A stretch of DNA of 64,000 bases from Pirellulaceae bacterium (GCA_963734865.1 CAVTIV010000022.1:74432-138431), one strand, 5' to 3'; counted from the first letter of the stretch, positions 1 through 64,000 are shown. Numbers and translations: made by a program. The notes: generated by a model from the letters alone, not told the origin.

Positions 1-1
1 C

Positions 2-1434
2 CATGTCCAACGATGGGGACACCGTACTCCAACGATGCGGGACACCTACTCCAGCGATGGGGACACCTACTCCAGCGATGGGGACACCGGCTTGGATGTT
101 GGACTGTCCAGCATGGAGATCCGTGTCAACACCCTGGAAAACTCGTCGCAGCTCGCGTGGTGTGAGTTTTTCGATGATCCGTTTCTCACGGACTTGATCA
201 GCCAAGCCCTACTCGGCAACCAGGAACTGAAGATCCTGGCCGAGGATATCCAGATCGCGTCCAACGAAGTTCTGGCACGCAGAGGGGCATACCTTCCCTT
301 CGTCAGCTTTGGGGCCGGCGCTGGGCTGGAGAAACCCAGCCTCTTCACGCCTCAGGGTGCCGTCGAGGATCAACTCGAGGTTCTCCCCGGCAAGTCTTTT
401 CCTGATCCGCTACCCGATTTCCTCGTAGCCACCAACGTGACGTGGGAGCTGGACATCTGGAGGAAGTTGCGGAACGCCAGGGACGCAGCAACACTCCGCT
501 ACCTCGGCACCCGTGACGGACGGAACTACGTCGTGACCCGGATGGTCGCCGAGGTTGCGGCGAATTACTACGAGCTGTTGGCGCTCGACAACCGGCTTGT
601 CACTCTGAACACAACCATCGGAATCCAGCAGAAAAGTCTCAAGCTCGCGCAGGACATGAAGGAAGCGGCCCGCGGCACCGAGTTGGCTGTCCAGCGTTTC
701 CAGGCCGAGGTTCGCAAAAACGAGAGCGAACGACTGATCATCCATCAGCAGATCGTCGAGGCCGAAAACCGGATCAACTTCCTTCTCGGACGCTATCCGC
801 AACCAGTCGAACGGCCCACTGTCGAATACATCGATTTGACCCTGCATGCGCTGAGCACCGGAGTGCCCGTCGCAGCTGCTGCGGAACCGCTCCGACATCC
901 GCCAAGCCGAGCGCGAGCTGGCGGCTGCCGGGCTTGACGTGCGGGTTGCCCGAGCCCGCTTCTATCCTTCGCTGGGCCTCAGCGCCGGCGTTGGTTACAG
1001 GGCCTTCAATACCAAGTATCTGTTCTCGAGTCCGGAATCTTTGATTTACAATGTCGCCGGTGACCTGGTCGCGCCGTTGATCAACAAGAAGGCGATCCGG
1101 GCCGATTACCTCACCGCCAACGCCAGGCAATTGCAGAGCCGTCTATAACTACCAGCGCACAATCCTCAACGCCTTCACCGAGGTCATCAACCGCATGGCC
1201 AAGGTTGATAACTACGGCAAGAGCATCGAGATCAAGAAGCAGCAGTTGCAGTCGCTCGAGGCCTCGGTCGATAACGCCACCGATCTGTTCCAGAACGCCC
1301 GCGCCGAATACGTGGACGTGCTGCTGGCCCAGCGTGACATGATGGAGGCTAAGATGGTCTTGATCGAAACCAAACAGCAGCAACTGTCCGCCGTCGTCAA
1401 CGCCTATCAAGCCCTCGGCGGCGGCAGCATGTAG
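2..1434 (+). pseudogene. TolC/NodT-family outer-membrane efflux protein; frame broken twice (near 861-872 and 1140-1150); 5' end probably upstream of the window
   Basis: ORFs 35-937 (f2), 939-1148 (f3) and 1195-1434 (f1) read as one OMF protein. Motifs: FFDDPFLTDLISQALLGNQELKI; SQLLRNRSDIRQAERELAAAGLDVRVARARFYPSLGLSAGVGY (f3 from ~861); YNYQRTILNAFTEV (f1 from ~1146); C-terminal VNAYQALGGG. No signal peptide or lipobox lies inside the window. Confidence 0.75.
11..88. repeat. Tandem 21-22 nt repeat, about 3.6 units (CGATGGGGACACCTACTCCAG)
   Basis: Units at 11-32, 33-54, 55-75 and 76-88 (partial). The 21-nt unit encodes DGDTYSS in frame 2. The two 22-nt units shift the frame. Confidence 0.9.
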
Positions 1435-1532
1435 TGCTTCAACTGTTCGGCGGCAATGTTTTCCGCTTGAGTGCACCTTACCAACGCATGATTGAAGTGA
1501 CGTTGCCGCCGCCAACCAATGTCAGTGATGGC

Positions 1533-3643
1533 TTATTGGCTGACAAGCTGTCGCAGTTGCACGGCATCGCTGACTGCTGTCCCTGCGGTGACGTCCTCTT
1601 CACGAAACGTTGCCATCAGGATCTGTCGCGAGCCGGTGCGGCTGAAGTCGTAGATCACTCGAACCAAGCCGTCGTCGGTCTGCTGACCGTCGGGGTACGA
1701 GACGCCGCTGCGTTCATCGATCGGCAGGCCGCCCATCCATGTCTTTCCGTCGTCGCTCGAAACAAATGCCGTCAGATGCGAGCGGCCGGTGCGATTGCCG
1801 ATCGCGCCATGCTTCACCAGCAGCAGGTTTCCGGTCGCGAGTCGCCGAACAAAGAAACGGGCGCTGGGGTGCGCGATCGCCGAAGGCGTCAGCTCGGGCC
1901 AGGTGGCTCCGCGATCCACAGAAACGCTCTCGCCGATGCCGTACTTCGTTCGCGCCAACAGCCAGAGCGACCCGTCTTTGCGTTCGACAATGATGTGCTC
2001 GTCAAACGCGCGGACGTCCTGCGGCACGTTGCAGGCGCCTCGCAGCGACCACGTGCGGCCGAGGTCTGTCGACACAATCATCCGCGCGCTCGAGTCTGTC
2101 GCCCGCCAGGTTGACGCCGGCAGCACCCACTCGCCGCTGCTGAGCACGACCGGTTTGCACATCATGATGCCGTCGGTCAGCCGCCGCGGCGGACTCCACC
2201 GCGGCTGTTCGTCGTCCGGATTGTCGGTATGCAGGCACCAGACGCCCGCGACCGATCCGTCATGTCCGGCGGCCTGAGTCCAGAAGACAAACAGACGTCC
2301 GGTCGGCGCCGTCCAGAGTTCCGGATCGAACGCCCGTACCGGACCCGCGCCGTCGGGATCGATGACCAGCGTTTCGCGCCAGGACTTTCCGTCGTCGCCG
2401 CTGGTCGAAACCACGACGTAGTTGTTGTGATCCTCACCTGGCGTGATCCCCGCATACCAGTCCGCCCACAGTCGCCCGCCCGGAGCGACGGCCATGCTCG
2501 GAATCCCCTGAAACGCCCGGTTCGTCGCCGCGTGATCCGGCAGCTTCGGGGTGCCTACGTAGGCAGGCGGAACCAGAAACGGATCGGCGAGTGTCAAAGC
2601 CGACAGTGTGGCCTGCAGCTTTTCGGCTTCGGTGCGATTTTCCGGGAGCGGCTCGTCATGAAACGCGGGCAGCAAGTGTTCCCAGACCAGGTCGAGCTGT
2701 TGCTGCATGTTTCGCGTTTGCGCCGTGATCGCGATGACGGCGTCCTGTTTCGGTAGGACGATGCAGAACTGGCCGTCTTTGCCGTCACCTCGATAAGCGC
2801 CATGACGGCATTGCCAGAACTGAAAGCCGTAGCCTTCCCGCCAGTCAGGGTTGCCGGCGCTGGGAGCTTTGTCGTTGTCGACCTGCTTGCTGGTGGCGAG
2901 CGCGATCCAATCGGCGGGGATGAGTTGCTTTTCCTTCCAGCGACCCTTCTGCAGATAGAGCTGCCCGAGCTTCGCGATGTCTTCCGTCCGGAGATAAAGC
3001 CCATAGCCGCCAATCGAAATGCCCTGCGGACTGGTTTCCCAGGTTGGCTTCTCGACGCCCAGTGGATCAAACAATCGCGGCTGCAGAAAATCAAGCACAT
3101 TCTGGCCGGTCACTTTCTGCACGATAGCCGACTGCATGTACGTCGCCGGGGTGTTGTAGAGAAACGTTGTGCCTGGCTTGTGCGGCACCCTCTGTGCGAG
3201 GAACTGCCTGGTCCACACACCGTCGTCGGTCAACCGGGGCTGGATTTCGTGGCCTGTCGACATCGTCAGCAGATCGCGGACACGCATCGCCTTGAGGTTT
3301 TCGGACGGCTCGGCCGGAGCATCCTCCGGAAAGAAGCTCAGCACCTTGTCGTCGATATTCAGCTTGCCTTCAGCGACAGCGAGTCCGACAGCCGTCGAGG
3401 TAAAGCTCTTGCTCAGCGACCACAGAATGTGTGGCTTCTCCGCCGACTCGGCGCCCACCAGCCTTCCGCGACGACGTTTCCGTGTCGCACGAGCATGAAG
3501 CTGTGCATCGAATGGACGTTCTGATCGGCGGCTTCCACAAACGCACGAATCTGTGCGGAGGACACGCCCTGCGACTCCGGTGAACTTCGCGGCAAGGAAT
3601 CTGCCGCAAGCAGGCCACTTGCCGCCAGGACAACTGACAGCAT
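1533..3643 (-). pseudogene. Secreted serine hydrolase (beta-lactamase/esterase family) fused to a BNR/Asp-box beta-propeller; one frameshift near 3447-3454
   Basis: ORF 3413-3709 gives the signal-like N-terminus (MLSVVLAASGLLAA...HGNVVAEGWWAP). The 721-aa ORF continues in another frame with ESAEKPHILWSLSKSFTS (S-x-x-K). The C-terminal half has Asp-boxes STSGDDGKSW, STDLGRTWS, SVDRGATWP and SSDDGKTWM. Start is ATG 3643 or TTG 3709. Confidence 0.75.
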
Positions 3644-3798
3644 GATGAGCGAAAATCGAATTCGATCGTCGGTCTTGTAGACAATCAATCTCTTGCACCT
3701 TTCAACCAATAGGGCGACACGCTGGATCGTGAAATCCTACCATGGCCAAATGGAAGCAGCCACGCATCGTCGGTCGAACTGAAATAAAAGGGGAAATA

Positions 3799-3811
3799 AA
3801 AGGGACACCCA
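3799..3811. repeat. Left terminal inverted repeat AAAGGGACACCCA (copy 1)
   Basis: Reverse complement of the right end TGGGTGTCCCT at 5149-5159. Preceded by a local duplication of GAAATAAAAGGG (3781-3792 and 3793-3804). Confidence 0.75.
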
Positions 3812-3881
3812 TATATCTTGCAGATCGGGCCTGGGTCTGTTACGCTTGGCTTCGGTTCGCGACTCGCTCGGGAGATGTCTG

Positions 3882-4952
3882 ATGCCTCGCTTAGCTCGTC
3901 ATGATGTGATCGATCCGTCTCAGGTGCAGGTGCTGCACTGCGTGCAGAGGTGCGTGCGGAGGGCGTTTTTGTGCGGCGATGACGCCTACTCGGGACAATC
4001 CTTCGAGCACCGCCGGGGCTGGATCCGCCGACGGATGGAGTTCCTCGCTTCGGTCTTTGGCATCGATTGCCTGACCTACACCGTGATGCAAAACCATCTC
4101 CACGTGGTCCTCCGCAGCCGCGCCGATGTGGTGGCCTCCTGGAGCGACCAGGAAGTGGCCCGCCGCTGGTTGCGACTGTTCCCGCAGCGGCGCAACAAGG
4201 ATGGGACCCCAGCCGAACCGAAACAGCCGGAGATCGATAGGATCGTGAACCGACCCAAAGTGCTGGCCAATCGAAGAGAGCGTCTCAGTGATGTCAGTTG
4301 GTGGATGCGGTGCCTGGCCGAGAACATCGCCCGGATGGCCAACAAGGAAGACGAGTGTAGCGGCCGGTTTTGGGAAGGACGCTTCAAGTGCCAGTTGTTG
4401 CTTGATGAGGCATCGCTGTTGGCCTGTGCGGCTTACGTCGACCTCAATCCGATTCGTGCGGCCTTGGCCAAGACGCCCGAATCGAGCGACTACACCGGGG
4501 CCAAGGACCGTTTGGACGACCTGAAAGAATGGTCGGGTCGAACGCGGCCATCAACGCACGACTGGGAACGAAGTCGGCGACGAAAGCAAAGTGGTTGGTT
4601 GAGTCCGGTGGAGATCGATGAGCGATCCGATGCGACCGGACCTGATCTTGATTCAAGTGGACGACGTGCCAGCCGGAAAGGGTTCCTGTCGTTTTCGCTG
4701 TTGTCCTATGTCGAGTTGCTGGACTGGACCGGTCGTCAGCTTCGCGACGACAAGCGAGGAATGATCCCGGACCACTTGCAACCGATTCTGACCCGGATCG
4801 GCTTGGACGCGCCGGGTTGGTGTGATCTTGTGCGACGGTTTGGCAAGGTGTTCAAGCGAGCGGCCGGTGCGGCGGAGAGTCTGGCCGCCGAGGCGGAACG
4901 GCGCGGCCAGAGCTGGATGCAGTCTCCCGGCAACCCGTTGGTCGCCGCCTGA
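3882..4952 (+). CDS. Y1 (HUH) tyrosine transposase-like protein, IS200/RayT superfamily
   Basis: ATG 3882 lies 7 nt after GGGAG; the ORF is open from TTG 3846. HUH-like motif MQNHLHVVL. AYVDLNPIRAALAKTPESSDYTG resembles the conserved Y-region of REP-associated tyrosine transposases. An identical copy sits at 54277-55347. Confidence 0.7.
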   Translation: MPRLARHDVIDPSQVQVLHCVQRCVRRAFLCGDDAYSGQSFEHRRGWIRRRMEFLASVFGIDCLTYTVMQNHLHVVLRSRADVVASWSDQEVARRWLRLFPQRRNKDGTPAEPKQPEIDRIVNRPKVLANRRERLSDVSWWMRCLAENIARMANKEDECSGRFWEGRFKCQLLLDEASLLACAAYVDLNPIRAALAKTPESSDYTGAKDRLDDLKEWSGRTRPSTHDWERSRRRKQSGWLSPVEIDERSDATGPDLDSSGRRASRKGFLSFSLLSYVELLDWTGRQLRDDKRGMIPDHLQPILTRIGLDAPGWCDLVRRFGKVFKRAAGAAESLAAEAERRGQSWMQSPGNPLVAA

Positions 4953-4986
4953 GCGGCTCAGGCCGGTAATATCCCCCACACGATTC

Positions 4987-5016
4987 TCATGCCAGGTTCG
5001 TTTCATGCCAGGTTCG
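4987..5016. repeat. Direct repeat TCATGCCAGGTTCG x2 (16-nt period) in the element's 3' non-coding tail
   Basis: Units at 4987-5000 and 5003-5016. The same structure is in copy 2 at 55382-55411. Confidence 0.85.
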
Positions 5017-5148
5017 CCGCTGCGCGGTCTCCTCGGTCTTGGCAAATCACTGGCCCTACCGTCGCGTCCGGGTGTACCGGATTCGCCAGAGATTCCGAGC
5101 AAGCACTCTCGCCTCGTCCCCCCGTCGCGAATCGGCCAGTATACTTAT

Positions 5149-5159
5149 TGGGTGTCCCT
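5149..5159. repeat. Right terminal inverted repeat TGGGTGTCCCT (copy 1)
   Basis: Complement of 3801-3811. Copy 2 has the longer perfect match TGGGTGTCCCTTT (55544-55556). Confidence 0.75.
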
Positions 5160-5302
5160 GTATTGTTCTGCTTTCACCAAGTAGGTGCATTGCCAAATCA
5201 TGAAAGAGCGTGAATACGAAGCGATTCCGTTTTCGGCACCGAGGCGGGCGGTGGGCACGGTATAGAGCCCAAGACCTTTTTGAACTGACGAGCTTATTCG
5301 AA

Positions 5303-6076
5303 ATGATGGATCTTGGCGGCAAATTTGCCTTGGTAACCGGAGCCGCACGCGGTATCGGCAAAGGTTGTGCGATCGAGTTGGCGAAGGCTGGCGCCGATGT
5401 GATCTTGAACGACCGCCCCGGCAGCCAGTACCTGGATCAGACAGCCGAGGAAATCCGCCAACTCGGCCGCCGCTGCTGGACGCTGGAAGCAGACGTATTT
5501 TCTGCGGGCGGTTGTGAGGCACTGGTTGCCAACGCGATTCAACAAGCCGGTGCGATTGACATTTTGATCAGCAACCCGGCCCTTGGAATCAGGGCGCACG
5601 TGCTCGATTTTTCCGTTGACGATTTCGACAAAGTGGTCGATGCCACGTTCAAGTCCGGCTTTCATGTCAGCCGCGCCGTGGCGCGGCACATGACGCAGCG
5701 GGGCGAAGGCGGCAAGATCCTTTTCATCAGCAGTGTTTGTGGCGAAATGCCGCTGGAACGCAACGCACCCTATGGTGCCGCCAAGGCAGCACTGAATCAC
5801 TATACCGCGAGTCTCGCCGTCGAGATGTTTACGCATCGCATCAATGTGAACGCGATTGAGCCGGGCTGGATCGACACGCCCAATGAGCGGGTAACATTCA
5901 CCGACGAAGTGATCGACCAGGCTGGGCGCGACCTTCCCTGGGGCCGGATGGGTACGCCTGCGGACATTGGACGCGCCGCGGCATTCCTGGTTTCGCCCGC
6001 CGCTGACTACATCACCGGCGCAATCTTGCCCGTCGACGGTGGTTATCGCTTCAAAGACATGCGGGAAGCTCCCTAA
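5303..6076 (+). CDS. Short-chain dehydrogenase/reductase (SDR) family oxidoreductase
   Basis: MMDLGGKFALVTGAARGIGKG (TGxxxGIG Rossmann motif) and catalytic YGAAKAAL (YxxxK). The ORF is open from 5210, but the ATG at 5303 fits SDR N-termini. Confidence 0.85.
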   Translation: MMDLGGKFALVTGAARGIGKGCAIELAKAGADVILNDRPGSQYLDQTAEEIRQLGRRCWTLEADVFSAGGCEALVANAIQQAGAIDILISNPALGIRAHVLDFSVDDFDKVVDATFKSGFHVSRAVARHMTQRGEGGKILFISSVCGEMPLERNAPYGAAKAALNHYTASLAVEMFTHRINVNAIEPGWIDTPNERVTFTDEVIDQAGRDLPWGRMGTPADIGRAAAFLVSPAADYITGAILPVDGGYRFKDMREAP

Positions 6077-6164
6077 GCTTTGACGCGTTGAAACATCCGC
6101 TGCTGCTACTCTCGGGTGGTGCGGGCCGTTACATTACAAGCCGCAGCGTGACGGTGAATGGCGG

Positions 6165-7280
6165 ATGGGCGACGCGGTAAGGACGATGATGACAGAGTTG
6201 CCTCGATTATCGATCCAACACTGCAGGGCACGGCAACAGCGGCTCTGTGAGGCGATGGCAACATTGAAGGCGGACCGAGCTATTCTGACCACAGCTGAAA
6301 ATGTGCAATGGTTGACCGGTTTTCGCCCCCATCCTTTGATGCGGGCCGTCACCGTTTTGCAGTCAAGCGGCGACTGCACATTGATCGCGCCCAATACCCA
6401 GCCGCAACACCATGCGGCAGACGAGGTGCGAACCTACGAGGCGCAGTGGTTGAGCACGCTGCGTCAGGAGCAGCTCCGAGTCGCGATGACTCTGGTGCCA
6501 AAGTCGAGTCAGACGACCGCCATTGAGTTTTCCGCTTATGGCGCGGGTCTTGCCGATCCGTGCAGTGCAGCGCTGATCGATGTGGAGCCTACGATTTGGA
6601 ATCTGCGGCGAAGAAAGGATCCCGATGAATTGGCAATGCTCGGTCACGCCATTTCGTGCACCGATGCGATGTACCGAAAAGCAAGGGAAATCATTCGGCC
6701 TGGCATTTCGGAGTTGGAAGTTTTCAACCAGTTGCACGCTGCGGCCGTAGAGTCCGCTGGCGAGCCGCTCACGGCACTGGGCAACGATTATCAAAGCAAC
6801 GCTCGCGGCGGCCCGCCACGGCGTCGCCTCGCTCAATCGGGTGAGTTGATGATCCTGGATTTGGGTCCCGCCTACCGCGGTTACCATGCGGACAATTGCC
6901 GCACTTTATCCGTTGATGGTCGGCCAACCGATGAGCAGCTCAGGGCGAGAGCGGTGATCATGACCATCTTTGATTTGGTAAAGTCATTGGTCCGGCCTGG
7001 CGAGTCGTGCCGAGAGTTGTTTGTGCGATCCAAGGAGCTGCTGGACGAATACGAACCCGATTCGTTTTCACATCATCTTGGGCACGGCATCGGGTTGTTT
7101 CCACACGAAGCGCCGCACCTGAACCCCAACTGGGATGATCGGTTCGAAGAAGGTGATGTCTTTACTGTGGAGCCCGGGCTTTATAACGCATCACTCCGCG
7201 CTGGAATTCGGATTGAAGAGAATTACCTGGTGATTGCCGACGGCGTCCATCAGCTCACCACCACACCGACCGAGTTGTAG
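6165..7280 (+). CDS. M24-family metallohydrolase (Xaa-Pro peptidase / creatinase / ectoine-hydrolase fold)
   Basis: Pita-bread motifs DLGPAYRGYHADNCRT, HHLGHGIGLFPHEAPHL, GDVFTVEPGLY and IRIEENYLV. Alternative starts at 6186 and 6189. Confidence 0.8.
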   Translation: MGDAVRTMMTELPRLSIQHCRARQQRLCEAMATLKADRAILTTAENVQWLTGFRPHPLMRAVTVLQSSGDCTLIAPNTQPQHHAADEVRTYEAQWLSTLRQEQLRVAMTLVPKSSQTTAIEFSAYGAGLADPCSAALIDVEPTIWNLRRRKDPDELAMLGHAISCTDAMYRKAREIIRPGISELEVFNQLHAAAVESAGEPLTALGNDYQSNARGGPPRRRLAQSGELMILDLGPAYRGYHADNCRTLSVDGRPTDEQLRARAVIMTIFDLVKSLVRPGESCRELFVRSKELLDEYEPDSFSHHLGHGIGLFPHEAPHLNPNWDDRFEEGDVFTVEPGLYNASLRAGIRIEENYLVIADGVHQLTTTPTEL

Positions 7281-7283
7281 CCA

Positions 7284-8420
7284 ATGACACGAACCAACCA
7301 ACGCTCACAAACGTTAGCCTCGCTGTTTTTGATCGTGCCGTGGCTCATCGTGTTTCCGCCCGGCGCAAATCGGTCTCGGGCCGACGACGGCGTCTTCCAG
7401 ACAATCATCGCTGCAGCAACGGACGAGAGTCCCCGGAACTCCGAAGGAGACGTTGTCGTGTTGGGGGACGGCTCTCTGTTGGCTGCCTGGACCGAGTTTT
7501 ACGGAGGTGCCCGGGACGATTCGGCGGCGCGGATTTCTGCGAAGCGTTCGACGGACGGGGGCAGGACGTGGGGCCAGCCATTTACGCTTCGCAACAACAC
7601 CGGAAAACAGAACGTGATGTCGGCAAGCTTTCTGCGACTTGCCAGTGGTGAATTGCTTCTTTTCTATCTGGAAAAACACTCCCGATCGGATCTCGATGGG
7701 ATCGTCGTTCGCTCCGATGATGACGGAAAGACTTGGAGCGAGCCCATTCTGATCACGCCGGAGGATGGCTATTTCGTCATGAACAACGCTCGCGTGATTC
7801 AGCTGAGCAGCGGGCGAATCGTGGCTCCGTTTGCTTACAGTCCGGAAGTTTGGAAAGCGGGAAACGTCTTTAAAACTGTCTGCTATTTCTCCGATGACCA
7901 CGGCAAGACATGGTCTCGCGGCAAAGGTGAATGCTCGGCCCCGAAACGTGGCGCCATGGAACCGGGCTTGATCGAAAAAGCAGACGGCACGGTGCTGCAG
8001 ACGATTCGCACCCAAATGGGCACTCAATGGTTCGCAGAATCAAAGGATGGTTGCGACACATGGAGCGAGGCCAAGCCATGGACAGTCGTGTCGCCCGAAG
8101 CGCCGGCAACGCTGGCGAAACTCCCCGGTGATCGTGGCTGGCTGGTGATCCACAATCCGACCCTTGACGCCAAGGACAGCCACAACGGCGTCCGGACGCC
8201 GCTGGTAGCCGCAGTTTCCAAAGACGAGGGGCAGACCTGGTCCGAACCCAAGTCGATCGAATCGAGCCCGGCCGACACCTATTCCTATGTGAGCGTTGGT
8301 TTCCATGAGGGGCGTGCTCTGATCACTTACTATGTGCGGCACGGCAGCGCCGATTTGCAGAAAGCGGGAAAAATCTCATGGAAATTCACGAGCGTGCCGC
8401 TGAATTGGTTCGAGCCATGA
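7284..8420 (+). CDS. Secreted BNR/Asp-box beta-propeller protein (sialidase-like)
   Basis: Hydrophobic N-terminus (LASLFLIVPWLIVFPP). Asp-boxes SKRSTDGGRTWGQP, SDDDGKTWSEP, SDDHGKTWS, SKDGCDTWSEA and SKDEGQTWSEP. Starts 3 nt after the M24 stop. Confidence 0.85.
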   Translation: MTRTNQRSQTLASLFLIVPWLIVFPPGANRSRADDGVFQTIIAAATDESPRNSEGDVVVLGDGSLLAAWTEFYGGARDDSAARISAKRSTDGGRTWGQPFTLRNNTGKQNVMSASFLRLASGELLLFYLEKHSRSDLDGIVVRSDDDGKTWSEPILITPEDGYFVMNNARVIQLSSGRIVAPFAYSPEVWKAGNVFKTVCYFSDDHGKTWSRGKGECSAPKRGAMEPGLIEKADGTVLQTIRTQMGTQWFAESKDGCDTWSEAKPWTVVSPEAPATLAKLPGDRGWLVIHNPTLDAKDSHNGVRTPLVAAVSKDEGQTWSEPKSIESSPADTYSYVSVGFHEGRALITYYVRHGSADLQKAGKISWKFTSVPLNWFEP

Positions 8421-10267
8421 TTGCCCATCGGAAGAACCGGCTGCGATCCGCTTGGGCGTGTACGCTGGTTGCGATCTGTATTGGTTCATCATCCTTCGCG
8501 GATCCTCCCAAGATGCTTTTCCAGGAGGGCACGATCAAGGATCCGGGAGCGGCCAGCGGCTCTCGAAGCGCTTTCGCCATCATGCGTCTGCCAGATGGAA
8601 GCTTTGCGTTCTACGATCGTTATGAACCCGAGAACGGGCCATTAACGCTGCCCGATGCCCAGCACCAGTTGCACGAATTGTTGCCTCACCTGCCGTCGCA
8701 GATTCTGCGAAGTAAAAGAATCATCACCAGCGGTGTGCTCAACAATACGCAAGTGATCCTGACGAGGGACAACGAAGTCAAGAGTGTGACCGTCCGCAGT
8801 GAAAGTCTCGACAAACAGTCCGCGGCCCGAGTGGGGCTGCCTCGATATCTGAACGTTTGGATTCAACGAGCGAACTTGAAGGAAGTCTTTGATCCGCTCA
8901 TGACTTGGCGCGGCTACAACGGCTCGCAGATGGAATACCAGCAGCTATCCTGCGGACGACTGCTCGTGCCTCATGGCAGCTTCAAGCCTCATGCGCGGGC
9001 CATTCCGCCCACGGGTCGGCATGAGACGGTCATTGAATACTCCGACGACGGTGGCACCACGTGGCAGTTAAGCAACTCACGACTGATCGCACCCTGTTAT
9101 CCGGGGTTCAATGGCTCGAATGAGGGCGCGTGTGAGCCGGCTTTCGAGGAATTGGCAGGTGGCAAAATATGGATGCTGATGCGAACCCAGGCAGGTTTTC
9201 TGTACGAATCTTACTCAGACGACCAAGGGAGGTCGTGGACACCGGCCCGCGCCAGTCGCTTCAATACTTCGACCGGACCTCCGAACATCATGCGTCATTC
9301 CAACGGCTGGCTCGTTCTCTGTTGGAACAATTGCGAAATGCCGCCAAGGGATGAGGGCGAAGGTGTCTACGGCGGGCGAGATGCCCTGCACATCGCCGTG
9401 TCGGCTGACGATGGCAAGACCTGGCGAGGCTTTCGAGAAATCTATTTGGATCCTCGACGCAATGACAATCCCGCGAAGTCGGGTGACCGGGGCACCGCGT
9501 ACCCGCTGGGCGCTTCCACGAGTGACGGAAAGCTGGTTGTTCTTGCAGGACAGGGCGAGGGTGGCCGCAATCCCATCCTGATCGATCCGGAATGGATTGT
9601 GGCGACCGAGGCGGAAACCGACTTTTCGGATGGTTTGCGGCAATGGTCCGTCTACAAACACTACGGTCCGGCGAAACGCTGGTGGCGAGCACGCGCGGAA
9701 GGTTGCGCATTGATCGCCAACCCGACCGCTGCAGATCATCAGTGCCTGAGTATTCGCAAACCGGATGAGCTTCCGGCCGACGGTGCCACCTGGAACTTCC
9801 CGAATGGCTGGAAGGGTTCGTTGGCCGCCAGGATCATGATCCGCGAAGGATTTCATGGCGGCGTCATCTGCCTGAACGATCGAATGTTCGATCCGACCAA
9901 TGCTCTTGGTGAGGAGTTTGCGGTCTTTCGGGCAGAGATCGGAGCCGATGGATCGGTTGGCGATGCAAAGCTGATTGCGGAAAAGTGGGGCACCGTCAGG
10001 TTCGATTGGGATCTCAGCAGCGAGACTTGCCGTTTGTCGGTGGATGGCCAAGATGCGGGCGAACTGGTTCTTCAGCATCCGACGCTCAACGGGCTGTCCT
10101 ACCTGCGTCTGCGTTCAGCGGCCAGTGAGCGTGACACAGCCGGTTATTTGGTCCAGCGCGTGCATGTCTCGATCAGCGACCCGTACGCAGTTGCCTGCAG
10201 CCCCGATGACCAATTTGCCCACGAGCAACGTTACATCCAAAGAATGGTTCCGCTCTGGAGTCAGTAG
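8417..10267 (+). CDS. Secreted BNR/Asp-box beta-propeller protein with a C-terminal beta-sandwich-like extension
   Basis: ATG 8417 overlaps the upstream TGA (ATGA, 8417-8420). Signal-like AWACTLVAICIGSSSFA. Asp-boxes YSDDGGTTWQLS, SDDQGRSWTPA and SADDGKTWRG. Confidence 0.8.
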   Translation: MIAHRKNRLRSAWACTLVAICIGSSSFADPPKMLFQEGTIKDPGAASGSRSAFAIMRLPDGSFAFYDRYEPENGPLTLPDAQHQLHELLPHLPSQILRSKRIITSGVLNNTQVILTRDNEVKSVTVRSESLDKQSAARVGLPRYLNVWIQRANLKEVFDPLMTWRGYNGSQMEYQQLSCGRLLVPHGSFKPHARAIPPTGRHETVIEYSDDGGTTWQLSNSRLIAPCYPGFNGSNEGACEPAFEELAGGKIWMLMRTQAGFLYESYSDDQGRSWTPARASRFNTSTGPPNIMRHSNGWLVLCWNNCEMPPRDEGEGVYGGRDALHIAVSADDGKTWRGFREIYLDPRRNDNPAKSGDRGTAYPLGASTSDGKLVVLAGQGEGGRNPILIDPEWIVATEAETDFSDGLRQWSVYKHYGPAKRWWRARAEGCALIANPTAADHQCLSIRKPDELPADGATWNFPNGWKGSLAARIMIREGFHGGVICLNDRMFDPTNALGEEFAVFRAEIGADGSVGDAKLIAEKWGTVRFDWDLSSETCRLSVDGQDAGELVLQHPTLNGLSYLRLRSAASERDTAGYLVQRVHVSISDPYAVACSPDDQFAHEQRYIQRMVPLWSQ

Positions 10268-10358
10268 CTTCGGCAGTCGATCGCGGCGCCTGCTATGCTC
10301 TTGGATGCCCGATAAACGCTCGAATAGAACCGTGTGTCGCAGGCATTTGGAGAAATCG

Positions 10359-12729
10359 ATGATGAAACACAGTCGCGCGCACCTGGTGACGCTGCTATTC
10401 CTGGTTACCGCTCACGCGTTCGCAGCCGATCCCGACGCGGCGATCGAAATCGGTGCGCGACGCGAACTGTTTGTGGATCGGTATTTGATTCAAAGTCTCG
10501 ATGGCGCGGAGTTGCAGTTGCATCATCCACAACCACGCGAGATCGCGCTCGTCCATGATTCGCCCTGGGAAGGAACCGGATCCGGTTATCACAGCATCTT
10601 TCGGGACGGCGACTTGTACCGAATGTATTACAAGGCATGGAATCTCGAGGTAACGCCCGACAAATTGAGCACTCGCTCGCCCTTGTACTGTTGTTATGCG
10701 GAGAGTGATGATGGCATCCACTGGCGCAAGCCAGATTTGGGGCTGCACGAATTCGATGGCTCGACGAAGAATAACATCGTGTTGGTGCCGGAAACCTACG
10801 GTCAGGCTGTCTCCGATCCCGGGCATTGCGCCGTGTTCAAGGACGACAACCCTGACGCAGGCGCGGACGCTCGGTACAAGGCAATCATCCGCGCCAAGAC
10901 GCCACATGGACTGTTGGCGTTGAAATCGCCCGACGGTTTCCATTGGACGTCAATCAGCGACCGCCCGGTGATTACCGACGGCGCATTCGATTCGCAGAAT
11001 CTTGCCTTCTGGGATTCAGGGAGTGGCCAATACCGAGCTTACTGGCGGTATTTCACCGCAGGCGTGACCAATGGTGACGAGTGGAAGCCCGGCGGCGTGC
11101 GGGCGATTCGAACGGCCACGTCAAAGGACTTCGTGAGTTGGAGCGATGGCAGTGATTTGGTCTACGTCGATTCACCAACAGAACAGCTCTACACGAACCA
11201 GATCAAGCCTTACCATCGAGCTCCGCATCTCTTGATCGGTTTTCCGACGCGCTACATCGATCGCGGCTGGTCGGATTCGATGCGAGCGTTGCCTGATCCG
11301 GAGCGCCGCCAATGGCGTGCGCGGGCGGAGCAGCGATATGGCACGGCGCTGACCGAGGCGTTGCTGATGAGCAGCCGTGATGGAGTGACATTCCATCGTT
11401 GGAATGAGGCATTCTTGCGTCCAGGCATCGAGCGACCGGGCACATGGCATTACGGCCAACAGTACGTTGCCTGGCACGCCGTCGAAACGGCATCGTCGTT
11501 CGAGGGGGCTCCCAATGAACTTTCGCTCTATGCCTCGGAAGGTTACTGGCATGGAAAAGGGAGCCAATTGCGACGATACACGCTGCGGCTGGATGGCTTC
11601 GCTGTCTGCCTCGGCAGGTTGGAACGGCGGCCGGCTATTGACTCGGCCTGTGATCTTTGACGGCGAACGATTGGAAATCAATTTTTCCACATCTGCGGCC
11701 GGTTCGCTGCGAGTGGAACTTCAAGATGTTGCCGGAAAACCAATCAGCGGATTCTCGCTTGCCGATTGCCCGGAACACTTCGGTGACTCGGTAGCACGAC
11801 CGGTCCGCTGGAGCGGTGATGGCGATCTTGCCCTGCTGGCTGGGTCGCCGGTACGGTTGCTTTTTGAGTTGAAGGATGCCGACTTGTATTCGTTTCAGTT
11901 TGTTTCAAAACCAAATCCATCCGTCGAAGCTTTCCAGCTCGATGCAGAAATGCGCCGCCGCTGCCTGGGCGTGCTTCGGGAAGCGATGCGTGCGGATGAT
12001 TTTTGGCCGGCGATTCATGCTGCCGAAGCATTGACATTGGCTGGCCAAGGCGAAGAGGTACGCGAGTTTTTGACGCCGAAGTTGAAAGCCGAGACCGACG
12101 ACCAAAAACGCTGTGGTCTGGCACGAGAACTCGTTCGCGCGGGGGACCGCGATCAGAGCGGTGTGATGATGGACATTCTTCGCAGTGCGGATCCTCATGG
12201 CCACGTGCACGCCGCCGAAAGCCTGTACAAAGTTGGCTGGGTCGGAGACGGCAAGCCGCTGGAATCAGCATTTGCCCAAAGCGACAACGTCCGACTGAGA
12301 ATCATGGCGGCTGCGGCGCTGGCAAAATATGGACAGGGCACGACGCGGACCGACGCCTTCGCTTTGCTTCGCTCGATTCTTCGCCACGAAGCTGACCCGG
12401 AGGTCTTTCGCCTTGCCGCATGGGTACTGGCCAGAATTGGCACGAGCGATGACGTCGCACTGATCAGGGATCGGCGCGATGACACGGACGACCAGCTCGT
12501 GTTGGCTTTTCTCGAGCACGCACTTGCGGCGCTGGGTGATGCGGCAGGACGAAAGGCCCTGATCGGCAATCTTGAATCGTCAGATCCCGCCATCCGTACT
12601 TATGCGGCCGTGTTTGCGGGGGAGTCGACCATCGTGGATGCGGCGCCGCTGCTGATTCGACAGCTGGAAGACGAAAACCGTGATGCACGCATTCGCGCGG
12701 CACAAGCCCTGCTCGTGCTGGCACAATGA
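10359..12729 (+). pseudogene. Secreted beta-propeller glycoside-hydrolase-like protein whose C-terminal domain runs on into a HEAT-repeat domain; frameshift near 11595-11605
   Basis: GGAG then ATG 10359 and signal MMKHSRAHLVTLLFLVTAHAFA. ORF 9975-11660 (f3) ends ...RRYTLRLDGF. Frame 1 (ORF 11404-12729) continues SLSASAGWNGGRLLTRPVIFDGERLEINFSTSAAGSLRVELQD...LKDADLYSFQF. About 270 aa of HEAT-like helical repeats follow (AIHAAEALTL..., IRTYAAVFAG..., ARIRAAQALL). Confidence 0.6.
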
Positions 12730-12817
12730 ACTTGGAACGGTGAAACCCCTAGGCTGCAAATGGACTACCGCAACGTCGCCATGCTCCGCCCGACCCTGCT
12801 GACCGAAACGAGCACCC

Positions 12818-13780
12818 TTGAATAGCATTCGTGACGCCCAGTTACAAGTTCGCAAATTTGGCGGACACGGCACAGCTCCCCGTCTTTTGATTACGGCGGG
12901 TGTGCACGGGGACGAATACCTGCCGATGTTGGCGGTCAAGGATCTTATCGGACGGTTCGAAACGAATGGACCACTGCGGAGTCAACTCCGTGGCACTTTG
13001 GTGTTGATCCCCGTCGTCAATCGACCTGCCTATCTGCTAGGTCGCCGCTGCGGAGACGATCAATTGGATCTGGCCCGCTGCTGTCCGGGGCAGGAACATG
13101 GAAGCCCGACCGAACAAATTGCCTTCGCATTGAGCCGGCAGATTCAAGACGCAGATTTCTACATTGACTTGCATACCGGAGGGACCGAGTTGTGCGTGCT
13201 TCCGCTCGCCGGATATGTACTCCACCCTGACGCGACTGTTCTCGAGCAACAGCGCAGACTCTCTGCCGCTTTTCAGCTTCCGTTGCTTTGGGGAACCTCT
13301 GCCCAGTTGCAGGGACGCTCCCTTTCGGTCGCTCGCGATGCCGGAATTCCTGCGATCTATGTAGAGTACCTGGGCGGCCATCGCGAATTGAGCGAAGTCG
13401 CGTCGGGGGTGATGCACTCAGGCCAATCCGATCATCCTCTGGTTGCGGGATGCCTGAACGTGATGCGACATCTCGAAATGATTGACGAATCAGAACGGTT
13501 GGTGGTGGAGCAAGAAGTGATCGAAGATTGGCGACCGGGTTCAGGACACCTGCAGATTTGTAATCCCGCTCCGGCGACCGGATTCATGAGATCCAACGTG
13601 CGACTTGGCCAACAAGTTTCTCGTGGTGAGCTGCTCGCGAACATACTCTCCGAGAGCAAAGATAGAATCGATGCTGTCGAATCTCGGCAGGAGGGAAAGG
13701 TGGTGGTGGTGCGAGACTATCCCAGGATCAAGCAGGGTGACTGCGTTGCGGTCATCGCAGAACGATTTGAGGCGAGATGA
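12818..13780 (+). CDS. Succinylglutamate desuccinylase/aspartoacylase (AstE/AspA) family zinc deacylase
   Basis: LLITAGVHGDEYLPMLAV (HxxE zinc site) and FYIDLHTGG. TTG start at 12818. Confidence 0.7.
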   Translation: MNSIRDAQLQVRKFGGHGTAPRLLITAGVHGDEYLPMLAVKDLIGRFETNGPLRSQLRGTLVLIPVVNRPAYLLGRRCGDDQLDLARCCPGQEHGSPTEQIAFALSRQIQDADFYIDLHTGGTELCVLPLAGYVLHPDATVLEQQRRLSAAFQLPLLWGTSAQLQGRSLSVARDAGIPAIYVEYLGGHRELSEVASGVMHSGQSDHPLVAGCLNVMRHLEMIDESERLVVEQEVIEDWRPGSGHLQICNPAPATGFMRSNVRLGQQVSRGELLANILSESKDRIDAVESRQEGKVVVVRDYPRIKQGDCVAVIAERFEAR

Positions 13781-14841
13781 GCGTTTGGAGTTGGGCGAAT
13801 CGATTCTCTCCGGCAATACCGGCGGAACTGCAGACTTCGCTGGGCGAGGGAGGTACGCCGTGCATTGCGTCCCGTTCGATCGGTCTCTCTCTCGGCATCC
13901 GGCAACTTTATTTCAAACTTGAAATGACCAATCCGAGCGGCTCGTACAAAGATCGGTTTGCAGCCCTCGCCATCAGCTACATGCGTGCCAATGGACAACA
14001 CACTTGCCTGGCGACATCGAGCGGCAATACGGGGGCGGCTTTGGCAGCGTATTGCGCCGCTGCACGCATCCGATGTCTCATTGCGGTCGTCGAAACAGCG
14101 CCGCTGGCCAAGCTGCAACAGATGATGGCATACGGTGCAGAGATCCAGCGTGTTCGCAGCTTCGGTGTCGACGCAGCGACCACGCGGCAGGTCTTTGAAA
14201 GATTGCAGCAGCAGGCGCGATCCCCCGGGATTGCGATGCAGGTTAGCGCCTATCGATGGAGTCCGTTGGGGATGCAGGGAGTCGAAAGTATCGGCTGCGA
14301 ACTGGTCGACCAATTTTCCAGAGAAGTGGGTCACGTGTTTTGTCCAGCGGGAGGCGGTGGATTGACCTTGGCGCTAGCCCGCGGACTTCGCGGTTCCGGA
14401 GGCAGCGGCGCCGTGCACTGTGTCCAGCCCGAGGGGAACGACACGATGGCGGGGCCACTGCGCGAGGGACTCGACCTTGCCCGCGATGTGCAGTGCAAGA
14501 CGAAGATCAGCGGCCTGCAGGTTGCCAATGTGATCGACGGCGATGAAGTGATCGCCGCCTGCCGGCTGTCGGGCGGAACAGGATACACAGTGTCCGACCA
14601 AGCGGTTTTCGCTGCGCAGAAACGGCTCGCTCGCGACGAAGGGATTTTTTGCGAGCCCGCCGGCGCAGTCGCCTTGGCTGGAGTCATCCGGGCGGTCGAG
14701 CGTGGAGAGGTCGATCCCGAGGCTCGTGTGATCTGTTTGGTTAGCGGGTCTGGCTTTAAAGATGCGGACTCAATTGAAAGGATGAATGCGGACTGCGAAT
14801 GCCCGCTGGTCAACGTCGATGTGATGGGGTTAAAGACCTGA
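13777..14841 (+). CDS. PLP-dependent enzyme of the tryptophan-synthase-beta (PALP) superfamily (threonine synthase/dehydratase or cysteine synthase-like)
   Basis: ATG 13777 overlaps the upstream TGA (ATGA). PLP-lysine motif KLEMTNPSGSYKDRFA, then SSGNTGAALAAYCA and glycine-rich CPAGGGGLTLA. Confidence 0.75.
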   Translation: MSVWSWANRFSPAIPAELQTSLGEGGTPCIASRSIGLSLGIRQLYFKLEMTNPSGSYKDRFAALAISYMRANGQHTCLATSSGNTGAALAAYCAAARIRCLIAVVETAPLAKLQQMMAYGAEIQRVRSFGVDAATTRQVFERLQQQARSPGIAMQVSAYRWSPLGMQGVESIGCELVDQFSREVGHVFCPAGGGGLTLALARGLRGSGGSGAVHCVQPEGNDTMAGPLREGLDLARDVQCKTKISGLQVANVIDGDEVIAACRLSGGTGYTVSDQAVFAAQKRLARDEGIFCEPAGAVALAGVIRAVERGEVDPEARVICLVSGSGFKDADSIERMNADCECPLVNVDVMGLKT

Positions 14842-14851
14842 GAAACCTGCA

Positions 14852-15360
14852 GTGTTGTTTGGGCAGTACCACCGCCCGATGATCGATTGTGGAATGTTCA
14901 CAAGCGAGAACTCGCCGAATGTCGTCAACGATGACGAAGGCGAGGTTGACAATTCGGCTTGTCCCGAGATCAAAGTCAATATCTCCATGTCTTTGACCGT
15001 GCCAAAGGATGCACCCAAAGCAGTGCCCGCTCTGATGAGCTTTGGATGCACGCCGTTTGAGCCCTCGCCGTTCTACTTTGGAGGACGAGGTGGCCGCGGC
15101 CGCCCTCGCCCCGCCTCACGCGACGACAAGCTGATTGCGGCTGAGTGGGGTTGTGCTAATTTGAATCCGACGACGGTTCAAGACGGTGCGGTCGACTTCC
15201 AAGACAATCGCCTTGGAGGAAACGCCAACGCGGATACAACGCCGATCGGCGCAGGCTTAACTCGCGGTATCATCCGCTTGGCGAACCTTGGCCAGCCGCG
15301 CAGGCCGGATGATTGGGGTGCACTGCGTGCGTGGGGCTGGAGTGCGATCGGTGACAACGA
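14852..15360 (+). pseudogene. Internal fragment of a glucuronoyl/acetyl-xylan-esterase-like (CE15-like) alpha/beta hydrolase
   Basis: LTVPKDAPKAVPALMSFG...AGLTRGIIRLANLGQPRRPDDWGALRAWGWSA matches the middle of this esterase family as I recall it. There is no signal peptide and no catalytic G-x-S-x-G segment. The ORF tail overlaps the convergent FkbM gene. Confidence 0.45.
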
Positions 15361-15361
15361 T

Positions 15362-16174
15362 TTAGCGTTCGAGCGGCGGGCTGACGTACTTTCGATTTTC
15401 GTTGGCAACCGTTTGTGATAGATACACCAACATTCCCAAATTGGCTCGCTGCACAACCGCGCGGATCAAATAGAAGTTTTTCGAGAGCATCCGGTCGATC
15501 TCACGTCGATCGGCTTCGCAGTGATACTCGACATAGATCGCGTCGATTCGATCGAGCCAGTCACCAAGATCGCTCAAGATCGGTACTTCGCAACCTTCGG
15601 TGTCGAGTTTCAGAATCGAAATCCGCGGGACAGAGAGCGACTGCAATTCCACTGACGCGCGTCGCAGCGTGATCGTTTCGGTTCGCTCGCTCGTTTCGGC
15701 GTGTGCGACGACCGAGCTCTGTGCGGCGTGGTGCCGTCCAACGTACAGTTCAGCTTGGCAGTCTCGGTCAAACATCCCGATCTGCTTCGTTTCGATGTTC
15801 TCGATTTCCGCAGTGTTCTCGCGGAGAAACTCGAATACGCTTGGGGATGGTTCATACGAGACGATCCGCGCGCTGGGATAGTGATGATGAAACCAGATCG
15901 CGGCCGCACCCACATTCCCGCCGGCATCAATGATCGTCTCGGCCTGGAAGTCCGGTGGCAAACAGATCGGATACTCGCGGCCTTGAAACACGCTGGCCAG
16001 CACCTGCTTCATCGCTGGTGAAAACGGATACTTCACGGTGTACCAGCGATCGTCGAGTTGAACTTGCAGCGTCTTGGTGGGCCACATCGCGGAATCTTTG
16101 GCATGAATATCAATGGTATCGTTGGTGAGGATCTTACTCTCACGGCTTACGGCGTTCATCAGCGACCAACTCAA
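15362..16174 (-). CDS. FkbM-family SAM-dependent methyltransferase
   Basis: IIDAGGNVGAAAIWF (SAM-binding glycine motif) and ILKLDTEGCEVPIL (FkbM signature). TTG start at 16174 or ATG at 16159. Confidence 0.8.
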   Translation of the reverse strand: MSWSLMNAVSRESKILTNDTIDIHAKDSAMWPTKTLQVQLDDRWYTVKYPFSPAMKQVLASVFQGREYPICLPPDFQAETIIDAGGNVGAAAIWFHHHYPSARIVSYEPSPSVFEFLRENTAEIENIETKQIGMFDRDCQAELYVGRHHAAQSSVVAHAETSERTETITLRRASVELQSLSVPRISILKLDTEGCEVPILSDLGDWLDRIDAIYVEYHCEADRREIDRMLSKNFYLIRAVVQRANLGMLVYLSQTVANENRKYVSPPLER

Positions 16175-16596
16175 AGCCGCGTGCGTACCTCAAAAATGCT
16201 GAACGCACGTACCCTCGCGGTGGCGAGTTTCCCTTGTTTGGGCTCGATGAAATCTTCCTGCACTCCCGCTCGAGCGTGTGCACACATTCGTCGACGGGGC
16301 GGGATATAATCGCCCAGTGGCAAGTGATGTTGCGAGGGTAAATGGCAGATCATGGCAATTACGTGTGCGGCAGCACATCGTCATTCGCCAATGAGGGGTG
16401 TGATCGGTCGGCATTTTGTGAAGGAAGCGGGAAGGTTTTTCCGTGTTAACGGGTGTTCCCAAGCGCTGAGTCAATCGAGGAATTGATTGGTGATTGCTTG
16501 CCCTGGTCGTGCTGATGCTGCACGAGCGTAGGCGCGGCAACGAATCGGCGAAGACATGAATCCTGCGGATGTCACTCCACATCTGGACCAGCACGC

Positions 16597-16983
16597 ATGT
16601 TTGGAAAACGCTCGAAAGTCAAGCAGTCTCGTACTCGTAAATCCCGCCATCAGTATCAGGCGACTCGACGCAAGCGACTGTTGCTCGAAACGCTCGAAAG
16701 CCGAAGGCTGCTGGCGGTCGTCAACTGGGACGGCGAGGGTGACGGTACGTCATTCCTTGATCCGCTGAATTGGGATACCGACTCAGGTTCCCACCGCGGC
16801 CGACGACGCGATCATCAACGTCGCCGCATCGGATCCAACCATCAACGTTGCAGGCAACGCCAGTGTCAACAGCTTGGTAACCGACGAAGCAATTACGTTC
16901 AGCGGAGGAGCTTTTACCGTAAGCACGACGGCCCAGGTGAACGCACAAGCAACGATCAGCGGCGCGACGATCGTAGGAGCTGA
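16597..16983 (+). CDS. Giant-gene fragment: N-terminus (sensible reading only to ~16786)
   Basis: MFGKRSKVKQSRTRKSRHQYQATRRKRLLLETLESRRLLAVVNWDGEGDGTSFLDPLNWDTDS. After GG at 16786-16787 the homologous reading (VPTAADDAIINVAAS...) is in frame 2. Confidence 0.7.
   Translation: MFGKRSKVKQSRTRKSRHQYQATRRKRLLLETLESRRLLAVVNWDGEGDGTSFLDPLNWDTDSGSHRGRRRDHQRRRIGSNHQRCRQRQCQQLGNRRSNYVQRRSFYRKHDGPGERTSNDQRRDDRRS
16684..16716 (+). other. LETLESRRLLA N-terminal motif
   Basis: Preceded by a strongly basic stretch. From memory, this motif recurs at the N-termini of large planctomycete extracellular proteins. Confidence 0.6.
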
Positions 16984-17863
16984 ATTCACCGGATCAGGTT
17001 CATTGCAAGTGACCAGCGCCGATGGGACTCTGGATGGTGTGACGCTGGGTGTGGATACGACGCTCAATAACGGCGCAATCGTGACGGTCAGCGGCGGCTT
17101 GATGCTGGACAACAGCACGCTGCGTCTGAATCACAGCACCAACAGCGGCAACTTTGACCAGTATGTGCAGCTGAACTTTGCCGGCGGCGTGCAGACCCTC
17201 GGCGGGACCGGGACGGTCGAACTGGTCAACAACCGCAACGACGGCTACTCGGAGCACGTCCGCTTGCGTCCGACCGCCGGCGGTGACCTGACGATCGGTG
17301 CGGGGATCACGATCAAGAATCTTGCCAGTACTTACTTCTCGGTGATCGGGGATGCGGGGCTGCCGCTTTTGATCGAGGGGACGATCATTTCGCAGAGCAC
17401 GCAGTCAAGCAACTACTCGCTGCAGGTGACCGGCTCGAGTGTGACCAACAGCGGGACGCTGCAAGTCGATACGGCCGAACTGGATGTCAACGGCCTGAGC
17501 GGGAACCTCGGCAACGTGGTGATCAACGGCGGCGACCTCGATCTGGACGGGACGTACACGGTCAGCGATCTGGTCACTGTTCCCGATGGGGGCAGTCTGA
17601 CGCTGCGCGGTGACTGGAACAACGCCAGCACGATCGATCAGACGACCGGCAGCACGGTTTATCTGGGGAGCACGTTCACGGTCGCCGATCTGGGGACGTT
17701 CACCGGCGACGGCGGCTCGGCGGTGATCTTCGGGACGCTGGAAGACGACGGGGTGACCCCCGCCGACACACTGACCATCGATGCCGACCGAAGCTGGTAC
17801 CTGTCCGGCGCGACGGTGCAGGGGATGTTGATCGACGGTGATCCCGGGCGCTGCTGCAAGTGA
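16874..17863 (+). CDS. Giant-gene fragment: repeat family R1, unit 1
   Basis: LQVTSADGTLDGVTLGVDTTLNNGAIVTVSGG...NFAGGVQTLGGTGTVELV...TIDQTTGSTVYLGSTFTVADLGTFTGDGG. The frame is open upstream to ~16787. Confidence 0.7.
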   Translation: MVTDEAITFSGGAFTVSTTAQVNAQATISGATIVGAEFTGSGSLQVTSADGTLDGVTLGVDTTLNNGAIVTVSGGLMLDNSTLRLNHSTNSGNFDQYVQLNFAGGVQTLGGTGTVELVNNRNDGYSEHVRLRPTAGGDLTIGAGITIKNLASTYFSVIGDAGLPLLIEGTIISQSTQSSNYSLQVTGSSVTNSGTLQVDTAELDVNGLSGNLGNVVINGGDLDLDGTYTVSDLVTVPDGGSLTLRGDWNNASTIDQTTGSTVYLGSTFTVADLGTFTGDGGSAVIFGTLEDDGVTPADTLTIDADRSWYLSGATVQGMLIDGDPGRCCK

Positions 17864-19150
17864 CCTCCTCGGACGCATCGCTCGATGAGGTCACCCTCTC
17901 GACCAACACGTACCTGAATAACGGCGCAGATCGTGACGGTCAGCGGCGGCTTGACGCTGGACAACAGCACGCTGCGTCTGAATCACAGCACCAACAGCGG
18001 CAACTTTGACCAGTATGTGCAGCTGAACTTTGCCGGCGGCGTGCAGACCCTCGGCGGGACCGGGACGGTCGAACTGGTCAACAACCGCAACGACGGCTAC
18101 TCGGAGCACGTCCGCTTGCGTCCGACCGCCGGCGGTGACCTGACGATCGGTGCGGGGATCACGATCAAGAATCTTGCCAGTACTTACTTCTCGGTGATCG
18201 GGGATGCGGGGCTGCCGCTTTTGATCGAGGGAACGATCATTTCGCAGAGCACCCAGTCAAGCAACTACTCGCTGCAGGTGACCGGCTCGAGTGTGACCAA
18301 CAGCGGGACGCTGCAAGTCGATACGGCCGAACTGGATGTCAACGGCCTGAGCGGGAACCTCGGCAACGTGGTGATCAACGGCGGCGACCTCGATCTGGAC
18401 GGGACGTACACGGTCAGCGATCTGGTCACTGTTCCCGATGGGGGCAGTCTGACGCTGCGCGGTGACTGGAACAACGCCAGCACGATCGATCAGACGACCG
18501 GCAGCACGGTTTATCTGGGGAGCACGTTCACGGTCGCCGATCTGGGGACGTTCACCGGCGACGGCGGCTCGGCGGTGATCTTCGGGACGCTGGAAGACGA
18601 CGGGGTCGGCTGCCGCCGACACACTGACCATCGATGCCGACCGAAGCTGGTACCTGTCCGGCGCGACGGTGCAGGGGATGTTGATCGACGGTGATCCCGG
18701 CGCACTGCTGCAAGTGACCTCCTCGGACGCATCGCTCGATGAGGTCACCCTCTCGACCAACACGTACCTGAATAACGGCGCAATCGTGACGGTCAGCGGC
18801 GGCTTGACGCTGGACAACAGCACGCTGCGTCTGAATCACAGCACCAACAGCGGCAACTTTGACCAGTATGTGCAGCTGAACTTTGCCGGCGGCGTGCAGA
18901 CCCTCGGCGGGACCGGGACGGTCGAACTGGTCAACAACCGCAACGACGGCTACTCGGAGCACGTCCGCTTGCGTCCGACCGCCGACGGTGAGCTGACGAT
19001 CGGTGCGGGGATCACGATCAAGAATCTTGCCAGTACTTACTTCTCGGTGATCGGGGATGCGGGGCTGCCGCTTTTGATCGAGGGGACGATCATCTCGCAG
19101 AGCACGCAGTCAAGCAACTACTCGCTGCAGGTGACCGGTTCGAGTGTTAC
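17006..19150 (+). repeat. R1: about 852 bp tandem repeat, about 2.5 near-identical units
   Basis: Anchor CAAGTGACC at 17006, 17857 and 18711. Units 2 and 3 are almost identical by eye. Confidence 0.9.
17933..18694 (+). CDS. Giant-gene fragment: R1 unit 2
   Basis: 253-aa ORF whose sequence is almost identical to residues of 16874-17863. Confidence 0.7.
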   Translation: MTVSGGLTLDNSTLRLNHSTNSGNFDQYVQLNFAGGVQTLGGTGTVELVNNRNDGYSEHVRLRPTAGGDLTIGAGITIKNLASTYFSVIGDAGLPLLIEGTIISQSTQSSNYSLQVTGSSVTNSGTLQVDTAELDVNGLSGNLGNVVINGGDLDLDGTYTVSDLVTVPDGGSLTLRGDWNNASTIDQTTGSTVYLGSTFTVADLGTFTGDGGSAVIFGTLEDDGVGCRRHTDHRCRPKLVPVRRDGAGDVDRR

Positions 19151-20963
19151 CAACAACGGCACGTTTGAAGCGATTTCTGGTCTCTTGGATGTTGTCCAGA
19201 CACCTACCAACTTTTCTGCCGGCACCTTGACGGGAGGGACATGGCGGACCAGTGGCGGCGACATCCGTCTGCCGTCCGGCAACACGATTCAAACGCTTGA
19301 CGCATTGGTATCGCTCGATGGTGCCGGCTCCGACTTGCGAGCTGGATCGGGGAATGCCTTATCGACTCTGGTGAACGTCGCTGCTGGTGGATCGCTCTCG
19401 CTGACGGAAGGAAATAGCCTGACGCTTGTTGGCAGTCTCGACGATTTCGGCGAGCTGACCGTCGGCAGCGGCAGCACACTGAGCGGTACTGCTGTGACGA
19501 TCAAGGATGGAGGATCCTTGGACGGTGCCGGAATCATCAATGGGTCGCTCACGGCCGAAGCGAACGCATCGATCGCACCAGGCCAGAGCCCAGGAGTATT
19601 GAGCAGCGGTGATCTCGACTTGCAGAGCGGCTCGATACTCAGTCTGGAAATCGGTGGGCCGGTCGCTGGCGATGAGTATGACCAGGTCAGTGTCGCGGGG
19701 AGCGTGATGCTGGCGGGAATGCTGGACGTCACTCTCACCGATGTGTTTACGATTGCCCAGGGTCAGACGTTTACGATCATCGACAATGATGGTACCGAGA
19801 GTGTCAACGGTTCCTTTGATGGGCTGCCCGGTGGTTCGATCATCAACGTTGGCGGCGTCGATTTTTCGATCGGCTACGGGCTGGGTGACGGAAATGACGT
19901 GGTGCTGACGGCCGAGTCGTCGGTGGACGTGTTCACCGGAGCCGGCGGAAACTATCGCTGGCTCGACCCGGCCAATTGGAGCGGCGGCAATCTGCCCACA
20001 TCCGTTGATAGCGCGTTCATCGACGACTTACCTGGCTCGCCGACCATTGAAATCGACGGAACTGTGATCGTTCGAATCGTGAATTCAGCGGAAAGAATCT
20101 CCGTAACATCCGGAAGCCTTTCGGTCCTTGATGACTCGGTGTTTTCCGGCTTGGACATCGACGGTGGAATCGTGAACCTTGGTCGAAGCAATGCGAACTC
20201 CGCCGGTACGGTGTTGAACTCCGGGGCGCTGGAGATTGGCAACGATCAGGCGCTGGGCAATGGCAGTTTGACTATCAACGGGGGCACGATATCGGCCGAT
20301 GGCGCCGCTTATGCGCTGCCCAACGAAATAGTGATCGGGGGAGACGTCAGCATTGTTGGGACCGAAGATCTGACCTTCAGCGGGCCTGCGAGCCTGGTTG
20401 CCCCCAACGCGGTCGTCGATGTGCCAGCCGGGGTTACAACGAGTTTTGATAACGACGTCGATGATGGAGGCGATGGCTACACGCTGTCCAAGTCGGGTGA
20501 CGGATCGCTCGTCCTCAGCGGAGACAATACGTTTATCGGCGGTCTGCTGGCTGACCAAGGCACGTTGCAGATCGACGGCACCATCGCGGCACCAACGACA
20601 ATCTCCAATGGTGCCATCCTGCGCGGTGCCGGTGAATTTTCAAACTCGCTGACAATCGCATCCGGGGGCACCGTCGCTCCCGGACACAGTCCCGAAATCC
20701 TTCACACCGGGGACTTTGATCTGCAGGCCGGTTCCATACTGCAGATCGAGATCGGTGGAACCACTGCCGGCAGTGAATATGACCAGGTGGATGTTTCGGG
20801 AACGGTGACCTTAGGTGGGACGCTCACTGCTGGATTGATCAATGGCTTTGTGCCATCGGCAACACAATCGATGACGATCATCAACAACGATGGCAATGAT
20901 GCGGTCGTCGGCACGTTTGCCGGCCTGCCCGAAGGGGCAACGGTGGTCGATCAGCTCGGTTGA
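18669..20963 (+). CDS. Giant-gene fragment: R1 unit 3 plus terminal block A (autotransporter-associated beta-strand-type repeats)
   Basis: 764 aa. YTLSKSGDGSLVLSGDNTFIGGLLADQGTLQIDG (PATR-like). Two copies of APGxSPG...DLQxGS...EIGG...EYDQV.V.G.V.L.G.L...F.II.NDG...G.F.GLP.G. Confidence 0.75.
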   Translation: MQGMLIDGDPGALLQVTSSDASLDEVTLSTNTYLNNGAIVTVSGGLTLDNSTLRLNHSTNSGNFDQYVQLNFAGGVQTLGGTGTVELVNNRNDGYSEHVRLRPTADGELTIGAGITIKNLASTYFSVIGDAGLPLLIEGTIISQSTQSSNYSLQVTGSSVTNNGTFEAISGLLDVVQTPTNFSAGTLTGGTWRTSGGDIRLPSGNTIQTLDALVSLDGAGSDLRAGSGNALSTLVNVAAGGSLSLTEGNSLTLVGSLDDFGELTVGSGSTLSGTAVTIKDGGSLDGAGIINGSLTAEANASIAPGQSPGVLSSGDLDLQSGSILSLEIGGPVAGDEYDQVSVAGSVMLAGMLDVTLTDVFTIAQGQTFTIIDNDGTESVNGSFDGLPGGSIINVGGVDFSIGYGLGDGNDVVLTAESSVDVFTGAGGNYRWLDPANWSGGNLPTSVDSAFIDDLPGSPTIEIDGTVIVRIVNSAERISVTSGSLSVLDDSVFSGLDIDGGIVNLGRSNANSAGTVLNSGALEIGNDQALGNGSLTINGGTISADGAAYALPNEIVIGGDVSIVGTEDLTFSGPASLVAPNAVVDVPAGVTTSFDNDVDDGGDGYTLSKSGDGSLVLSGDNTFIGGLLADQGTLQIDGTIAAPTTISNGAILRGAGEFSNSLTIASGGTVAPGHSPEILHTGDFDLQAGSILQIEIGGTTAGSEYDQVDVSGTVTLGGTLTAGLINGFVPSATQSMTIINNDGNDAVVGTFAGLPEGATVVDQLG

Positions 20964-23150
20964 CTTCGAGATCAGCTATGACGGTGGTGACGGCAATGAT
21001 GTTGTGCTTACTGGCTCCTCCGCTGATCGTCACATGGGACGGCGGCGGTGACGGCACGAGTTGGAGCGATCCGCTACAACTGGGACACCGAGACCGTACC
21101 GACGAACATCAACGAGCCATCATCGACCTGGTGGGATCCAATCCGACAGTCAATGTCGACGGACGATGTTGTCGGTCTATGCGATGGTGACGGCCGAAGA
21201 CATCGCTTCAGCAGCGGTAGCATTTTCAAGTCGATTGCAAAAGCCGAAATCAACTCCACAGCAACGATCAAGGAGCCACGATTAAAGATGTGAAGTTTGT
21301 TGGCAATGGCACACTGCAAGTATCCAGTGCCGACGGAACGCTGGACGGAGTGACGTTGGGTGTGGACACGACGCTGCTGCGAAGGCGCAAGTCACGGTGC
21401 TACAACGACTTGGTCCTGGACGATGTCACGTCCACTTGGAGCGGGACCATCGCGAGCGCAGAGCACACAATTGGCGTTGCCTTGAACTTTTCCGGCGGCG
21501 AACAAAAGCTGGACGGCACGGGCGTGGTGGAGTTGGTCAGTACCTCAGCAACAGCAACTGAGACCACGGCCGAGTCCGGGTGCGTCCCACCGACGGAGGT
21601 TATTTGACGATCGGTGTGAACGTCGTCGTGCGCAATGCCACCAACTCAAATTACTCACACTAGGTGACGCGAGCCTGCCGCTGACAATCGAAGGAACGGT
21701 GCTCTCGCAGAGTTCCGCATCGCGTACAACACGTTCGTTGTCACCGGCTCGACGGTCACAACAACGGCACGATCAACGTTGCCGTCAGGGACGCTGAGTA
21801 CGAAGAATCTGCAAAACAACGACACCATCAACGTCGCGGGGGGCGGATTGAGTCTATACGGCAATTGGCTCAACAGCGGCACGATCGACCAGACCGGAGG
21901 TGCGATCAATCTGTACGACACGTTTGTGGTCTCCGATCTGGGCACGTTTACTGGCAGCGGCGGGACTGTCAACATCGCGCGGAACGCTCGACGATCCCGG
22001 CGCCACGTTGACCGTCACGTCGGAACGAACGTGGCAGCTCAACGGTGGCACGATCCGCGGTGGCACTGGTGCCGGTCGCTTCAGATTGTCGATGACAACG
22101 ACGGCGATGCGGCCGGGACATTTGCCATCACCAGCAATGATGGAACGCTCGACGGAGTGACGTTGGGTGTGGACACGACGCTGCTGCGTGGCGCCAAGTG
22201 ACGGTGCTACAACGACCTGGTCCTGGACAATGTGACGTCACACTTGGAGCGGACCATCGCGAGCGCAGGCACACAATTTGGTCGGCTTAAACTTTTCCGG
22301 CGGAGAACAGAAGCTTGACGGCACCGGCGTGGTGGAGTTGGTCAGTAACACTCAGCAACAATCAACCAAGATCACTAGTGCGAGTGCGGCCCAGCGACGG
22401 CGGTCATTTGACGATCGCTTCCGGTGTGACGGTACGCAAGCCACGGAGCCCAAATCACGTCACGGTGGGTGATCCGACCTTGCCGCTGACGATCGAAGGA
22501 ACGGTCTCGGCGGAAAGTTCCGCATCCATACCAACACGTTCGATTGTCACCGGCTCCGGTCAATGAAGGCATGATCAACGTGCTCGCCGGAACGCTGAGA
22601 CCGAAGAATCTGCAAAACAACGACACCATCAACGTCGCCGGGGGCGGATTGAATCTATACGGCAACTGGCTCAATAGCGGCACGATCGACCAGACCGGAG
22701 GTGCGATCAATCTGTACGATACGTTTGTGGTCTCGGATCTGGGCACGTTCACTGGCAGCGGCGGGACTGTCAACATCGCGCGGAACGCTGGATGATCCCG
22801 GCGCGACGTTGACCGTCACGTCGGAGAGAAACTGGCAGCTCAATGGTGGCACGATCCGCGGTGGTACTGGTGCCGGCCGCTTCAGATCGTCGATGACAAC
22901 GACGGCGATGCGGCCGGTACATTCGCGGTCACCAGCAATGACGGAACGCTGGACGGCGTGACGTTGGGCGTGGACACGACGCTGCTCGAGGCGCGCAAGT
23001 GACGGTGCTACAACGACCTGGTCCTGGACAATGTGAAGTCACACTTGGAGACGGGCCATCGCAGAAGTCAGGCACGCATTACTGGGTCGGCATTGAACTT
23101 TTCCGGCGGCGAACAAAAGCTCGGCGGCACCGGGCGTCGTCGAGTTGGTC
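20960..23150 (+). pseudogene. Most degenerate stretch of the giant gene (junction A/B plus R2 units 1-3): about a dozen frame changes and two in-frame TGA
   Basis: Short ORFs in all three frames (20960-21190, 21048-21293, 21290-21607, 21779-22201, 22278-22472, 22315-22566, 22544-22795, 22701-22961, 23033-23281). Each carries pieces of the same unit (VTWDGGGDGTSWSDP, GTLDGVTLGVDTTLL, LNFSGGEQKLDGTGVVELVS). Confidence 0.75.
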
Positions 23151-24575
23151 AGTACTACCACAGCAATAATGCAGACCACGACCGGAGTCCGGGTGAGTCC
23201 CACCGACGGCGGTCGTTTGACGATCGGTTCGGGCGTCGACGTGCGCAATGCCACCGACTCGAATTACGTCACGCTAGGTGATGCGAGCCTTGCCGCTGAC
23301 GATCGAGGGTACGGTGCTCTCGCAAAGTCCGCATCGGCATACAACACGTTCGTTGTCACCGGCTCGACGATCACCAACAACGGCACGATCAATGTTGCGT
23401 CGGGGACGCTGAGTACGACGAACCTGCAAAACAACCACGACATCAACGTCAGCGGCGGGTCATTGAGCCTCTCGGGGGATTGGCTCAACAGTGGCACGAT
23501 CGACCAGACCGGCGGCACGATCGGTCTGTACGACACATTTGTGGTGTCGGATCTGGGAACGTTTACCGGCACAGGTGGGACTGTCAGCATCGGTGGAACG
23601 CTGGATGATCCCGGCGCCACGTTAACCGTCACGTCGGAACGGACGTGGCAATTGAGTGGCGGCACAATTCGCGGGGGTACTGGCGCCAACCGCCTTCAGA
23701 TTGTCGACGACAACGACGGCGATGCTGGCGGGAACGTTCGGGTAACCAGCAATGATGGAACACTGGACGGCGTGACACTGGGTGTCGACACGACGCTGCT
23801 AAACGGCGCTCAGGTGACCGTGCAAAACGACCTGGTGCTGGACAACGTGACGTTGCGGTTGGAACGTGTCTACGTTGATTCAGGCACGGCGTACGATGTG
23901 GGCCTGAATTTCTCTGGCGGGACTCAAACGCTCGGTGGGACCGGCGTCGTGGAGCTGTTCAGCGACTACTATGCCAATAACGCGACCGACTTCGAGGAAC
24001 GCTATGTGCGAGTCCGCCCGACCGATGGCGGTAGTCTGACAATCGGTTCGGGCATCACGGTGCGTAACACGACCGATTCCCGGTTCATCACCGTGGGGGA
24101 TCCATCGCTTCCGCTGGTGATCAACGGTACGCTAATCGCGCAAAGCACGCAGAGCAGCCGCAACAATTTGAATCTGACTGGGTCGACGATTACCAACAAC
24201 GGCACCATGAATGTCGTGTCGGGGACGCTGGATACAATCAATCTGCAAAACAGCCATGACATCAACGTCAGCGGCGGGTCCTTGAGCCTCTCGGGGGACT
24301 GGCTCAACAGTGGCACGATCGACCAGACCGGCGGCGCGATCGGTCTGTACGACACATTTCAGGTGTCGGATTTGGGTACGTTTACCGGCACCGGCGGGAT
24401 TGTCAGCATCGGTGGTACGCTGGATGATCCCGGCGCGACGTTAACGGTCACGTCGGAACGGACGTGGCAATTGAGTGGCGGCACAATTCGCGGTGGTGCT
24501 GGTGCCAACCGCCTGCAGATTGTTGACGACAACGACGGTGACGCTGGCGGGAACGTTTCGGGTAACCAGCAGTGA
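23145..24575 (+). CDS. Giant-gene fragment: R2 units 3b-5 (longest intact piece of the R2 array)
   Basis: 476 aa with internal duplication. GTINVASGTLSTTNLQNNHDINVSGGSLSLSGDWLNSGTIDQTGG occurs twice. Confidence 0.7.
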   Translation: MVSTTTAIMQTTTGVRVSPTDGGRLTIGSGVDVRNATDSNYVTLGDASLAADDRGYGALAKSASAYNTFVVTGSTITNNGTINVASGTLSTTNLQNNHDINVSGGSLSLSGDWLNSGTIDQTGGTIGLYDTFVVSDLGTFTGTGGTVSIGGTLDDPGATLTVTSERTWQLSGGTIRGGTGANRLQIVDDNDGDAGGNVRVTSNDGTLDGVTLGVDTTLLNGAQVTVQNDLVLDNVTLRLERVYVDSGTAYDVGLNFSGGTQTLGGTGVVELFSDYYANNATDFEERYVRVRPTDGGSLTIGSGITVRNTTDSRFITVGDPSLPLVINGTLIAQSTQSSRNNLNLTGSTITNNGTMNVVSGTLDTINLQNSHDINVSGGSLSLSGDWLNSGTIDQTGGAIGLYDTFQVSDLGTFTGTGGIVSIGGTLDDPGATLTVTSERTWQLSGGTIRGGAGANRLQIVDDNDGDAGGNVSGNQQ

Positions 24576-24677
24576 CGGGACACTGGACGGAGTGACACTG
24601 GGTGTCAATACGACGTTGTTAAACGGTGCTCAGGTGACCGTCCAAAACGACCTGGTGCTGGATGACGTGACGTTGCG

Positions 24678-25382
24678 TTGGAACGTGTCTACGTTAATTC
24701 AAGCACGGCGTACGATGTGGGCCTGAATTTCTCTGGAGGGACTCAAACGCTCGGTGGAACCGGCGTCGTGGAACTGTTCAGTGACTACTATGCAAATAAC
24801 GCAACCGACTTCGAGGACCGTTATGTGCGAGTCCGGCCGACCGATGGCGGTAGTCTGACGATCGGTTCGGGCATCACGGTGCGCAACACCACGGATTCCC
24901 GGTTCACCACCGTGGGGGATCCAACTCTTCCGCTGGTGATCGACGGTACGGTGATCTCGCAAAGCACGCAGAGCAGTCGTAACAATTTGAACTTGACTGG
25001 GTCGACAATTACCAACAACGGCACCATGAATGTCGTGTCGGGAACGCTGGATACAATCAATCTGCAAAACAACCATGACATCAACGTCAGCGGCGGGTCA
25101 TTGAGCCTCTCGGGGAATTGGCTCAACAGTGGCACGATCGACCAGACCGGCGGCGGGATCGGTCTGTACGACACATTTCAGGTGTCGGATTTGGGGACGT
25201 TTACCGGCACCGATGGGACTGTCAGCATCGGTGGTACGTTGGATGATCCCGGCGCCACGTTAACCGTCACGTCGGAACGGACGTGGCAATTGAGTGGCGG
25301 CACAATTCGCGGCGGTACTGGCCCAACCGCCTTCAGATTGTTGACGACAATGACGGTGACGCTGCGGGAACTTTGCGGGTAA
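24678..25382 (+). CDS. Giant-gene fragment: R2 unit 5-6
   Basis: 234 aa, near-identical to the corresponding part of 23145-24575. Confidence 0.65.
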   Translation: MERVYVNSSTAYDVGLNFSGGTQTLGGTGVVELFSDYYANNATDFEDRYVRVRPTDGGSLTIGSGITVRNTTDSRFTTVGDPTLPLVIDGTVISQSTQSSRNNLNLTGSTITNNGTMNVVSGTLDTINLQNNHDINVSGGSLSLSGNWLNSGTIDQTGGGIGLYDTFQVSDLGTFTGTDGTVSIGGTLDDPGATLTVTSERTWQLSGGTIRGGTGPTAFRLLTTMTVTLRELCG

Positions 25383-27029
25383 CCAGCAGTGATGGGACAC
25401 TGGACGGCGTGACACTGGGTGTCAATACGACGTTGCTAAACGGTGCTCAGGTGACCGTCCAAAACGATCTGGTGCTGGATGACGTGACGTTGCGTCTGGA
25501 ACGTGTCTACGCTAATTCAGGCACGGCGTACGATGTTGGCCTGAATTTTTCTGGAGGGACTCAAGCGCTCGGTGGAACCGGCGTCGTGGAACTGTTCAGT
25601 GACTACTATGCAAATAACGCAACCGACTTCGAGGAGCGCTATGTGCGGGTCCGGCCGACCGATGGCGGTAGTCTGACGATCGGTTCGGGCATCACCGGTG
25701 CGGAACACCACAGATTCCCGGTTCACGACCTTGGGTGATCCGAGTCTTCCGCTGGTGATCGAGGGAACGGTGATCTCGCAAAGCACTCAGAGCAGCCGCA
25801 ATACGGTACAGGTAACCGGCTCGACGGTCACCAATGACGGAAGTTTCCAAGCGACTTCAGGGCTTCTCGACGTCGCGACGGCGCCAACCAACTATGCTGC
25901 AGGCACTCTCAGCGGCGGGGCGTGGATCGCTTCAGGAAGTGGCGTGATTCGAATCCCGGCTGGAAATTCAATCACGACAATTGACGCGACGGTCGTTCTT
26001 GACGGTCCGGCCGCCGACCTGGAATGGGGGCTGGGGTCGACGCGATTGGTGGGATGACTGACATCACAAGTGCCGGAAGCTTGACGCTGGCGGGTGGTCA
26101 CGACTTCACCACCGTTGGCGCCTTTACCAACGACGGCGCGTTGACGGTCGGCGGTGGGACATCGTTTATCGTACCGGCCGGTGACAGCTTTGTCAGCAGT
26201 GGTGTGACGATCGTCAATGGCAGTTTGACCAGCGATACGATCACCGTCGTAAGTGGCCGGCTTGGTGGTAGCGGCACGATCACGGGACCGATCACGGCTC
26301 AGACAAGCGCGACCGTCGCTCCGGGCAACAGTCCCGGAATTCTAAGCACGACGGGCGACTTTGAATTGCAAGCCGGATCGACTCTTCAAATTGAGATTGG
26401 CGGTCCGGACGTAGGAAGCGATTACGATCAGGTCAATGTGACTGGAGGCGTGAACACTTGCCGGCAACCTTAGCGTCGTTCTGACCGACATTTTCCCGAT
26501 CGTCGCGGGCCAAGAATTTGTCATCATCAACAATGATGCCGCCGATAGCGTGACGGGTAGTTTTGCCGGATTGATCGGTGGATAGAGCATCAATGTCGAT
26601 GGCGTTGAATTCTCGATCGGTTACGGCGGGGATTTGACAATAACGATGTCGTACTGACGGCAGTTGCCTCGGTTGACGTCTGGGACGGCGGCGCCGGGAC
26701 TTTCAATTGGCTCGACGCACAGAACTGGGCCAGCGACAATGTTCCCACCTCGGTGGACCGGGCGATTATCGGTGACCTGAGCGGAACACCCACGATCGTG
26801 GTCGACGGTACGGCGATCGTCAAGGGTGTCGATTCGGCCGAACTGATTCAGGTGACCGCCGGCAGCTTCACGGTGCTGGACAATTCGGAGTTTACAGGAC
26901 TCGATGTTGCCGGTGGCACGTTGAGCCTGGGCCGCAGTAACGTCAACGCGGCAGGCACAACGTTGCGTGCCGGCGGCACACTGGAACTAGCCAACGATTC
27001 CGCACTTGGTACGGGCGGGCTGACCATTA

Positions 27030-28247
27030 ATGGCGGCACAGTCACAGCGGTCGGCAGTGCGATCACTAGCGAACGCCGTATCGCTCGCCGGTGATTTGGC
27101 CGTGGTCTCGGCGGAACACTTGACGCTTAGCGGACCGGTGACACTGACTGGCGCAACGATCGACGTTTCCGTCGATGCGAACGCCATAGCATCGATCATC
27201 AGTGTCATCGATGACGGAGGAAACGGTTACTCGTTCTCGAAGTCGGGTGAAGGCACGTTGACTCTCGGCGGAGCCAATACGTTTACAGGCGATCTGAATG
27301 CCAACGCTGGAACGCTGCTAATCGATGGTTCCGCAACGGCAGCGGCAACCACCGTTGCCAGCGGTGCGACGCTGGGTGGTAGCGGAACGTTGAACGGACC
27401 GGTTTCGGCACAAGCCGGCGGGATCGGTGCCGAGGGTAACAGCCCCGGTATTCTCAACACAGGTGATTTTGATCTTCAAGTGGGTTCGACACTGAACATC
27501 GAAATCGGCGGAACAACCGCTGGCACCGAGCACGATCAAGTTCACGTGACCGGCACCGTGACCTTGGCTGGAACGCTCGATGCAGGTGTGATTAATGGGT
27601 TCACGCCATCGGCGACGCAATCGTTCACGATCATTGACAATGATGGTAACGATCCGGTGGTCGGTACGTTCGACGGTTTTGCGGAAGGTTCAATTTATAC
27701 GATTGACTCGGTCGACTATATTCTCAGCTATCGCGGCCTTGATGGCGGCGACAACGATGTCGTTCTGCTGGCGCTTCCCACGATCGTCACCTGGGATGGC
27801 GGTGGCGATGGCACGAGTTGGGATCATCCTCTGAACTGGAACATCGACGTGGTGCCAGGTCCGACCGACAAGGCGATCATGGATATCCCCGCTGATGTGA
27901 CGGTGGTTCACAGCACGGGAGTGACGACTGTATTCAGCATCGTATCTGCGGAAGTGCTGACGGTGTCGGGCGGTACGTTGGATGTGACCTCGACGGTACA
28001 GGTCAGCAATGCATTCAACCTTGCCGGTGGCATTCTGAAAAATGCGAGAGTCGTTCCTGGTTTAGGCAATGAAGGACTCACCGTTACCAGTGCTGACGGG
28101 ACATTGGATGGCGTGACGTTGGCCGCGGATACCGAGCTTGAAGAAGGTGCCCAGGTCACGGTACTAAAAGATTTGATACTCGATGGCGCCACGGTGACAC
28201 TGGAGCGGTCGACCAGCAGCGCCAGCACTCGTTCGATACGGGCTTGA
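27030..28247 (+). CDS. Giant-gene fragment: terminal block B running without a stop into super-module C
   Basis: YSFSKSGEGTLTLGGANTFTGDLNANAGTLLIDG; ...DYILSYRGLDGGDNDVVLLALPTIVTWDGGGDGTSWDHPLNWNIDVVPG... This shows that the super-modules are joined in one polypeptide. Confidence 0.75.
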   Translation: MAAQSQRSAVRSLANAVSLAGDLAVVSAEHLTLSGPVTLTGATIDVSVDANAIASIISVIDDGGNGYSFSKSGEGTLTLGGANTFTGDLNANAGTLLIDGSATAAATTVASGATLGGSGTLNGPVSAQAGGIGAEGNSPGILNTGDFDLQVGSTLNIEIGGTTAGTEHDQVHVTGTVTLAGTLDAGVINGFTPSATQSFTIIDNDGNDPVVGTFDGFAEGSIYTIDSVDYILSYRGLDGGDNDVVLLALPTIVTWDGGGDGTSWDHPLNWNIDVVPGPTDKAIMDIPADVTVVHSTGVTTVFSIVSAEVLTVSGGTLDVTSTVQVSNAFNLAGGILKNARVVPGLGNEGLTVTSADGTLDGVTLAADTELEEGAQVTVLKDLILDGATVTLERSTSSASTRSIRA

Positions 28248-28951
28248 ACTTTTCCGACGGTCTTCAGCCGGACCAGACGCTGGGCGGCACTGGCGAGGTG
28301 GTGCTGCGTCTGACGGGAACCAACAGTATCGCCCAGCGATTCGTGCGTGTACGCTCCACCGTGGGCAGCCTAACGATCGGTGAGAATGTCACAGTCCGCA
28401 GCGCAGATGATTCACAATATGTCACGCTAGGTGGCGTGCAACCGCTGATCATCGAGGGAACAGTATCGTCCCAGTCGACCGCGTCGTCATTGAACACGTT
28501 GCTGGTGACCGGTTCCACGGTGACCAACGAAGGTACGCTGCAGAGTCTGGCAGGCGAACTGCATGTGAACAACCTGACGTTGAATTTGGGCCAGACGTTG
28601 ATCGACGGTGGCGATTTAGTAGTCGACGGTACGTACAGCGTTGACCAGCCAGTCTCCATCAACGGCGGCCTGGACCTGGACGGCAGTTACACGATCGATC
28701 AACCGGTTTCGCTGCTCAGCGGAAGTCTGACGTTCAGTGGTGATTGGGACAACGAGAGTACGATTGACCAGAGTGGTGGTACGATTCATTTGGGTGATAC
28801 GTTCACGGTCGCCGACTTGGGATCATTCACGGGCAGTTCCGGAACCGTGAATATTTTTGGCACGCTGGAGGATGATGGGATAGGCCTGGACGACATCTTG
28901 TCGATTAACGCGCGGACCTGGCAGCTCAGTGGCGGCACAATCGGCGGATGA
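28244..28951 (+). CDS. Giant-gene fragment: R3 unit 1
   Basis: NFSDGLQPDQTLGGTGEVVLRL...VRVRSTVGSLTIGENVTVRSADDSQYVTLGG... Confidence 0.65.
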   Translation: MNFSDGLQPDQTLGGTGEVVLRLTGTNSIAQRFVRVRSTVGSLTIGENVTVRSADDSQYVTLGGVQPLIIEGTVSSQSTASSLNTLLVTGSTVTNEGTLQSLAGELHVNNLTLNLGQTLIDGGDLVVDGTYSVDQPVSINGGLDLDGSYTIDQPVSLLSGSLTFSGDWDNESTIDQSGGTIHLGDTFTVADLGSFTGSSGTVNIFGTLEDDGIGLDDILSINARTWQLSGGTIGG

Positions 28952-29880
28952 CGATCGATGATGCGGGACTTGACGGCGTCTTTCAGAGTCACCAGCGCTG
29001 ACGGGACATTGGATGGCGTGACGTTGGCCGCGGATACCGAGCTTGAAGAAGGTGCCCAGGTCACGGTACTAAAAGATTTGATACTCGATGGCGCCACACG
29101 GTAACGCTCGGAGCGGTCGACCGGCAGCGCCAGCGCTCGTTCGATACGGGCTTGAACTTTTCCGACGGTCTCCAGCCGGACCAGACGCTGGGCGGCACTG
29201 GCGAGGTGGTGCTGCGTCTGACGGGAACCAACAGTATCGCCCAGCGATTCGTGCGTGTACGCTCCACCTGGGCGGCCTAAGGATCGGTGAGAATGTCACA
29301 GTCCGCAGCGCAGATGATTCACAATATGTCACGCTCGGTGGCGTGCAACCGCTGATCATCGAGGGAACAGTATCGTCCCAGTCGACCGCGTCGTCATTGA
29401 ACACGTTGCTGGTGACCGGTTCCACGGTGACCAACGAAGGTACGCTGCAGAGTCTGGCAGGCGAACTGCATGTGAACGACCTGACGTTGAATTTGGGCCA
29501 GACGTTGATCGACGGTGGCGATTCCGTAGTCAACGGTACGTACAGCGTTGACCAGCCAGTGTCCATCAACGGCGGCCGGACCTGGACGGCAGTTACACGA
29601 TGGATCAACCGGTTTCGCTGCTCAGCGGAAGTCTGACGTTCAGTGGTGATTGGGATAACGAGAGTACGATCGACCAGAGCGGTGGGACGATTCATCTAGG
29701 TGATACGTTTACTGTCGCCGACTTGGGTACGTTCACGGGCGACACTGGAACTGTGAATATTTTTGGCGATTTGGACGATCCGGGACAGACGCTGACGATT
29801 GACGCGCGGACCTGGCAGCTCGATAGCAAGCGGATCATCGGGTTGACGCTCGCCGATGGCGGCGCCGGTGGATCGTCCAG

Positions 29881-31608
29881 GTGACCAGCAACGATGGGAC
29901 GTTGGATGGCGTGACGTTGGCGGTGGATTCAACGCTTCAACAAGGCGCCCAGGTAACGGTGCTGAAGGATTTGATTCTCGATAACGCCACGCTGACGCTG
30001 CAGCGGCTCACCACCAGCAGTAACGTCGAGTTCGACACGGGTCTGAACTTTTCCGACGTAGACCAGCCCAACCAGACACTCGGCGGCAGTGGCGAAGTGG
30101 TGTTGCAGCAGTCAGGCGACGGCAATGTTCCCTCGCGCCTGTTGCGCGTGCATTCCACCGTCGGCAGCTTAACGATTGGTGAAAACGTCACGGTCCGCAG
30201 TACGAGCGATTCACGATTCGTCACGCTAGGGGGCGTGTTTCCGTTGATCATCGAGGGGACGGTCTCGTCCCAAGCGACTTCGTCGCCCCCCACGTTGTTG
30301 GTGACCGGTTCCACGGTCACCAACAATGGCACACTGGAGAGCCGGACGGGCACGTTGGACGTCGATAACCTGATCGGGAACCTAGGCCAGACGTCGATCA
30401 ACGGCGGTGATTTGTTGGTCAGCGGCAGCTTCAGTGTTGATCAGCCGGTAACCATCAACGGCGGCCTGGACCTGGACGGCAGCTACACGATCGATCAACC
30501 GGTTTCGCTGCTCAGCGGAAGACTGACGTTGAGTGGCGACTGGGACAACGAGAGTACGATTGACCAAGGCGCTGGGACGATCAACTTGGGCGGTGTGTTT
30601 ACGGTGGATGATCTTGGTGCCACGGTCCCGACGAACTTTACCGGCAGCGGCGGGACCGTCAACATCATCGGTACGCTCAGTGCCGGTGTGAATTCGGTGC
30701 TGTTGATCAATTCCGAGCGGACCTGGCAACTCAATGGCGGCACGATCCAGGATGTCACGATCGATGACGACAACAACGGCGGTGCGCCCGCGACGCTGCA
30801 GGTGACCAGCAATGACGGCGCGCTCGACGGAGTAATACTGGGGGTCGATACGACGATGGTGACCGGTGCAGTTGTCACGGTCACCAATGATTTGATCCTT
30901 GACGATGTAACGCTGCGGCTTAGCCGGGCGGGCAACATCAATACGCCGGATGATATCGATCTGCGATTCTCGGGCGGAAGTCAAACGCTGGGTGGGGTCG
31001 GCGTCGTCGAATTATTGAACAGCTTTGGCGTAAATGCATTGGAACGATATCTTCGCATACGGCCAGCCGACGGTGCGGACCTTTTGATTGACTCGGGAAT
31101 CACCGTTCAAAATGATCCGAGTTCGGTATTTTACAACATTGGGGGATCCCAGCCTGCCGATCACGATTGCCGGAACTGTGATCGCCCAGAGGGGCAAGCG
31201 AGCAACAACTCCCTGCGTGTGACCGGTTCAAGTGTGACCAACAACGGGTTGTTGGAGAGTCTGACGGGCACGTTGGACGTCGATAACCTGATCGGGAACC
31301 TAGGCCAGACGTTGATCGACGGTGGTGATTTGTTGGTCAGCGGCAGCTTCAGTGTTGATCAGCCGGTGACCATCAACGGCGGCCTGGACCTGGACGGCAG
31401 CTACACGATCGATCAGCCCGTTTCGCTGCTCAGCGGAAGACTGACGTTGAGTGGCGACTGGGACAACGAGAGAACCATCGACCAAGACGCTGGGACGATC
31501 AACTGGGGCGGTGGTTTACGGTGGATGATCTTGGTGCCAAGGTCCCGACGAACTTTACCGGCAGCGGCGGGACCATCAACATCATCGGTACGCTCAGTGC
31601 CGGTGTGA
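29881..31608 (+). CDS. Giant-gene fragment: R3 units 3-4
   Basis: 575 aa. Two units, each with VTSNDG(T/A)LDGV...LNFSD/RFSGG...TIDQ.AGTINLGG. Confidence 0.7.
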   Translation: MTSNDGTLDGVTLAVDSTLQQGAQVTVLKDLILDNATLTLQRLTTSSNVEFDTGLNFSDVDQPNQTLGGSGEVVLQQSGDGNVPSRLLRVHSTVGSLTIGENVTVRSTSDSRFVTLGGVFPLIIEGTVSSQATSSPPTLLVTGSTVTNNGTLESRTGTLDVDNLIGNLGQTSINGGDLLVSGSFSVDQPVTINGGLDLDGSYTIDQPVSLLSGRLTLSGDWDNESTIDQGAGTINLGGVFTVDDLGATVPTNFTGSGGTVNIIGTLSAGVNSVLLINSERTWQLNGGTIQDVTIDDDNNGGAPATLQVTSNDGALDGVILGVDTTMVTGAVVTVTNDLILDDVTLRLSRAGNINTPDDIDLRFSGGSQTLGGVGVVELLNSFGVNALERYLRIRPADGADLLIDSGITVQNDPSSVFYNIGGSQPADHDCRNCDRPEGQASNNSLRVTGSSVTNNGLLESLTGTLDVDNLIGNLGQTLIDGGDLLVSGSFSVDQPVTINGGLDLDGSYTIDQPVSLLSGRLTLSGDWDNERTIDQDAGTINWGGGLRWMILVPRSRRTLPAAAGPSTSSVRSVPV

Positions 31609-31929
31609 ATTCGGTGCTGCTGATCAATTCCGAGCGACCTGGCAGCTGGACGGTGGAACGATCCAGGGGGTCACAATCAATGACGACAACAACGGCGGTG
31701 CGGTTGCGACGCTCCAGGTGACCAGCAATGACGGCGCGCTTGACGGTGTAATACTGGGGGTCGATACGACGATGGTGACCGGTGCAGTTGTCACGGTCAC
31801 CAATGATTTGATCCTTGACGATGTAACGCTACGGCTTAGCCGGGCGGGCGACATCAATACGCCGGATGATATCGATCTGCGATTCTCGGGCGGAAGTAAA
31901 CGCTGGGTGGGGTTGGCGTCGTTGAATGA

Positions 31930-33441
31930 TTGAACAGCTTTGGCGTAAATGCATTGGAACGATATCTTCGCGTCCGGCCAGCCGATGGTGCGGACCTTTT
32001 GATTGACTCGGGAATCACCGTTCAAAATGATCCGAGTTCGTATTTTACAACATTGGGGGATCCCAGCCTGCCGATCACGATTGCCGGAACTGTGATCGCA
32101 CAGAGCGGGCAAGCGAGCAACAACTCCCTGCGTGTGACCGGTTCAAGTGTGACCAACAATGGTGCGTTGCAAGTCGATTCTGCAGTCTTGGATATCGACA
32201 ACCTGTCCGGAAACCTGGGAACGGCCTTGATCAATGGCGGAAGTCTCGATCTTGACGGCAACTACGTTTTGGATAAACCCGTTAGCGTTCCCGACGGTAG
32301 TCTCTCGCTCCGCGGCCAGTGGTCCAACGATAGCGTGATTGATCAAGCAGCGGGACAGATCAATTTGTACGACAGTTTCACCGTCGCTGATCTAGGTACA
32401 TTCACCGGTACCGGTGGTACGGTGTCGATCGTCGGAACATTGGACGACGTGGGTGCAACACTGCCGATCGATTCCGAGCGCACGTGGCAGGTTGCCGGGG
32501 GCGTGATTCGGGGCGCTCAGATTGTGGACGATGGTGACGGTGACGCGGCCGGGACTCTTCAATTGACCAGCGCCGATGGCACGTTGGACGGCGTTATTCT
32601 AAGTGTCGATACAACGTTGCAGAGCGGAGCGGTCGTTACGGTCCTCAATGACCTGACGCTCGATCAAACCACGCTACACTTGAATCGTGACGGCGGCAGC
32701 AATACGCCGGATGATATCCAGCTTAACTTTGACGGAGGTAGCCAAACGCTTGGTGGCGTCGGAACAGTTGAGTTGTTCAACGGCTTCGGAGTTTTCTCGC
32801 TTGAACGCTACGTCCGCTTGCGCCCGACCAACGGTGGCCAGCTTACGATTGGACCTCAGGTCATCGTGCAGAATGATCCCTTATCGCATTTCACCACCAT
32901 AGGCGATTCCACGCTTCCGCTGGTGGTCGCGGGTACCATCATTTCCCAAAGTACACAGGCCAGCAACAGCGACGTGCGGTTGATCGGGTCTTCGATCACC
33001 AACAGCGGAACGCTGCGGTCGACAGACGGCCTGCTCGATCTGGCGACCACTCCATCGAACTTTTCAGCCGGCATGCTGACGGGAGGACGTTGGGAAGCCA
33101 GCGGCGGCGGCGATGTCCGACTGCCTGCTGGAAACGTTATCGACACCGTTGCTTCGGCAATCGTCCTCGATGGCGCGGGATCGTTCCTCGAAGCGGGAGC
33201 GGGCGTTGATGCGATCGAGACGATCACGTCGATCGCGCCCGCTGGTGATCTGACGATTCAAAATGGTCACGACTTTACCACTGTTGGCGCCTTTACCAAC
33301 GACGGTGCATTGACGGTCGGCGGTGGGACATCGTTTATCGTACCGGCCGGTGACAGCTTTGTCAGCAGTGGTGTGACGATCGTCAATGGCAGATTTGACC
33401 AGCGATACGATCACCGTCGTAAGTGGCCGGCTTGGTGGTAG
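31930..33441 (+). CDS. Giant-gene fragment: R3 units 5-6 plus the start of terminal block C
   Basis: 503 aa. The frame is lost at an extra A (33393) relative to the near-identical copy at 26221-26227. Confidence 0.7.
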   Translation: MNSFGVNALERYLRVRPADGADLLIDSGITVQNDPSSYFTTLGDPSLPITIAGTVIAQSGQASNNSLRVTGSSVTNNGALQVDSAVLDIDNLSGNLGTALINGGSLDLDGNYVLDKPVSVPDGSLSLRGQWSNDSVIDQAAGQINLYDSFTVADLGTFTGTGGTVSIVGTLDDVGATLPIDSERTWQVAGGVIRGAQIVDDGDGDAAGTLQLTSADGTLDGVILSVDTTLQSGAVVTVLNDLTLDQTTLHLNRDGGSNTPDDIQLNFDGGSQTLGGVGTVELFNGFGVFSLERYVRLRPTNGGQLTIGPQVIVQNDPLSHFTTIGDSTLPLVVAGTIISQSTQASNSDVRLIGSSITNSGTLRSTDGLLDLATTPSNFSAGMLTGGRWEASGGGDVRLPAGNVIDTVASAIVLDGAGSFLEAGAGVDAIETITSIAPAGDLTIQNGHDFTTVGAFTNDGALTVGGGTSFIVPAGDSFVSSGVTIVNGRFDQRYDHRRKWPAWW

Positions 33442-34777
33442 CGGCACGATCACGGGACCGATCACGGCTCAGACAAGTGCGACCGTCGCTCCGGGCAACA
33501 GCCCCGGAATTCTGAACGTCAACAATTTTAATTTGCAATCTGGAGCGACGCTGCTGATCGATACCGGCGGCACCGTCGCGGGCACGGACTATGACCAGTT
33601 GAACGTGACCGGCACCGTGACGCTCGCCGGCGATCTGGACATCGACGTTTTCAAAAGCATCGTCAAGGGCACGCAGTTCACGATCATCAATAACGACGGC
33701 GCCGACGCGATCGGTGGCACGTTTAATGGAATTGTTGAGGGTGCAACCGTCGACTTTGGTTACGACAAGTATACGATCACGTACGTCGGCGGTGATGGCA
33801 ACGACGTGGTTCTGACCGCGCTGACGGACGTGCGAGCGGTGACTAACACGACTGACGCGGGCGCCGGCAGTTTGCGATTCGAGTTGAATGCGGCCCTCGG
33901 CATTGCCGGTCCTGTGCCGGTGATCTTCCGCATTGGTGGGGCCGGCCCGTTTACGATCACGCCTGGCTCGGCGTTACCCGCCGTGACAGATCCGACCTTC
34001 ATCGACGCGACGACGCAAGAGACCTTCGCCGGAACACCGCTGGTCGAGGTCAGCGGAGTTGCCGCGGGCAACGTCGATGGTTTCCGCTTTGAAGCGGGCA
34101 GCGCGGGCAGCCTGCTGCGGGGCTTGGCGATCAACGGCTTCCAGCAAGATGGCGTTCAGGTCATCCAGACGACCGATATTTCGATTGTCGGCAATTACAT
34201 CGGCACCGATGTGACCGGCGCGATCGATGCCGGCAACAACGCCGACGGCATCGATCTCTATGACAGCCAGAACACCATCATCGGCGGACCCAATCCGGAA
34301 GATCGAAACGTCATCAGCGGCAACGACGGCTCCGGTGTTAACCTTCGCTTTCAGACATCCGGCACGATTCTCGAGGGCAACTACATCGGGATCAATGCGG
34401 CCGGTACGGGCGATTTGGGCAACACGAACGCCGGTGTTTTGATCGAAGCGTTCGGCAGTGCGTCCGAGGCGGCTCATGACAATCTGGTCGGTGTGATCGG
34501 CGGCGCCCCCAACGTGATTTCTGGAAATGACCAGCAAGGTGTTGTGATTCGAGACGCCGGGACAACGGGCAACGTTGTCCAAAACAACTATATCGGGCTC
34601 AATGCCGCAGGCTCGGCGTTGATTCAAAACTCGCGTGAAGGCGTCCTGATCTACAGCGGCGCCGATGGTAACGCGGTCGGCGTGGCTGGTGCGGGCAATG
34701 TGATTTGCAGGCACGATCAGCCCGCGAGCCGCCATATCCATCGACACGACCAAGTAATACCGTCCAAGGGAATTTAA
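33386..34777 (+). CDS. Giant-gene fragment: terminal block C joined to the start of the parallel-beta-helix region
   Basis: APGNSPGILNVNNFNLQSGATLLIDTGG...DYDQLNVTGTVTLAG...ITYVGGDGNDVVLTALTDVRAVTNTTDAGAGSLRFELNAAL..., then NVISGNDGSGVNL-type turns. Confidence 0.75.
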   Translation: MADLTSDTITVVSGRLGGSGTITGPITAQTSATVAPGNSPGILNVNNFNLQSGATLLIDTGGTVAGTDYDQLNVTGTVTLAGDLDIDVFKSIVKGTQFTIINNDGADAIGGTFNGIVEGATVDFGYDKYTITYVGGDGNDVVLTALTDVRAVTNTTDAGAGSLRFELNAALGIAGPVPVIFRIGGAGPFTITPGSALPAVTDPTFIDATTQETFAGTPLVEVSGVAAGNVDGFRFEAGSAGSLLRGLAINGFQQDGVQVIQTTDISIVGNYIGTDVTGAIDAGNNADGIDLYDSQNTIIGGPNPEDRNVISGNDGSGVNLRFQTSGTILEGNYIGINAAGTGDLGNTNAGVLIEAFGSASEAAHDNLVGVIGGAPNVISGNDQQGVVIRDAGTTGNVVQNNYIGLNAAGSALIQNSREGVLIYSGADGNAVGVAGAGNVICRHDQPASRHIHRHDQVIPSKGI

Positions 34778-35943
34778 TTGGCACTGACGCGACCGGTGCG
34801 ATCACTCTGGGCGGACATCAAGGTATCAAGCTCTCCGCCTCCGGGAACACCATCGGCGGAAAGAATTTTGGGGATGGCAACACGATCCGCGGCATGACGA
34901 CCGAAGGAATCGACGGTGTCAGTGGGAACACTTTCCTGGGCAACTCGATTTTCGGCAGCGGGGCGCTCGGCATTGACAATGACCCGGACGGAGTGACTGT
35001 GACGAATCTGCCGGTCATCGATCTTGCGGTCTCGGGTGTTAGCAGGACCCGTGTCGGCGGCACGATCAGCGCCGTCGCAAACAGTACTTATCGGATCGAA
35101 GTCTTCAGCAGTTCGGCAGCGAACGGTTCAGGCTTCGGCGAAGGCGAGACATTTCTTGGCTTTGCAAATGCGACGACCGACGCGACGGGGTTCGCGAGAT
35201 TCAATTTTTCGACCTCGACGTTGGTGTCAGTCGGCGACGCGATCTCGGCGACTGCCACGCTGGAGGGTGTCGGCACGAGCGAGTTCGCGCAAAGTGTCGC
35301 GGCACGCTCTTCGTTGGTCGTGACCACGACGCTCGACGCGGGGGGCGGTTCACTGCGAGAAGCGATCGCCGATGCGAACCTGGCCGGCGGCGGCGATGTG
35401 ATCGAGTTCGATATCAGCGGTGCCGGTCCGCACACAATCACACTGGCCACCGAATATCCCGACATTACCGATCTGACGGTGATTGACGGACGTAGCGAGC
35501 CGAATTTCGTCGCCTCGCCAGTCATCGAGTTGGCAGGCGGCGGCGCACTTGGAACGGGGCTTGATTTTCAGCCCGGCTCGGACGGCTCCGAAGTCCTTGG
35601 CCTGTCGATCACCGGATTCACGATACGAGGCATTTTCGTGGGAGCTGCGGATATGGCGATCCGGGGCAACTACATCGGACTGGCCACCGACGGAACGACC
35701 AGGTCCGCCAATGACTGGGGGATTCAGATTCTTAACGCGCCCCGAACAGTCATCGGCGGTACGGCTCAAGAAGACCGCAACGTGATCTCCGGGAACGATA
35801 GTGAGGGTGTTCGGGTTAGCGGAGTCGCGACGGTAGGGACTCAGGTGATTGGCAATTACATTGGCACGACCGCGGGGGGCGATGTCGCGTTGGCGAACTT
35901 CCGCGAAGGGGTCAACATTCTCTCGGCGCCGACACGCAGGTGA
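34705..35943 (+). CDS. Giant-gene fragment: beta-helix region
   Basis: 412 aa. NLIGTDATGAITLGG..., DRNVISGNDSEGVRVSG... Confidence 0.65.
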   Translation: MQARSAREPPYPSTRPSNTVQGNLIGTDATGAITLGGHQGIKLSASGNTIGGKNFGDGNTIRGMTTEGIDGVSGNTFLGNSIFGSGALGIDNDPDGVTVTNLPVIDLAVSGVSRTRVGGTISAVANSTYRIEVFSSSAANGSGFGEGETFLGFANATTDATGFARFNFSTSTLVSVGDAISATATLEGVGTSEFAQSVAARSSLVVTTTLDAGGGSLREAIADANLAGGGDVIEFDISGAGPHTITLATEYPDITDLTVIDGRSEPNFVASPVIELAGGGALGTGLDFQPGSDGSEVLGLSITGFTIRGIFVGAADMAIRGNYIGLATDGTTRSANDWGIQILNAPRTVIGGTAQEDRNVISGNDSEGVRVSGVATVGTQVIGNYIGTTAGGDVALANFREGVNILSAPTRR

Positions 35944-37847
35944 TCAACAATGTGATCTCCGGTAATTTTCAATCCGGCGTGCAAGTGTTGGCGGCGACAG
36001 CGACGGGTACAGTCGTCCAGGGCAACTTGATCGGCACCGATTTCACGGGGATGGCAGCAATTCCCAACTCGGGCAGCGGCGTGGAGATCGGCTCCAGTGC
36101 CAGCAATACGCTCGTTGGAACCAATGCCGATGGCGTCAATGATGTTGCCGAGCGGAACGTGATTTCGGCCAATGGGTTTTACGGCGTCGAAATCAATGGC
36201 CCGGCCGAGCAGAACGTCGTCGCAGGCAACTTCCTGGGGACCAACGTGCTGGGAACAAGCGCGCTTGGCAACGACTTTGGTGTGTGGATCTTCGATGCCC
36301 CAAACAACATCATTGGCGGAAGCACGGCCGCAGCGAGAAACGTGATCTCGGGCAATCATCGGGAAGGTATTCGCATCAGCTTATCCAATGCGACGAACAA
36401 CAAGATATTTGGGAATTACATTGGCTTGGATTCGTCAGGTACCTCTGCAATACCGAACTTGAGTCGAGGCGTCTTGATCCGACCAGGCGTGGCGGGCAAC
36501 TTCCTCGGTACCGATGGCGACGGTGTCGATGATGCCTTGGAAGGCAACGTGATCGCCGGACAATTGATGGACATTGAGATCGACGCGACTGCCGGCGCAA
36601 ACGTCATTGCGGGCAACCTGGTCGGCACCGACGCCACAGGTCTCGTTTCGCTCAGCGGCAGCGGTGAACGGGTATTTATCGGATCACCGAGCAACCGCAT
36701 TGGTACCAATGCCGACGGGATTTCGGATGCTGAAGAACGGAATGTTTTTGCGGGCGGGGTTCAAATCGCTGGCGACCTGTCAACGTTTGCCGGCAACTTG
36801 GTGGGCATCGGGCCCGACGAATCGACGCTGGTCGGTACGCCCGACCTGATCGTCACGGGCACGTCTCCAACGATCGGTGGTCAAGCGACGGCACAACGCA
36901 ACTACTTTGCCAACACCGTTGATTTTCAGGGTGCCTTTTTCGGCACTTTCCAGAATAACTACGTCGGCGTCTTGCCTGATGGCGTGACAGCCAACGTCAG
37001 TAGTCAGCTTCGGCTAAGCGCCGGTGCACAATCCAATGTTATCGGCGGGGTCCAGGCCAATGCGGGGAATCTGATCGCTCGAGTGCTAATCACTGATGCT
37101 GGTACAGCATCCAACGTGATTGACGGAAATCTTATCGGCGCCAACGCCGACGGCAGCGACGGTCTTGGAACTAACGCAAATGTCGTGTTGATTGAAAATG
37201 GCGCATCGTTCAACACGATTGGGACGCCATCCAGGGGTAACGTCATCTCATCGGTCAACTCGGCGTCGATCGTCGGAGCCGACATGCACGGCCTGGTGAT
37301 TCGTGGCACGGGTACGGATGACAATCAGGTTCAACACAACCGCATCGGCTTGAACGAACATGGTGACGTTGTGATCGGAAACAATATCGGCATCTGGATC
37401 AGCGACGGCGCGGCCCGCACGATCATCGGCGGCCCCGCGGCGGGCGAAGGCAACGTGATCTCGGGCAATGTACTTGGTGTACGAGTCGACGGAGCGGTCG
37501 ACACCGAAGTCCGCGGTAACCTGATCGGCACCGATATCGACGGCGAGCTCGACTTGGGTAACCGTGGACAGGGCGTCTTGGACACCGGCGGCAGCAGTGG
37601 CACAATCATCAGCGGGAACGTTGTTTCAGGAAACGACGGCGGCGGCATTCAGCTTGGTGACGGGTCGGCGGCTGGTTCGGCGTCGGACGCAACCATTATC
37701 GGCAACATGATCGGTACGGACATCGACGGAACGACGGCCACTGGAAATGCGGGCTTTGGAATCAAGATTGCGGGAGCATCCAGCATCACGGTTGGGGGCG
37801 CCGCGAAACGTGATCTCTGGGAACGCGGGACCGGGGGTCATTGTTGA
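35940..37847 (+). CDS. Giant-gene fragment: beta-helix region
   Basis: 635 aa. NNVISGNFQSGVQV..., ERNVISANGFYGVEI..., ARNVISGNHREGIRI..., GNVISGNVLGVRV... Confidence 0.65.
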   Translation: MINNVISGNFQSGVQVLAATATGTVVQGNLIGTDFTGMAAIPNSGSGVEIGSSASNTLVGTNADGVNDVAERNVISANGFYGVEINGPAEQNVVAGNFLGTNVLGTSALGNDFGVWIFDAPNNIIGGSTAAARNVISGNHREGIRISLSNATNNKIFGNYIGLDSSGTSAIPNLSRGVLIRPGVAGNFLGTDGDGVDDALEGNVIAGQLMDIEIDATAGANVIAGNLVGTDATGLVSLSGSGERVFIGSPSNRIGTNADGISDAEERNVFAGGVQIAGDLSTFAGNLVGIGPDESTLVGTPDLIVTGTSPTIGGQATAQRNYFANTVDFQGAFFGTFQNNYVGVLPDGVTANVSSQLRLSAGAQSNVIGGVQANAGNLIARVLITDAGTASNVIDGNLIGANADGSDGLGTNANVVLIENGASFNTIGTPSRGNVISSVNSASIVGADMHGLVIRGTGTDDNQVQHNRIGLNEHGDVVIGNNIGIWISDGAARTIIGGPAAGEGNVISGNVLGVRVDGAVDTEVRGNLIGTDIDGELDLGNRGQGVLDTGGSSGTIISGNVVSGNDGGGIQLGDGSAAGSASDATIIGNMIGTDIDGTTATGNAGFGIKIAGASSITVGGAAKRDLWERGTGGHC

Positions 37848-39267
37848 CGGTTCACGGTTCCCGTCATCCGGAACCATCATCCAATCCAACTACATTGGCG
37901 TTGATCGGTTTGGCAGCTCCGGCTTGGCCAACACGGACGGCGTTCAGGTGATTCAATCGGGACCATACATCAAAGCCAACGTGATCTCAGGCAACTCGGA
38001 CGATGGAATCGACATCATCGGCGGCGGACCTCCAACGGTAATCACCGGCAACATCATCGGCTTGGACTTTACCGGAACGATTGATATCGGCGGCAACGCC
38101 AGCGACGGCATCCAAGTCACCGATTCGGGATCCAACCAGGTAGGTGTTATTGGCGCAGGTGGCAACATCATTTCCGGAAACGGCGAGAACGGCATCTTGA
38201 TTTCGGGAACCGCCTCGATTGGTAACTGGATCGTCAACAATCGCATCGGTACCGACACGACGGGGACTCTGGATCGCGGGAACACGCTCAACGGTATCGC
38301 GATAGCGGGCAATTCCAGTGGAGTCATCATCGGCAGCAATGGCGATGGCAACTCGGATCCCGGCGAAGCAAATCTGATCAGCGGAAACAATGGTCACGGC
38401 GTTGCGGTCGCCTCGGCTGCCTCCGTTTCGATTGCCGGAAACCGAATTGGTACCAGCCTGAATGGGATCACACAGATTCCCAACGTCGGTGATGGCGTGT
38501 CGATCCAGTCATCAAGCGACGTCACCATTGGTGGGCTGGGCTCGTCGCAAGGGAATCAGATTGCCAACAACTTTGGCGGTGGCGTCGTCTCCCTTGGCAA
38601 CAGCAGCAGCGGTGTCTCTATTCGAGCCAACGAAATTGTCAACAACGTTGGTCTGGGAATTGACTTCGCAATCGCCGGAGTGTCGGTGAATGATCCAGGT
38701 GAGTCGGACGGCTTGCAGAACTTCCCGGCCCTGTCGGCAGCGCTGTCGGGCAGCACAACCGAGGTGACTGGATCGCTGACGAGCAGCCCTAACTCAACCT
38801 TCCAGATTGACTTTTACGCCAGCGACATTCGAGACAGTAGCAGTTTTGGCGAGGGGCAGCGCTATCTTGGCTCGACGAGCATCCTACTCGATGGCTCCGG
38901 ATACGGCGACATCAATGTGAGTGGTTTGGCGTCCACGCTGACGGGCGAATTCGTGACCGCGACCGCTACCGATGCAGCTGGTAATACATCCGAGTTCTCA
39001 TTGGCGCAGCAAACCACCTCGACCGCACCGCCAACCATTCTGCAAGACAGTTTATTGGTCACCGTCATCGACCAGGGAACCGAACAAGCAAACTTCGGAC
39101 TACCTACATTGATCGTCAACGAAGGGGACCTGTTATTCTTGACCGGCGATTTCGCCGACGCTGACAGCAGCGTCGCGGTATCCATCAATTGGGGTGATGG
39201 TCAAACAACGACGGATCCTGTGATTCGGCGAAGAGTCGTTCACCGGACAGCATGTTTATGCGGATGA
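37747..39267 (+). CDS. Giant-gene fragment: end of the beta-helix region plus the first PKD-like unit
   Basis: 506 aa. ANVISGNSDDGIDI..., GNIISGNGENGILI..., ending ...AVSINWGDGQTT. Frame lost near 39215. Confidence 0.65.
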   Translation: MRALESRLREHPASRLGAPRNVISGNAGPGVIVDGSRFPSSGTIIQSNYIGVDRFGSSGLANTDGVQVIQSGPYIKANVISGNSDDGIDIIGGGPPTVITGNIIGLDFTGTIDIGGNASDGIQVTDSGSNQVGVIGAGGNIISGNGENGILISGTASIGNWIVNNRIGTDTTGTLDRGNTLNGIAIAGNSSGVIIGSNGDGNSDPGEANLISGNNGHGVAVASAASVSIAGNRIGTSLNGITQIPNVGDGVSIQSSSDVTIGGLGSSQGNQIANNFGGGVVSLGNSSSGVSIRANEIVNNVGLGIDFAIAGVSVNDPGESDGLQNFPALSAALSGSTTEVTGSLTSSPNSTFQIDFYASDIRDSSSFGEGQRYLGSTSILLDGSGYGDINVSGLASTLTGEFVTATATDAAGNTSEFSLAQQTTSTAPPTILQDSLLVTVIDQGTEQANFGLPTLIVNEGDLLFLTGDFADADSSVAVSINWGDGQTTTDPVIRRRVVHRTACLCG

Positions 39268-39313
39268 TGATCCCAGCGAAAGCTCCAGTGACGTTTACGG
39301 AGTCGTCGTCAGG

Positions 39314-42300
39314 GTGACCGATACCGACGGTAGCGGCGCCGCGGTCATTGGCATTACGGTCAAGAATGTTCCAGCGCAGGTGGACAGTTTTGGCTTTGAC
39401 GCCAACACGATCAACGAAGGGCAAGTCGCCACGCTAACGGGAACGTTTAGCGATCCGGGCACCGGCGATGACCATACGGTCGAAATTGATTGGGGCGATG
39501 GCGGGGGCAACGAGACGTTTTTGATTCCACAGGGCGATCGTCTGTTTTCGCTGGAGCATATGTATGACGACGATGGTGACTACGACGTCCGCTTCAGCGT
39601 GTTTGACGACGATCGCGATCCCGGTTTACCCGATCCGGGCGACGTTGGCTTTTCCTATGACATCATCGACCAGATCGAGGTACTCAATGTTGCCCCAACG
39701 GCGACGATCAATGCGCAGGCCAACGCGATCGAGGGGCAAACCATCAAGATCTCTGCCACCGTAAGTGACGACGGCGCTGCCGATACATTCACCTATGCAT
39801 GGCTGATCAAGCTGAATGGTCAAGGCGTCGCGAGCAGCGCACTGCCGAATTTCGATTTTACGCCGGCCATCGAAGGCATTTACGACGTCGCGCTCGTGGT
39901 AAGCGATGACGAACACGCCACCTACGCGACCTCGACCACGATCAACGTCACGAACGATGCACCTACGATCCTTCCCTCGAACATCACGATTTCGGTCGAC
40001 GGCGTAGCCACCGCCAGCGTTCAAGAAGGGACGGAAATCTCCCTCCAGGGCGTCTTCACGGATGCAGGTCTGAGCGACATCCATAGCGTGACGGTAGATT
40101 TTGGCGACGGTTCGGCACCGGTGGTCACGGTCGTCGAGTTCGGCGACCGTCACTTCAGGGACATTCGACATACCTATGCAGACGACCCAGCGGGCCTGAA
40201 CGACAATTACTTGATCACCGTTACCATGGATGATGGTGATCAGACCTCGTCGGCAACCGTGCCGCTGGAGGTTCGTAACGCGGACCCGATCGTCTCGATT
40301 CGCAGCGATCGAATCACGGCCGCGACGGTCCGGCTGGTTGCCGACATCCAGGACGCCGGAATTCTCGATACGCACACCATCGAGTGGTTCGTGAACGGTG
40401 CCCCCGTGGCCGGCACCAAGATTGTCAGCGTGCCGCGACCAGTCGGCACTGCGCTGGATGTATTATTCAGGGCCACGGACGACGACGGTGGCCAAGGGAC
40501 TGTCACGGCGAACTATTTTGTCTTGGATGATGCTGCCAATACGGTCACGATCACCGACGGTGTCGGCGGGCAAGTCAGCGTGGCAGTCGATGGACAGCCA
40601 CCAGCTGTTTTCATACCCAAAGATCAAATCTTGATCGCCACGGGAGGCGGAGACGACCGAGTCACGGTCGACCCGGCTGTCACCACCAACATACAAATCG
40701 ACGCAGGCGCTGGTGACGACAGTATCATCACGGCGTCGGGCAATGACACGCTGATCGGTGGCAGCGGTGACGACACACTTGTCGCCGGACCGGGCGACGA
40801 TCTTTTGGAGAGTATTGCGGGAGATGATCTGCTTGATGGCGGTACGGGTGACGATCAGTACCGGTTCAATCACTTCAGCGACAAAATCCTTGTTGATTCG
40901 GAGGGAAGTGACACACTGAACTTCGAAGCCGTTGCCGAGGATTCTGATTCGACCGGCGGCATTTCGATCGATCTGGGCATCGATGATGGCTCGCCACAGC
41001 CCGTTCGCTCCAATGGCACCGTCGCACTTTACGGCGACTTTGAGAATGTCATCGGGTCGGCTTATTCCGATCAGATCGTCGGCAGCGACCAGCCGAACGA
41101 AATCTTTGGCGGTCCCGGGGATGACAGCATCGAAGGCTCTGGCGGTGATGACACGATCGCCGGCGGCGACGGGGATGATACGCTGATTGGCGGAGCCGAC
41201 GGCGGCGATTCGATCGATGGCGGCAGCGGCGACGATACGATCGTCTCCGGCAGTGGCTCCGACGACACAATCTTCGGCGGCCCGGGCGACGACAGCATCC
41301 AAGGCAGCGGCGGTGACGACACGATCAGCGGCGGCGAGGGTAACGACACGATTGTCGGTGGCGACAGTGGTGGCGAGTCGATCGATGGCGGCAGCGGTGA
41401 CGACACGATCACCTCCGGCGGTGGCCCTGGTGACACGATCTTTGGCGGCCCTGGCGACGACAGTATCGCAGGTTCTGGAGGTAATGACACAATCGTCGGC
41501 GGCGACGGCAACGACACGATCACCGGCGGCAACAGTGACACGGTGACAGGGGCCAGCGGTGGTGAATCGATCACGGGAGGAACCGGCGACGACACGATCA
41601 CCAGTGGCAGTGGCTCCGGCGACACGATCTTCGGCGGCCCCGGGGACGACAGCATCGAAGGTAGCGGCGGTGACGACACGATCAGCGGCGGCGATGGCGA
41701 CGACACAATCAACGGCGGAGACGGCGGCAACGAATCGATCGATGGCGGCAGTGGCAACGACACGATCACCTCCGGCGGTGGCCCCGGCGACACGATCTTC
41801 GGCGGCCCCGGCGACGACAGCATCGAAGGCTCCGGTGGCGACGACACGATCAGCGGCGGTGAGGGTGATGACACGATCGTCGGCAGCGACGGCGGTAACG
41901 AGTCAATTGACGGCGGCAGCGGTGACGACACCATCACCTCCGGCGGTGGCCCCGGTGATACAATCTTCGGTGGTCCGGGCGACGACAGCATCGAAGGCTC
42001 TGGCGGTGACGACACGATCAGCGGCGGCGACGGTAACGACACGATCACTGGCGGCGACGGTGGCAACGAATCGATTGACGGCGGCAGCGGTGACGACACG
42101 ATCACCTCCGGCGGTGGCCCCGGTGATACGATCTTCGGTGGTCCTGGCGACGACAGCATCGAAGGCTCTGGCGGTGACGACACGATCAGCGGTGGCGACG
42201 GTGACGACACGATCACCGGTGGCGACGGTGGCAACGAATCGATTGACGGCGGCAGCGGCAACGACACGATCACCTCCGGCGGTGGCCCCGGCGACACGAT

Positions 42301-45300
42301 CTTCGGCGGTCCCGGCGACGACAGCATCGAAGGCTCCGGTGGCGACGACACGATCAGCGGTGGCGACGGTGACGACACGATCACCGGTGGCGACGGTGGC
42401 AATGAGTCAATCGATGGCGGCAGCGGCGACGATACGATCACTGCTGGCGCTGGCCCTGGTGATACGATCTTCGGGGGCCCCGGCGACGACAGCATCGAAG
42501 GCTCTGGCGGTGACGACACGATCAGCGGCGGCGACGGTGACGACACGATCACCGGCGGCGACGGTGGCAACGAGTCGATCGATGGCGGCAGCGGCGACGA
42601 TACCATCACTGCCGGCGCTGGCCCTGGTGATACGATCTTTGGCGGCCCGGGCGACGACAGCATCCAAGGCACCGGCGGAAGTGACACAATCAGCGGCGGC
42701 GACGGTGATGACACGATCGTTGGCGGCGATGGCGGTAGTGAGTCGATCGATGGCGGCAGCGGTGACGACACAATTACCAGTGGCGCCGGCCCTGGTGATA
42801 CGATCTTTGGCGGTCCCGGCGACGACAGCATCCAAGGCAGCGGTGGCGACGACACCATGGTTGGCGGCGACGGTGACGACACGATCATCGGCAGCGATGG
42901 TGGTGGTGAGTCGATCGATGGCGGCAGTGGTGACGACACGATTGTTGGCGGTGATGGCCCCGACGACACGATCTTTGGCGGACCTGGCGACGATAGCATC
43001 CAAGGCAGCGGCGGTGCCGACACAATCATCGGCGGTGACGGTGATGACACCATCACCGGTGGCGAGGGTGGCGGCGAGTCGATCGATGGCGGCAGTGGTG
43101 ACGACACGCTTTCGTCCGGGGGAGGGATTGGCGACACGATTTTCGGCGCCGCCGGTAACGATCTGGTCATCCTGGCAAGCGGATCGGTGAAGATTTTCGG
43201 TGATGACGACGTCACCAACGATCCGATCAGCGATGATCGGATCCTGATCCAAGCGGACGCGGACATCCGAATTGTCACCGGAGTGCAGAACAACCAGGCG
43301 ACGGTTACTGTGAACGGAGTTGCGGTCGCCGATCTTACCGACGTTGACGCGGCATTGCTCGTTGGCGGAGCCGGCAATAATGTGTTGGACGCTTCGATGT
43401 TTAACGGCGACGCGGGACTCGTCGGCGCAGCCGGCGACGACACACTCCTTGGTGGCAGTGGTAACGATACGCTCGAAGGCGGCCCTGGAAACGATTCACT
43501 CGCCGGCGGCGACGGTGATGATACCTATCTCTTTACCGGCTTGGATCTCGGTGTTGACGTGGTCGACGAAGTGGCCGATCAATCGAACGATACGCTGGAC
43601 TTCTTTGGTCTGTTGTCGACGATCGATATCGATCTCTCACGGGTCGATCTTCAGACCGTAGCGGTAGGGAACCTGCAGTTGCAACTGACCAGTCCGAATG
43701 CGATCGAGAGCGTGATCGGAACGGTCTTCTCCGACAAGTTACTTGGAAACGATCGGAATAACATACTGGTCGGCGGAGGCGGGTTGGATTCAATTTACGG
43801 CGCCGCCGGCGACGATTACTTGACCGCCTCGCGCACGCGGTATGTCTTCTTGGACTTCGATTCGCAAACCGATGGCGCCGAACATATCTACACGCCAAGC
43901 GAGCGAAATGCAATTCAAGCCCGATTGGAGCAGGACTTTGGGATGTTTGACGTGGTCATCAGTCAAACGGTGCCCGTCGGCGAGATCTTCATTGCGGTCG
44001 AGTTCAATCACCCGCCAATCGTCAATGGCAAGGCGATTTCCGGTGGGATATCCGATCGTATCGGCTTCCGCGATCTGGCTCGTGGCGGGACGGTTCAAGT
44101 TGATGTCAATGGTTTCTTGGGAAATGGCACGAACCAGTTGCCGCCGGAGGAGCAGAACTTCGTGTCGCTCTCCTCGACCATTGCGTCGCACGAGTTGGCT
44201 CACATGTATGGTTTGCGACATTTCGATGCACTGGGCGCACCGGGTAAAGGCGTCTTCGCGGCACTGGGAGGGAATGTATTCTTGCCGTCGTTCGGCGGAC
44301 CAGCAGCGGCTGAAGAAACCGCCGATCACCTGATCGCATCTCCACTTTCGGTTCGCACGACGCTGACCGACGCCCTACATGATCCATACTTTGGTGAGCG
44401 GGAAGCGCTGAAGTTGGCCTTTGGCGACACTGGCGAAGCGTTCGTCGAACGACCCAACGCAGAGAAGACAGACTTGGTGACGATCAACGGCGTGGTCCAT
44501 CCAGCGCAATCGATCGGCAGTTTACCAGCCTTGGCGGTGCCGAACACGATCGAGAATCCGAATGCGGAAAACTTTGCCGTACCATTAGATGCCGCAGCTG
44601 CCGCCGTCGTGGGAATGATCGAACTCGATGGCCCTACCAGTGAGAGCGATTTCTATTCGTTCACAGGTCAAGCCAATCAGTTGGTGACGATCGAAGTCAT
44701 GTCGCGGTCACTTCGATCCCGGATCGCGAACACGATTGATTCGCTAGTGCGAATTTACGACGCCAACGGTACTAAACTCAATTACTACGGAAGCCCACTC
44801 GGTGCATTCAATGACGACGGATTCGAGCCGACCGATTCAATTCTGATTGATGTACTGTTGCCCGCCGACGGAGCTTATTACGTCGAAGTCGATACGTTCA
44901 ATTTCTTCACGGAAGAGTTTTCCGTTTACTTGCCCAACTTCGATGTCAATTCGTTTTGCAGTAGCGATCCAGGCCACATCGGCTGTACCGATACAGACAC
45001 CGGCCAATATGAACTGCTGATCTATCGTTTCGAATCAGGCGTGAGCCAGGCCAGTGGCGATACGTTGATCGGGGGTGCAGGTGATGACACCTTGGTCGGT
45101 TCGTCGGGCAACGACGTATTCTTTTCCGATGGCGGAGATACCTTCGCCGGGCCTGGATCGCCGGCAACCGTCGTCATCAATCACCCGCCGCTCCTAGACC
45201 CGATTGCTGATCAGCAAGTGAACGAGCTGGAACTACTGCAATTCAATGTCACCGCAACCGATCCAGATCAAGGCGATACGCTTCAATATCGCCTGCTACC

Positions 45301-47665
45301 TGCCGGTGGGACAACAGTATTCCCGGCCGGTGCCGTGATCGATCCAAGTACCGGTGCGGTCACTTGGACTCCGCAAGACAATGGTATTTTCGAGGCTATC
45401 GTTGAAGTCTCCGACTTGCACGGGCTAACCGCAAGCGAGTCGGTCATCATCACCGTGGTTAACATTGATATTTCCGTCACGATCACAGGCATTACCGGAG
45501 ATTTAGAAGAGGGGAGTCAGGTCACGATTGACGGGTTCGCAGATGACCCCAGCGGCAACGCAACAACAATCACTCTGACATACGAGGTCTTTCGCAGTGG
45601 CCTGTTGATTGCTGCCGATTCAGGAGTCGATTTGGCCAGTCTGACTTTCACTCCAGAGGATGACGGTGAATATGACATCCGCTTGACTGCCGGCGGGAAC
45701 AATGGTGAGAGCGATGTTGCTCTGCAAACGATCACGATTGCAAACGTTGCTCCCGCTTTTAACGCCGGGCCGAATGAGACGCTTCCGTCCTCGGCCGAAG
45801 GTCTGTTCAGCCGGTTGCTCAGCTTTTCCGATCCAGGGAACGACGTGTGGTCTGGAACTGTCAATTACGGCGACTCGGCCACGAACTTTCCGCTGGCAAT
45901 CAACCAGATCGCCAAGGAGTTTGACCTAACCCACACCTATATAGCGGAGGGTATTCATACAGTGACCGTAACGGTCGATGATGGTGATTCCGGTGGGGTG
46001 GACGTTGAAACGTTCGACGTGACGGTAATACTGAATTCGCCGCCGGTCATTGATCCTCAGAGTTTTCACATTGACGAAAACCAGACGACCGTCGGTGCGA
46101 TTGCCGCGACCGACCCTGATTTGCCCGGTGATACGCTGGCGTTCTCGATTACCGGCGCTGGCCCGGACGATGCCAGATTTTCGATTACTACTGCGGGAAT
46201 GTTGAGTTTTATCGCCGCGCCCGATTACGAGGACCCTAACGACATCGGCGGGTCAGTCGGCGACAGCATCTATCTGGTGCAAGTTGAAGTCATTGACGAC
46301 GCAGGCGAAAGTGATACGGCGAACATCACGGTCACAGTCGATCCGGTCAACGATCTGGCGCCGGTGTTCACATCGGCCGCCGCGGCCAACGTGGCTGAGA
46401 ACACCACGGCAGTGCTAACGATCTCGGCGACCGATGGCGATTCGCCGGTACAGACGGTCAGTTTCTCGATCAGCGGCAATGGCGCCGACGACGCCAGATT
46501 CCAGATCACCGGCGGCAATCAGCTCGTCTTCATCGCCGCTCCCGATTTTGAGACACCGACCGACGCCAACGCCGACAACGTCTACGAAGTGGAACTGGTC
46601 GCTGACGACGGCAACGGTCTGACGACTTTGCAGACGGTCACAGTCACGGTCGACCCGGTCAACGATCTGGCGCCGGTGTTCACATCGGCCGCCGCGGCCA
46701 ACGTGGCTGAGAACACCACGGCAGTGCTAACGATCTCGGCGACCGATGGCGATTCGCCGGTACAGACGGTCAGTTTCTCGATCAGCGGCAATGGCGCCGA
46801 CGACGCCAGATTCCAGATCACCGGCGGCAATCAGCTCGTCTTCATCGCCGCTCCCGATTTTGAAACGCCGCTCGATGCCAACGCCGACAACGTCTACGAA
46901 GTGGAACTGGTCGCTGACGACGGCAACGGTCTGACGACTTTGCAGACGGTCACGGTCACGGTCGACCCGGTCAACGATTTGGCGCCGGTGTTCACATCGG
47001 CCGCCGCGGCCAACGTGGCTGAAAACACCGCGGCAGTGCTAACGATCTCGGCGACCGATGGCGATTCGCCGGCGCAGACGGTCAGTTTCTCGATCAGCGG
47101 CAACGGCGCCGACGATACCAAGTTCGAGATCACCGGCGGCAATCAGCTCGTCTTCATCGCCGCTCCCGATTTTGAAACGCCGCTCGACGCCAATGCCGAC
47201 AACGTCTACGAAGTGGAACTGGTCGCTGACGACGGCAACGGTCTGACGACATTGCAGACGGTCACGGTCACGGTCGACCCGGTCAACGATCTGGCGCCGG
47301 TGTTCACATCGGCCGCCGCGGCCAACGTGGCTGAAAACACCACGGCAGTGCTAACGATCTCGGCGACCGATGGCGATTCGCCGGCGCAGACGGTCAGTTT
47401 CTCGATCAGCGGCAATGGCGCCGACGATGCCAAGTTCGAGATCACCGGCGGCAATCAGCTCGTCTTCATCGCCGCTCCCGACTTTGAAACGCCGCTCGAT
47501 GCCAACGCCGACAACGTCTACGAAGTGGAACTGGTCGCTGACGACGGCAACGGGCTGACGACATTGCAGACGGTCACGGTCACGGTCGACCCGGTCAACG
47601 ACTCGCGCCGGTGTTCACATCGGCCGCCGCGGCCAACGTGGCTGAGAACAGCACGGCGGTACTAA
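39314..47665 (+). CDS. Giant-gene fragment (2783 aa): PKD-like units, 12 RTX-type units, metzincin motif, PPC-like domain, cadherin-like repeats
   Basis: HTVEIDWGDGGG and SVTVDFGDGSAP (PKD-like). GGxGxD nonapeptide arrays. HELAHMYGLRH. ELDGPTSESDFYSFTGQANQLVTIEV (PPC-like). ...VDPVNDLAPVFTS...ENT.AVLTISATDGDSP (cadherin-like). It begins inside a PKD-like unit (VTDTDGSGAAVIGITVKNVPAQV), so it has no N-terminus of its own. Confidence 0.8.
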   Translation: MTDTDGSGAAVIGITVKNVPAQVDSFGFDANTINEGQVATLTGTFSDPGTGDDHTVEIDWGDGGGNETFLIPQGDRLFSLEHMYDDDGDYDVRFSVFDDDRDPGLPDPGDVGFSYDIIDQIEVLNVAPTATINAQANAIEGQTIKISATVSDDGAADTFTYAWLIKLNGQGVASSALPNFDFTPAIEGIYDVALVVSDDEHATYATSTTINVTNDAPTILPSNITISVDGVATASVQEGTEISLQGVFTDAGLSDIHSVTVDFGDGSAPVVTVVEFGDRHFRDIRHTYADDPAGLNDNYLITVTMDDGDQTSSATVPLEVRNADPIVSIRSDRITAATVRLVADIQDAGILDTHTIEWFVNGAPVAGTKIVSVPRPVGTALDVLFRATDDDGGQGTVTANYFVLDDAANTVTITDGVGGQVSVAVDGQPPAVFIPKDQILIATGGGDDRVTVDPAVTTNIQIDAGAGDDSIITASGNDTLIGGSGDDTLVAGPGDDLLESIAGDDLLDGGTGDDQYRFNHFSDKILVDSEGSDTLNFEAVAEDSDSTGGISIDLGIDDGSPQPVRSNGTVALYGDFENVIGSAYSDQIVGSDQPNEIFGGPGDDSIEGSGGDDTIAGGDGDDTLIGGADGGDSIDGGSGDDTIVSGSGSDDTIFGGPGDDSIQGSGGDDTISGGEGNDTIVGGDSGGESIDGGSGDDTITSGGGPGDTIFGGPGDDSIAGSGGNDTIVGGDGNDTITGGNSDTVTGASGGESITGGTGDDTITSGSGSGDTIFGGPGDDSIEGSGGDDTISGGDGDDTINGGDGGNESIDGGSGNDTITSGGGPGDTIFGGPGDDSIEGSGGDDTISGGEGDDTIVGSDGGNESIDGGSGDDTITSGGGPGDTIFGGPGDDSIEGSGGDDTISGGDGNDTITGGDGGNESIDGGSGDDTITSGGGPGDTIFGGPGDDSIEGSGGDDTISGGDGDDTITGGDGGNESIDGGSGNDTITSGGGPGDTIFGGPGDDSIEGSGGDDTISGGDGDDTITGGDGGNESIDGGSGDDTITAGAGPGDTIFGGPGDDSIEGSGGDDTISGGDGDDTITGGDGGNESIDGGSGDDTITAGAGPGDTIFGGPGDDSIQGTGGSDTISGGDGDDTIVGGDGGSESIDGGSGDDTITSGAGPGDTIFGGPGDDSIQGSGGDDTMVGGDGDDTIIGSDGGGESIDGGSGDDTIVGGDGPDDTIFGGPGDDSIQGSGGADTIIGGDGDDTITGGEGGGESIDGGSGDDTLSSGGGIGDTIFGAAGNDLVILASGSVKIFGDDDVTNDPISDDRILIQADADIRIVTGVQNNQATVTVNGVAVADLTDVDAALLVGGAGNNVLDASMFNGDAGLVGAAGDDTLLGGSGNDTLEGGPGNDSLAGGDGDDTYLFTGLDLGVDVVDEVADQSNDTLDFFGLLSTIDIDLSRVDLQTVAVGNLQLQLTSPNAIESVIGTVFSDKLLGNDRNNILVGGGGLDSIYGAAGDDYLTASRTRYVFLDFDSQTDGAEHIYTPSERNAIQARLEQDFGMFDVVISQTVPVGEIFIAVEFNHPPIVNGKAISGGISDRIGFRDLARGGTVQVDVNGFLGNGTNQLPPEEQNFVSLSSTIASHELAHMYGLRHFDALGAPGKGVFAALGGNVFLPSFGGPAAAEETADHLIASPLSVRTTLTDALHDPYFGEREALKLAFGDTGEAFVERPNAEKTDLVTINGVVHPAQSIGSLPALAVPNTIENPNAENFAVPLDAAAAAVVGMIELDGPTSESDFYSFTGQANQLVTIEVMSRSLRSRIANTIDSLVRIYDANGTKLNYYGSPLGAFNDDGFEPTDSILIDVLLPADGAYYVEVDTFNFFTEEFSVYLPNFDVNSFCSSDPGHIGCTDTDTGQYELLIYRFESGVSQASGDTLIGGAGDDTLVGSSGNDVFFSDGGDTFAGPGSPATVVINHPPLLDPIADQQVNELELLQFNVTATDPDQGDTLQYRLLPAGGTTVFPAGAVIDPSTGAVTWTPQDNGIFEAIVEVSDLHGLTASESVIITVVNIDISVTITGITGDLEEGSQVTIDGFADDPSGNATTITLTYEVFRSGLLIAADSGVDLASLTFTPEDDGEYDIRLTAGGNNGESDVALQTITIANVAPAFNAGPNETLPSSAEGLFSRLLSFSDPGNDVWSGTVNYGDSATNFPLAINQIAKEFDLTHTYIAEGIHTVTVTVDDGDSGGVDVETFDVTVILNSPPVIDPQSFHIDENQTTVGAIAATDPDLPGDTLAFSITGAGPDDARFSITTAGMLSFIAAPDYEDPNDIGGSVGDSIYLVQVEVIDDAGESDTANITVTVDPVNDLAPVFTSAAAANVAENTTAVLTISATDGDSPVQTVSFSISGNGADDARFQITGGNQLVFIAAPDFETPTDANADNVYEVELVADDGNGLTTLQTVTVTVDPVNDLAPVFTSAAAANVAENTTAVLTISATDGDSPVQTVSFSISGNGADDARFQITGGNQLVFIAAPDFETPLDANADNVYEVELVADDGNGLTTLQTVTVTVDPVNDLAPVFTSAAAANVAENTAAVLTISATDGDSPAQTVSFSISGNGADDTKFEITGGNQLVFIAAPDFETPLDANADNVYEVELVADDGNGLTTLQTVTVTVDPVNDLAPVFTSAAAANVAENTTAVLTISATDGDSPAQTVSFSISGNGADDAKFEITGGNQLVFIAAPDFETPLDANADNVYEVELVADDGNGLTTLQTVTVTVDPVNDSRRCSHRPPRPTWLRTARRY
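41102..43138 (+). repeat. 168-bp (56-aa) tandem repeat, 12 units (one of 189 bp), RTX/hemolysin-type Ca-binding sequence
   Basis: ATCTT(T/C)GGCGG(T/C)CC anchors at 41102, 41270, 41438, 41627 and then every 168 bp to 42971. Unit: IFGGPGDDSIEGSGGDDTISGGDGDDTITGGDGGNESIDGGSGDDTITSGGGPGDT. Confidence 0.9.
44189..44221 (+). other. HEXXHXXGXXH zinc-metalloprotease (metzincin-type) motif: HELAHMYGLRH
   Basis: In frame in ORF 39314-47665 (CAC at 44189). A PPC-like beta-sandwich segment follows about 130 aa later. Confidence 0.6.
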
Positions 47666-48207
47666 CGATCTCGGCGACCGATGGCGATTCGCCGGCGCAG
47701 ACGGTCAGCTTCTCGATCAGCGGCAACGGCGCCGACGATACCAAGTTCCAGATCACCGGCGGCAATCAGCTCGTCTTCATCGCCGCTCCCGACTTTGAGA
47801 CGCCGCTCGATGCCAACGCCGACAACGTCTACGAAGTGGAACTGGTCGCTGACGACGGCAACGGTCTGACGACATTGCAGACTGTGCTGGTCACGGTCGA
47901 TCCGGTCAATGACAACGCGCCGGTGTTCACATCGGCCACTGCGGTCAGCGTGGCTGAGAACAGCACGGCGGTGCAAACGATCTCGGCGACCGATGGCGAT
48001 CTGCCGGCACAAACGGTCAGCTTCTCCGTCAGCGGCACTGGCGCCGACGATGCCAATTCCAGATCACCGGCGGCAATCAGCTCGTCTTCATCGCCGCTCC
48101 CGATTTTGAGAATCCGACTGACCAAAACGGAGACAATGTTTATGAGGTCGAGATTGAAGCGAACGACGCAAATGGATTCATCACGCGTCACATAGTTCAC
48201 GTTACAG
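46337..48207 (+). repeat. 312-bp (104-aa) tandem repeat, 6 near-identical cadherin-like units (a diverged 7th unit lies upstream at ~46027)
   Basis: GTCGA(T/C)CCGGTCAACGA anchors at 46337, 46649, 46961, 47273, ~47585 and ~47897. Confidence 0.9.
47611..48195 (+). CDS. Giant-gene fragment: cadherin-like units 5-6
   Basis: The frame changes at ~47598 (AACGACTCGCGCC versus AACGATCTGGCGCC in the other units). It changes again at ~48055 (GCCAATTCCAG versus GCCAAGTTCCAG). Confidence 0.65.
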   Translation: MFTSAAAANVAENSTAVLTISATDGDSPAQTVSFSISGNGADDTKFQITGGNQLVFIAAPDFETPLDANADNVYEVELVADDGNGLTTLQTVLVTVDPVNDNAPVFTSATAVSVAENSTAVQTISATDGDLPAQTVSFSVSGTGADDANSRSPAAISSSSSPLPILRIRLTKTETMFMRSRLKRTTQMDSSRVT

Positions 48208-48243
48208 TCTCCAATGGCGACCCGACGGCGATGATCGACATCA

Positions 48244-49776
48244 ATGCCTCGGCAAATCTCGTTCCCGAAGCGCGCAACAAGCGGAGTAGCGGTCGGCATC
48301 ACTGTCTCGGCCAGTGACCCACTCGGATCGACTTTTATGTACAGTTTGATCGACGATGCCGGCGGTCGGTTTGAAATAGAGCCTACGACAGGGATCGTCA
48401 CCGTGGGTGACGGGTCGCTACTGGACGGACCGGCGACGCACGCGATCACGGTGCAGGCCAGCGACGGATTGGGAGGCACGATAACGGCCAACTTCGATGT
48501 CGATGTGTCCAACGTTGCGCCGACAATCACGGAACTCTACTCGATCAATGGCGGGTTCGACAACAATTCAGGGGATCGAGTAGTAGCGATTGAAGGCAAC
48601 TACTTCGACCCGGCCAGCCTGCTTGACACACACACGATTATAGTTGATTGGGGCGATGGCGGGGCGGCAGAGACGCTATCGGACGATTCGGTTGATCAAA
48701 CCGACGACGAGTTCGCTGGTTCGCACGTGTACGCCGACGGCGGTGTGTACATAATCACCGTTACGGTCATCGACAGCGACAACGCCGCATCGGAGGAGTT
48801 CATCGCGCGGGCAGTAGTAACCGGCGTGACCTTGGTCGACGGTACGCTGTACGTGATTGGGACCCGCGGCCAGGACGACGTCGACATCACCATCGGCAGT
48901 GATCACGGCGGCATTGAGACGCTTAAGGTGAAGACACAACTCGATGGAAATGGCACTCATGAAGTTGATACCTTCGATCCCAATCTGGTCGATCAGATTG
49001 TCATTCGTATGCGTAATGGCAACGACATTGTCCACATCCACCGTGACGTGGCAATCGACGCCATCGTTCACGGCGGCGGCGGGAATGACATCCTCCTCAG
49101 TGGACGCGGAAACGACGAACTTCGGGGCGGTCGCGGCGACGACGTACTTGTTGGCGGCGCGGGCGAGGACAAGCTGTACGGTGGCAGTAACGATGACCTG
49201 CTGATCGGTGGCGTTGGTATGGACACGCTCAGCGGTGGCAGCGGAAAGGATACCGTCAGCGGCGGACTCGGAGACGACGTTCTGATGGGTGGTCGCGGCG
49301 ACGATCTACTCATTGCCGGCGCAGGCGATGATATCGCGCACGGTGGCAGCGGTGACGACATCCTGTATGGCGGGGCGGGCCAGGATACGCTGCGCGGCGG
49401 CACCGGGAACGACATCATCTTTGGAGAATTCGGAGACGACCATCTCATGGGTGGCCGTGGCAACGACGTGCTCGTCGCTGGTCGGGGCGACGACAAATTG
49501 CGAGGTGGAAGCGATGCGGACATTCTGATCGGCGGCATCGGCAATGACAGTCTGACCGGCGGTAATGGCGACGATCTGTTGATAGGTCACTCGGCCGAGA
49601 ACGAATTGAGTGCGACCGCTGTGGCCGCCGCGATGGCCCACTGGACCGCGGGTGACCTGGCCGCCGCGTTAGGCGACCTCGGAACGCTGTCCGAGGACGG
49701 CGACGTGGATGACTTGATCGGCGGCAAGGGTGACGACGAACTGCTCGGTGGTCTCAATGACAGATTGATGCCGTAG
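48244..49776 (+). CDS. Giant-gene fragment: last cadherin/PKD-like units and the C-terminal RTX block
   Basis: 510 aa. [14 protein letters not shown]...[27 protein letters not shown], then GGxGxD repeats to the C-terminus. Stop TAG at 49774-49776. Confidence 0.75.
49070..49590 (+). repeat. C-terminal RTX (GGxGxDxL) nonapeptide array, about 19 units
   Basis: [48 protein letters not shown]...[10 protein letters not shown]. Confidence 0.8.
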
Positions 49777-50057
49777 AACGGTTTAGTAGACATGACTTAG
49801 TGCGAACGACGATGCGTAACCTGGCGCGGTCCAACGAGGACTAATCCGATTTCGATACCAACGCAACATCGTTCAAGAAGGAACGCGGCTGTGAATACTT
49901 CATCCCCGGTTGACCAGGCACTCAATGCGATCGTCGACGTGTTGGTTCGCGAATTCGCGTCGACCCGACGCGATGCAGACGCCGTTACGCCTCGTACAAA
50001 CGCCGATGCGTATTTGGCGCTGCGCAACAGAAATTTGTCTCCAATCTGCGAGAAAGA

Positions 50058-52658
50058 TTGGCCGAGATCGAGTCGAGAGACGCCCAGGCTCGCGAAGCGG
50101 TCGGCGATCACATGCCAGCAACGATTGACACTCCGATCTCTGCAGCGACCGGTGACCCGACCGGCAGAATTGAACAGGCCCGTGAACAGCAACCTCCGGG
50201 AGATTCGAAGTATGTTGAAACCACCGTAAGCATCTCTCAAACTCCAGATCGAAAAACGACGATTCGTTCCAAGAAGCTGCCGACGACTATCACACCAGAG
50301 CCCACTGCGCCTGCGGGCTACGAGGTGCTCGGGCAGCTGGGCAAAGGTGGAATGGGGATCGTTTACAAGGCGCGACACATACCACTGAATCGTATCGTGG
50401 CCATCAAGATGATCTTGGGCGGCAAACATGCGTCACCCGAAACTCTCTCACGCTTCCGCCAAGAAGCAGAGGCGGCAGCACATCTGACACATCCCAACAT
50501 CGTGTCCGTCTACGAGGTGGGCGAATATCAGGGAATGCCTTACTTCTCCTTAGAGTACGTGGACGGCTTGGCGATGTCGGCACTGCTATCCGAGGCTTCG
50601 CTGAGTTCCAAACGATCTGCCGAACTGATGGAGCAAGTGTCGCGGGCGGTGCATTACTCGCACCAGCAAGGCGTCATCCATCGCGATTTGAAGCCGTCGA
50701 ACATCCTGATTACCCGCGACGGAGATCCGAAAGTAGCTGACTTTGGGTTGGCCAAGCGATTGGACGACGAAGACCAGGACCAGACGAGGACGGGCCAGAT
50801 TCTCGGGACTCCCGGATTCATGGCCCCGGAGCAGGCTCGCGGTGAAAAATTGATTGGACCGCGTACCGACGTCTACGCCCTTGGCGCGATCCTGTACAAC
50901 ATGCTGACTGGCCGCGCGCCATTCGTCGCTCCGACGCCGATTGAGACCATCCAGCAAGTCGTTTCAGAGGATCCCGTTCCACCCTCACGATTGCAGTCCA
51001 ACTTGGATCGTGATCTGGAAACAATCTGCCTGAAGTGCCTGGATAAGGAGCCCAATCGTCGATATGCCAACGCGGCAGATTTAGCGGACGAGCTACAGCG
51101 AGTTCAACAGGGCAAGCCGATCCTCGCTCGCCCGATCACCGCCCGCGAGCGACTTGTGAAGTGGTGCCGGCGCAATCCCCGTGTCGCCACGCTCAGCGGG
51201 ATTGCTGCGAGTTTATTGCTGACACTGCTGTGCGGTGGCTACATCTCGGCGGCGGTGATCAACCAGCAGAAGATCGCTGAGACAGCGGCGAAAGTATCGG
51301 CCCAGGAAAGCGAGGCGCTGGCGGAGTTCCAGGCTGATCTGGCACTCGATGCGACGCGCATGGTGCTTTACCAAACGCAAGAGTTTTTTCGATCGAAGCC
51401 AGAATACAACGAATTGCGAAACAGCATGCTGGCGGGAATCCTCCAGAAGATCGAGGGGCTCTATGCGGAACGGCAAGATTACGATGTCAAGGAAACGTTT
51501 CGAGCCTCAGCAATTCGGCAACTGGGGCAAATCTACTTTGAGGCAGGCCGGTTCGAGCAGGCGTTGGAGCAGTTCCTGGAAAGTGAGCGGATCGCTCTGA
51601 AGTTGCAGCAAGAGGGGCGTCTGGCACGGCCGCACTTGAATTTCGCGACCCTTGATCTATCGATCGGTGATACTCAAAAACAACTCGGTAATCTTGATCA
51701 GGCGGAGCGGCGTTACCTCGGCTTGATCGAACATCGTGAGAAGTACTTTGCATCGCAACCAAGTATCGATACCAAGAGCGCCGAACAGAGTATGGCTCAG
51801 GCATATGGCCGCCTCGGCGAACTCTACCTTCTAAACAGAAAGGTCGAGCTTGCGTTACCGCTGATTCAGAGATCCTTGGACGCGAGGCGAAAGCGGTATG
51901 AGGCGTTTCCGAGCAACCTGCAAACTGGCGAAGAACTTTCCGGCGCCCTGCGGGGGCTTAGCAATTTGTACGAACAAACAGGTCAATTCCCTGAGATGAT
52001 CACCGCCAGCGAGCAAGCGCTCAAGTTGCTGCGACGGTCGTCGGCGAACAAGTCCGATTTCCCCACGGTCGCCAACATGGCTGGTGTGTTAAAGCAATTG
52101 GGACGCCAATACCAGCTTGCGGGCGATCGACAGAACGCTGAGTCGCGTTTGCGAGAATCGGTCACCCAATTTGAAGCGGCGTTGAGCCAAAGTCCCGGCA
52201 ACGGTCGTGCTCAGGCCGGAGCGGCGGACAGTTATTATCTTCTCGCCCAACTCCTGTTTCGTTCCGGCCAAGACCACAGCCAGCAATGCGAGCGCGGAAT
52301 CGCTCTTTGTGACCTTCTGCTTGCTAAGTCACAGAGTGTCGCCAATCGCGTGCTGAAACTTAAATTCGTTGCACTGTCGGGCCAAGTGGAACAAGCGAGC
52401 AAGCTTGCCGATCAGATCGCTGGAGAACATACAGACGAGGAAGCGTGTTTGTACGGGGCCATCGGTTATGCAATGGCCGCGGATCACTGTGATGATCCGC
52501 AGAAGCAGGAACTGCTAGACAAGGCTCTCGATTGCGTACGCGACGCGCTCAAGTTGGGATTTCGCCAGTTCGTGATCTTGCGAACCGATCTCGACTTTGA
52601 ACCGCTGCAGAAACTTGACGCGTATCAGCAATTGCTCGATGCTGCAGAAAACGAGTGA
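50058..52658 (+). CDS. Ser/Thr protein kinase (Hanks type) with one TM segment and a C-terminal TPR-like domain
   Basis: GKGGMGIVYKA, VAIKMI, HRDLKPSNIL, DFGLAK and GTPGFMAPEQ. TM segment VATLSGIAASLLLTLLCGGYISAAVI. Helical repeats run to the end. Start is TTG 50058 or ATG 50112. Confidence 0.85.
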   Translation: MAEIESRDAQAREAVGDHMPATIDTPISAATGDPTGRIEQAREQQPPGDSKYVETTVSISQTPDRKTTIRSKKLPTTITPEPTAPAGYEVLGQLGKGGMGIVYKARHIPLNRIVAIKMILGGKHASPETLSRFRQEAEAAAHLTHPNIVSVYEVGEYQGMPYFSLEYVDGLAMSALLSEASLSSKRSAELMEQVSRAVHYSHQQGVIHRDLKPSNILITRDGDPKVADFGLAKRLDDEDQDQTRTGQILGTPGFMAPEQARGEKLIGPRTDVYALGAILYNMLTGRAPFVAPTPIETIQQVVSEDPVPPSRLQSNLDRDLETICLKCLDKEPNRRYANAADLADELQRVQQGKPILARPITARERLVKWCRRNPRVATLSGIAASLLLTLLCGGYISAAVINQQKIAETAAKVSAQESEALAEFQADLALDATRMVLYQTQEFFRSKPEYNELRNSMLAGILQKIEGLYAERQDYDVKETFRASAIRQLGQIYFEAGRFEQALEQFLESERIALKLQQEGRLARPHLNFATLDLSIGDTQKQLGNLDQAERRYLGLIEHREKYFASQPSIDTKSAEQSMAQAYGRLGELYLLNRKVELALPLIQRSLDARRKRYEAFPSNLQTGEELSGALRGLSNLYEQTGQFPEMITASEQALKLLRRSSANKSDFPTVANMAGVLKQLGRQYQLAGDRQNAESRLRESVTQFEAALSQSPGNGRAQAGAADSYYLLAQLLFRSGQDHSQQCERGIALCDLLLAKSQSVANRVLKLKFVALSGQVEQASKLADQIAGEHTDEEACLYGAIGYAMAADHCDDPQKQELLDKALDCVRDALKLGFRQFVILRTDLDFEPLQKLDAYQQLLDAAENE

Positions 52659-52754
52659 CTATTGCTTGCGGATCTTGCGGATCAACTGGCAACCGTAATG
52701 TTCGATCTCCAGCAAGTTTGCATACTCTTTCATTCGGTCATGCTAAGGCAAGGT

Positions 52755-54077
52755 TTATCGTCCCTCGGAGTTTTCTCGCGTCTTCGGTTTGATGAACAGC
52801 ACCTCGCCTCGCTCGATCCATCCCTTTCGCAGATCCACCCGGAACCAGCCCTCGCTGTTTTTCGGTTGGAAGCGGACAGGAGATCGCGGCCCGAACTCGG
52901 CCAGGTCGTACTCGGCCCAGGTCTTGCCCAAGTCGAGTGAGATGGCGATGCCCGTGGCGTACGTCGATGCGGGGGCGCAGTGGCCGGCTAGGATCACGCC
53001 GTCTTCGATGATCATGTTGGCCATTTCGAATTCCGCGTCGAACAGCAAAGTGTGCTTCATTGGATCGGCGAGATCCGCTGGATCGCAGCGAAAAATGCCG
53101 CGGTCGTGTTTCTCGTTGGGCAACTTGGGACCGTTCGCGTCCGCAGCCCAGTAAAGCTGACCATCGACGAAGCTGATGCCGCCGGACTTGTATCGTGAGT
53201 TCGAGTTGACGGACACCAGCACCTGCCAGTCCCAGTTGTCACCTCGCGCGTCATACACGCCGCGCAGCCAGTGGCATTCATTCCCGTGTCCGCGATCGAT
53301 GTCCCCGGTGCAGGCGTAGAACGCGCGTTCGGCTGGATTATAGGCCACGGAGTGAATGTGCCGGCAGATGACCGGGTTGCCAGGATCGCCGAGGTACGAC
53401 TCGGGATCGGTGCCCTTCTCCTGGAAATGCGGATTCCGGCCGAAGGAATAGGCGATCTTGACCGTCTGTCCGTTGTCGGTCGAGTAGTAGATATTCACCG
53501 GCACCGGCCCGCCGAGCACGTTGCAGTAGTTGCCCCACACGAGCATTTCGGAGCCATCGATGTCCCACGTGTGAACGCCGTCGAGCGGATGGAAATACCA
53601 ACCGGGCTGATCCGGATTCTGGGGCGTATGAGGAAGGTAATCGCGGCCCTCGCGATTCTTGACAATGATCTGCCGGTATGTCTTGAGATTATCGGTGCTG
53701 AGGAACAGTTTCTCTCGCGTAGCGAAGAGAATGTTCCCGTTTTTCAGCAGGCAACTGAAGGTAATGTTCTCCGCTTCGGGAAACGCCGCGCTGTGAGCCC
53801 AAGTGTGACCATTGTCCTCGGACAGAAAGATCTTCCCGTCGCCGAATCCAAAGGCCTTGTGGTCGCGCTGCGAATCGATGTAAGGCCCTTCCGGAGCGAG
53901 CCGGCACCAGAAGTCGTCGGTTTCGCGGATCGGTGTGTTCGCGGCAAGCAGCGGGAAGGTGCTTGGAATGAGCACGCCGCCGACAGTGGCGGTAGCGGCC
54001 CTACCGAGAAACCGGCGGCGGTTGAGATGGGATTGGAGGTTGATGGTAATTTTCCTTAGGTAAGGGTTCGGTCTCAC
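52755..54077 (-). CDS. Tat-signal BNR/Asp-box beta-propeller protein (sialidase-like)
   Basis: RRRFLGRAATATVGG twin-arginine motif. Asp-box-like SEDNGHTWA, STDNGQTV and SLDLGKTWAEY. GTG start at 54077. Confidence 0.7.
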   Translation of the reverse strand: MRPNPYLRKITINLQSHLNRRRFLGRAATATVGGVLIPSTFPLLAANTPIRETDDFWCRLAPEGPYIDSQRDHKAFGFGDGKIFLSEDNGHTWAHSAAFPEAENITFSCLLKNGNILFATREKLFLSTDNLKTYRQIIVKNREGRDYLPHTPQNPDQPGWYFHPLDGVHTWDIDGSEMLVWGNYCNVLGGPVPVNIYYSTDNGQTVKIAYSFGRNPHFQEKGTDPESYLGDPGNPVICRHIHSVAYNPAERAFYACTGDIDRGHGNECHWLRGVYDARGDNWDWQVLVSVNSNSRYKSGGISFVDGQLYWAADANGPKLPNEKHDRGIFRCDPADLADPMKHTLLFDAEFEMANMIIEDGVILAGHCAPASTYATGIAISLDLGKTWAEYDLAEFGPRSPVRFQPKNSEGWFRVDLRKGWIERGEVLFIKPKTRENSEGR

Positions 54078-54187
54078 CGGCTTGTCGCATTCGTCTTATC
54101 CGACGGCCAACTCGCCACGGGCCTGCGGCGTCACACATCCTACGACGCATTACAGCAGCGGCACAAGCAACGAAAGGGAAAACAAAA

Positions 54188-55558
54188 GAAATAAAAGGGA
54201 CACCCATAGATCTTGCAGATCGGGCCTGGGTCTGTTACGCTTGGCTTCGGTTCGCGACTCGCTCGGGAGATGTCTGATGCCTCGCTTAGCTCGTCATGAT
54301 GTGATCGATCCGTCTCAGGTGCAGGTGCTGCACTGCGTGCAGAGGTGCGTGCGGAGGGCGTTTTTGTGCGGCGATGACGCCTACTCGGGACAATCCTTCG
54401 AGCACCGCCGGGGCTGGATCCGCCGACGGATGGAGTTCCTCGCTTCGGTCTTTGGCATCGATTGCCTGACCTACACCGTGATGCAAAACCATCTCCACGT
54501 GGTCCTCCGCAGCCGCGCCGATGTGGTGGCCTCCTGGAGCGACCAGGAAGTGGCCCGCCGCTGGTTGCGACTGTTCCCGCAGCGGCGCAACAAGGATGGG
54601 ACCCCAGCCGAACCGAAACAGCCGGAGATCGATAGGATCGTGAACCGACCCAAAGTGCTGGCCAATCGAAGAGAGCGTCTCAGTGATGTCAGTTGGTGGA
54701 TGCGGTGCCTGGCCGAGAACATCGCCCGGATGGCCAACAAGGAAGACGAGTGTAGCGGCCGGTTTTGGGAAGGACGCTTCAAGTGCCAGTTGTTGCTTGA
54801 TGAGGCATCGCTGTTGGCCTGTGCGGCTTACGTCGACCTCAATCCGATTCGTGCGGCCTTGGCCAAGACGCCCGAATCGAGCGACTACACCGGGGCCAAG
54901 GACCGTTTGGACGACCTGAAAGAATGGTCGGGTCGAACGCGGCCATCAACGCACGACTGGGAACGAAGTCGGCGACGAAAGCAAAGTGGTTGGTTGAGTC
55001 CGGTGGAGATCGATGAGCGATCCGATGCGACCGGACCTGATCTTGATTCAAGTGGACGACGTGCCAGCCGGAAAGGGTTCCTGTCGTTTTCGCTGTTGTC
55101 CTATGTCGAGTTGCTGGACTGGACCGGTCGTCAGCTTCGCGACGACAAGCGAGGAATGATCCCGGACCACTTGCAACCGATTCTGACCCGGATCGGCTTG
55201 GACGCGCCGGGTTGGTGTGATCTTGTGCGACGGTTTGGCAAGGTGTTCAAGCGAGCGGCCGGTGCGGCGGAGAGTCTGGCCGCCGAGGCGGAACGGCGCG
55301 GCCAGAGCTGGATGCAATCTCCCGGCAACCCGTTGGTCGCCGCCTGAGCGGCTCAGGCCGGTAATATCCCCCACACGATTCTCATGCCAGGTTCGTTTCA
55401 TGCCAGGTTCGCCGCTGCGCGGTCTCCTCGGTCTTGGCAAATCACTGGCCCTACCGTCGCGTCCGGGTGTACCGGATTCGCCAGAGATTCCGAGCAAGCG
55501 TTCTCGCCTCGTCCCCCCGTCGCGACTCGGCCAGTTTACTTATTGGGTGTCCCTTTAT
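54188..55558 (+). mobile_element. Copy 2 of the 1.37 kb Y1/HUH-transposase element
   Basis: See copy 1. Inverted termini AAAGGGACACCCA (54194-54206) and TGGGTGTCCCTTT (55544-55556). Same orientation as copy 1. Confidence 0.8.
54277..55347 (+). CDS. Y1 (HUH) tyrosine transposase-like protein, copy 2
   Basis: Protein identical to 3882-4952. The track ORF 54082-55347 is longer only because the upstream flank happens to be open. Confidence 0.7.
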   Translation: MPRLARHDVIDPSQVQVLHCVQRCVRRAFLCGDDAYSGQSFEHRRGWIRRRMEFLASVFGIDCLTYTVMQNHLHVVLRSRADVVASWSDQEVARRWLRLFPQRRNKDGTPAEPKQPEIDRIVNRPKVLANRRERLSDVSWWMRCLAENIARMANKEDECSGRFWEGRFKCQLLLDEASLLACAAYVDLNPIRAALAKTPESSDYTGAKDRLDDLKEWSGRTRPSTHDWERSRRRKQSGWLSPVEIDERSDATGPDLDSSGRRASRKGFLSFSLLSYVELLDWTGRQLRDDKRGMIPDHLQPILTRIGLDAPGWCDLVRRFGKVFKRAAGAAESLAAEAERRGQSWMQSPGNPLVAA

Positions 55559-55641
55559 GGCCCTACAGAGCCGAAGCTTTGTCAAGATCGCTAAGTGGTC
55601 GGCATCCTGCACCAAATTGACGCTCTCGTTTGGATCGGTCT

Positions 55642-57087
55642 TCAGATCATCGAAGATATCAGTTCGTCCACGTCGACCGTCGCAAAAGTGGTAGCGTAGT
55701 CCGACATGGCGTAAGGAAGCACAAGATGCCCATTGTGGATCACGCTACCGCAACTGTAAACGACGTTCGGGACATATCCGTCCCGTTCATTTTCGTCTGG
55801 AGTTAACAGCGGCTCTTTCATGCGACCGATCACTCGGGATGGATCATCCAGGTCCAGCAGGATTGCGCCGATGCAGTACTTGCGCATCGGCCCGACGCCA
55901 TGCGTGAGCACGAGCCATCCCGTGTCCGTCTCGATTGGCGAACCGCAGTTTCCCAACTGCACAAACTCCCAAGGGTACGTTGGCTTGACGATCATCTGTT
56001 TGGTATGCCAGAAGTAGAGCATGTCCGAATACATCAGGTACAGATGCTCGCCGTCTTGCCGAGACAACATGGCATAATGTCCGTTGATCTTTCGGGGGAA
56101 CATCGCGAGCCCCTTATCGGAGATCGCTGGACCATTGAGCGTGTGCATCTTGAAACGGAGGAAGTCTTTCGTCTCGAGCAACTGCGGCAAGACCATTTTT
56201 CCATCGTACGCTGAGTAGGTGGCGTAGTAACGCGAGAGTCCATTCTCCTCTTGAAACTGTACAAACCGGGCATCTTCAATCCCGTTGGTTTCGGTTGGGC
56301 CAAAGGGAAAAATCAAGCGTTCGGACAGCTCGTGTTTTGGCAAGTAGGTGATTTCGTAGTTTGACTTGGCGAGCGTGACAACTTGCTCGACGATCGGCGC
56401 CAAATCGTGATGTCGTGACCGATGTTCTCGCAATCCGTTCTTCAGCGCGTTCTCAAGCTGATTCAAGGTGAATTCGTTTTCCAACGAGGCAAACACAGAT
56501 TCTGTGAATAGGTTGCCCAACTCAAGTTCGACCAGTTTGCGAAGAAACAAATCTTTCTCATACAGTGCGTCTGGAACAAATTCGGGCGTCGTAACAAACC
56601 TCGTCGGTTCGTCGATCGATAGCCGGTTGTCGCCGTCGATGACTCCTGAGCGAAACGTGACCGATGAGATGTGCCCTTCACCGACCGCACGCAAACTCAG
56701 CACGAACCGCCGAGAACCGGCGGCAAGGTTTGATTGGTTGGGATGCCAGACGATCGACGGATTGAACAGCGCTGCGGACTCCAATGCGTACTCCTGAGTG
56801 AAGTAGGCACCGAGTAACAGTTGACGGCTTTCGGTCAGCGGTGCGTCCGTCAGTAAGGAGTGACGGATAGCCTCGTAGCGGCGCAGAAAGAATTCACGTG
56901 GTCGCTGATGTCTTCCGTGGAATTCCTTCAAAACGTAACTTAACTGCGCATCTACCTCATCTTCGGAAAGAGTCGACACACGAGCGATGATCCGGAGCTT
57001 TCGGTTCGCATTAGGCATCTCGAACGGTCGCAGCACAACGCGGCGATTGTTGGGCGAAATCACGATCCCTGTTCGCTTAACTAGCAT
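55642..57087 (-). CDS. GH130-family glycoside phosphorylase/hydrolase-like protein with a long N-terminal extension
   Basis: The C-terminal ~300 aa look like a GH130 propeller (NGIEDARFV, GSPIETDTGWLVLTHGVGPMRKYCIGAILLDLDDPSRVIGR, GYVPNVVYSCG). ATG 57087 overlaps the upstream gene's end (57077) by 11 nt. Confidence 0.7.
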   Translation of the reverse strand: MLVKRTGIVISPNNRRVVLRPFEMPNANRKLRIIARVSTLSEDEVDAQLSYVLKEFHGRHQRPREFFLRRYEAIRHSLLTDAPLTESRQLLLGAYFTQEYALESAALFNPSIVWHPNQSNLAAGSRRFVLSLRAVGEGHISSVTFRSGVIDGDNRLSIDEPTRFVTTPEFVPDALYEKDLFLRKLVELELGNLFTESVFASLENEFTLNQLENALKNGLREHRSRHHDLAPIVEQVVTLAKSNYEITYLPKHELSERLIFPFGPTETNGIEDARFVQFQEENGLSRYYATYSAYDGKMVLPQLLETKDFLRFKMHTLNGPAISDKGLAMFPRKINGHYAMLSRQDGEHLYLMYSDMLYFWHTKQMIVKPTYPWEFVQLGNCGSPIETDTGWLVLTHGVGPMRKYCIGAILLDLDDPSRVIGRMKEPLLTPDENERDGYVPNVVYSCGSVIHNGHLVLPYAMSDYATTFATVDVDELISSMI

Positions 57088-59405
57088 GGGTACCGCTGAC
57101 GGTTTCCTTTGGTTGTGGCTGCGTTGTCGCAGAATCGGTTGGGAGCGTTTGTAATGCAGGCAACGATCCTTCAAGTCGTTGCATCTCTGCTAAGGAGAGC
57201 AGAAATGCAAGAGTCGATTCCGCCCCTTGGTTCTGATTGACTTGATGTTCCGCCAGCCCGTCGTAGCATCCGCCCGTTGTCGCGTCGTAAATCGGTATTC
57301 CGTGGTCGTTGCGTCCGAGGAACCAGTCAAATGCCAAGTGCGCTTGTTCGCACCAAAAAGGGTCTTTGACAGCATTGAAGGCCTCGATCGCTGCCGACAC
57401 CGTCGCGTGTGCTTCGATCGCCTGTTGATCATAGATCGCAGTGGGCACACCTTGGCGACAAAAACCATTGCACCCAATTGGACGGAATCTGCCTTCGGGC
57501 GACAGTTGCTTTCCACACAGCCAGCGGAGCGACTCGATACCAATCTCCGTGACCCGCGGATTCTCACTCCAACATCCGCTGAGTATCAATGCATGCGATA
57601 ACTTGGCGTTGTTGTAAGCAGCTACATCCTCAAACCAAGGCCAATCGTCCCGTGCCGTTCGATCGAATAAGTCGACGAGTTTTTCGGCCAATCGTTCGCC
57701 GGTCTGACTGACGACGCGATCACCGCCCATCCGGCGCAGGTACTCGTGAATACCAAGCAGCGCGCAGCGCCCAGGTGCGCGGCGACGTCGTGTCTTCACA
57801 TGCGGGCAAAGCCTTTGCGAATAACTCCATCGCCCACGCCTGCAAGCCTTGCCTTCGTGAACGACCGACACAGGTGCCGAGTGCCCAGATCGCGCGCCCC
57901 TGAGAATCATCGGAACCGTCCTTCTCAAGCCATCGGCGATCGAAACTGAGAAAGTTGCGAAAGCGACGACTCGTTTGATCAAAGGCATAATTCAGAAACG
58001 CGGCGTAAGTGGATGCCAAGGAGTGCAGTTCTTGCGAGTCCTTGCCCAGTTCCTCCAGCAAGACCGTCAAGATCAACGCCCTTGCGTTGTCATCGGTGCA
58101 ATAGCCCTCGTGATGGTTGGGGATCGTGTAACAGGCGTGCTGAATGATCCCGGCGGAATCGCTCATGCGATGCAAGTGTTCCAGATTGATTCGCGGCAGG
58201 TCCAACGGTTGTTCATCCAGTGTTCGCACGGCCAGAGGATTGCGCTCGCACCCATGGTTCGCCTGCGCATCGCGGAAGGACCGCAAATAGATTTCCGCCA
58301 CACGACTCCAGAGCATATCACGCCCCAAAGCGTAGGCGCGCTCACGCATCGTCTGTCGTCTTCGATCGTCGCTCAGCAGTGCGATCATCTCTCGGCCGAT
58401 CGCTTCCGAATCGGCAAACGGTACGAGCACTCCACGATCGTCAGCGAGTAACTCTTCAGCGTGCCAATAGGGAGTCGAGATGACAGCCTGTCCGCAGCCG
58501 AACGCATAGGCAAGCGTCCCCGAAACGGCTTGTGCCACGTTGAGGTACGGAGTGATGTAAAGGTCAGCAGCACAAATGAATTCGGTCAGCTCGTCCAGTT
58601 CCACAAATCGATTGTAGAAGCTGACGTTCTTTGTAATCCCCAACTCTTTTGCCATCCGATCCAAGCTGATGCGATAACGTTCACCTTCGCAGCGCACCAA
58701 ACTTGGATGCGTCGCACCCAAAATCAGATAGATGAAGTCGGGGAATTCGCGAATGACATCGGGAATCGCTTTCAATACGTACTCGATACCTTTATTCGGC
58801 GAGAGTAGCCCGAACGTCAACGCAACTCGCTTGCCTTGCACACCAAACTGCTCTTTGAATTCGCTGGAATCCGCATAGGGCGCGTCGGGAATGCCATGCG
58901 CGATCAAATCCACCTTACTCTCGGGGACTGCGTACGTCTTGCACAACGTCTCGCGACTTCGCTCAGTCATCACGACAAGACGCGTGGAAAGCTTGGTCAG
59001 CTGTTCCATGACTCGCCGCTGCGTGGCATCCGGTTGCGACAAAACCGTATGCAGCGTGGTCACGACCGGAACCCGTATATCGCGCAGAAAGGCCAGAATG
59101 TGGCTTCCACCGAGGCCTCCGAAGATGCCGAATTCGTGCTGCAAAGAGACCACATCGACTTTGCTGAAGTTCAAAAAGTCAGCGGCACGACGATAGGCGT
59201 CAACCTCCTGTTCCGGAATTTGAAAACTCACTTCAGATGCGTAGTCATAACCACCTGCGATATCGTCCACTGGCACAACAACACATTGAGCCGCAGAAGC
59301 ACTGGCTACGGCGTCGCGCAAATCGTGAGTGAACGTTGCGATGCCGCACTTGCGCGGCAGGTAGTCGCCAACAAAAGCGATTTTGGTAAGGCCAGAGTTG
59401 GCCAT
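57077..59405 (-). pseudogene. GT4 (group 1) glycosyltransferase fused to a ~330-aa C-terminal helical domain; frameshift near 57755-57770
   Basis: AAGGAG then ATG 59405. MANSGLTKIAFVGDYLPRKCGIATF..., LSPNKGIEYVL, ADLYITPY...SGTLAYAFGCGQAVISTPYWHAEELL. ORF 57720-59528 ends ...SPRTWALRAAW. ORF 57077-57988 continues ALLGIHEYLRRMGGDR... in another frame. Confidence 0.75.
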
Positions 59406-59436
59406 GGGTGGCTCCTTTGGTGCTCTGGTTCGGATG

Positions 59437-60507
59437 TCAATGAAGTGCGCTGACGATATCTTGTCTGGAAAAAACAACGACGCCGATCGAAGTGTCGGCC
59501 GCGCCGTAGTAAACGCTGAGCAGGTCATCGTGCTGATGAATCGTCGAGTTGATCATTGCCGTTGGAAACACGACGTCGGGTACGAAACCGTTTCGCTCGA
59601 ACTCAGCCATAGGTCGCATGATCGGCTGGTCGGATCGCGCCAGCACGCGGGCCGGATTGTCTCGATCCAATAGTAAGGCACCCACGGAGTATTCGCCGAC
59701 ACGACCCTCACGCTGGACTCGCTGGCTGCCGTGATAGAGATGCAGCCAGCCTTCGTCGATTAAAATTGGCGGAGTTCCTCCACCGACGCGGTCCGCATCC
59801 CAACTCTGACGCCCACGATGCAAGCTTTGGTGCTCGCCCCAATGCAACAAGTCGGGTGATCGGGCGATCCAGATTTGTGGCGGACTGAAATGCGAATGCG
59901 GATTTGGGCGATGCAGTGCCAGGTATTGGCCATCGACCTGCTGCGGAAACAGAACGACGTCTTTATTCTCGGGACAAAAGATCAAGCCGTGTCGCTTGAA
60001 TGTCACCATGTCATCGCTGGAAGCCAGCGCCGTTGCCGCTCCCTGTCGCGATACGGCCACGTAGGTGATCCAGTACGTTTGATCGATCTTGGTAATCCGA
60101 GGGTCTTCCAGGCCAAACTCTTCGAATGCCATCTCAGGCAAGAGTGCTGGCCCCGGCAACCAGCCGTCCGAGCTTCCGTCGCGTTTGCGAAACATACGCA
60201 GATGCGAGACCGATGTCAGCCGCAATCGGCCCTCGGACTTGATTTGCACAACGCGCGGATCGACCGATATCAAATCGTCGTCGCAAACCCAGTCGATGAG
60301 GTAGTCACCACTCGTTTCCCAGCGAGGCAGCCCCGTGAAACCGGCACGTTGTTCAAGGGGCTGCTCGGCGACTCGCGCGAGCATGAAGACTTCGTTCTCG
60401 ATCCGTACCACGCCTGGATTGAAGACACCGATCACGGCAAAATGATCATCTGCCGGCTGGACGTCAGCCGGGCAAAGCAATTGCGATTCGGAAAGTCGAG
60501 GAATCAT
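59437..60507 (-). CDS. GH130-family glycoside phosphorylase/hydrolase-like protein
   Basis: VFNPGVVRIENEVFMLARV, GLEDPRITKIDQTYWITYVAVS, NKDVVLFPQQVDGQYLALHRP, GGGTPPILIDEGWLHLYHG and GFVPDVVFPTA. ATG 60507 overlaps the ptsI-like stop (ATGA, 60507-60504). Confidence 0.75.
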   Translation of the reverse strand: MIPRLSESQLLCPADVQPADDHFAVIGVFNPGVVRIENEVFMLARVAEQPLEQRAGFTGLPRWETSGDYLIDWVCDDDLISVDPRVVQIKSEGRLRLTSVSHLRMFRKRDGSSDGWLPGPALLPEMAFEEFGLEDPRITKIDQTYWITYVAVSRQGAATALASSDDMVTFKRHGLIFCPENKDVVLFPQQVDGQYLALHRPNPHSHFSPPQIWIARSPDLLHWGEHQSLHRGRQSWDADRVGGGTPPILIDEGWLHLYHGSQRVQREGRVGEYSVGALLLDRDNPARVLARSDQPIMRPMAEFERNGFVPDVVFPTAMINSTIHQHDDLLSVYYGAADTSIGVVVFSRQDIVSALH

Positions 60508-62274
60508 TGGCGACCGTTGATGCACTGGGTAACCGTTAAAGAGGAATCAAGCAACGAGACGTCAGCCAGTCCGGTTGCCAACAGCGCGCGAACCTCACTC
60601 GGGCTTCGACATTGAAGCGCAAGTTCGGCGAGCTCAGTCGCTTGCCGCGAGTCAGTTCGGCGGATCGCTTGCCGGACTGCGGCAGCGCGACTGGGGCACA
60701 GGCTAAGTTCGCGGATACCAAGGCCGACAAGCAAGCGGGCGAAGTCGGCGTCTGCCGCCTCTTCGCCACAAACACATACCGGTCGATTCCACCTGTCGCT
60801 CGCTTGGACAATCTGCTTGATCGCGCGGAGCACCGCCGGGTGCATGGCCGTACAGTCGTCTGTTGCTTCGGATAAGTCACGATCGGCTGCCAGAATGTAC
60901 TGAGTCAAATCGTTCGTACCGATCGCGGTAAAGTCGGCCAATTCAAGGATTTCGTCCAAGGCAAACAACGCCGCAGGTGTTTCAATCATCGCGCCGACGG
61001 GTGGTCGACGCAACACATCGAGTTGCCCAACGGCACGATCAACGGCTGCGATTGCCAGTGCAAAATCGTGACTCCCGATCACCATCGGAAACAAAATGCG
61101 AACATCTGCGGTCTGCGCAACTTGAACAATTGCCCGCAATTGGGCATCCAGAAGATTCTTTTCAGAGAGCGAGAATCGTAATCCACGCAAATGAAGGCTC
61201 GAACGATTTCTTAATTCATCGAGTGCCAGGAATGAGGGGAGTTTGTCACCGCCAAGATCGAAGGTCCGAATCACCATCGGCAAACCAGATAACGTACTTG
61301 CCATGTCGCCATAGACTTGCAACTGCAGGTCGAAGCTCGGACGCTGATGCGATTCGATAAATAAGAACTCGGTGCGAAACAGCCCGACTCCGGTTAAGTG
61401 ATGTTCCGCGACCTGATCGATTTCGTCCGGTAATCCGACGTTTCCCAACAGCGAAACCTCCACGCCATCCCGTGTCACACAGGGCAGAATCTCCTCGGAC
61501 ACCAGTGATGCGATCTGACGATCGTATTCGAGTTGGCGAACTGAAAAGGCGGTGCTTCTCGGATTCCGATGGCTGAATCGTGACGATTCCCGTCAGGCCA
61601 TCGACCAGCAGCTTTGCACCGGACGGAATCCGCGTCGTCGCGCTGGAGATACCTGAGATCGCTGGAATCCCCAATGATCGGGCAACGATCGCGGTGTGAC
61701 TGAACTTTCCTGAGTACTCGGAGACGATCGCAACCACACCGCTATTGGCAAGCCCGACCGCTTCGGACGGAAGCAGTTCGCGGGCCACGATCACGGATCC
61801 CGGCGGAAGCGACTCGAAACTGCAGGGCATCACGCCTGCCAAGTTGCGAGTCATCCGCTGGCCCACATCGCGGACGTCTTGTTCGCGTTGCCGCAGGTAC
61901 TCGTTATCGAGTTTTTGCAATCGGCGGACCCAATCGCGGATGACTGAATCAAGAGCCTGCTCCACATTGACAAGATCGGATCCAATCTGCTGCTTCACTG
62001 ACGCCGCAATCTCACTGGCCATTGCGGCATGAGCAGACAACAGCGCCGCCGCGTCCGCGAATTTCGGATCACCACCTGTCGTTTGCTTCGCGATTTGCAA
62101 TTCACGCTTTGACTGCTCAAGGGCATCGTCAATCCGATCGCATTCTGTCTGCACATCAGTATGCTGAATATCGCGATCCGGCAACGAAAGCCTTCGTTCG
62201 ACTTCATAGTCGTAAACGATCGCAATCCCACTTGCGAAACCAGGTGAGACGGGACTCCCTTCCAATATTCTCAT
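60504..62274 (-). pseudogene. ptsI: Phosphoenolpyruvate-protein phosphotransferase (PTS enzyme I)-like; frameshift at a T4 run (plus-strand A-run 61544-61547)
   Basis: MRILEGSPVSPGFASGIAIVY. Phosphohistidine loop GKFSHTAIVARSLGIPAI. After ...SESEKHR the reading continues in another frame: SVRQLEYDRQIASLV...GVGLFRTEFLF, IRTFDLGGDK, GAMIETPAA, IGTNDLTQY, CVCGEEAAD. Confidence 0.8.
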
Positions 62275-62837
62275 TCTTCTTTCCTATTCGTTTAGTTCAG
62301 CGGTTTTGACAACGTTGCTGCCGGCGGCAGCACGAAGTGGGAGCATTTCTTGTATCACTCTAATAGGTATAGCTCCGCATGTTTTCCCAGCAACGCCGGG
62401 GCCAGGAGAGGATTCTCGCCCGCTCCGAGGGTAACCTCCGTCCTAGGACGAACGCGTCAGCTTTTCTTTCGGCCTATATCTGAGCGTCTCCTGGTTTGAG
62501 TTTCTGTCAAGCCTGTTGACGGCTTCCCACGCCCGCCGCCGATTCTTGAATCATCGTGAAGCATCAAGATCGGGCGACGGACGGAATCCGTCGCCATTGG
62601 CGCGCTCGATCGAGTTACGATCAGTGCCCGTGTACGGAACCGCTTCTGGGGTTAGCAGAAACATTCGCACGATCGCACCGGTCGTGAATGCATGCACGAC
62701 TGCGCCCGTTGCGGTTTCGATTTCCGAGCTCGCTTCGCGCACCTCCCATCCGAGCCGGGCTGCTCTTTATCTAGTCATCCGACAAACTTAACTCGTCTAG
62801 TTCCAGGCCCTCGTTGCAATCCAAGGACCATTTGCCA

Positions 62838-62930
62838 TCAGTAGCATTTGCCCTCGATCCGACGCGGTTTCACCTTTTCGCTCTTCGGCAAGTACATTGT
62901 CAGAACACCATTTTTCAATTCGGCGGAGAT
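62838..62930 (-). pseudogene. 3' remnant (about 30 codons) of an Hsp20/alpha-crystallin small heat-shock gene
   Basis: Minus-strand reading ISAELKNGVLTMYLPKSEKVKPRRIEGKCY-stop (TGA 62840-62838) matches the typical Hsp20 C-terminus (A.L.NGVL.I.LPK....KPR.I.I). No N-terminal or core part is present. A terminator lies immediately upstream. Confidence 0.55.
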
Positions 62931-62961
62931 CCTCGACCGAACCAAGGCGGACGACAAGAAC

Positions 62962-63020
62962 AAAAAAAAACCGATGTGGCAGAACATCCACGGGTGATGC
63001 GCCACATCGGTTTACTTTTT
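62962..63020. terminator. Bidirectional Rho-independent terminator
   Basis: A9 tract (62962-70). Perfect 13-bp stem AAACCGATGTGGC (62968-80) / GCCACATCGGTTT (63001-13), with inner CATC/GATG pairing. TTTACTTTTT follows. On the minus strand the stem is followed by nine U. Confidence 0.8.
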
Positions 63021-63384
63021 AACCAGCCGCCCGGGTCTGCCAAGTTGCTTTTTATCTAGTCACCCGAAAACTACGTCGAGGAAGGGTTCACTGACCCTGT
63101 CCCTAACGTCCACTATCGTAGGGCATTCGGTTGATAAAACAAGGGCGCGGCGTCGTAATCGCCACCCTTGAAGTCAACTGGATAGATTCCTTAGGCCTAC
63201 TTGGCGTTGGATCCACCGTGAGCGAGAAGCGAAAATGTCCCATCCCAAAACTTGCGAGCAGTTTCCGCCAATGGATCGAGGCGGCTCACAATCAAGACGT
63301 TTGTCACGTTGGCGCAGATGACAGTCATTCTGCAACCTGCCGGTTGGCGAAACCGTGCGTGGTGTTGTGACGGTCAACCGAGCG

Positions 63385-63546
63385 TTAGCGACCCAACAGA
63401 AGCAACACACCGGCAGCGATGGCGAGCGCGGCCAATATAAGTCCGGTCTGGGCAAAGCCTATATGGACGAACGCCAATACACCCGTTGCGATCAGCCAAA
63501 TGGCCAACAAGAGCATGCCTATGTTTTTAGTCCCAATCCACTTCAT
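63385..63546 (-). CDS. 53-aa two-TM small membrane protein
   Basis: AAGGAG, 7 nt, then ATG 63546. MKWIGTKNIGMLLLAIWLIATGVLAFVHIGFAQTGLILAALAIAAGVLLLLGR. Confidence 0.6.
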   Translation of the reverse strand: MKWIGTKNIGMLLLAIWLIATGVLAFVHIGFAQTGLILAALAIAAGVLLLLGR

Positions 63547-63716
63547 CGATTCACTCCTTCGTTTTGGCAGAACGGCACTCCGTGGAGAAGCAGCTTCTCC
63601 GCCACGGAGCGTCGGACCTTCGTTCGTAAGCCTCGTCCAGCGCGGCGAACAAATCATTCATCGCGCTCTCAACACCGTTGCCCTTGACCGTCCACTCGTC
63701 TTCGCCAGCGGATTCA

Positions 63717-63878
63717 TCAGAATGGAAGACGCCCCATAAGCAACAGGATGACCAGAATCAGCACGACCAATCCAAGCCCTCCGCTCGGGCCATAGCCCCA
63801 ATTTCTGCTGTGGCCCCACGTAGGCAACGCACCCAGCAGCATCAGAATCAAGATCACGACCAAAATAGTACCAAGCAT
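63717..63878 (-). CDS. DUF3309-family 53-aa small membrane protein
   Basis: AGGAG then ATG 63878. MLGTILVVILILMLLGALPTWGHSRNWGYGPSGGLGLVVLILVILLLMGRLPF closely follows the DUF3309 pattern as I remember it (LLGALP.W..SR.WGY.PSGGLGL). Confidence 0.7.
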   Translation of the reverse strand: MLGTILVVILILMLLGALPTWGHSRNWGYGPSGGLGLVVLILVILLLMGRLPF

Positions 63879-64000
63879 TTCAATTCTCCTGTTAAACAAG
63901 GTCTGAACGAACAGCGTAATGTGACGCGTCGTTTCATCGGTACGTCCCCGCCATGACGCTTGGACCGCGTTCCGATGGCGTCTGCGTGTGCGGCTGCGGC

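Follow-up and report, generated by a model that had tools for sequence, protein, structure and literature searches.

Two direct copies of a probable TIRYT-type, insertion-sequence-like element in a genome segment of a Pirellulaceae bacterium

TIRtrons are elements formed by TIR-associated tyrosine transposases (TIRYTs), which have been described by Di Nocera et al. (2013) and most of whose described repeats carry the motif GGGGWSAS (PMC3733652). In the same work, abundant tyrosine transposases with flanking repeats were reported for the planctomycete R. baltica (PMC3733652). A second group of relevance is subclass 2.3 of the TnpA-Y1 proteins, which was defined by Quentin et al. (2018) and has the signature NHYH, WE and YVDLNP, an insertion of about 55 amino acids between β3 and αC, a long C-terminal tail and a length of around 325 amino acids (PMC6006769). 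Genes of this subclass are present in about four copies per genome and are described with no REP-like flanking structures (PMC6006769). Published work on the wider RAYT-like class holds no formal evidence of mobility.

The window analysed here is a stretch of 64,000 nucleotides from a Pirellulaceae bacterium (GCA_963734865.1, CAVTIV010000022.1:74432-138431). Alignment and base-by-base comparison reveal a direct repeat of 1371 bp, with copy A at 3793-5163 and copy B at 54188-55558, both on the + strand and at an offset of 50395. Copy A consists of a left terminal inverted repeat (TIR), a transposase gene, a 211-nt 3' non-coding region and a right TIR; it matches copy B from 3793 onwards, the match decays after 5160-5163, and beyond the edges of the element identity drops to random level on both sides. 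The two copies sit in different sequence contexts, and no target-site duplication is seen in their aligned flanks. Within the unit, copies A and B differ at seven positions (3814 T/G, 4922 G/A, 5105 A/G, 5106 C/T, 5131 A/C, 5141 A/T and 5160 G/T), of which the one at 4922 is synonymous, and both copies encode the same 356 amino acids. Five of the seven differences are located within the final 57 bp, in a divergent right-terminal segment (5105-5163), and one further difference lies 22 nt from the left end; the right-terminal clustering has a p value of about 2e-4 in a simulation of the scan statistic. An earlier note on this DNA had described collinear copies at this offset, a single synonymous difference in the coding sequence (4922/55317), the lack of a target-site duplication and the copying of the whole 1.37 kb unit in the manner of an insertion sequence, all of which is borne out by the comparison. 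Its count of about six differences in the last 65 bp holds for the five inside the unit, the rest belonging to the ragged edge, and the difference at 3814 had been missed. Immediately outside copy A, GAAATAAAAGGG (3781-3792, + strand) repeats the element's first 12 nt (3793-3804) exactly and in tandem, and similar outer half-motif duplications are also present at the related loci L037, L038 and L029.

The transposase gene of copy A extends from an ATG at 3882 to 4952 (+ strand) and corresponds to 54277-55347 (+ strand) in copy B, whose product is identical. The protein (P0241) contains the motifs NHLH (residues 71-74), FWEGRF and YVDLNP (residues 185-190), the last of which agrees with the class 2 signature Y---NP, and around 165 of its 356 residues are C-terminal to the Tyr motif. 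H72, H74, Y185, N189 and P190 are invariant in an alignment of 32 homologues, in which the query carries one extra N-terminal residue, so that the numbering there is one higher. In the AlphaFold model, which has a mean pLDDT of 60, the HUH motif N71-H72-L73-H74 is located on strand E73-80, and five helices (82-157) are placed between this strand and the next core strand (165-173). The best 29 PDB matches of this model in Foldseek are all IS200, IS608, ISDra2 or TnpA-REP proteins, with probabilities of 0.93-1.00 and target TM-scores of 0.36-0.64, mostly above 0.5, at E-values of only 0.009-0.25. The NCBIfam profile REP_Tyr_transpos matches residues 152-213 with an E-value of 2.6e-9 and 37 bits, which is below its cut-off of 80; Pfam Y1_Tnp gave no match at E <= 0.1, and no match was obtained in a PDB profile search. 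Alignments covering 90% of the protein show 40-44% identity to genes annotated as 'transposase' in Pseudoalteromonas, Shewanella and Catenovulum. The HUH and Y---NP motifs and the fold matches uphold its earlier assignment as a relative of the Y1 (HUH/tyrosine) transposases, and it is a divergent member of the Y1 HUH superfamily that carries insertions.

Both copies are bounded by inverted AAAGGGACACCCA / TGGGTGTCCCT(T/G)T. The left TIR, AAAGGGACACCCA, contains the core GACACCCA and is found on the + strand at 3799-3811 in copy A and at 54194-54206 in copy B. The right TIR lies on the - strand, at 5149-5161 in copy A, where it reads TGGGTGTCCCTGT on the + strand and is complementary to the left TIR at 12 of 13 positions, and at 55544-55556 in copy B (TGGGTGTCCCTTT), where all 13 positions are complementary. 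In the window, GGGACACCC occurs four times, always at element ends, with 0.59 occurrences expected and none of 100 shuffles reaching four; the remaining 61 kb of the window contain no end motif of this type. In 678 kb of related DNA, 35 of 39 end-motif matches have a family gene within 800 bp. The earlier note had taken the inverted termini as the boundaries of the unit, and this holds at both copies; since the termini recur in relatives, the boundaries are not undercut by copies lacking them. The note had further framed the element as a REPtron, that is, a RAYT gene that lies between REP sequences and disperses them. Short inverted motifs do flank the gene, one source labels homologues as 'REP element-mobilizing transposase RayT', the REP_Tyr_transpos profile gives its weak match, and GGG-ACA-CCC could form a mini-hairpin of 3 bp. 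However, the element ends fold no better than shuffled sequences on either strand (z-scores of -0.9 to +0.8), they contain no GTAG/CGTC-tagged palindrome as in a REP stem-loop, the end motif is confined to element ends in the window and tied to family genes in the 678 kb, and the gene itself is multi-copy. The REPtron label is therefore dropped: the termini do not qualify as palindromic REPs, and neither data set shows dispersal of the motif, which makes this reading highly improbable.

Inverted termini with the common core GACACCCA recur among relatives whose protein identity ranges from 89% to 37%. With a relaxed core pattern, the motif is present upstream of 26 of 35 family genes in forward orientation and of two in reverse, and downstream of 18 of 35 in inverted and of none in forward orientation; this pattern was derived partly from those loci, and the strict GACACCCA counts are 12/2/0/9. 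In L037, L038, L082 and L083, the left-end motif precedes the gene by around 85 nt. In L037, whose protein is 81% identical, the termini are conserved and the internal non-coding DNA has diverged, and the inverted repeat of Pseudoalteromonas piscicida, TGACACCCACCACTA, is perfect over 15 bp. Terminal repeats are often arrayed, for instance as dimers or clusters in L038, L082 and L083, and many homologues are found on contigs of 1.2-1.6 kb that start or end in repeat arrays. A sister element, with the identical protein P0243 in each case, is present at two unrelated loci within one sample. P0246 is a variant differing by two amino acids on another contig (1.53-Mb). Family genes and fragments frequently cluster locally, and truncated and internally deleted copies occur; L029, for example, appears to be internally deleted and has kept both repeats. 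In the sister pair L082/L083, identity begins exactly at the innermost left repeat and stops around 88 nt past the stop codon, well short of the right repeats. Copying of the right end may thus be unfaithful, and conversion rather than transposition may account for part of the identity.

These patterns bear on the idea that the gene is domesticated and non-mobile, with a RAYT-like host function and associated binding sites, its copies being produced by segmental duplication or gene conversion instead of transposition. The repeat arrays do resemble clustered protein-binding sites, and the mosaic identity pattern indicates that recombination acts on the copies. Against this stand the duplicated unit of the window, which stops at the inverted repeats, the left identity edge of L082/L083, which likewise falls at a repeat, the near-identical copies in unrelated contexts, the copy number of about four per genome in subclass 2.3, and the truncated and internally deleted copies, which are typical of decaying insertion sequences. 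We consider domestication unlikely.

The best explanation, to which we assign a probability of roughly three in four, is that the unit is an IS-like TIRtron of 1371 bp with one TIRYT-type gene and TIRs of 13-16 bp, and that the two copies of the window represent two insertions whose cores were later converted. The core GACACCCA within the TIRs, as part of this explanation, would be the conserved end signal of the family. Copies A and B would have arisen by two insertions of a multi-copy element into intergenic DNA. No circle, empty site or event of transposition was observed. The transposase would recognise the GACACCCA-containing repeat, which lies on opposite strands at the two ends; Tyr185 would nick single-stranded DNA via a 5'-phosphotyrosine link, with His72 and His74 holding the metal, and resealing would take place without target duplication, by analogy with other Y1 enzymes. 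The concentration of five of the seven differences in the last 57 bp suggests that the cores of copies A and B have been homogenised by gene conversion. Such conversion after insertion, either between the copies or from a third one, could have acted on about 3815-5104 and left the terminal segments more divergent.

The two copies bracket 49 kb (5164-54187) that encode an SDR, an M24 peptidase, BNR/sialidase-like proteins, a PLP enzyme, a methyltransferase and a Ser/Thr kinase, and that also contain a giant repeat/RTX-type locus and a BNR/sortilin-like gene. The earlier note had called the arrangement composite-transposon-like; in a composite transposon or mobilisable island, both copies would jointly move or excise the 51.8 kb block (3793-55558). 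The two direct, near-identical copies and the accessory-looking genes between them, including the giant RTX/repeat locus and a catabolic cluster, agree with such a scenario. However, no duplication surrounds the 51.8 kb, and no similarity links the sequence before 3793 to that after 55558; the tetranucleotide composition inside, with the giant gene left out, does not differ from that outside (r = 0.96, compared with 0.89-0.94 among the inside pieces themselves), and the GC content is flat. BNR/sialidase-type genes are also found on both sides of copy A, and no integrase, relaxase, transfer or phage gene is present among the interior ORFs scanned. Composite transposons built from Y1 single-strand transposases are not known, which likewise counts against this scenario. 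At both junctions, the closest orthologues (84-89% amino acid identity) have different neighbours on all sides, which speaks neither for nor against a composite transposon. Many dispersed copies away from islands would, according to the earlier note, make the bracketing coincidental, and dispersal is seen in part, with the sister element at two loci and the 2-aa variant elsewhere, alongside a tendency of the family towards local clustering. Joint mobility of the block is very unlikely, and the bracketing is most likely incidental, resulting from local hopping or chance; it is no mark of a composite transposon. The further proposal that recombination between the copies could delete or circularise the interval is plausible: direct repeats of 1.3 kb with 99.9% identity would be a substrate for deletion or circle formation. 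In this genome, where the copies bear signs of recombination, the repeat pair could in principle drive the loss or excision of the interval of about 50 kb.

The window shows a clear case of a TIRYT-type element copied whole, inverted repeats included. Together with its relatives, it points to GACACCCA as the putative conserved end signal of a large family, which comprises 1407 clusters at 50% identity (E <= 1e-30), and gives binding and cleavage assays a concrete substrate to work on. A broader hypothesis, which we put forward only tentatively, is that Y1 genes of the subclass 2.3 type are autonomous insertion sequences, whose ends are short inverted repeats with the cross-phylum core (G)GACACCCA, and that arrays and half-site duplications are by-products of the reaction that cuts and copies the strand. 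The core would read forward at the left end and inverted at the right one, and the by-products could stem, for instance, from copying of a one-ended or rolling-circle-like kind which begins at the left repeat and has no precise stop at the right repeat. If true, this would define the substrate for a whole branch of HUH transposases.

Among the known systems, classical IS200/IS605 elements such as IS608 and ISDra2 share the fold, the single-gene Y1 organization, the absence of a target duplication and the multi-copy state with the element of the window. However, they have subterminal hairpins, no inverted repeats and a TnpA of around 150 amino acids with Y--(N/E)Q, whereas the window element has inverted repeats of 13-16 bp, no hairpins found and a 356-aa protein with Y---NP (YVDLNP); inverted repeats, hairpin-less ends and this protein rule out an identity as classical IS200/IS605. 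REPtrons and their RAYTs (TnpA-REP, E. coli structure 4ER8) have the HUH and Y---NP core, inverted short flanking motifs and the lack of a target duplication in common with the element, but the latter has neither palindromic REPs nor a dispersed REP/REPIN population, and its gene is multi-copy and copied along with its ends. Composite transposons of the Tn5/Tn10 type likewise consist of two copies of one element around a gene block; they rely on DDE transposases, whose substrates are the outer inverted ends, and create a target duplication around the whole unit, neither of which is found here. The transposase most resembles TnpA-Y1 subclass 2.3, judged by its motifs, its architecture and its Alteromonadales identity as a proxy for the HMM and tree of Quentin et al. 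It shares with this subclass WE (in FWEGRF), YVDLNP, a long insertion after the HUH strand, a long C-terminal tail, a length of about 325-356 amino acids, the multi-copy state and the lack of REP-like hairpins, and Alteromonadales members are 40-44% identical to it. In contrast to the subclass, its HUH motif is NHLH instead of NHYH, and its host is a planctomycete rather than a member of the Chromatiales or Alteromonadales. Furthermore, the published description reports no REP-like flanks, and no terminal repeats were found described there (PMC6006769), whereas the members sampled here, Pseudoalteromonas included, carry GACACCCA-type inverted repeats. With TIRtrons, the element shares a RAYT-like Y1 gene between terminal inverted repeats rather than REP hairpins, and repeats that sometimes form dimers or clusters. 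AGGGACAC in the window repeat fits the GGGGWSAS consensus, which is common to most described TIRYT repeats, at seven of eight positions, and GGGGACAG of the relative L002 fits it at all eight. Most published TIRYTs, however, are members of subclass 2.1 and have a C-terminus of the HTH or DnaA-like kind, whereas the window protein is subclass 2.3-like; the extended core of the window element is GACACCCA, and near-identical copies of the whole unit, not shown in the published TIRtron work (PMC3733652), are present here. Taken together, judged from its sequence, the element fits the known but little-studied TIRtron/TIRYT class; it is no new kind of system, but an ordinary new TIRYT-type element.

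The window contains a direct repeat of 1371 bp, the copies of which extend from 3793 to 5163 (copy A) and from 54188 to 55558 (copy B). Both an alignment of 3650-5300 with 54045-55695 and a base-by-base comparison at an offset of 50395 confirmed that near-identical direct copies of a Y1-transposase element bracket 49 kb, as described in the earlier note, and the identity between A and B is at chance level on both sides of the unit. This description was accurate, except that it missed a difference at position 3814; the coding sequence begins with the start codon at 3882. Seven positions differ between the copies, namely 3814, 4922, 5105, 5106, 5131, 5141 and 5160. The left repeat AAAGGGACACCCA was located at 3799-3811 in copy A and at 54194-54206 in copy B, and its complement is found at the right ends (5149-5161, 12/13 positions; 55544-55556, 13/13 positions). 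The proposed inverted termini are present at all four ends. Across the 64 kb, GGGACACCC is found at four places, all of them element ends; in shuffled sequences, the mean is 0.59 occurrences and none of 100 shuffles reached four. No target duplication was seen in the aligned flanks of copies A and B, which agrees with the earlier reading. The 3' non-coding part of both copies also contains two direct occurrences of the 12-nt sequence ATGCCAGGTTCG, separated by 4 nt (4989-5016 in copy A), and the palindrome CCGGGTGTACCGG (5068-5080), which includes a one-mismatch form of the terminal core (GGGTGTACC vs GGGTGTCCC).

The open reading frame at 3882-4952 encodes a protein of 356 amino acids, which is identical in both copies, the change at position 4922 being synonymous; an identical protein is recorded as P0241, from one contig of 213,011 bp. 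A Pfam search with the protein gave no match, the NCBIfam model REP_Tyr_transpos matched only residues 152-213 with 37 bits, below its cut-off of 80, and a sequence-profile search of the PDB with the transposase returned nothing at E <= 1. The protein carries the catalytic signature N71-H72-L73-H74 and Y185-V-D-L-N-P, of which both histidines, the tyrosine, the asparagine and the proline are invariant in an alignment of 32 homologues. An AlphaFold model based on this alignment has a mean pLDDT of 60, with 70-94 in the core, and its best 29 PDB neighbours are all Y1 transposases, namely those of the Sulfolobus IS200 type, of ISDra2 and of IS608, and TnpA-REP of E. coli (4ER8). These 29 matches have probabilities of 0.93-1.00 and target TM-scores of 0.36-0.64 (mostly >0.5), with E-values of only 0.009-0.25. 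In the model, five helices (residues 82-157) separate the HUH strand from the next core strand, and around 165 residues follow the tyrosine motif. The stretch TTGCAG-N17-TACGCT at 3818-3846 was dropped as a promoter candidate, as a sigma-70 promoter scan yielded no match by its criteria; TTGCAGATC is nevertheless conserved in the related loci L038, L082 and L083.

The inverted termini, on which the proposed boundaries of the element had been based, recur in other copies across relatives. At locus L037, whose protein is 81% identical, the non-coding DNA has diverged, yet AAAAGGGACACCCAT is found before the gene and its complement after it, and a second inverted copy follows 268 bp further on. 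At L038 (89% identity), the repeat is present in three direct copies upstream, and at L035, where the gene is cut off by the contig, an inverted copy follows it. A sister element (90% identity) encodes the same protein, P0243, at L082 and L083, two unrelated loci within a single sample; in this pair, the DNA identity sets in precisely with the innermost left repeat and ends around 88 nt past the stop codon. L082 has at least seven direct repeat copies upstream and three inverted ones downstream (2700-2930 and 4340-4400), and L083 has two copies upstream and at least six inverted ones downstream (array at 4300-4500). In these arrays and in that at L038 (40-140), the copies are direct ahead of the gene and inverted behind it, number up to about seven and are spaced roughly 24 to 43 bp apart. 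They resemble iterons or REP clusters. More distant members possess inverted repeats of their own that share a related core, namely GAACGGGGACAGGGCAC in Rubripirellula obstinata, AAATAGGACACCCACA and AAAAGGACAGGCATCT, and Pseudoalteromonas piscicida contains a perfect 15-bp inverted pair, TGACACCCACCACTA.

The orientation of the repeats was analyzed for 35 near-full-length genes with enough flanking sequence, covering 300 nt upstream and 600 nt downstream; the relaxed pattern was derived partly from some of these 35 loci, and the wrong orientations serve as internal control. Upstream, the relaxed core was found in forward orientation at 26/35 genes and in reverse orientation at 2/35; downstream, it was inverted at 18/35 and forward at 0/35. 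The strict motif GACACCCA was forward at 12 and reverse at two of these genes upstream, and inverted at nine and forward at none of them downstream. Moreover, 35 of 39 near-exact motif matches in 678 kb of related DNA are located within 800 bp of a family gene, a zone that accounts for 27% of the sequence. The inverted ends are a feature of the family. Folding of the element ends on both strands was no better than that of shuffled sequences (z-scores of -0.9 to +0.8); subterminal hairpins beyond chance were rejected, and the sole possible stem is a 3-bp GGG/CCC mini-stem. Beyond the left end of copy A, the outer half of the repeat is duplicated (3781-3792 duplicates 3793-3804, reading GAAATAAAAGGG GAAATAAAAGGGACACCC), and partial outer-half duplications are likewise found at L037 3890-3930, L038 40-75 and L029 2497 and 5922. 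Position 5922 of L029 is also the start of a unit of around 670 bp (5922-6588) with the forward/inverted repeat variants ACGGGGCACCCA / AAGGGCCACCCA at its ends, which looks like an internally deleted, non-autonomous derivative, since all that remains of the gene is residues 1-118 and 294-345.

The differences between copies A and B are unevenly distributed: five of the seven fall into the last 57 nt and one more is located 22 nt from the left end, while the core of 1,290 nt contains a single change (p ~2e-4 for the clustering, scan-statistic simulation). L082 and L083 display the same mosaic pattern, only stronger. The simplest reading is that copies A and B are older than their cores suggest, and that gene conversion, either between A and B or with a third copy as donor, would have made the cores uniform. 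Alternatively, the element might be copied from the left repeat with an imprecise end. Recombination acts on the repeats under either reading, and deletion or excision of the interval between the copies is therefore plausible.

The earlier note had further interpreted the 51.8-kb block (3793-55558) as composite-transposon-like; this reading is unsupported. The outer flanks of copies A and B share no duplication around the whole block, and no integrase or transfer functions were found among the ORFs scanned. The GC content is flat across the window, and the tetranucleotide profiles of the outside and of the inside without the giant repetitive locus correlate with r = 0.96, compared with 0.89-0.94 for the inside pieces among themselves, so that the suggested compositional comparison did not distinguish interior from flanks, and neither measure gave a signal for a foreign island. 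The only compositional outlier is the giant locus, which owes this to its own repeats. The interior genes are of ordinary planctomycete chromosomal types, and BNR/sialidase-like genes lie on either side of copy A. Synteny did not discriminate between the readings: at junction A, orthologues of the outer-left beta-lactamase/BNR gene (89%, 83% and 81% identity) have unrelated neighbours, and at junction B, the 84% orthologue of the inner-right 440-aa gene has no neighbours in common with the gene in the window. Every contig of the 89% orthologue ends around 290 nt before the gene, and the DNA preceding the gene fails to align. The break falls at the same base, position 1, in the independent short-read assemblies L089, L090 and L092 of this orthologue, which suggests a repeat or a strain-variable junction; the sequence at the break differs from the GGGACACCC repeat. 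The bracketing is also less significant because the family is dispersed, with P0243 at two unrelated loci and a variant with two residue differences on a 1.53-Mb contig, presumably of the same assembly as the window, and because family genes and fragments are often close together (loci L001, L022, L047, L060 and L028). On the MAG contig L001, two full family genes are arranged in tandem at a spacing of 2.4 kb, accompanied by a C-terminal fragment (88-1164, 2470-3534 and 4716-5069) and, between family genes, by a different, classical-looking RAYT gene (3785-4537; LLPEHLHCLW, WQRRYWEH). L093 contains a family gene truncated to residues 3-137 (42% identity) at 7732-8118, 1.9 kb upstream of the 84% orthologue. 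In the window, the 440-aa BNR/sortilin-like gene has copy B on this same side, which may be a coincidence or reflect a recurrent landing zone.

The "giant gene" at 16516-49776 on the plus strand is not a single open frame, but is broken into at least 20 stop-to-stop frames, the largest of which is 39224-47665 (+). The frames switch between all three phases, and there are overlaps as well as in-frame stops. Either the gene is a decayed pseudogene or the assembly contains many indel errors. The same kind of overlap is seen for the ORFs at 8378-10267, 9975-11660 and 11404-12729, and contigs of relatives with long-read-style names contain split genes as well, for instance sulfatases in L093.

The element combines the catalytic motifs and fold of a Y1 transposase with inverted ends that have a conserved core, and it is present as whole-unit copies without target duplication. 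By analogy with the chemistry of IS608, ISDra2 and TnpA-REP, Tyr185 would nick single-stranded DNA in the repeat's immediate surroundings or at the repeat itself, forming a 5'-phosphotyrosine link, and His72 and His74 would hold the metal, as in solved Y1 enzymes. Since the repeats are inverted, the recognition sequence would be located on opposite strands at the two ends.

The transposase belongs to a large family: more than 7,900 matches were found in a 90%-clustered protein collection, with Pirellulaceae (Rhodopirellula, Rubripirellula, Crateriforma and Rosistilla) as top matches, and an exhaustive search of 50%-identity clusters gave 1,407 matches at E <= 1e-30 and 11,584 at E <= 0.001. 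The homologues are labelled "transposase", "Transposase IS200-like domain-containing protein" or "RayT" in their sources. A tblastn search against plasmid/chromid records identified "transposase" genes of Pseudoalteromonas, Shewanella, Catenovulum, Photobacterium and Vibrio with 40-44% identity over around 90% of the protein. An unannotated 356-aa gene in L088, at first taken for a family member, was ruled out as such by tblastn.

Classical IS200/IS605 elements have hairpins, lack inverted repeats and encode a protein of around 150 amino acids; the element studied here has inverted repeats, no hairpins and a 356-aa protein, and this classification was rejected. The label "REPtron" used in the earlier note is close but wrong: REPtrons combine palindromic dispersed REPs with a single-copy gene, whereas here the ends do not fold beyond shuffled sequences, the motif is tied to family genes and the gene is multi-copy. 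Among the subclasses of TnpA-Y1, subclass 2.3 has a median length of 325 amino acids, the motifs NHYH / WE / YVDLNP, an insertion of 55 residues between beta3 and alphaC and a two-part C-terminal tail; it occurs with 3.9 copies per genome and without REP-like structures and is prevalent in Alteromonadales and Chromatiales (Quentin et al. 2018, PMC6006769). The window protein agrees with this description in WE (FWEGRF) and YVDLNP, in the insertion and the tail, and in occurring in several copies, but has NHLH instead of NHYH and comes from another host phylum; its membership in subclass 2.3 is likely but not proven. In the literature searched, the terms TIRtron/TIRYT appear only in the study of Quentin et al. 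and in that of Di Nocera et al. 2013 (PMC3733652), who use them for RAYT-like genes with terminal inverted repeats on their flanks. Many TIRYT repeats have GGGGWSAS in common and are sometimes arranged as dimers or clusters, and the planctomycete R. baltica is described as having a "plethora" of tyrosine transposase genes flanked by repeats (PMC3733652). The AGGGACAC of the element matches GGGGWSAS at 7/8 positions. The element fits the TIRtron/TIRYT category and is a real feature, an ordinary addition to a known but little-studied class.

Follow-up and report, generated by a model that had tools for sequence, protein, structure and literature searches.

One giant surface-protein reading unit of a Pirellulaceae bacterium and the likely technical origin of its frame breaks

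Large RTX adhesins of the type I system, such as LapA and the Marinomonas ice-binding adhesin, combine long arrays of Ig- or cadherin-like domains with GGxGxD blocks and carry their RTX repeats near the C-terminus. Planctomycetes have giant genes of their own: genes longer than 20 kb occur in 15 of 29 genomes, the largest reported measuring 36,239 bp (PMC5177795), and giant surface-protein genes of the group are credited by Kohn et al. (2016; PMC5177795) to Reva and Tummler (2008). In nanopore MAGs, indel frameshifts and inflated pseudogene counts have been documented, especially at low coverage (PMC8103633).

Here we analyze a locus in a 64,000-nucleotide stretch of DNA (the window) from a Pirellulaceae bacterium. 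A preliminary description had read it as one modular surface-protein gene of unusual size, now split into more than 35 ORF fragments. The size is not unusual for Planctomycetes, as the figures above show; the remaining claims are taken up below.

A reading unit of some 11,000 codons

Both ends proposed for the unit, the start and the stop codon, were confirmed at their positions (Table 1). From 16516 to 49776, stop-to-stop segments of the + strand form a continuous overlapping series, with the frame switching repeatedly, and a minimum of 41 frame changes avoids all stops on this strand, against 152 on the opposite strand of the same stretch. A codon-usage Viterbi path made 46 frame changes and read through 3 stops, yielding an 11,082-residue product. 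The figure of more than 35 fragments was right and even conservative, as several apparently intact ORFs hide short stretches in another frame, after which the original frame resumes (around 21380, 23250 and 31150, among others). Homologous repeats run on across every break that could be tested, and the order of parts given earlier, from the N-terminus to the terminal RTX block, was recovered in the Viterbi product. The junctions between super-modules B and C and between C and the following beta-helix part (D) are continuous, as described, each lying within one ORF (27030-28247 and 33386-34777, respectively).

The preliminary description had considered that orthologous loci might hold separate genes. 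We found the opposite: the homologues are uninterrupted ORFs of 3,090-3,982 codons in five other assemblies (L004, L005, L014, L058 and L062), two of which bear short-read assembler contig names. Because these ORFs align across 35 of the 49 breaks, we regard the locus as one reading unit; the breaks of the beta-helix region are bridged in the alignment by the ORFs of L058 and L062. The nearest relatives (L001 and L002) belong to ENA assemblies of the 'contig_N' type, in which priA, a histidine kinase and a glycosyltransferase are split as well, and a 66% identical protein (P0241) likewise ends in an out-of-frame tail. A search for a second assembly of the same species found none, the best non-self match to module A being 46% identical, and the best match to the beta-helix region in the JGI metagenomes was at 45%. 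Protein databases contain at least two fragments of the locus, P0001 and P0004, as separate proteins.

Could the locus instead be a row of real genes, each coding for one super-module or block? The homologues elsewhere, at 3,000-4,000 rather than 11,000 codons, would suit such an arrangement, as would the WDGGGDGTSW head with which each super-module opens, the same that comes after the N-terminal signal region. However, at the A/B, B/C, C/D and D/E boundaries neither LETLESRRLLA nor Planc_extracel recurs, there is no intergenic gap, and an in-frame start context is missing; B/C and C/D fall within single ORFs, and a single PKD-like unit contains the D/E break. We consider separate genes very unlikely. 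Judged by its sequence, the locus is one reading unit, a single gene whose predicted product is a giant secreted adhesin-like protein some 11,000 residues long.

Domain content of the restored protein

The Pfam profile searches suggested in the preliminary description matched HemolysinCabind, cadherin-like, PPC, PKD_4, Beta_helix and PATR models alike (Table 1). Planc_extracel (PF07595) matches the first ORF at residues 24-41, with a score of 25.5 bits that equals the cut-off. The three super-modules begin with WDGxGDGTS(W/F) heads at 16726, 21035 and 27792, and repeats of 0.8-0.9 kb with 65-98% identity fill 17-33 kb. PATR was matched by PF12951 at 29.2 and 32.4 bits and by TIGR02601 at 31.7 bits. 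Beta_helix matches span 33.4-39.3 kb, the region amounting to about 1,700 residues. The PKD-like unit that straddles the break at 39226 aligns to the next unit with E = 1e-7; restored and searched alone it stays below significance for every Pfam model, so that it is shown only by its paralogy to that unit. GGxGxD nonapeptide repeats are present in both RTX parts, with HemolysinCabind matching 19 stretches (E = 1e-125) and 9 stretches (E = 1e-55).

Table 1. Features of the locus and positions of frame changes (window coordinates)
Feature	Position	Strand	Remarks
Whole reading unit	16597-49776	+	ATG at 16597, TAG at 49774-49776; about 33.2 kb, about 11,080 codons after frame restoration
Basic N-terminus	16597-16725	+	LETLESRRLLA at 16684-16716; Planctomycete extracellular motif, PF07595
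Super-module A	16726-21034	+	WDGEGDGTSF head; three repeats of about 852 bp, 98% identical, 17063-19163; PATR-containing tail ending GDGNDVVL
Super-module B	21035-27791	+	six repeats of about 810 bp, B1-B6 (21332-25844), then tail
Super-module C	27792-33830	+	repeats of about 900 bp (28083-32900), then tail
Right-handed beta-helix region	33850-39050	+	(N)VISGN-type turns; Pfam Beta_helix, three fragments, best 34.4 bits
PKD-like units	39100-40450	+	Pfam PKD_4, 4 stretches; break at 39226 in first unit
RTX calcium-binding array	41101-43155	+	168-bp period, 2.5 + 9.4 copies, about 12 units
Zincin-like domain	43830-44640	+	HELAHMYGLRH at 44189-44221
PPC (pre-peptidase C-terminal) domain	about 44645-44893	+	PF04151, 28.0 bits, cut-off 25.9
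He_PIG, Big_9 and cadherin-like units	45150-48320	+	includes cadherin array 46326-48109, 312-bp period, 5.7 copies, 95% identity
C-terminal RTX block	49040-49650	+	HemolysinCabind, 9 stretches; about 40 residues between last repeat and TAG
Zone with 43 of 46 inferred frame changes	16783-39226	+	Viterbi path and alignment of paralogous copies
Frame changes	16783, 17849, 17926, 18611, 20961, 21022, 21161, 21258	+	
Frame changes	21587, 21652, 21693, 21980, 22077, 22274, 22392, 22558, 22781, 22878, 23132	+	
Frame changes	24564, 24676, 25335, 25703, 26025, 26456, 26634, 27071	+	
Frame changes	28227, 28949, 28987, 29096, 29257, 29577, 29870, 31516, 31635, 31931	+	
Frame changes	33391, 34706, 34752, 35920, 37806, 39226	+	
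Last three frame changes	47603, 48058, 48279	+	
In-frame stops	22199, 23000	+	local double indels
In-frame stop	26583	+	TAG where paralogue has TCG; sole candidate nonsense substitution

The domain with the HEXXHXXGXXH zinc-binding motif is the less common part of the locus and represents a small uncurated zincin-like family, with six homologues among 5.8 billion proteins. The second and third motif histidines and the surrounding G, L, R and D residues are invariant in 7 homologues; the first histidine is replaced by glutamine in one (P0245), and the motif glutamate is not invariant. The domain has no sequence match in Pfam, NCBIfam or PDB, and its AlphaFold model, built on a 7-sequence alignment, reached a mean pLDDT of only 47.7, which is insufficient for a fold search. 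Going by domain content, the protein would most likely serve in adhesion or as a calcium-stabilized surface structure, possibly with an added proteolytic module.

Spectrum and distribution of the frame breaks

The 46 frame changes, of 1-2 bp, stand against at most one nonsense substitution. Where the alignment of paralogous copies places indels exactly, nearly all are of 1 bp, most are deletions and most lie outside homopolymers; larger gaps between copies are multiples of three, and no large deletion was seen. The A1-A3 copies, 98% identical, differ by 3-4 indels versus 17 substitutions. Copies B1 and B2 share a +1 (GCG[C]GG) and a -1 (CG-CTT) indel, and of the 11 base differences between them in the stretch with this pair, 10 are enclosed by the two indels. 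Eight of these ten are synonymous in the restored frame and the other two make up one Thr/Asn change, and B2 has a stop in the frame that is actually open there. As this divergence is almost all synonymous, the shared indels cannot predate the divergence of B1 and B2; recurrence of the same error in the same sequence context explains them.

Lesions of the single-base type are also found in two conserved flanking genes of the same contig. The ptsI gene is split into an N-terminal ORF corresponding to Enzyme I residues 3-235 and a C-terminal ORF corresponding to residues 259-564, and a conserved gene of 788 amino acids is interrupted by a single additional base at 11601, no residue being lost. 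Other flank changes on the Viterbi path (10238/10348 and 57764/57088) were rejected as ordinary gene boundaries: the homologue starts at 10362, and each shift is closely followed by an ORF stop. Within intact flank ORFs the path also flagged compensated pairs, such as 4524/4600 and 54919/54995, which are candidates only.

The breaks look technical because of the 1-bp indel spectrum, the ratio of indels to substitutions among A1-A3, the B1/B2 pair, the third-position bias kept among B1-B3, the split flanking genes, the split housekeeping genes of the relatives and the uninterrupted homologues elsewhere, and we think it likely that they are consensus errors of the assembly rather than biology. 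The gene itself is most likely alive in the organism. The locus would then be one intact gene of a living bacterium, probably a member of the Pirellulales, its product a secreted or cell-surface fibre some 11,000 residues long. The frame breaks, numbering 41 to about 60, would be single-base insertion or deletion errors in the consensus. Errors of this kind are typical of metagenomes assembled from long reads, here probably nanopore, when the locus has low or mixed coverage; both the technology and the cause of the local concentration of errors are inferred. The comparison with fragmented genes of nanopore MAGs holds in that single-base indels split conserved genes, here in the neighbours and in related 'contig_N' assemblies too. 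The differences are a local density here that greatly exceeds the one in the flanks and sites that are mostly non-homopolymer; a uniform error process does not predict the uneven density, and indels mostly outside homopolymers are unlike the textbook nanopore signature.

That unevenness is pronounced. The giant gene has 15-20 times the break density of its flanks, with the maximum in B1-B3 (21.0-23.3 kb); density reaches about 8 per kb at 21.0-23.2 kb versus 2 breaks in about 31 kb of flank. The Viterbi path makes no frame change over the 8.4 kb between 39226 and 47603. An open stretch of 2,813 codons begins mid-domain, with no signal of its own. Interference of repeats with polishing was tried as the cause of the uneven density and rejected, since the RTX array has no breaks and the cadherin array only two, while the beta-helix region (33.8-39.3 kb) has 5-6 without any DNA-level repeat within the window. 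The same observations weigh on a variant of the error reading, in which the consensus over 16.6-39.2 kb was drawn from mixed strains or repeat copies and poorly polished, with perhaps few reads over B1-B3; the mixture would come from variation in how many A, B and C repeats are present or from reads placed on the wrong copy. Such a mixture would account for the uneven density, for the same errors at the same sites in sister copies and for noise in B1-B3 that is near raw-read level (about 1.5% indels plus extra non-synonymous-looking substitutions), and the repeats of super-modules A to C offer the material for it. With broken beta-helix DNA that is not repeated, and with the 95%-identical cadherin array and the RTX array nearly or wholly spared, we hold it to be possible but somewhat doubtful.

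The uneven density is also what a real pseudogene might show, one so recently inactivated that its N-terminal two thirds are gaining frameshifts while the remainder is still unhit. Giant repetitive surface genes are often dispensable, and the TAG at 26583 is a plausible nonsense substitution. Differences among B1-B3, the most broken copies, still fall mainly at third codon positions when the frame is restored (0.51-0.52, p about 1e-4 or lower), so that this bias is kept; it is weaker than in B4-B6 (about 0.5 versus about 0.65), which is compatible with added substitution noise as well as with relaxed selection. However, the spectrum expected of a pseudogene, with nonsense codons, varied indels, deletions, IS insertions and neutral substitution, is not that of the locus, where 1-bp indels outside homopolymers are nearly the only lesion and the expected nonsense codons and longer deletions are not seen. 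In neutral decay about ten substitutions are expected per indel, going by mutation-accumulation estimates in E. coli. B1 and B2 share indels and yet diverge synonymously in the restored frame, two conserved neighbours bear the same type of lesion, and the 2,813-codon stretch, given its mid-domain start, is not a surviving independent gene. We therefore rate decay as unlikely; were the breaks real, the locus would offer a rare view of a giant gene in the course of dying.

Less probable again, and in our view a slim chance, is that the indels are real and stem from a localized, indel-specific mutational process acting in vivo on the giant repetitive gene: a 23-kb stretch would have gained 40-60 single-base indels almost without nonsense codons or larger deletions, while the last 8.4 kb and the neighbours stayed nearly clean. 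To in vivo read-through by programmed ribosomal frameshifting or other recoding we give next to no credence. The coding potential preserved in every fragment is its sole support, against more than 40 sites without a common sequence motif, +1 and -1 events in about equal number, and several shifts paired only 30-100 nt apart; we know of no recoding system that operates at such density. Consensus error thus remains our preferred reading, with the practical consequence that the roughly 40 'hypothetical protein' ORFs now deposited ought to be annotated as a single giant gene. Frame-restoring read-through, set against homologues from other assemblies, can thus bring out the architecture of an 11,000-residue protein even where the assembly is noisy.

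Comparison with known systems

Autotransporter passengers (PATR/TIGR02601) resemble the locus in the PATR-containing tails of the super-modules, and these tails give weak matches to the passenger regions of EprS and fusolisin. The C-terminus differs, being RTX with no beta-barrel translocator; the Pfam scan found no autotransporter beta-barrel domain in any fragment. With RTX adhesins of the LapA type the locus shares the long Ig- or cadherin-like arrays, the GGxGxD blocks and the near-C-terminal RTX repeats. It departs from them in its N-terminus, a planctomycete signal-type motif rather than a retention module, in its bulk, which is beta-solenoid, and in its surroundings: no ABC transporter or membrane-fusion gene is among the flanking ORFs scanned (up to 62.3 kb), which do include a partial TolC-like OEP ORF at 35-937, 15.6 kb upstream of the giant gene. 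A scan for a terminator or promoter 3' of the stop found nothing.

The closest likeness is to the giant genes of Planctomycetes, each a very long single ORF of repeated extracellular modules. The N-terminus of the locus carries the Planctomycete extracellular motif. Where such genes would be a single ORF of more than 5 kb, the restored frame gives 11,082 codons of extracellular-type domains, but the deposited sequence is broken at least 41 times. Its combination of three PATR super-modules, beta-helix, RTX, zincin-like and PPC domains and cadherin-like units is absent from the retrieved homologues of 3,000-4,000 codons, each of which covers just part of the locus. In gene size, already known in the group, and in kind, the locus is one more giant planctomycete surface protein.

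Reading frame and composition of the giant gene

From 16516 to 49776 the + strand is tiled by open segments, each running from stop to stop, that overlap at their ends and lie in different frames, and the motifs LNFSGG.Q.LGGTG and TSxDGTLDGVTL are found in translations of all three frames of the giant-gene region. By a model-free count, a stop-free route from the ATG at 16597 to the TAG at 49774-49776 takes at least 41 frame changes, and the opposite strand requires 152 over the same stretch. The frame was restored with a Viterbi path, using codon log-odds trained on the window's long ORFs and penalising frame changes and stop read-through equally. The resulting path has 46 frame changes and three read-through stops (together, the 49 breaks), gives an 11,082-residue product and is stable at penalties 6 to 12. 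Two of the stops, 22199 and 23000, lie inside LL(R)RRKSRCYNDL, a doubly shifted short stretch that corresponds to LLNGAQVTVQNDL in the other modules; the shifted stretch is common to the first three repeat copies of super-module B (B1-B3). The third is the TAG at 26583; the paralogue at 19831 has TCG at this position, which makes the TAG a candidate nonsense substitution. All the parts of the protein listed in the preliminary description were found to be present.

Features of the giant gene and of the split ptsI gene, in window coordinates
Feature	Position	Remarks
Planc_extracel		on LETLESRRLLA; 25.5 bits, exactly the cut-off
Super-module heads, WDGxGDGTS(W/F)	16726, 21035, 27792	
Super-modules (n = 3)		DNA repeats of 0.8-0.9 kb, 65-98% identical; tails with PATR
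Beta-helix region	33.85-39.05 kb	
PKD_4 units		after the beta-helix region
RTX array	41101-43155	168-bp period, ~12 units
HELAHMYGLRH	44189-44221	
PPC	~44645-44893	28.0 bits (cut-off 25.9)
He_PIG, Big_9 and cadherin units		including a 312-bp x 5.7 array at 46326-48109
Terminal RTX block		C-terminal end region of the giant protein
ptsI N-terminal ORF	61249-62274	- strand; matches Enzyme I residues 3-235
ptsI C-terminal ORF	60507-61502	- strand; matches Enzyme I residues 259-564

Continuity of the reading unit

The fragments of the giant gene are one reading unit, as the preliminary description had claimed. The junctions between super-modules B and C, and between C and the beta-helix region, had been read as continuous, and each indeed falls within a single ORF. 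Three foreign ORFs, all of them uninterrupted, align across the A/B junction and its breaks at 20961 and 21022. Further downstream, break 39226 lies within a PKD-like unit, between INWGDGQTTTDPVI and GEESFTGQHVY, and the alignment across the break to the next unit has E = 1e-7; the 2,783-codon ORF that follows therefore begins mid-domain, and it has no signal of its own. Planc_extracel is single: we found no second such motif in the giant-gene region.

Uninterrupted homologous ORFs of 3,090-3,982 codons are present in five other assemblies (L004, L005, L014, L058 and L062), and jointly they align over 35 of the 49 breaks. L004 is a Pirellulales metagenome-assembled genome (MAG) whose contig carries a SPAdes NODE name. 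Its ORF (JBFWUW010000067, 8054-20002) has 3,982 codons and a short N run near the 3' end, so its true end is uncertain and it may be longer.

Origin of the breaks

The breaks in the giant gene are probably not biological. Aligning paralogous copies allowed indels to be placed exactly (for example, AAGT[C]AAAC, CCACC[G]TGGG and GGCC[T]GGAC): nearly all are of 1 bp, and the majority are deletions and lie outside homopolymers. Longer gaps among the copies are multiples of three, or such multiples plus or minus one. Copies A1-A3 of super-module A, which are 98% identical, differ by 3-4 indels as against 17 substitutions. Bacterial mutation yields about one indel per ten substitutions, mainly in runs, by estimates from E. 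coli mutation-accumulation work. At that ratio, some 46 indels arising by decay should have been accompanied by many nonsense codons; the gene contains at most one nonsense substitution.

Copies B1 and B2, 86% identical, have in common a +1 and a -1 indel 97 nt apart. The stretch containing this pair has 11 differing bases, 10 of them between the two indels, and in the restored frame eight of these ten are synonymous and the other two make up one Thr/Asn change, while the frame that is actually open between the indels has a stop in B2. Divergence of the copies thus took place under selection acting on the restored frame, which makes the indels they share younger than the divergence. A recurrent context-dependent error explains them; two independent, identical pairs of mutations do not. 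Across B1-B3 the third-position share of differences in the restored frame is 0.51-0.52 (chi-square p ~1e-4 or lower), a weaker bias than the 0.64-0.67 of B4-B6.

The breaks are very unevenly spread. Module A and the beta-helix have about 1 per kb, 28.9-30.0 kb has about 5 per kb and 21.0-23.2 kb (B1-B3) about 8; the 8.4 kb from 39226 to 47603, a stretch with two tandem arrays, is free of frame breaks, and the roughly 31 kb of flanks has two proven ones, 2 of about 25 genes there (8%) being affected. Resistance of repeats to polishing was rejected as the cause, since breaks are absent from the RTX array and almost absent from the cadherin array but do occur in the beta-helix DNA, which is not repetitive. 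If the consensus rests on few reads, or mixes several strains with different repeat numbers, this would explain the pattern, accounting both for the uneven density and for the additional non-synonymous-looking differences among B1-B3. It is mainly this unevenness that leads us to retain a genuine, very recent pseudogene as an unlikely reading; localised decay of the gene by indels only is more improbable still.

Genes elsewhere in the window and in related assemblies are broken as well. Enzyme I of the PTS (ptsI, 60507-62274, - strand) is recorded as two overlapping ORFs in different frames, with the shift at roughly 61510-61560, close to a T4 run. A highly conserved 788-aa gene (10362-12726, +), the product of which fuses a domain of ~520 aa to HEAT_2 repeats and has some homologues annotated with a twin-arginine signal, is broken in two by a single additional base at 11601 (TTC[G]CTG); its two parts are 77% and 68% identical to the database protein P0123 and align to it without residue loss. 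The closest relatives of module A, L001 (ERZ25039600 contig_83416) and L002 (ERZ25039603 contig_4176), come from 'contig_N' ENA assemblies. L002 has priA and a histidine kinase each recorded as two ORFs. L001 has a glycosyltransferase region broken into several ORFs, and its giant-gene homologue is likewise fragmented. Frameshifts inflate pseudogene counts in nanopore MAGs, more so at low coverage (PMC8103633). The fragmentation that made the giant gene so conspicuous is most probably an artefact.

The zincin-like domain, neighbouring genes and known giant proteins

The zincin-like domain around HELAHMYGLRH (43830-44640) has no sequence match in Pfam, NCBIfam or PDB and only six homologues among 5.8 billion proteins. 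Three of the six (P0244-P0246) are stand-alone proteins of ~390-460 residues combining the domain with a PPC-like region, and two of these three have a terminal dockerin domain. The positions A128, H134, G137, L138, R139, H140, D142, G145, G148, G150, P162, E172 and H176 are invariant; the AlphaFold model is of low confidence and gives no confident fold prediction. P0241 (377 aa, from a 285,919-bp contig in NCBI/ENA) shares 66% identity with the zincin/PPC region, starts mid-domain and has an arginine-rich C-terminal tail that is apparently out of frame, which suggests a second related genome with the giant gene recorded as fragments.

A Ser/Thr protein kinase gene with a TPR-rich C-terminal half (50058-52658, +) follows the giant gene in the same orientation, starting 282 bp past its stop, and no terminator-like site was found between the two. 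Upstream, 1533-10267 holds three BNR_2-domain genes, one also with a beta-lactamase-type domain; downstream, on the - strand, are a fourth BNR/sortilin-type gene (52755-54077) and a cluster of two GH130 (mannoside phosphorylase-type) genes with a GT4 glycosyltransferase (55642-60525). The three BNR_2-domain genes suggest a glycan-degradation neighbourhood.

From its domain content, we infer that the giant protein is a calcium-stabilised fibre, secreted or surface-anchored: its shaft would be built from the beta-solenoid and beta-helix, the units of PKD and cadherin type are Ig-like modules, and RTX stretches number 28. The zincin-like module with PPC may be proteolytic or serve self-processing of the protein. 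The N-terminus bears the planctomycete extracellular motif. An autotransporter is ruled out, there being no barrel domain. The C-terminal RTX block is the point of likeness to type I secretion substrates; the flanking ORFs scanned include no ABC or membrane-fusion genes, and their only export-gene candidate is a partial TolC-like ORF (35-937). Giant genes are known to be common in Planctomycetes: those of more than 20 kb occur in 15 of 29 genomes, the largest reported being 36,239 bp (PMC5177795), and the 33.2-kb gene therefore belongs to a known kind.
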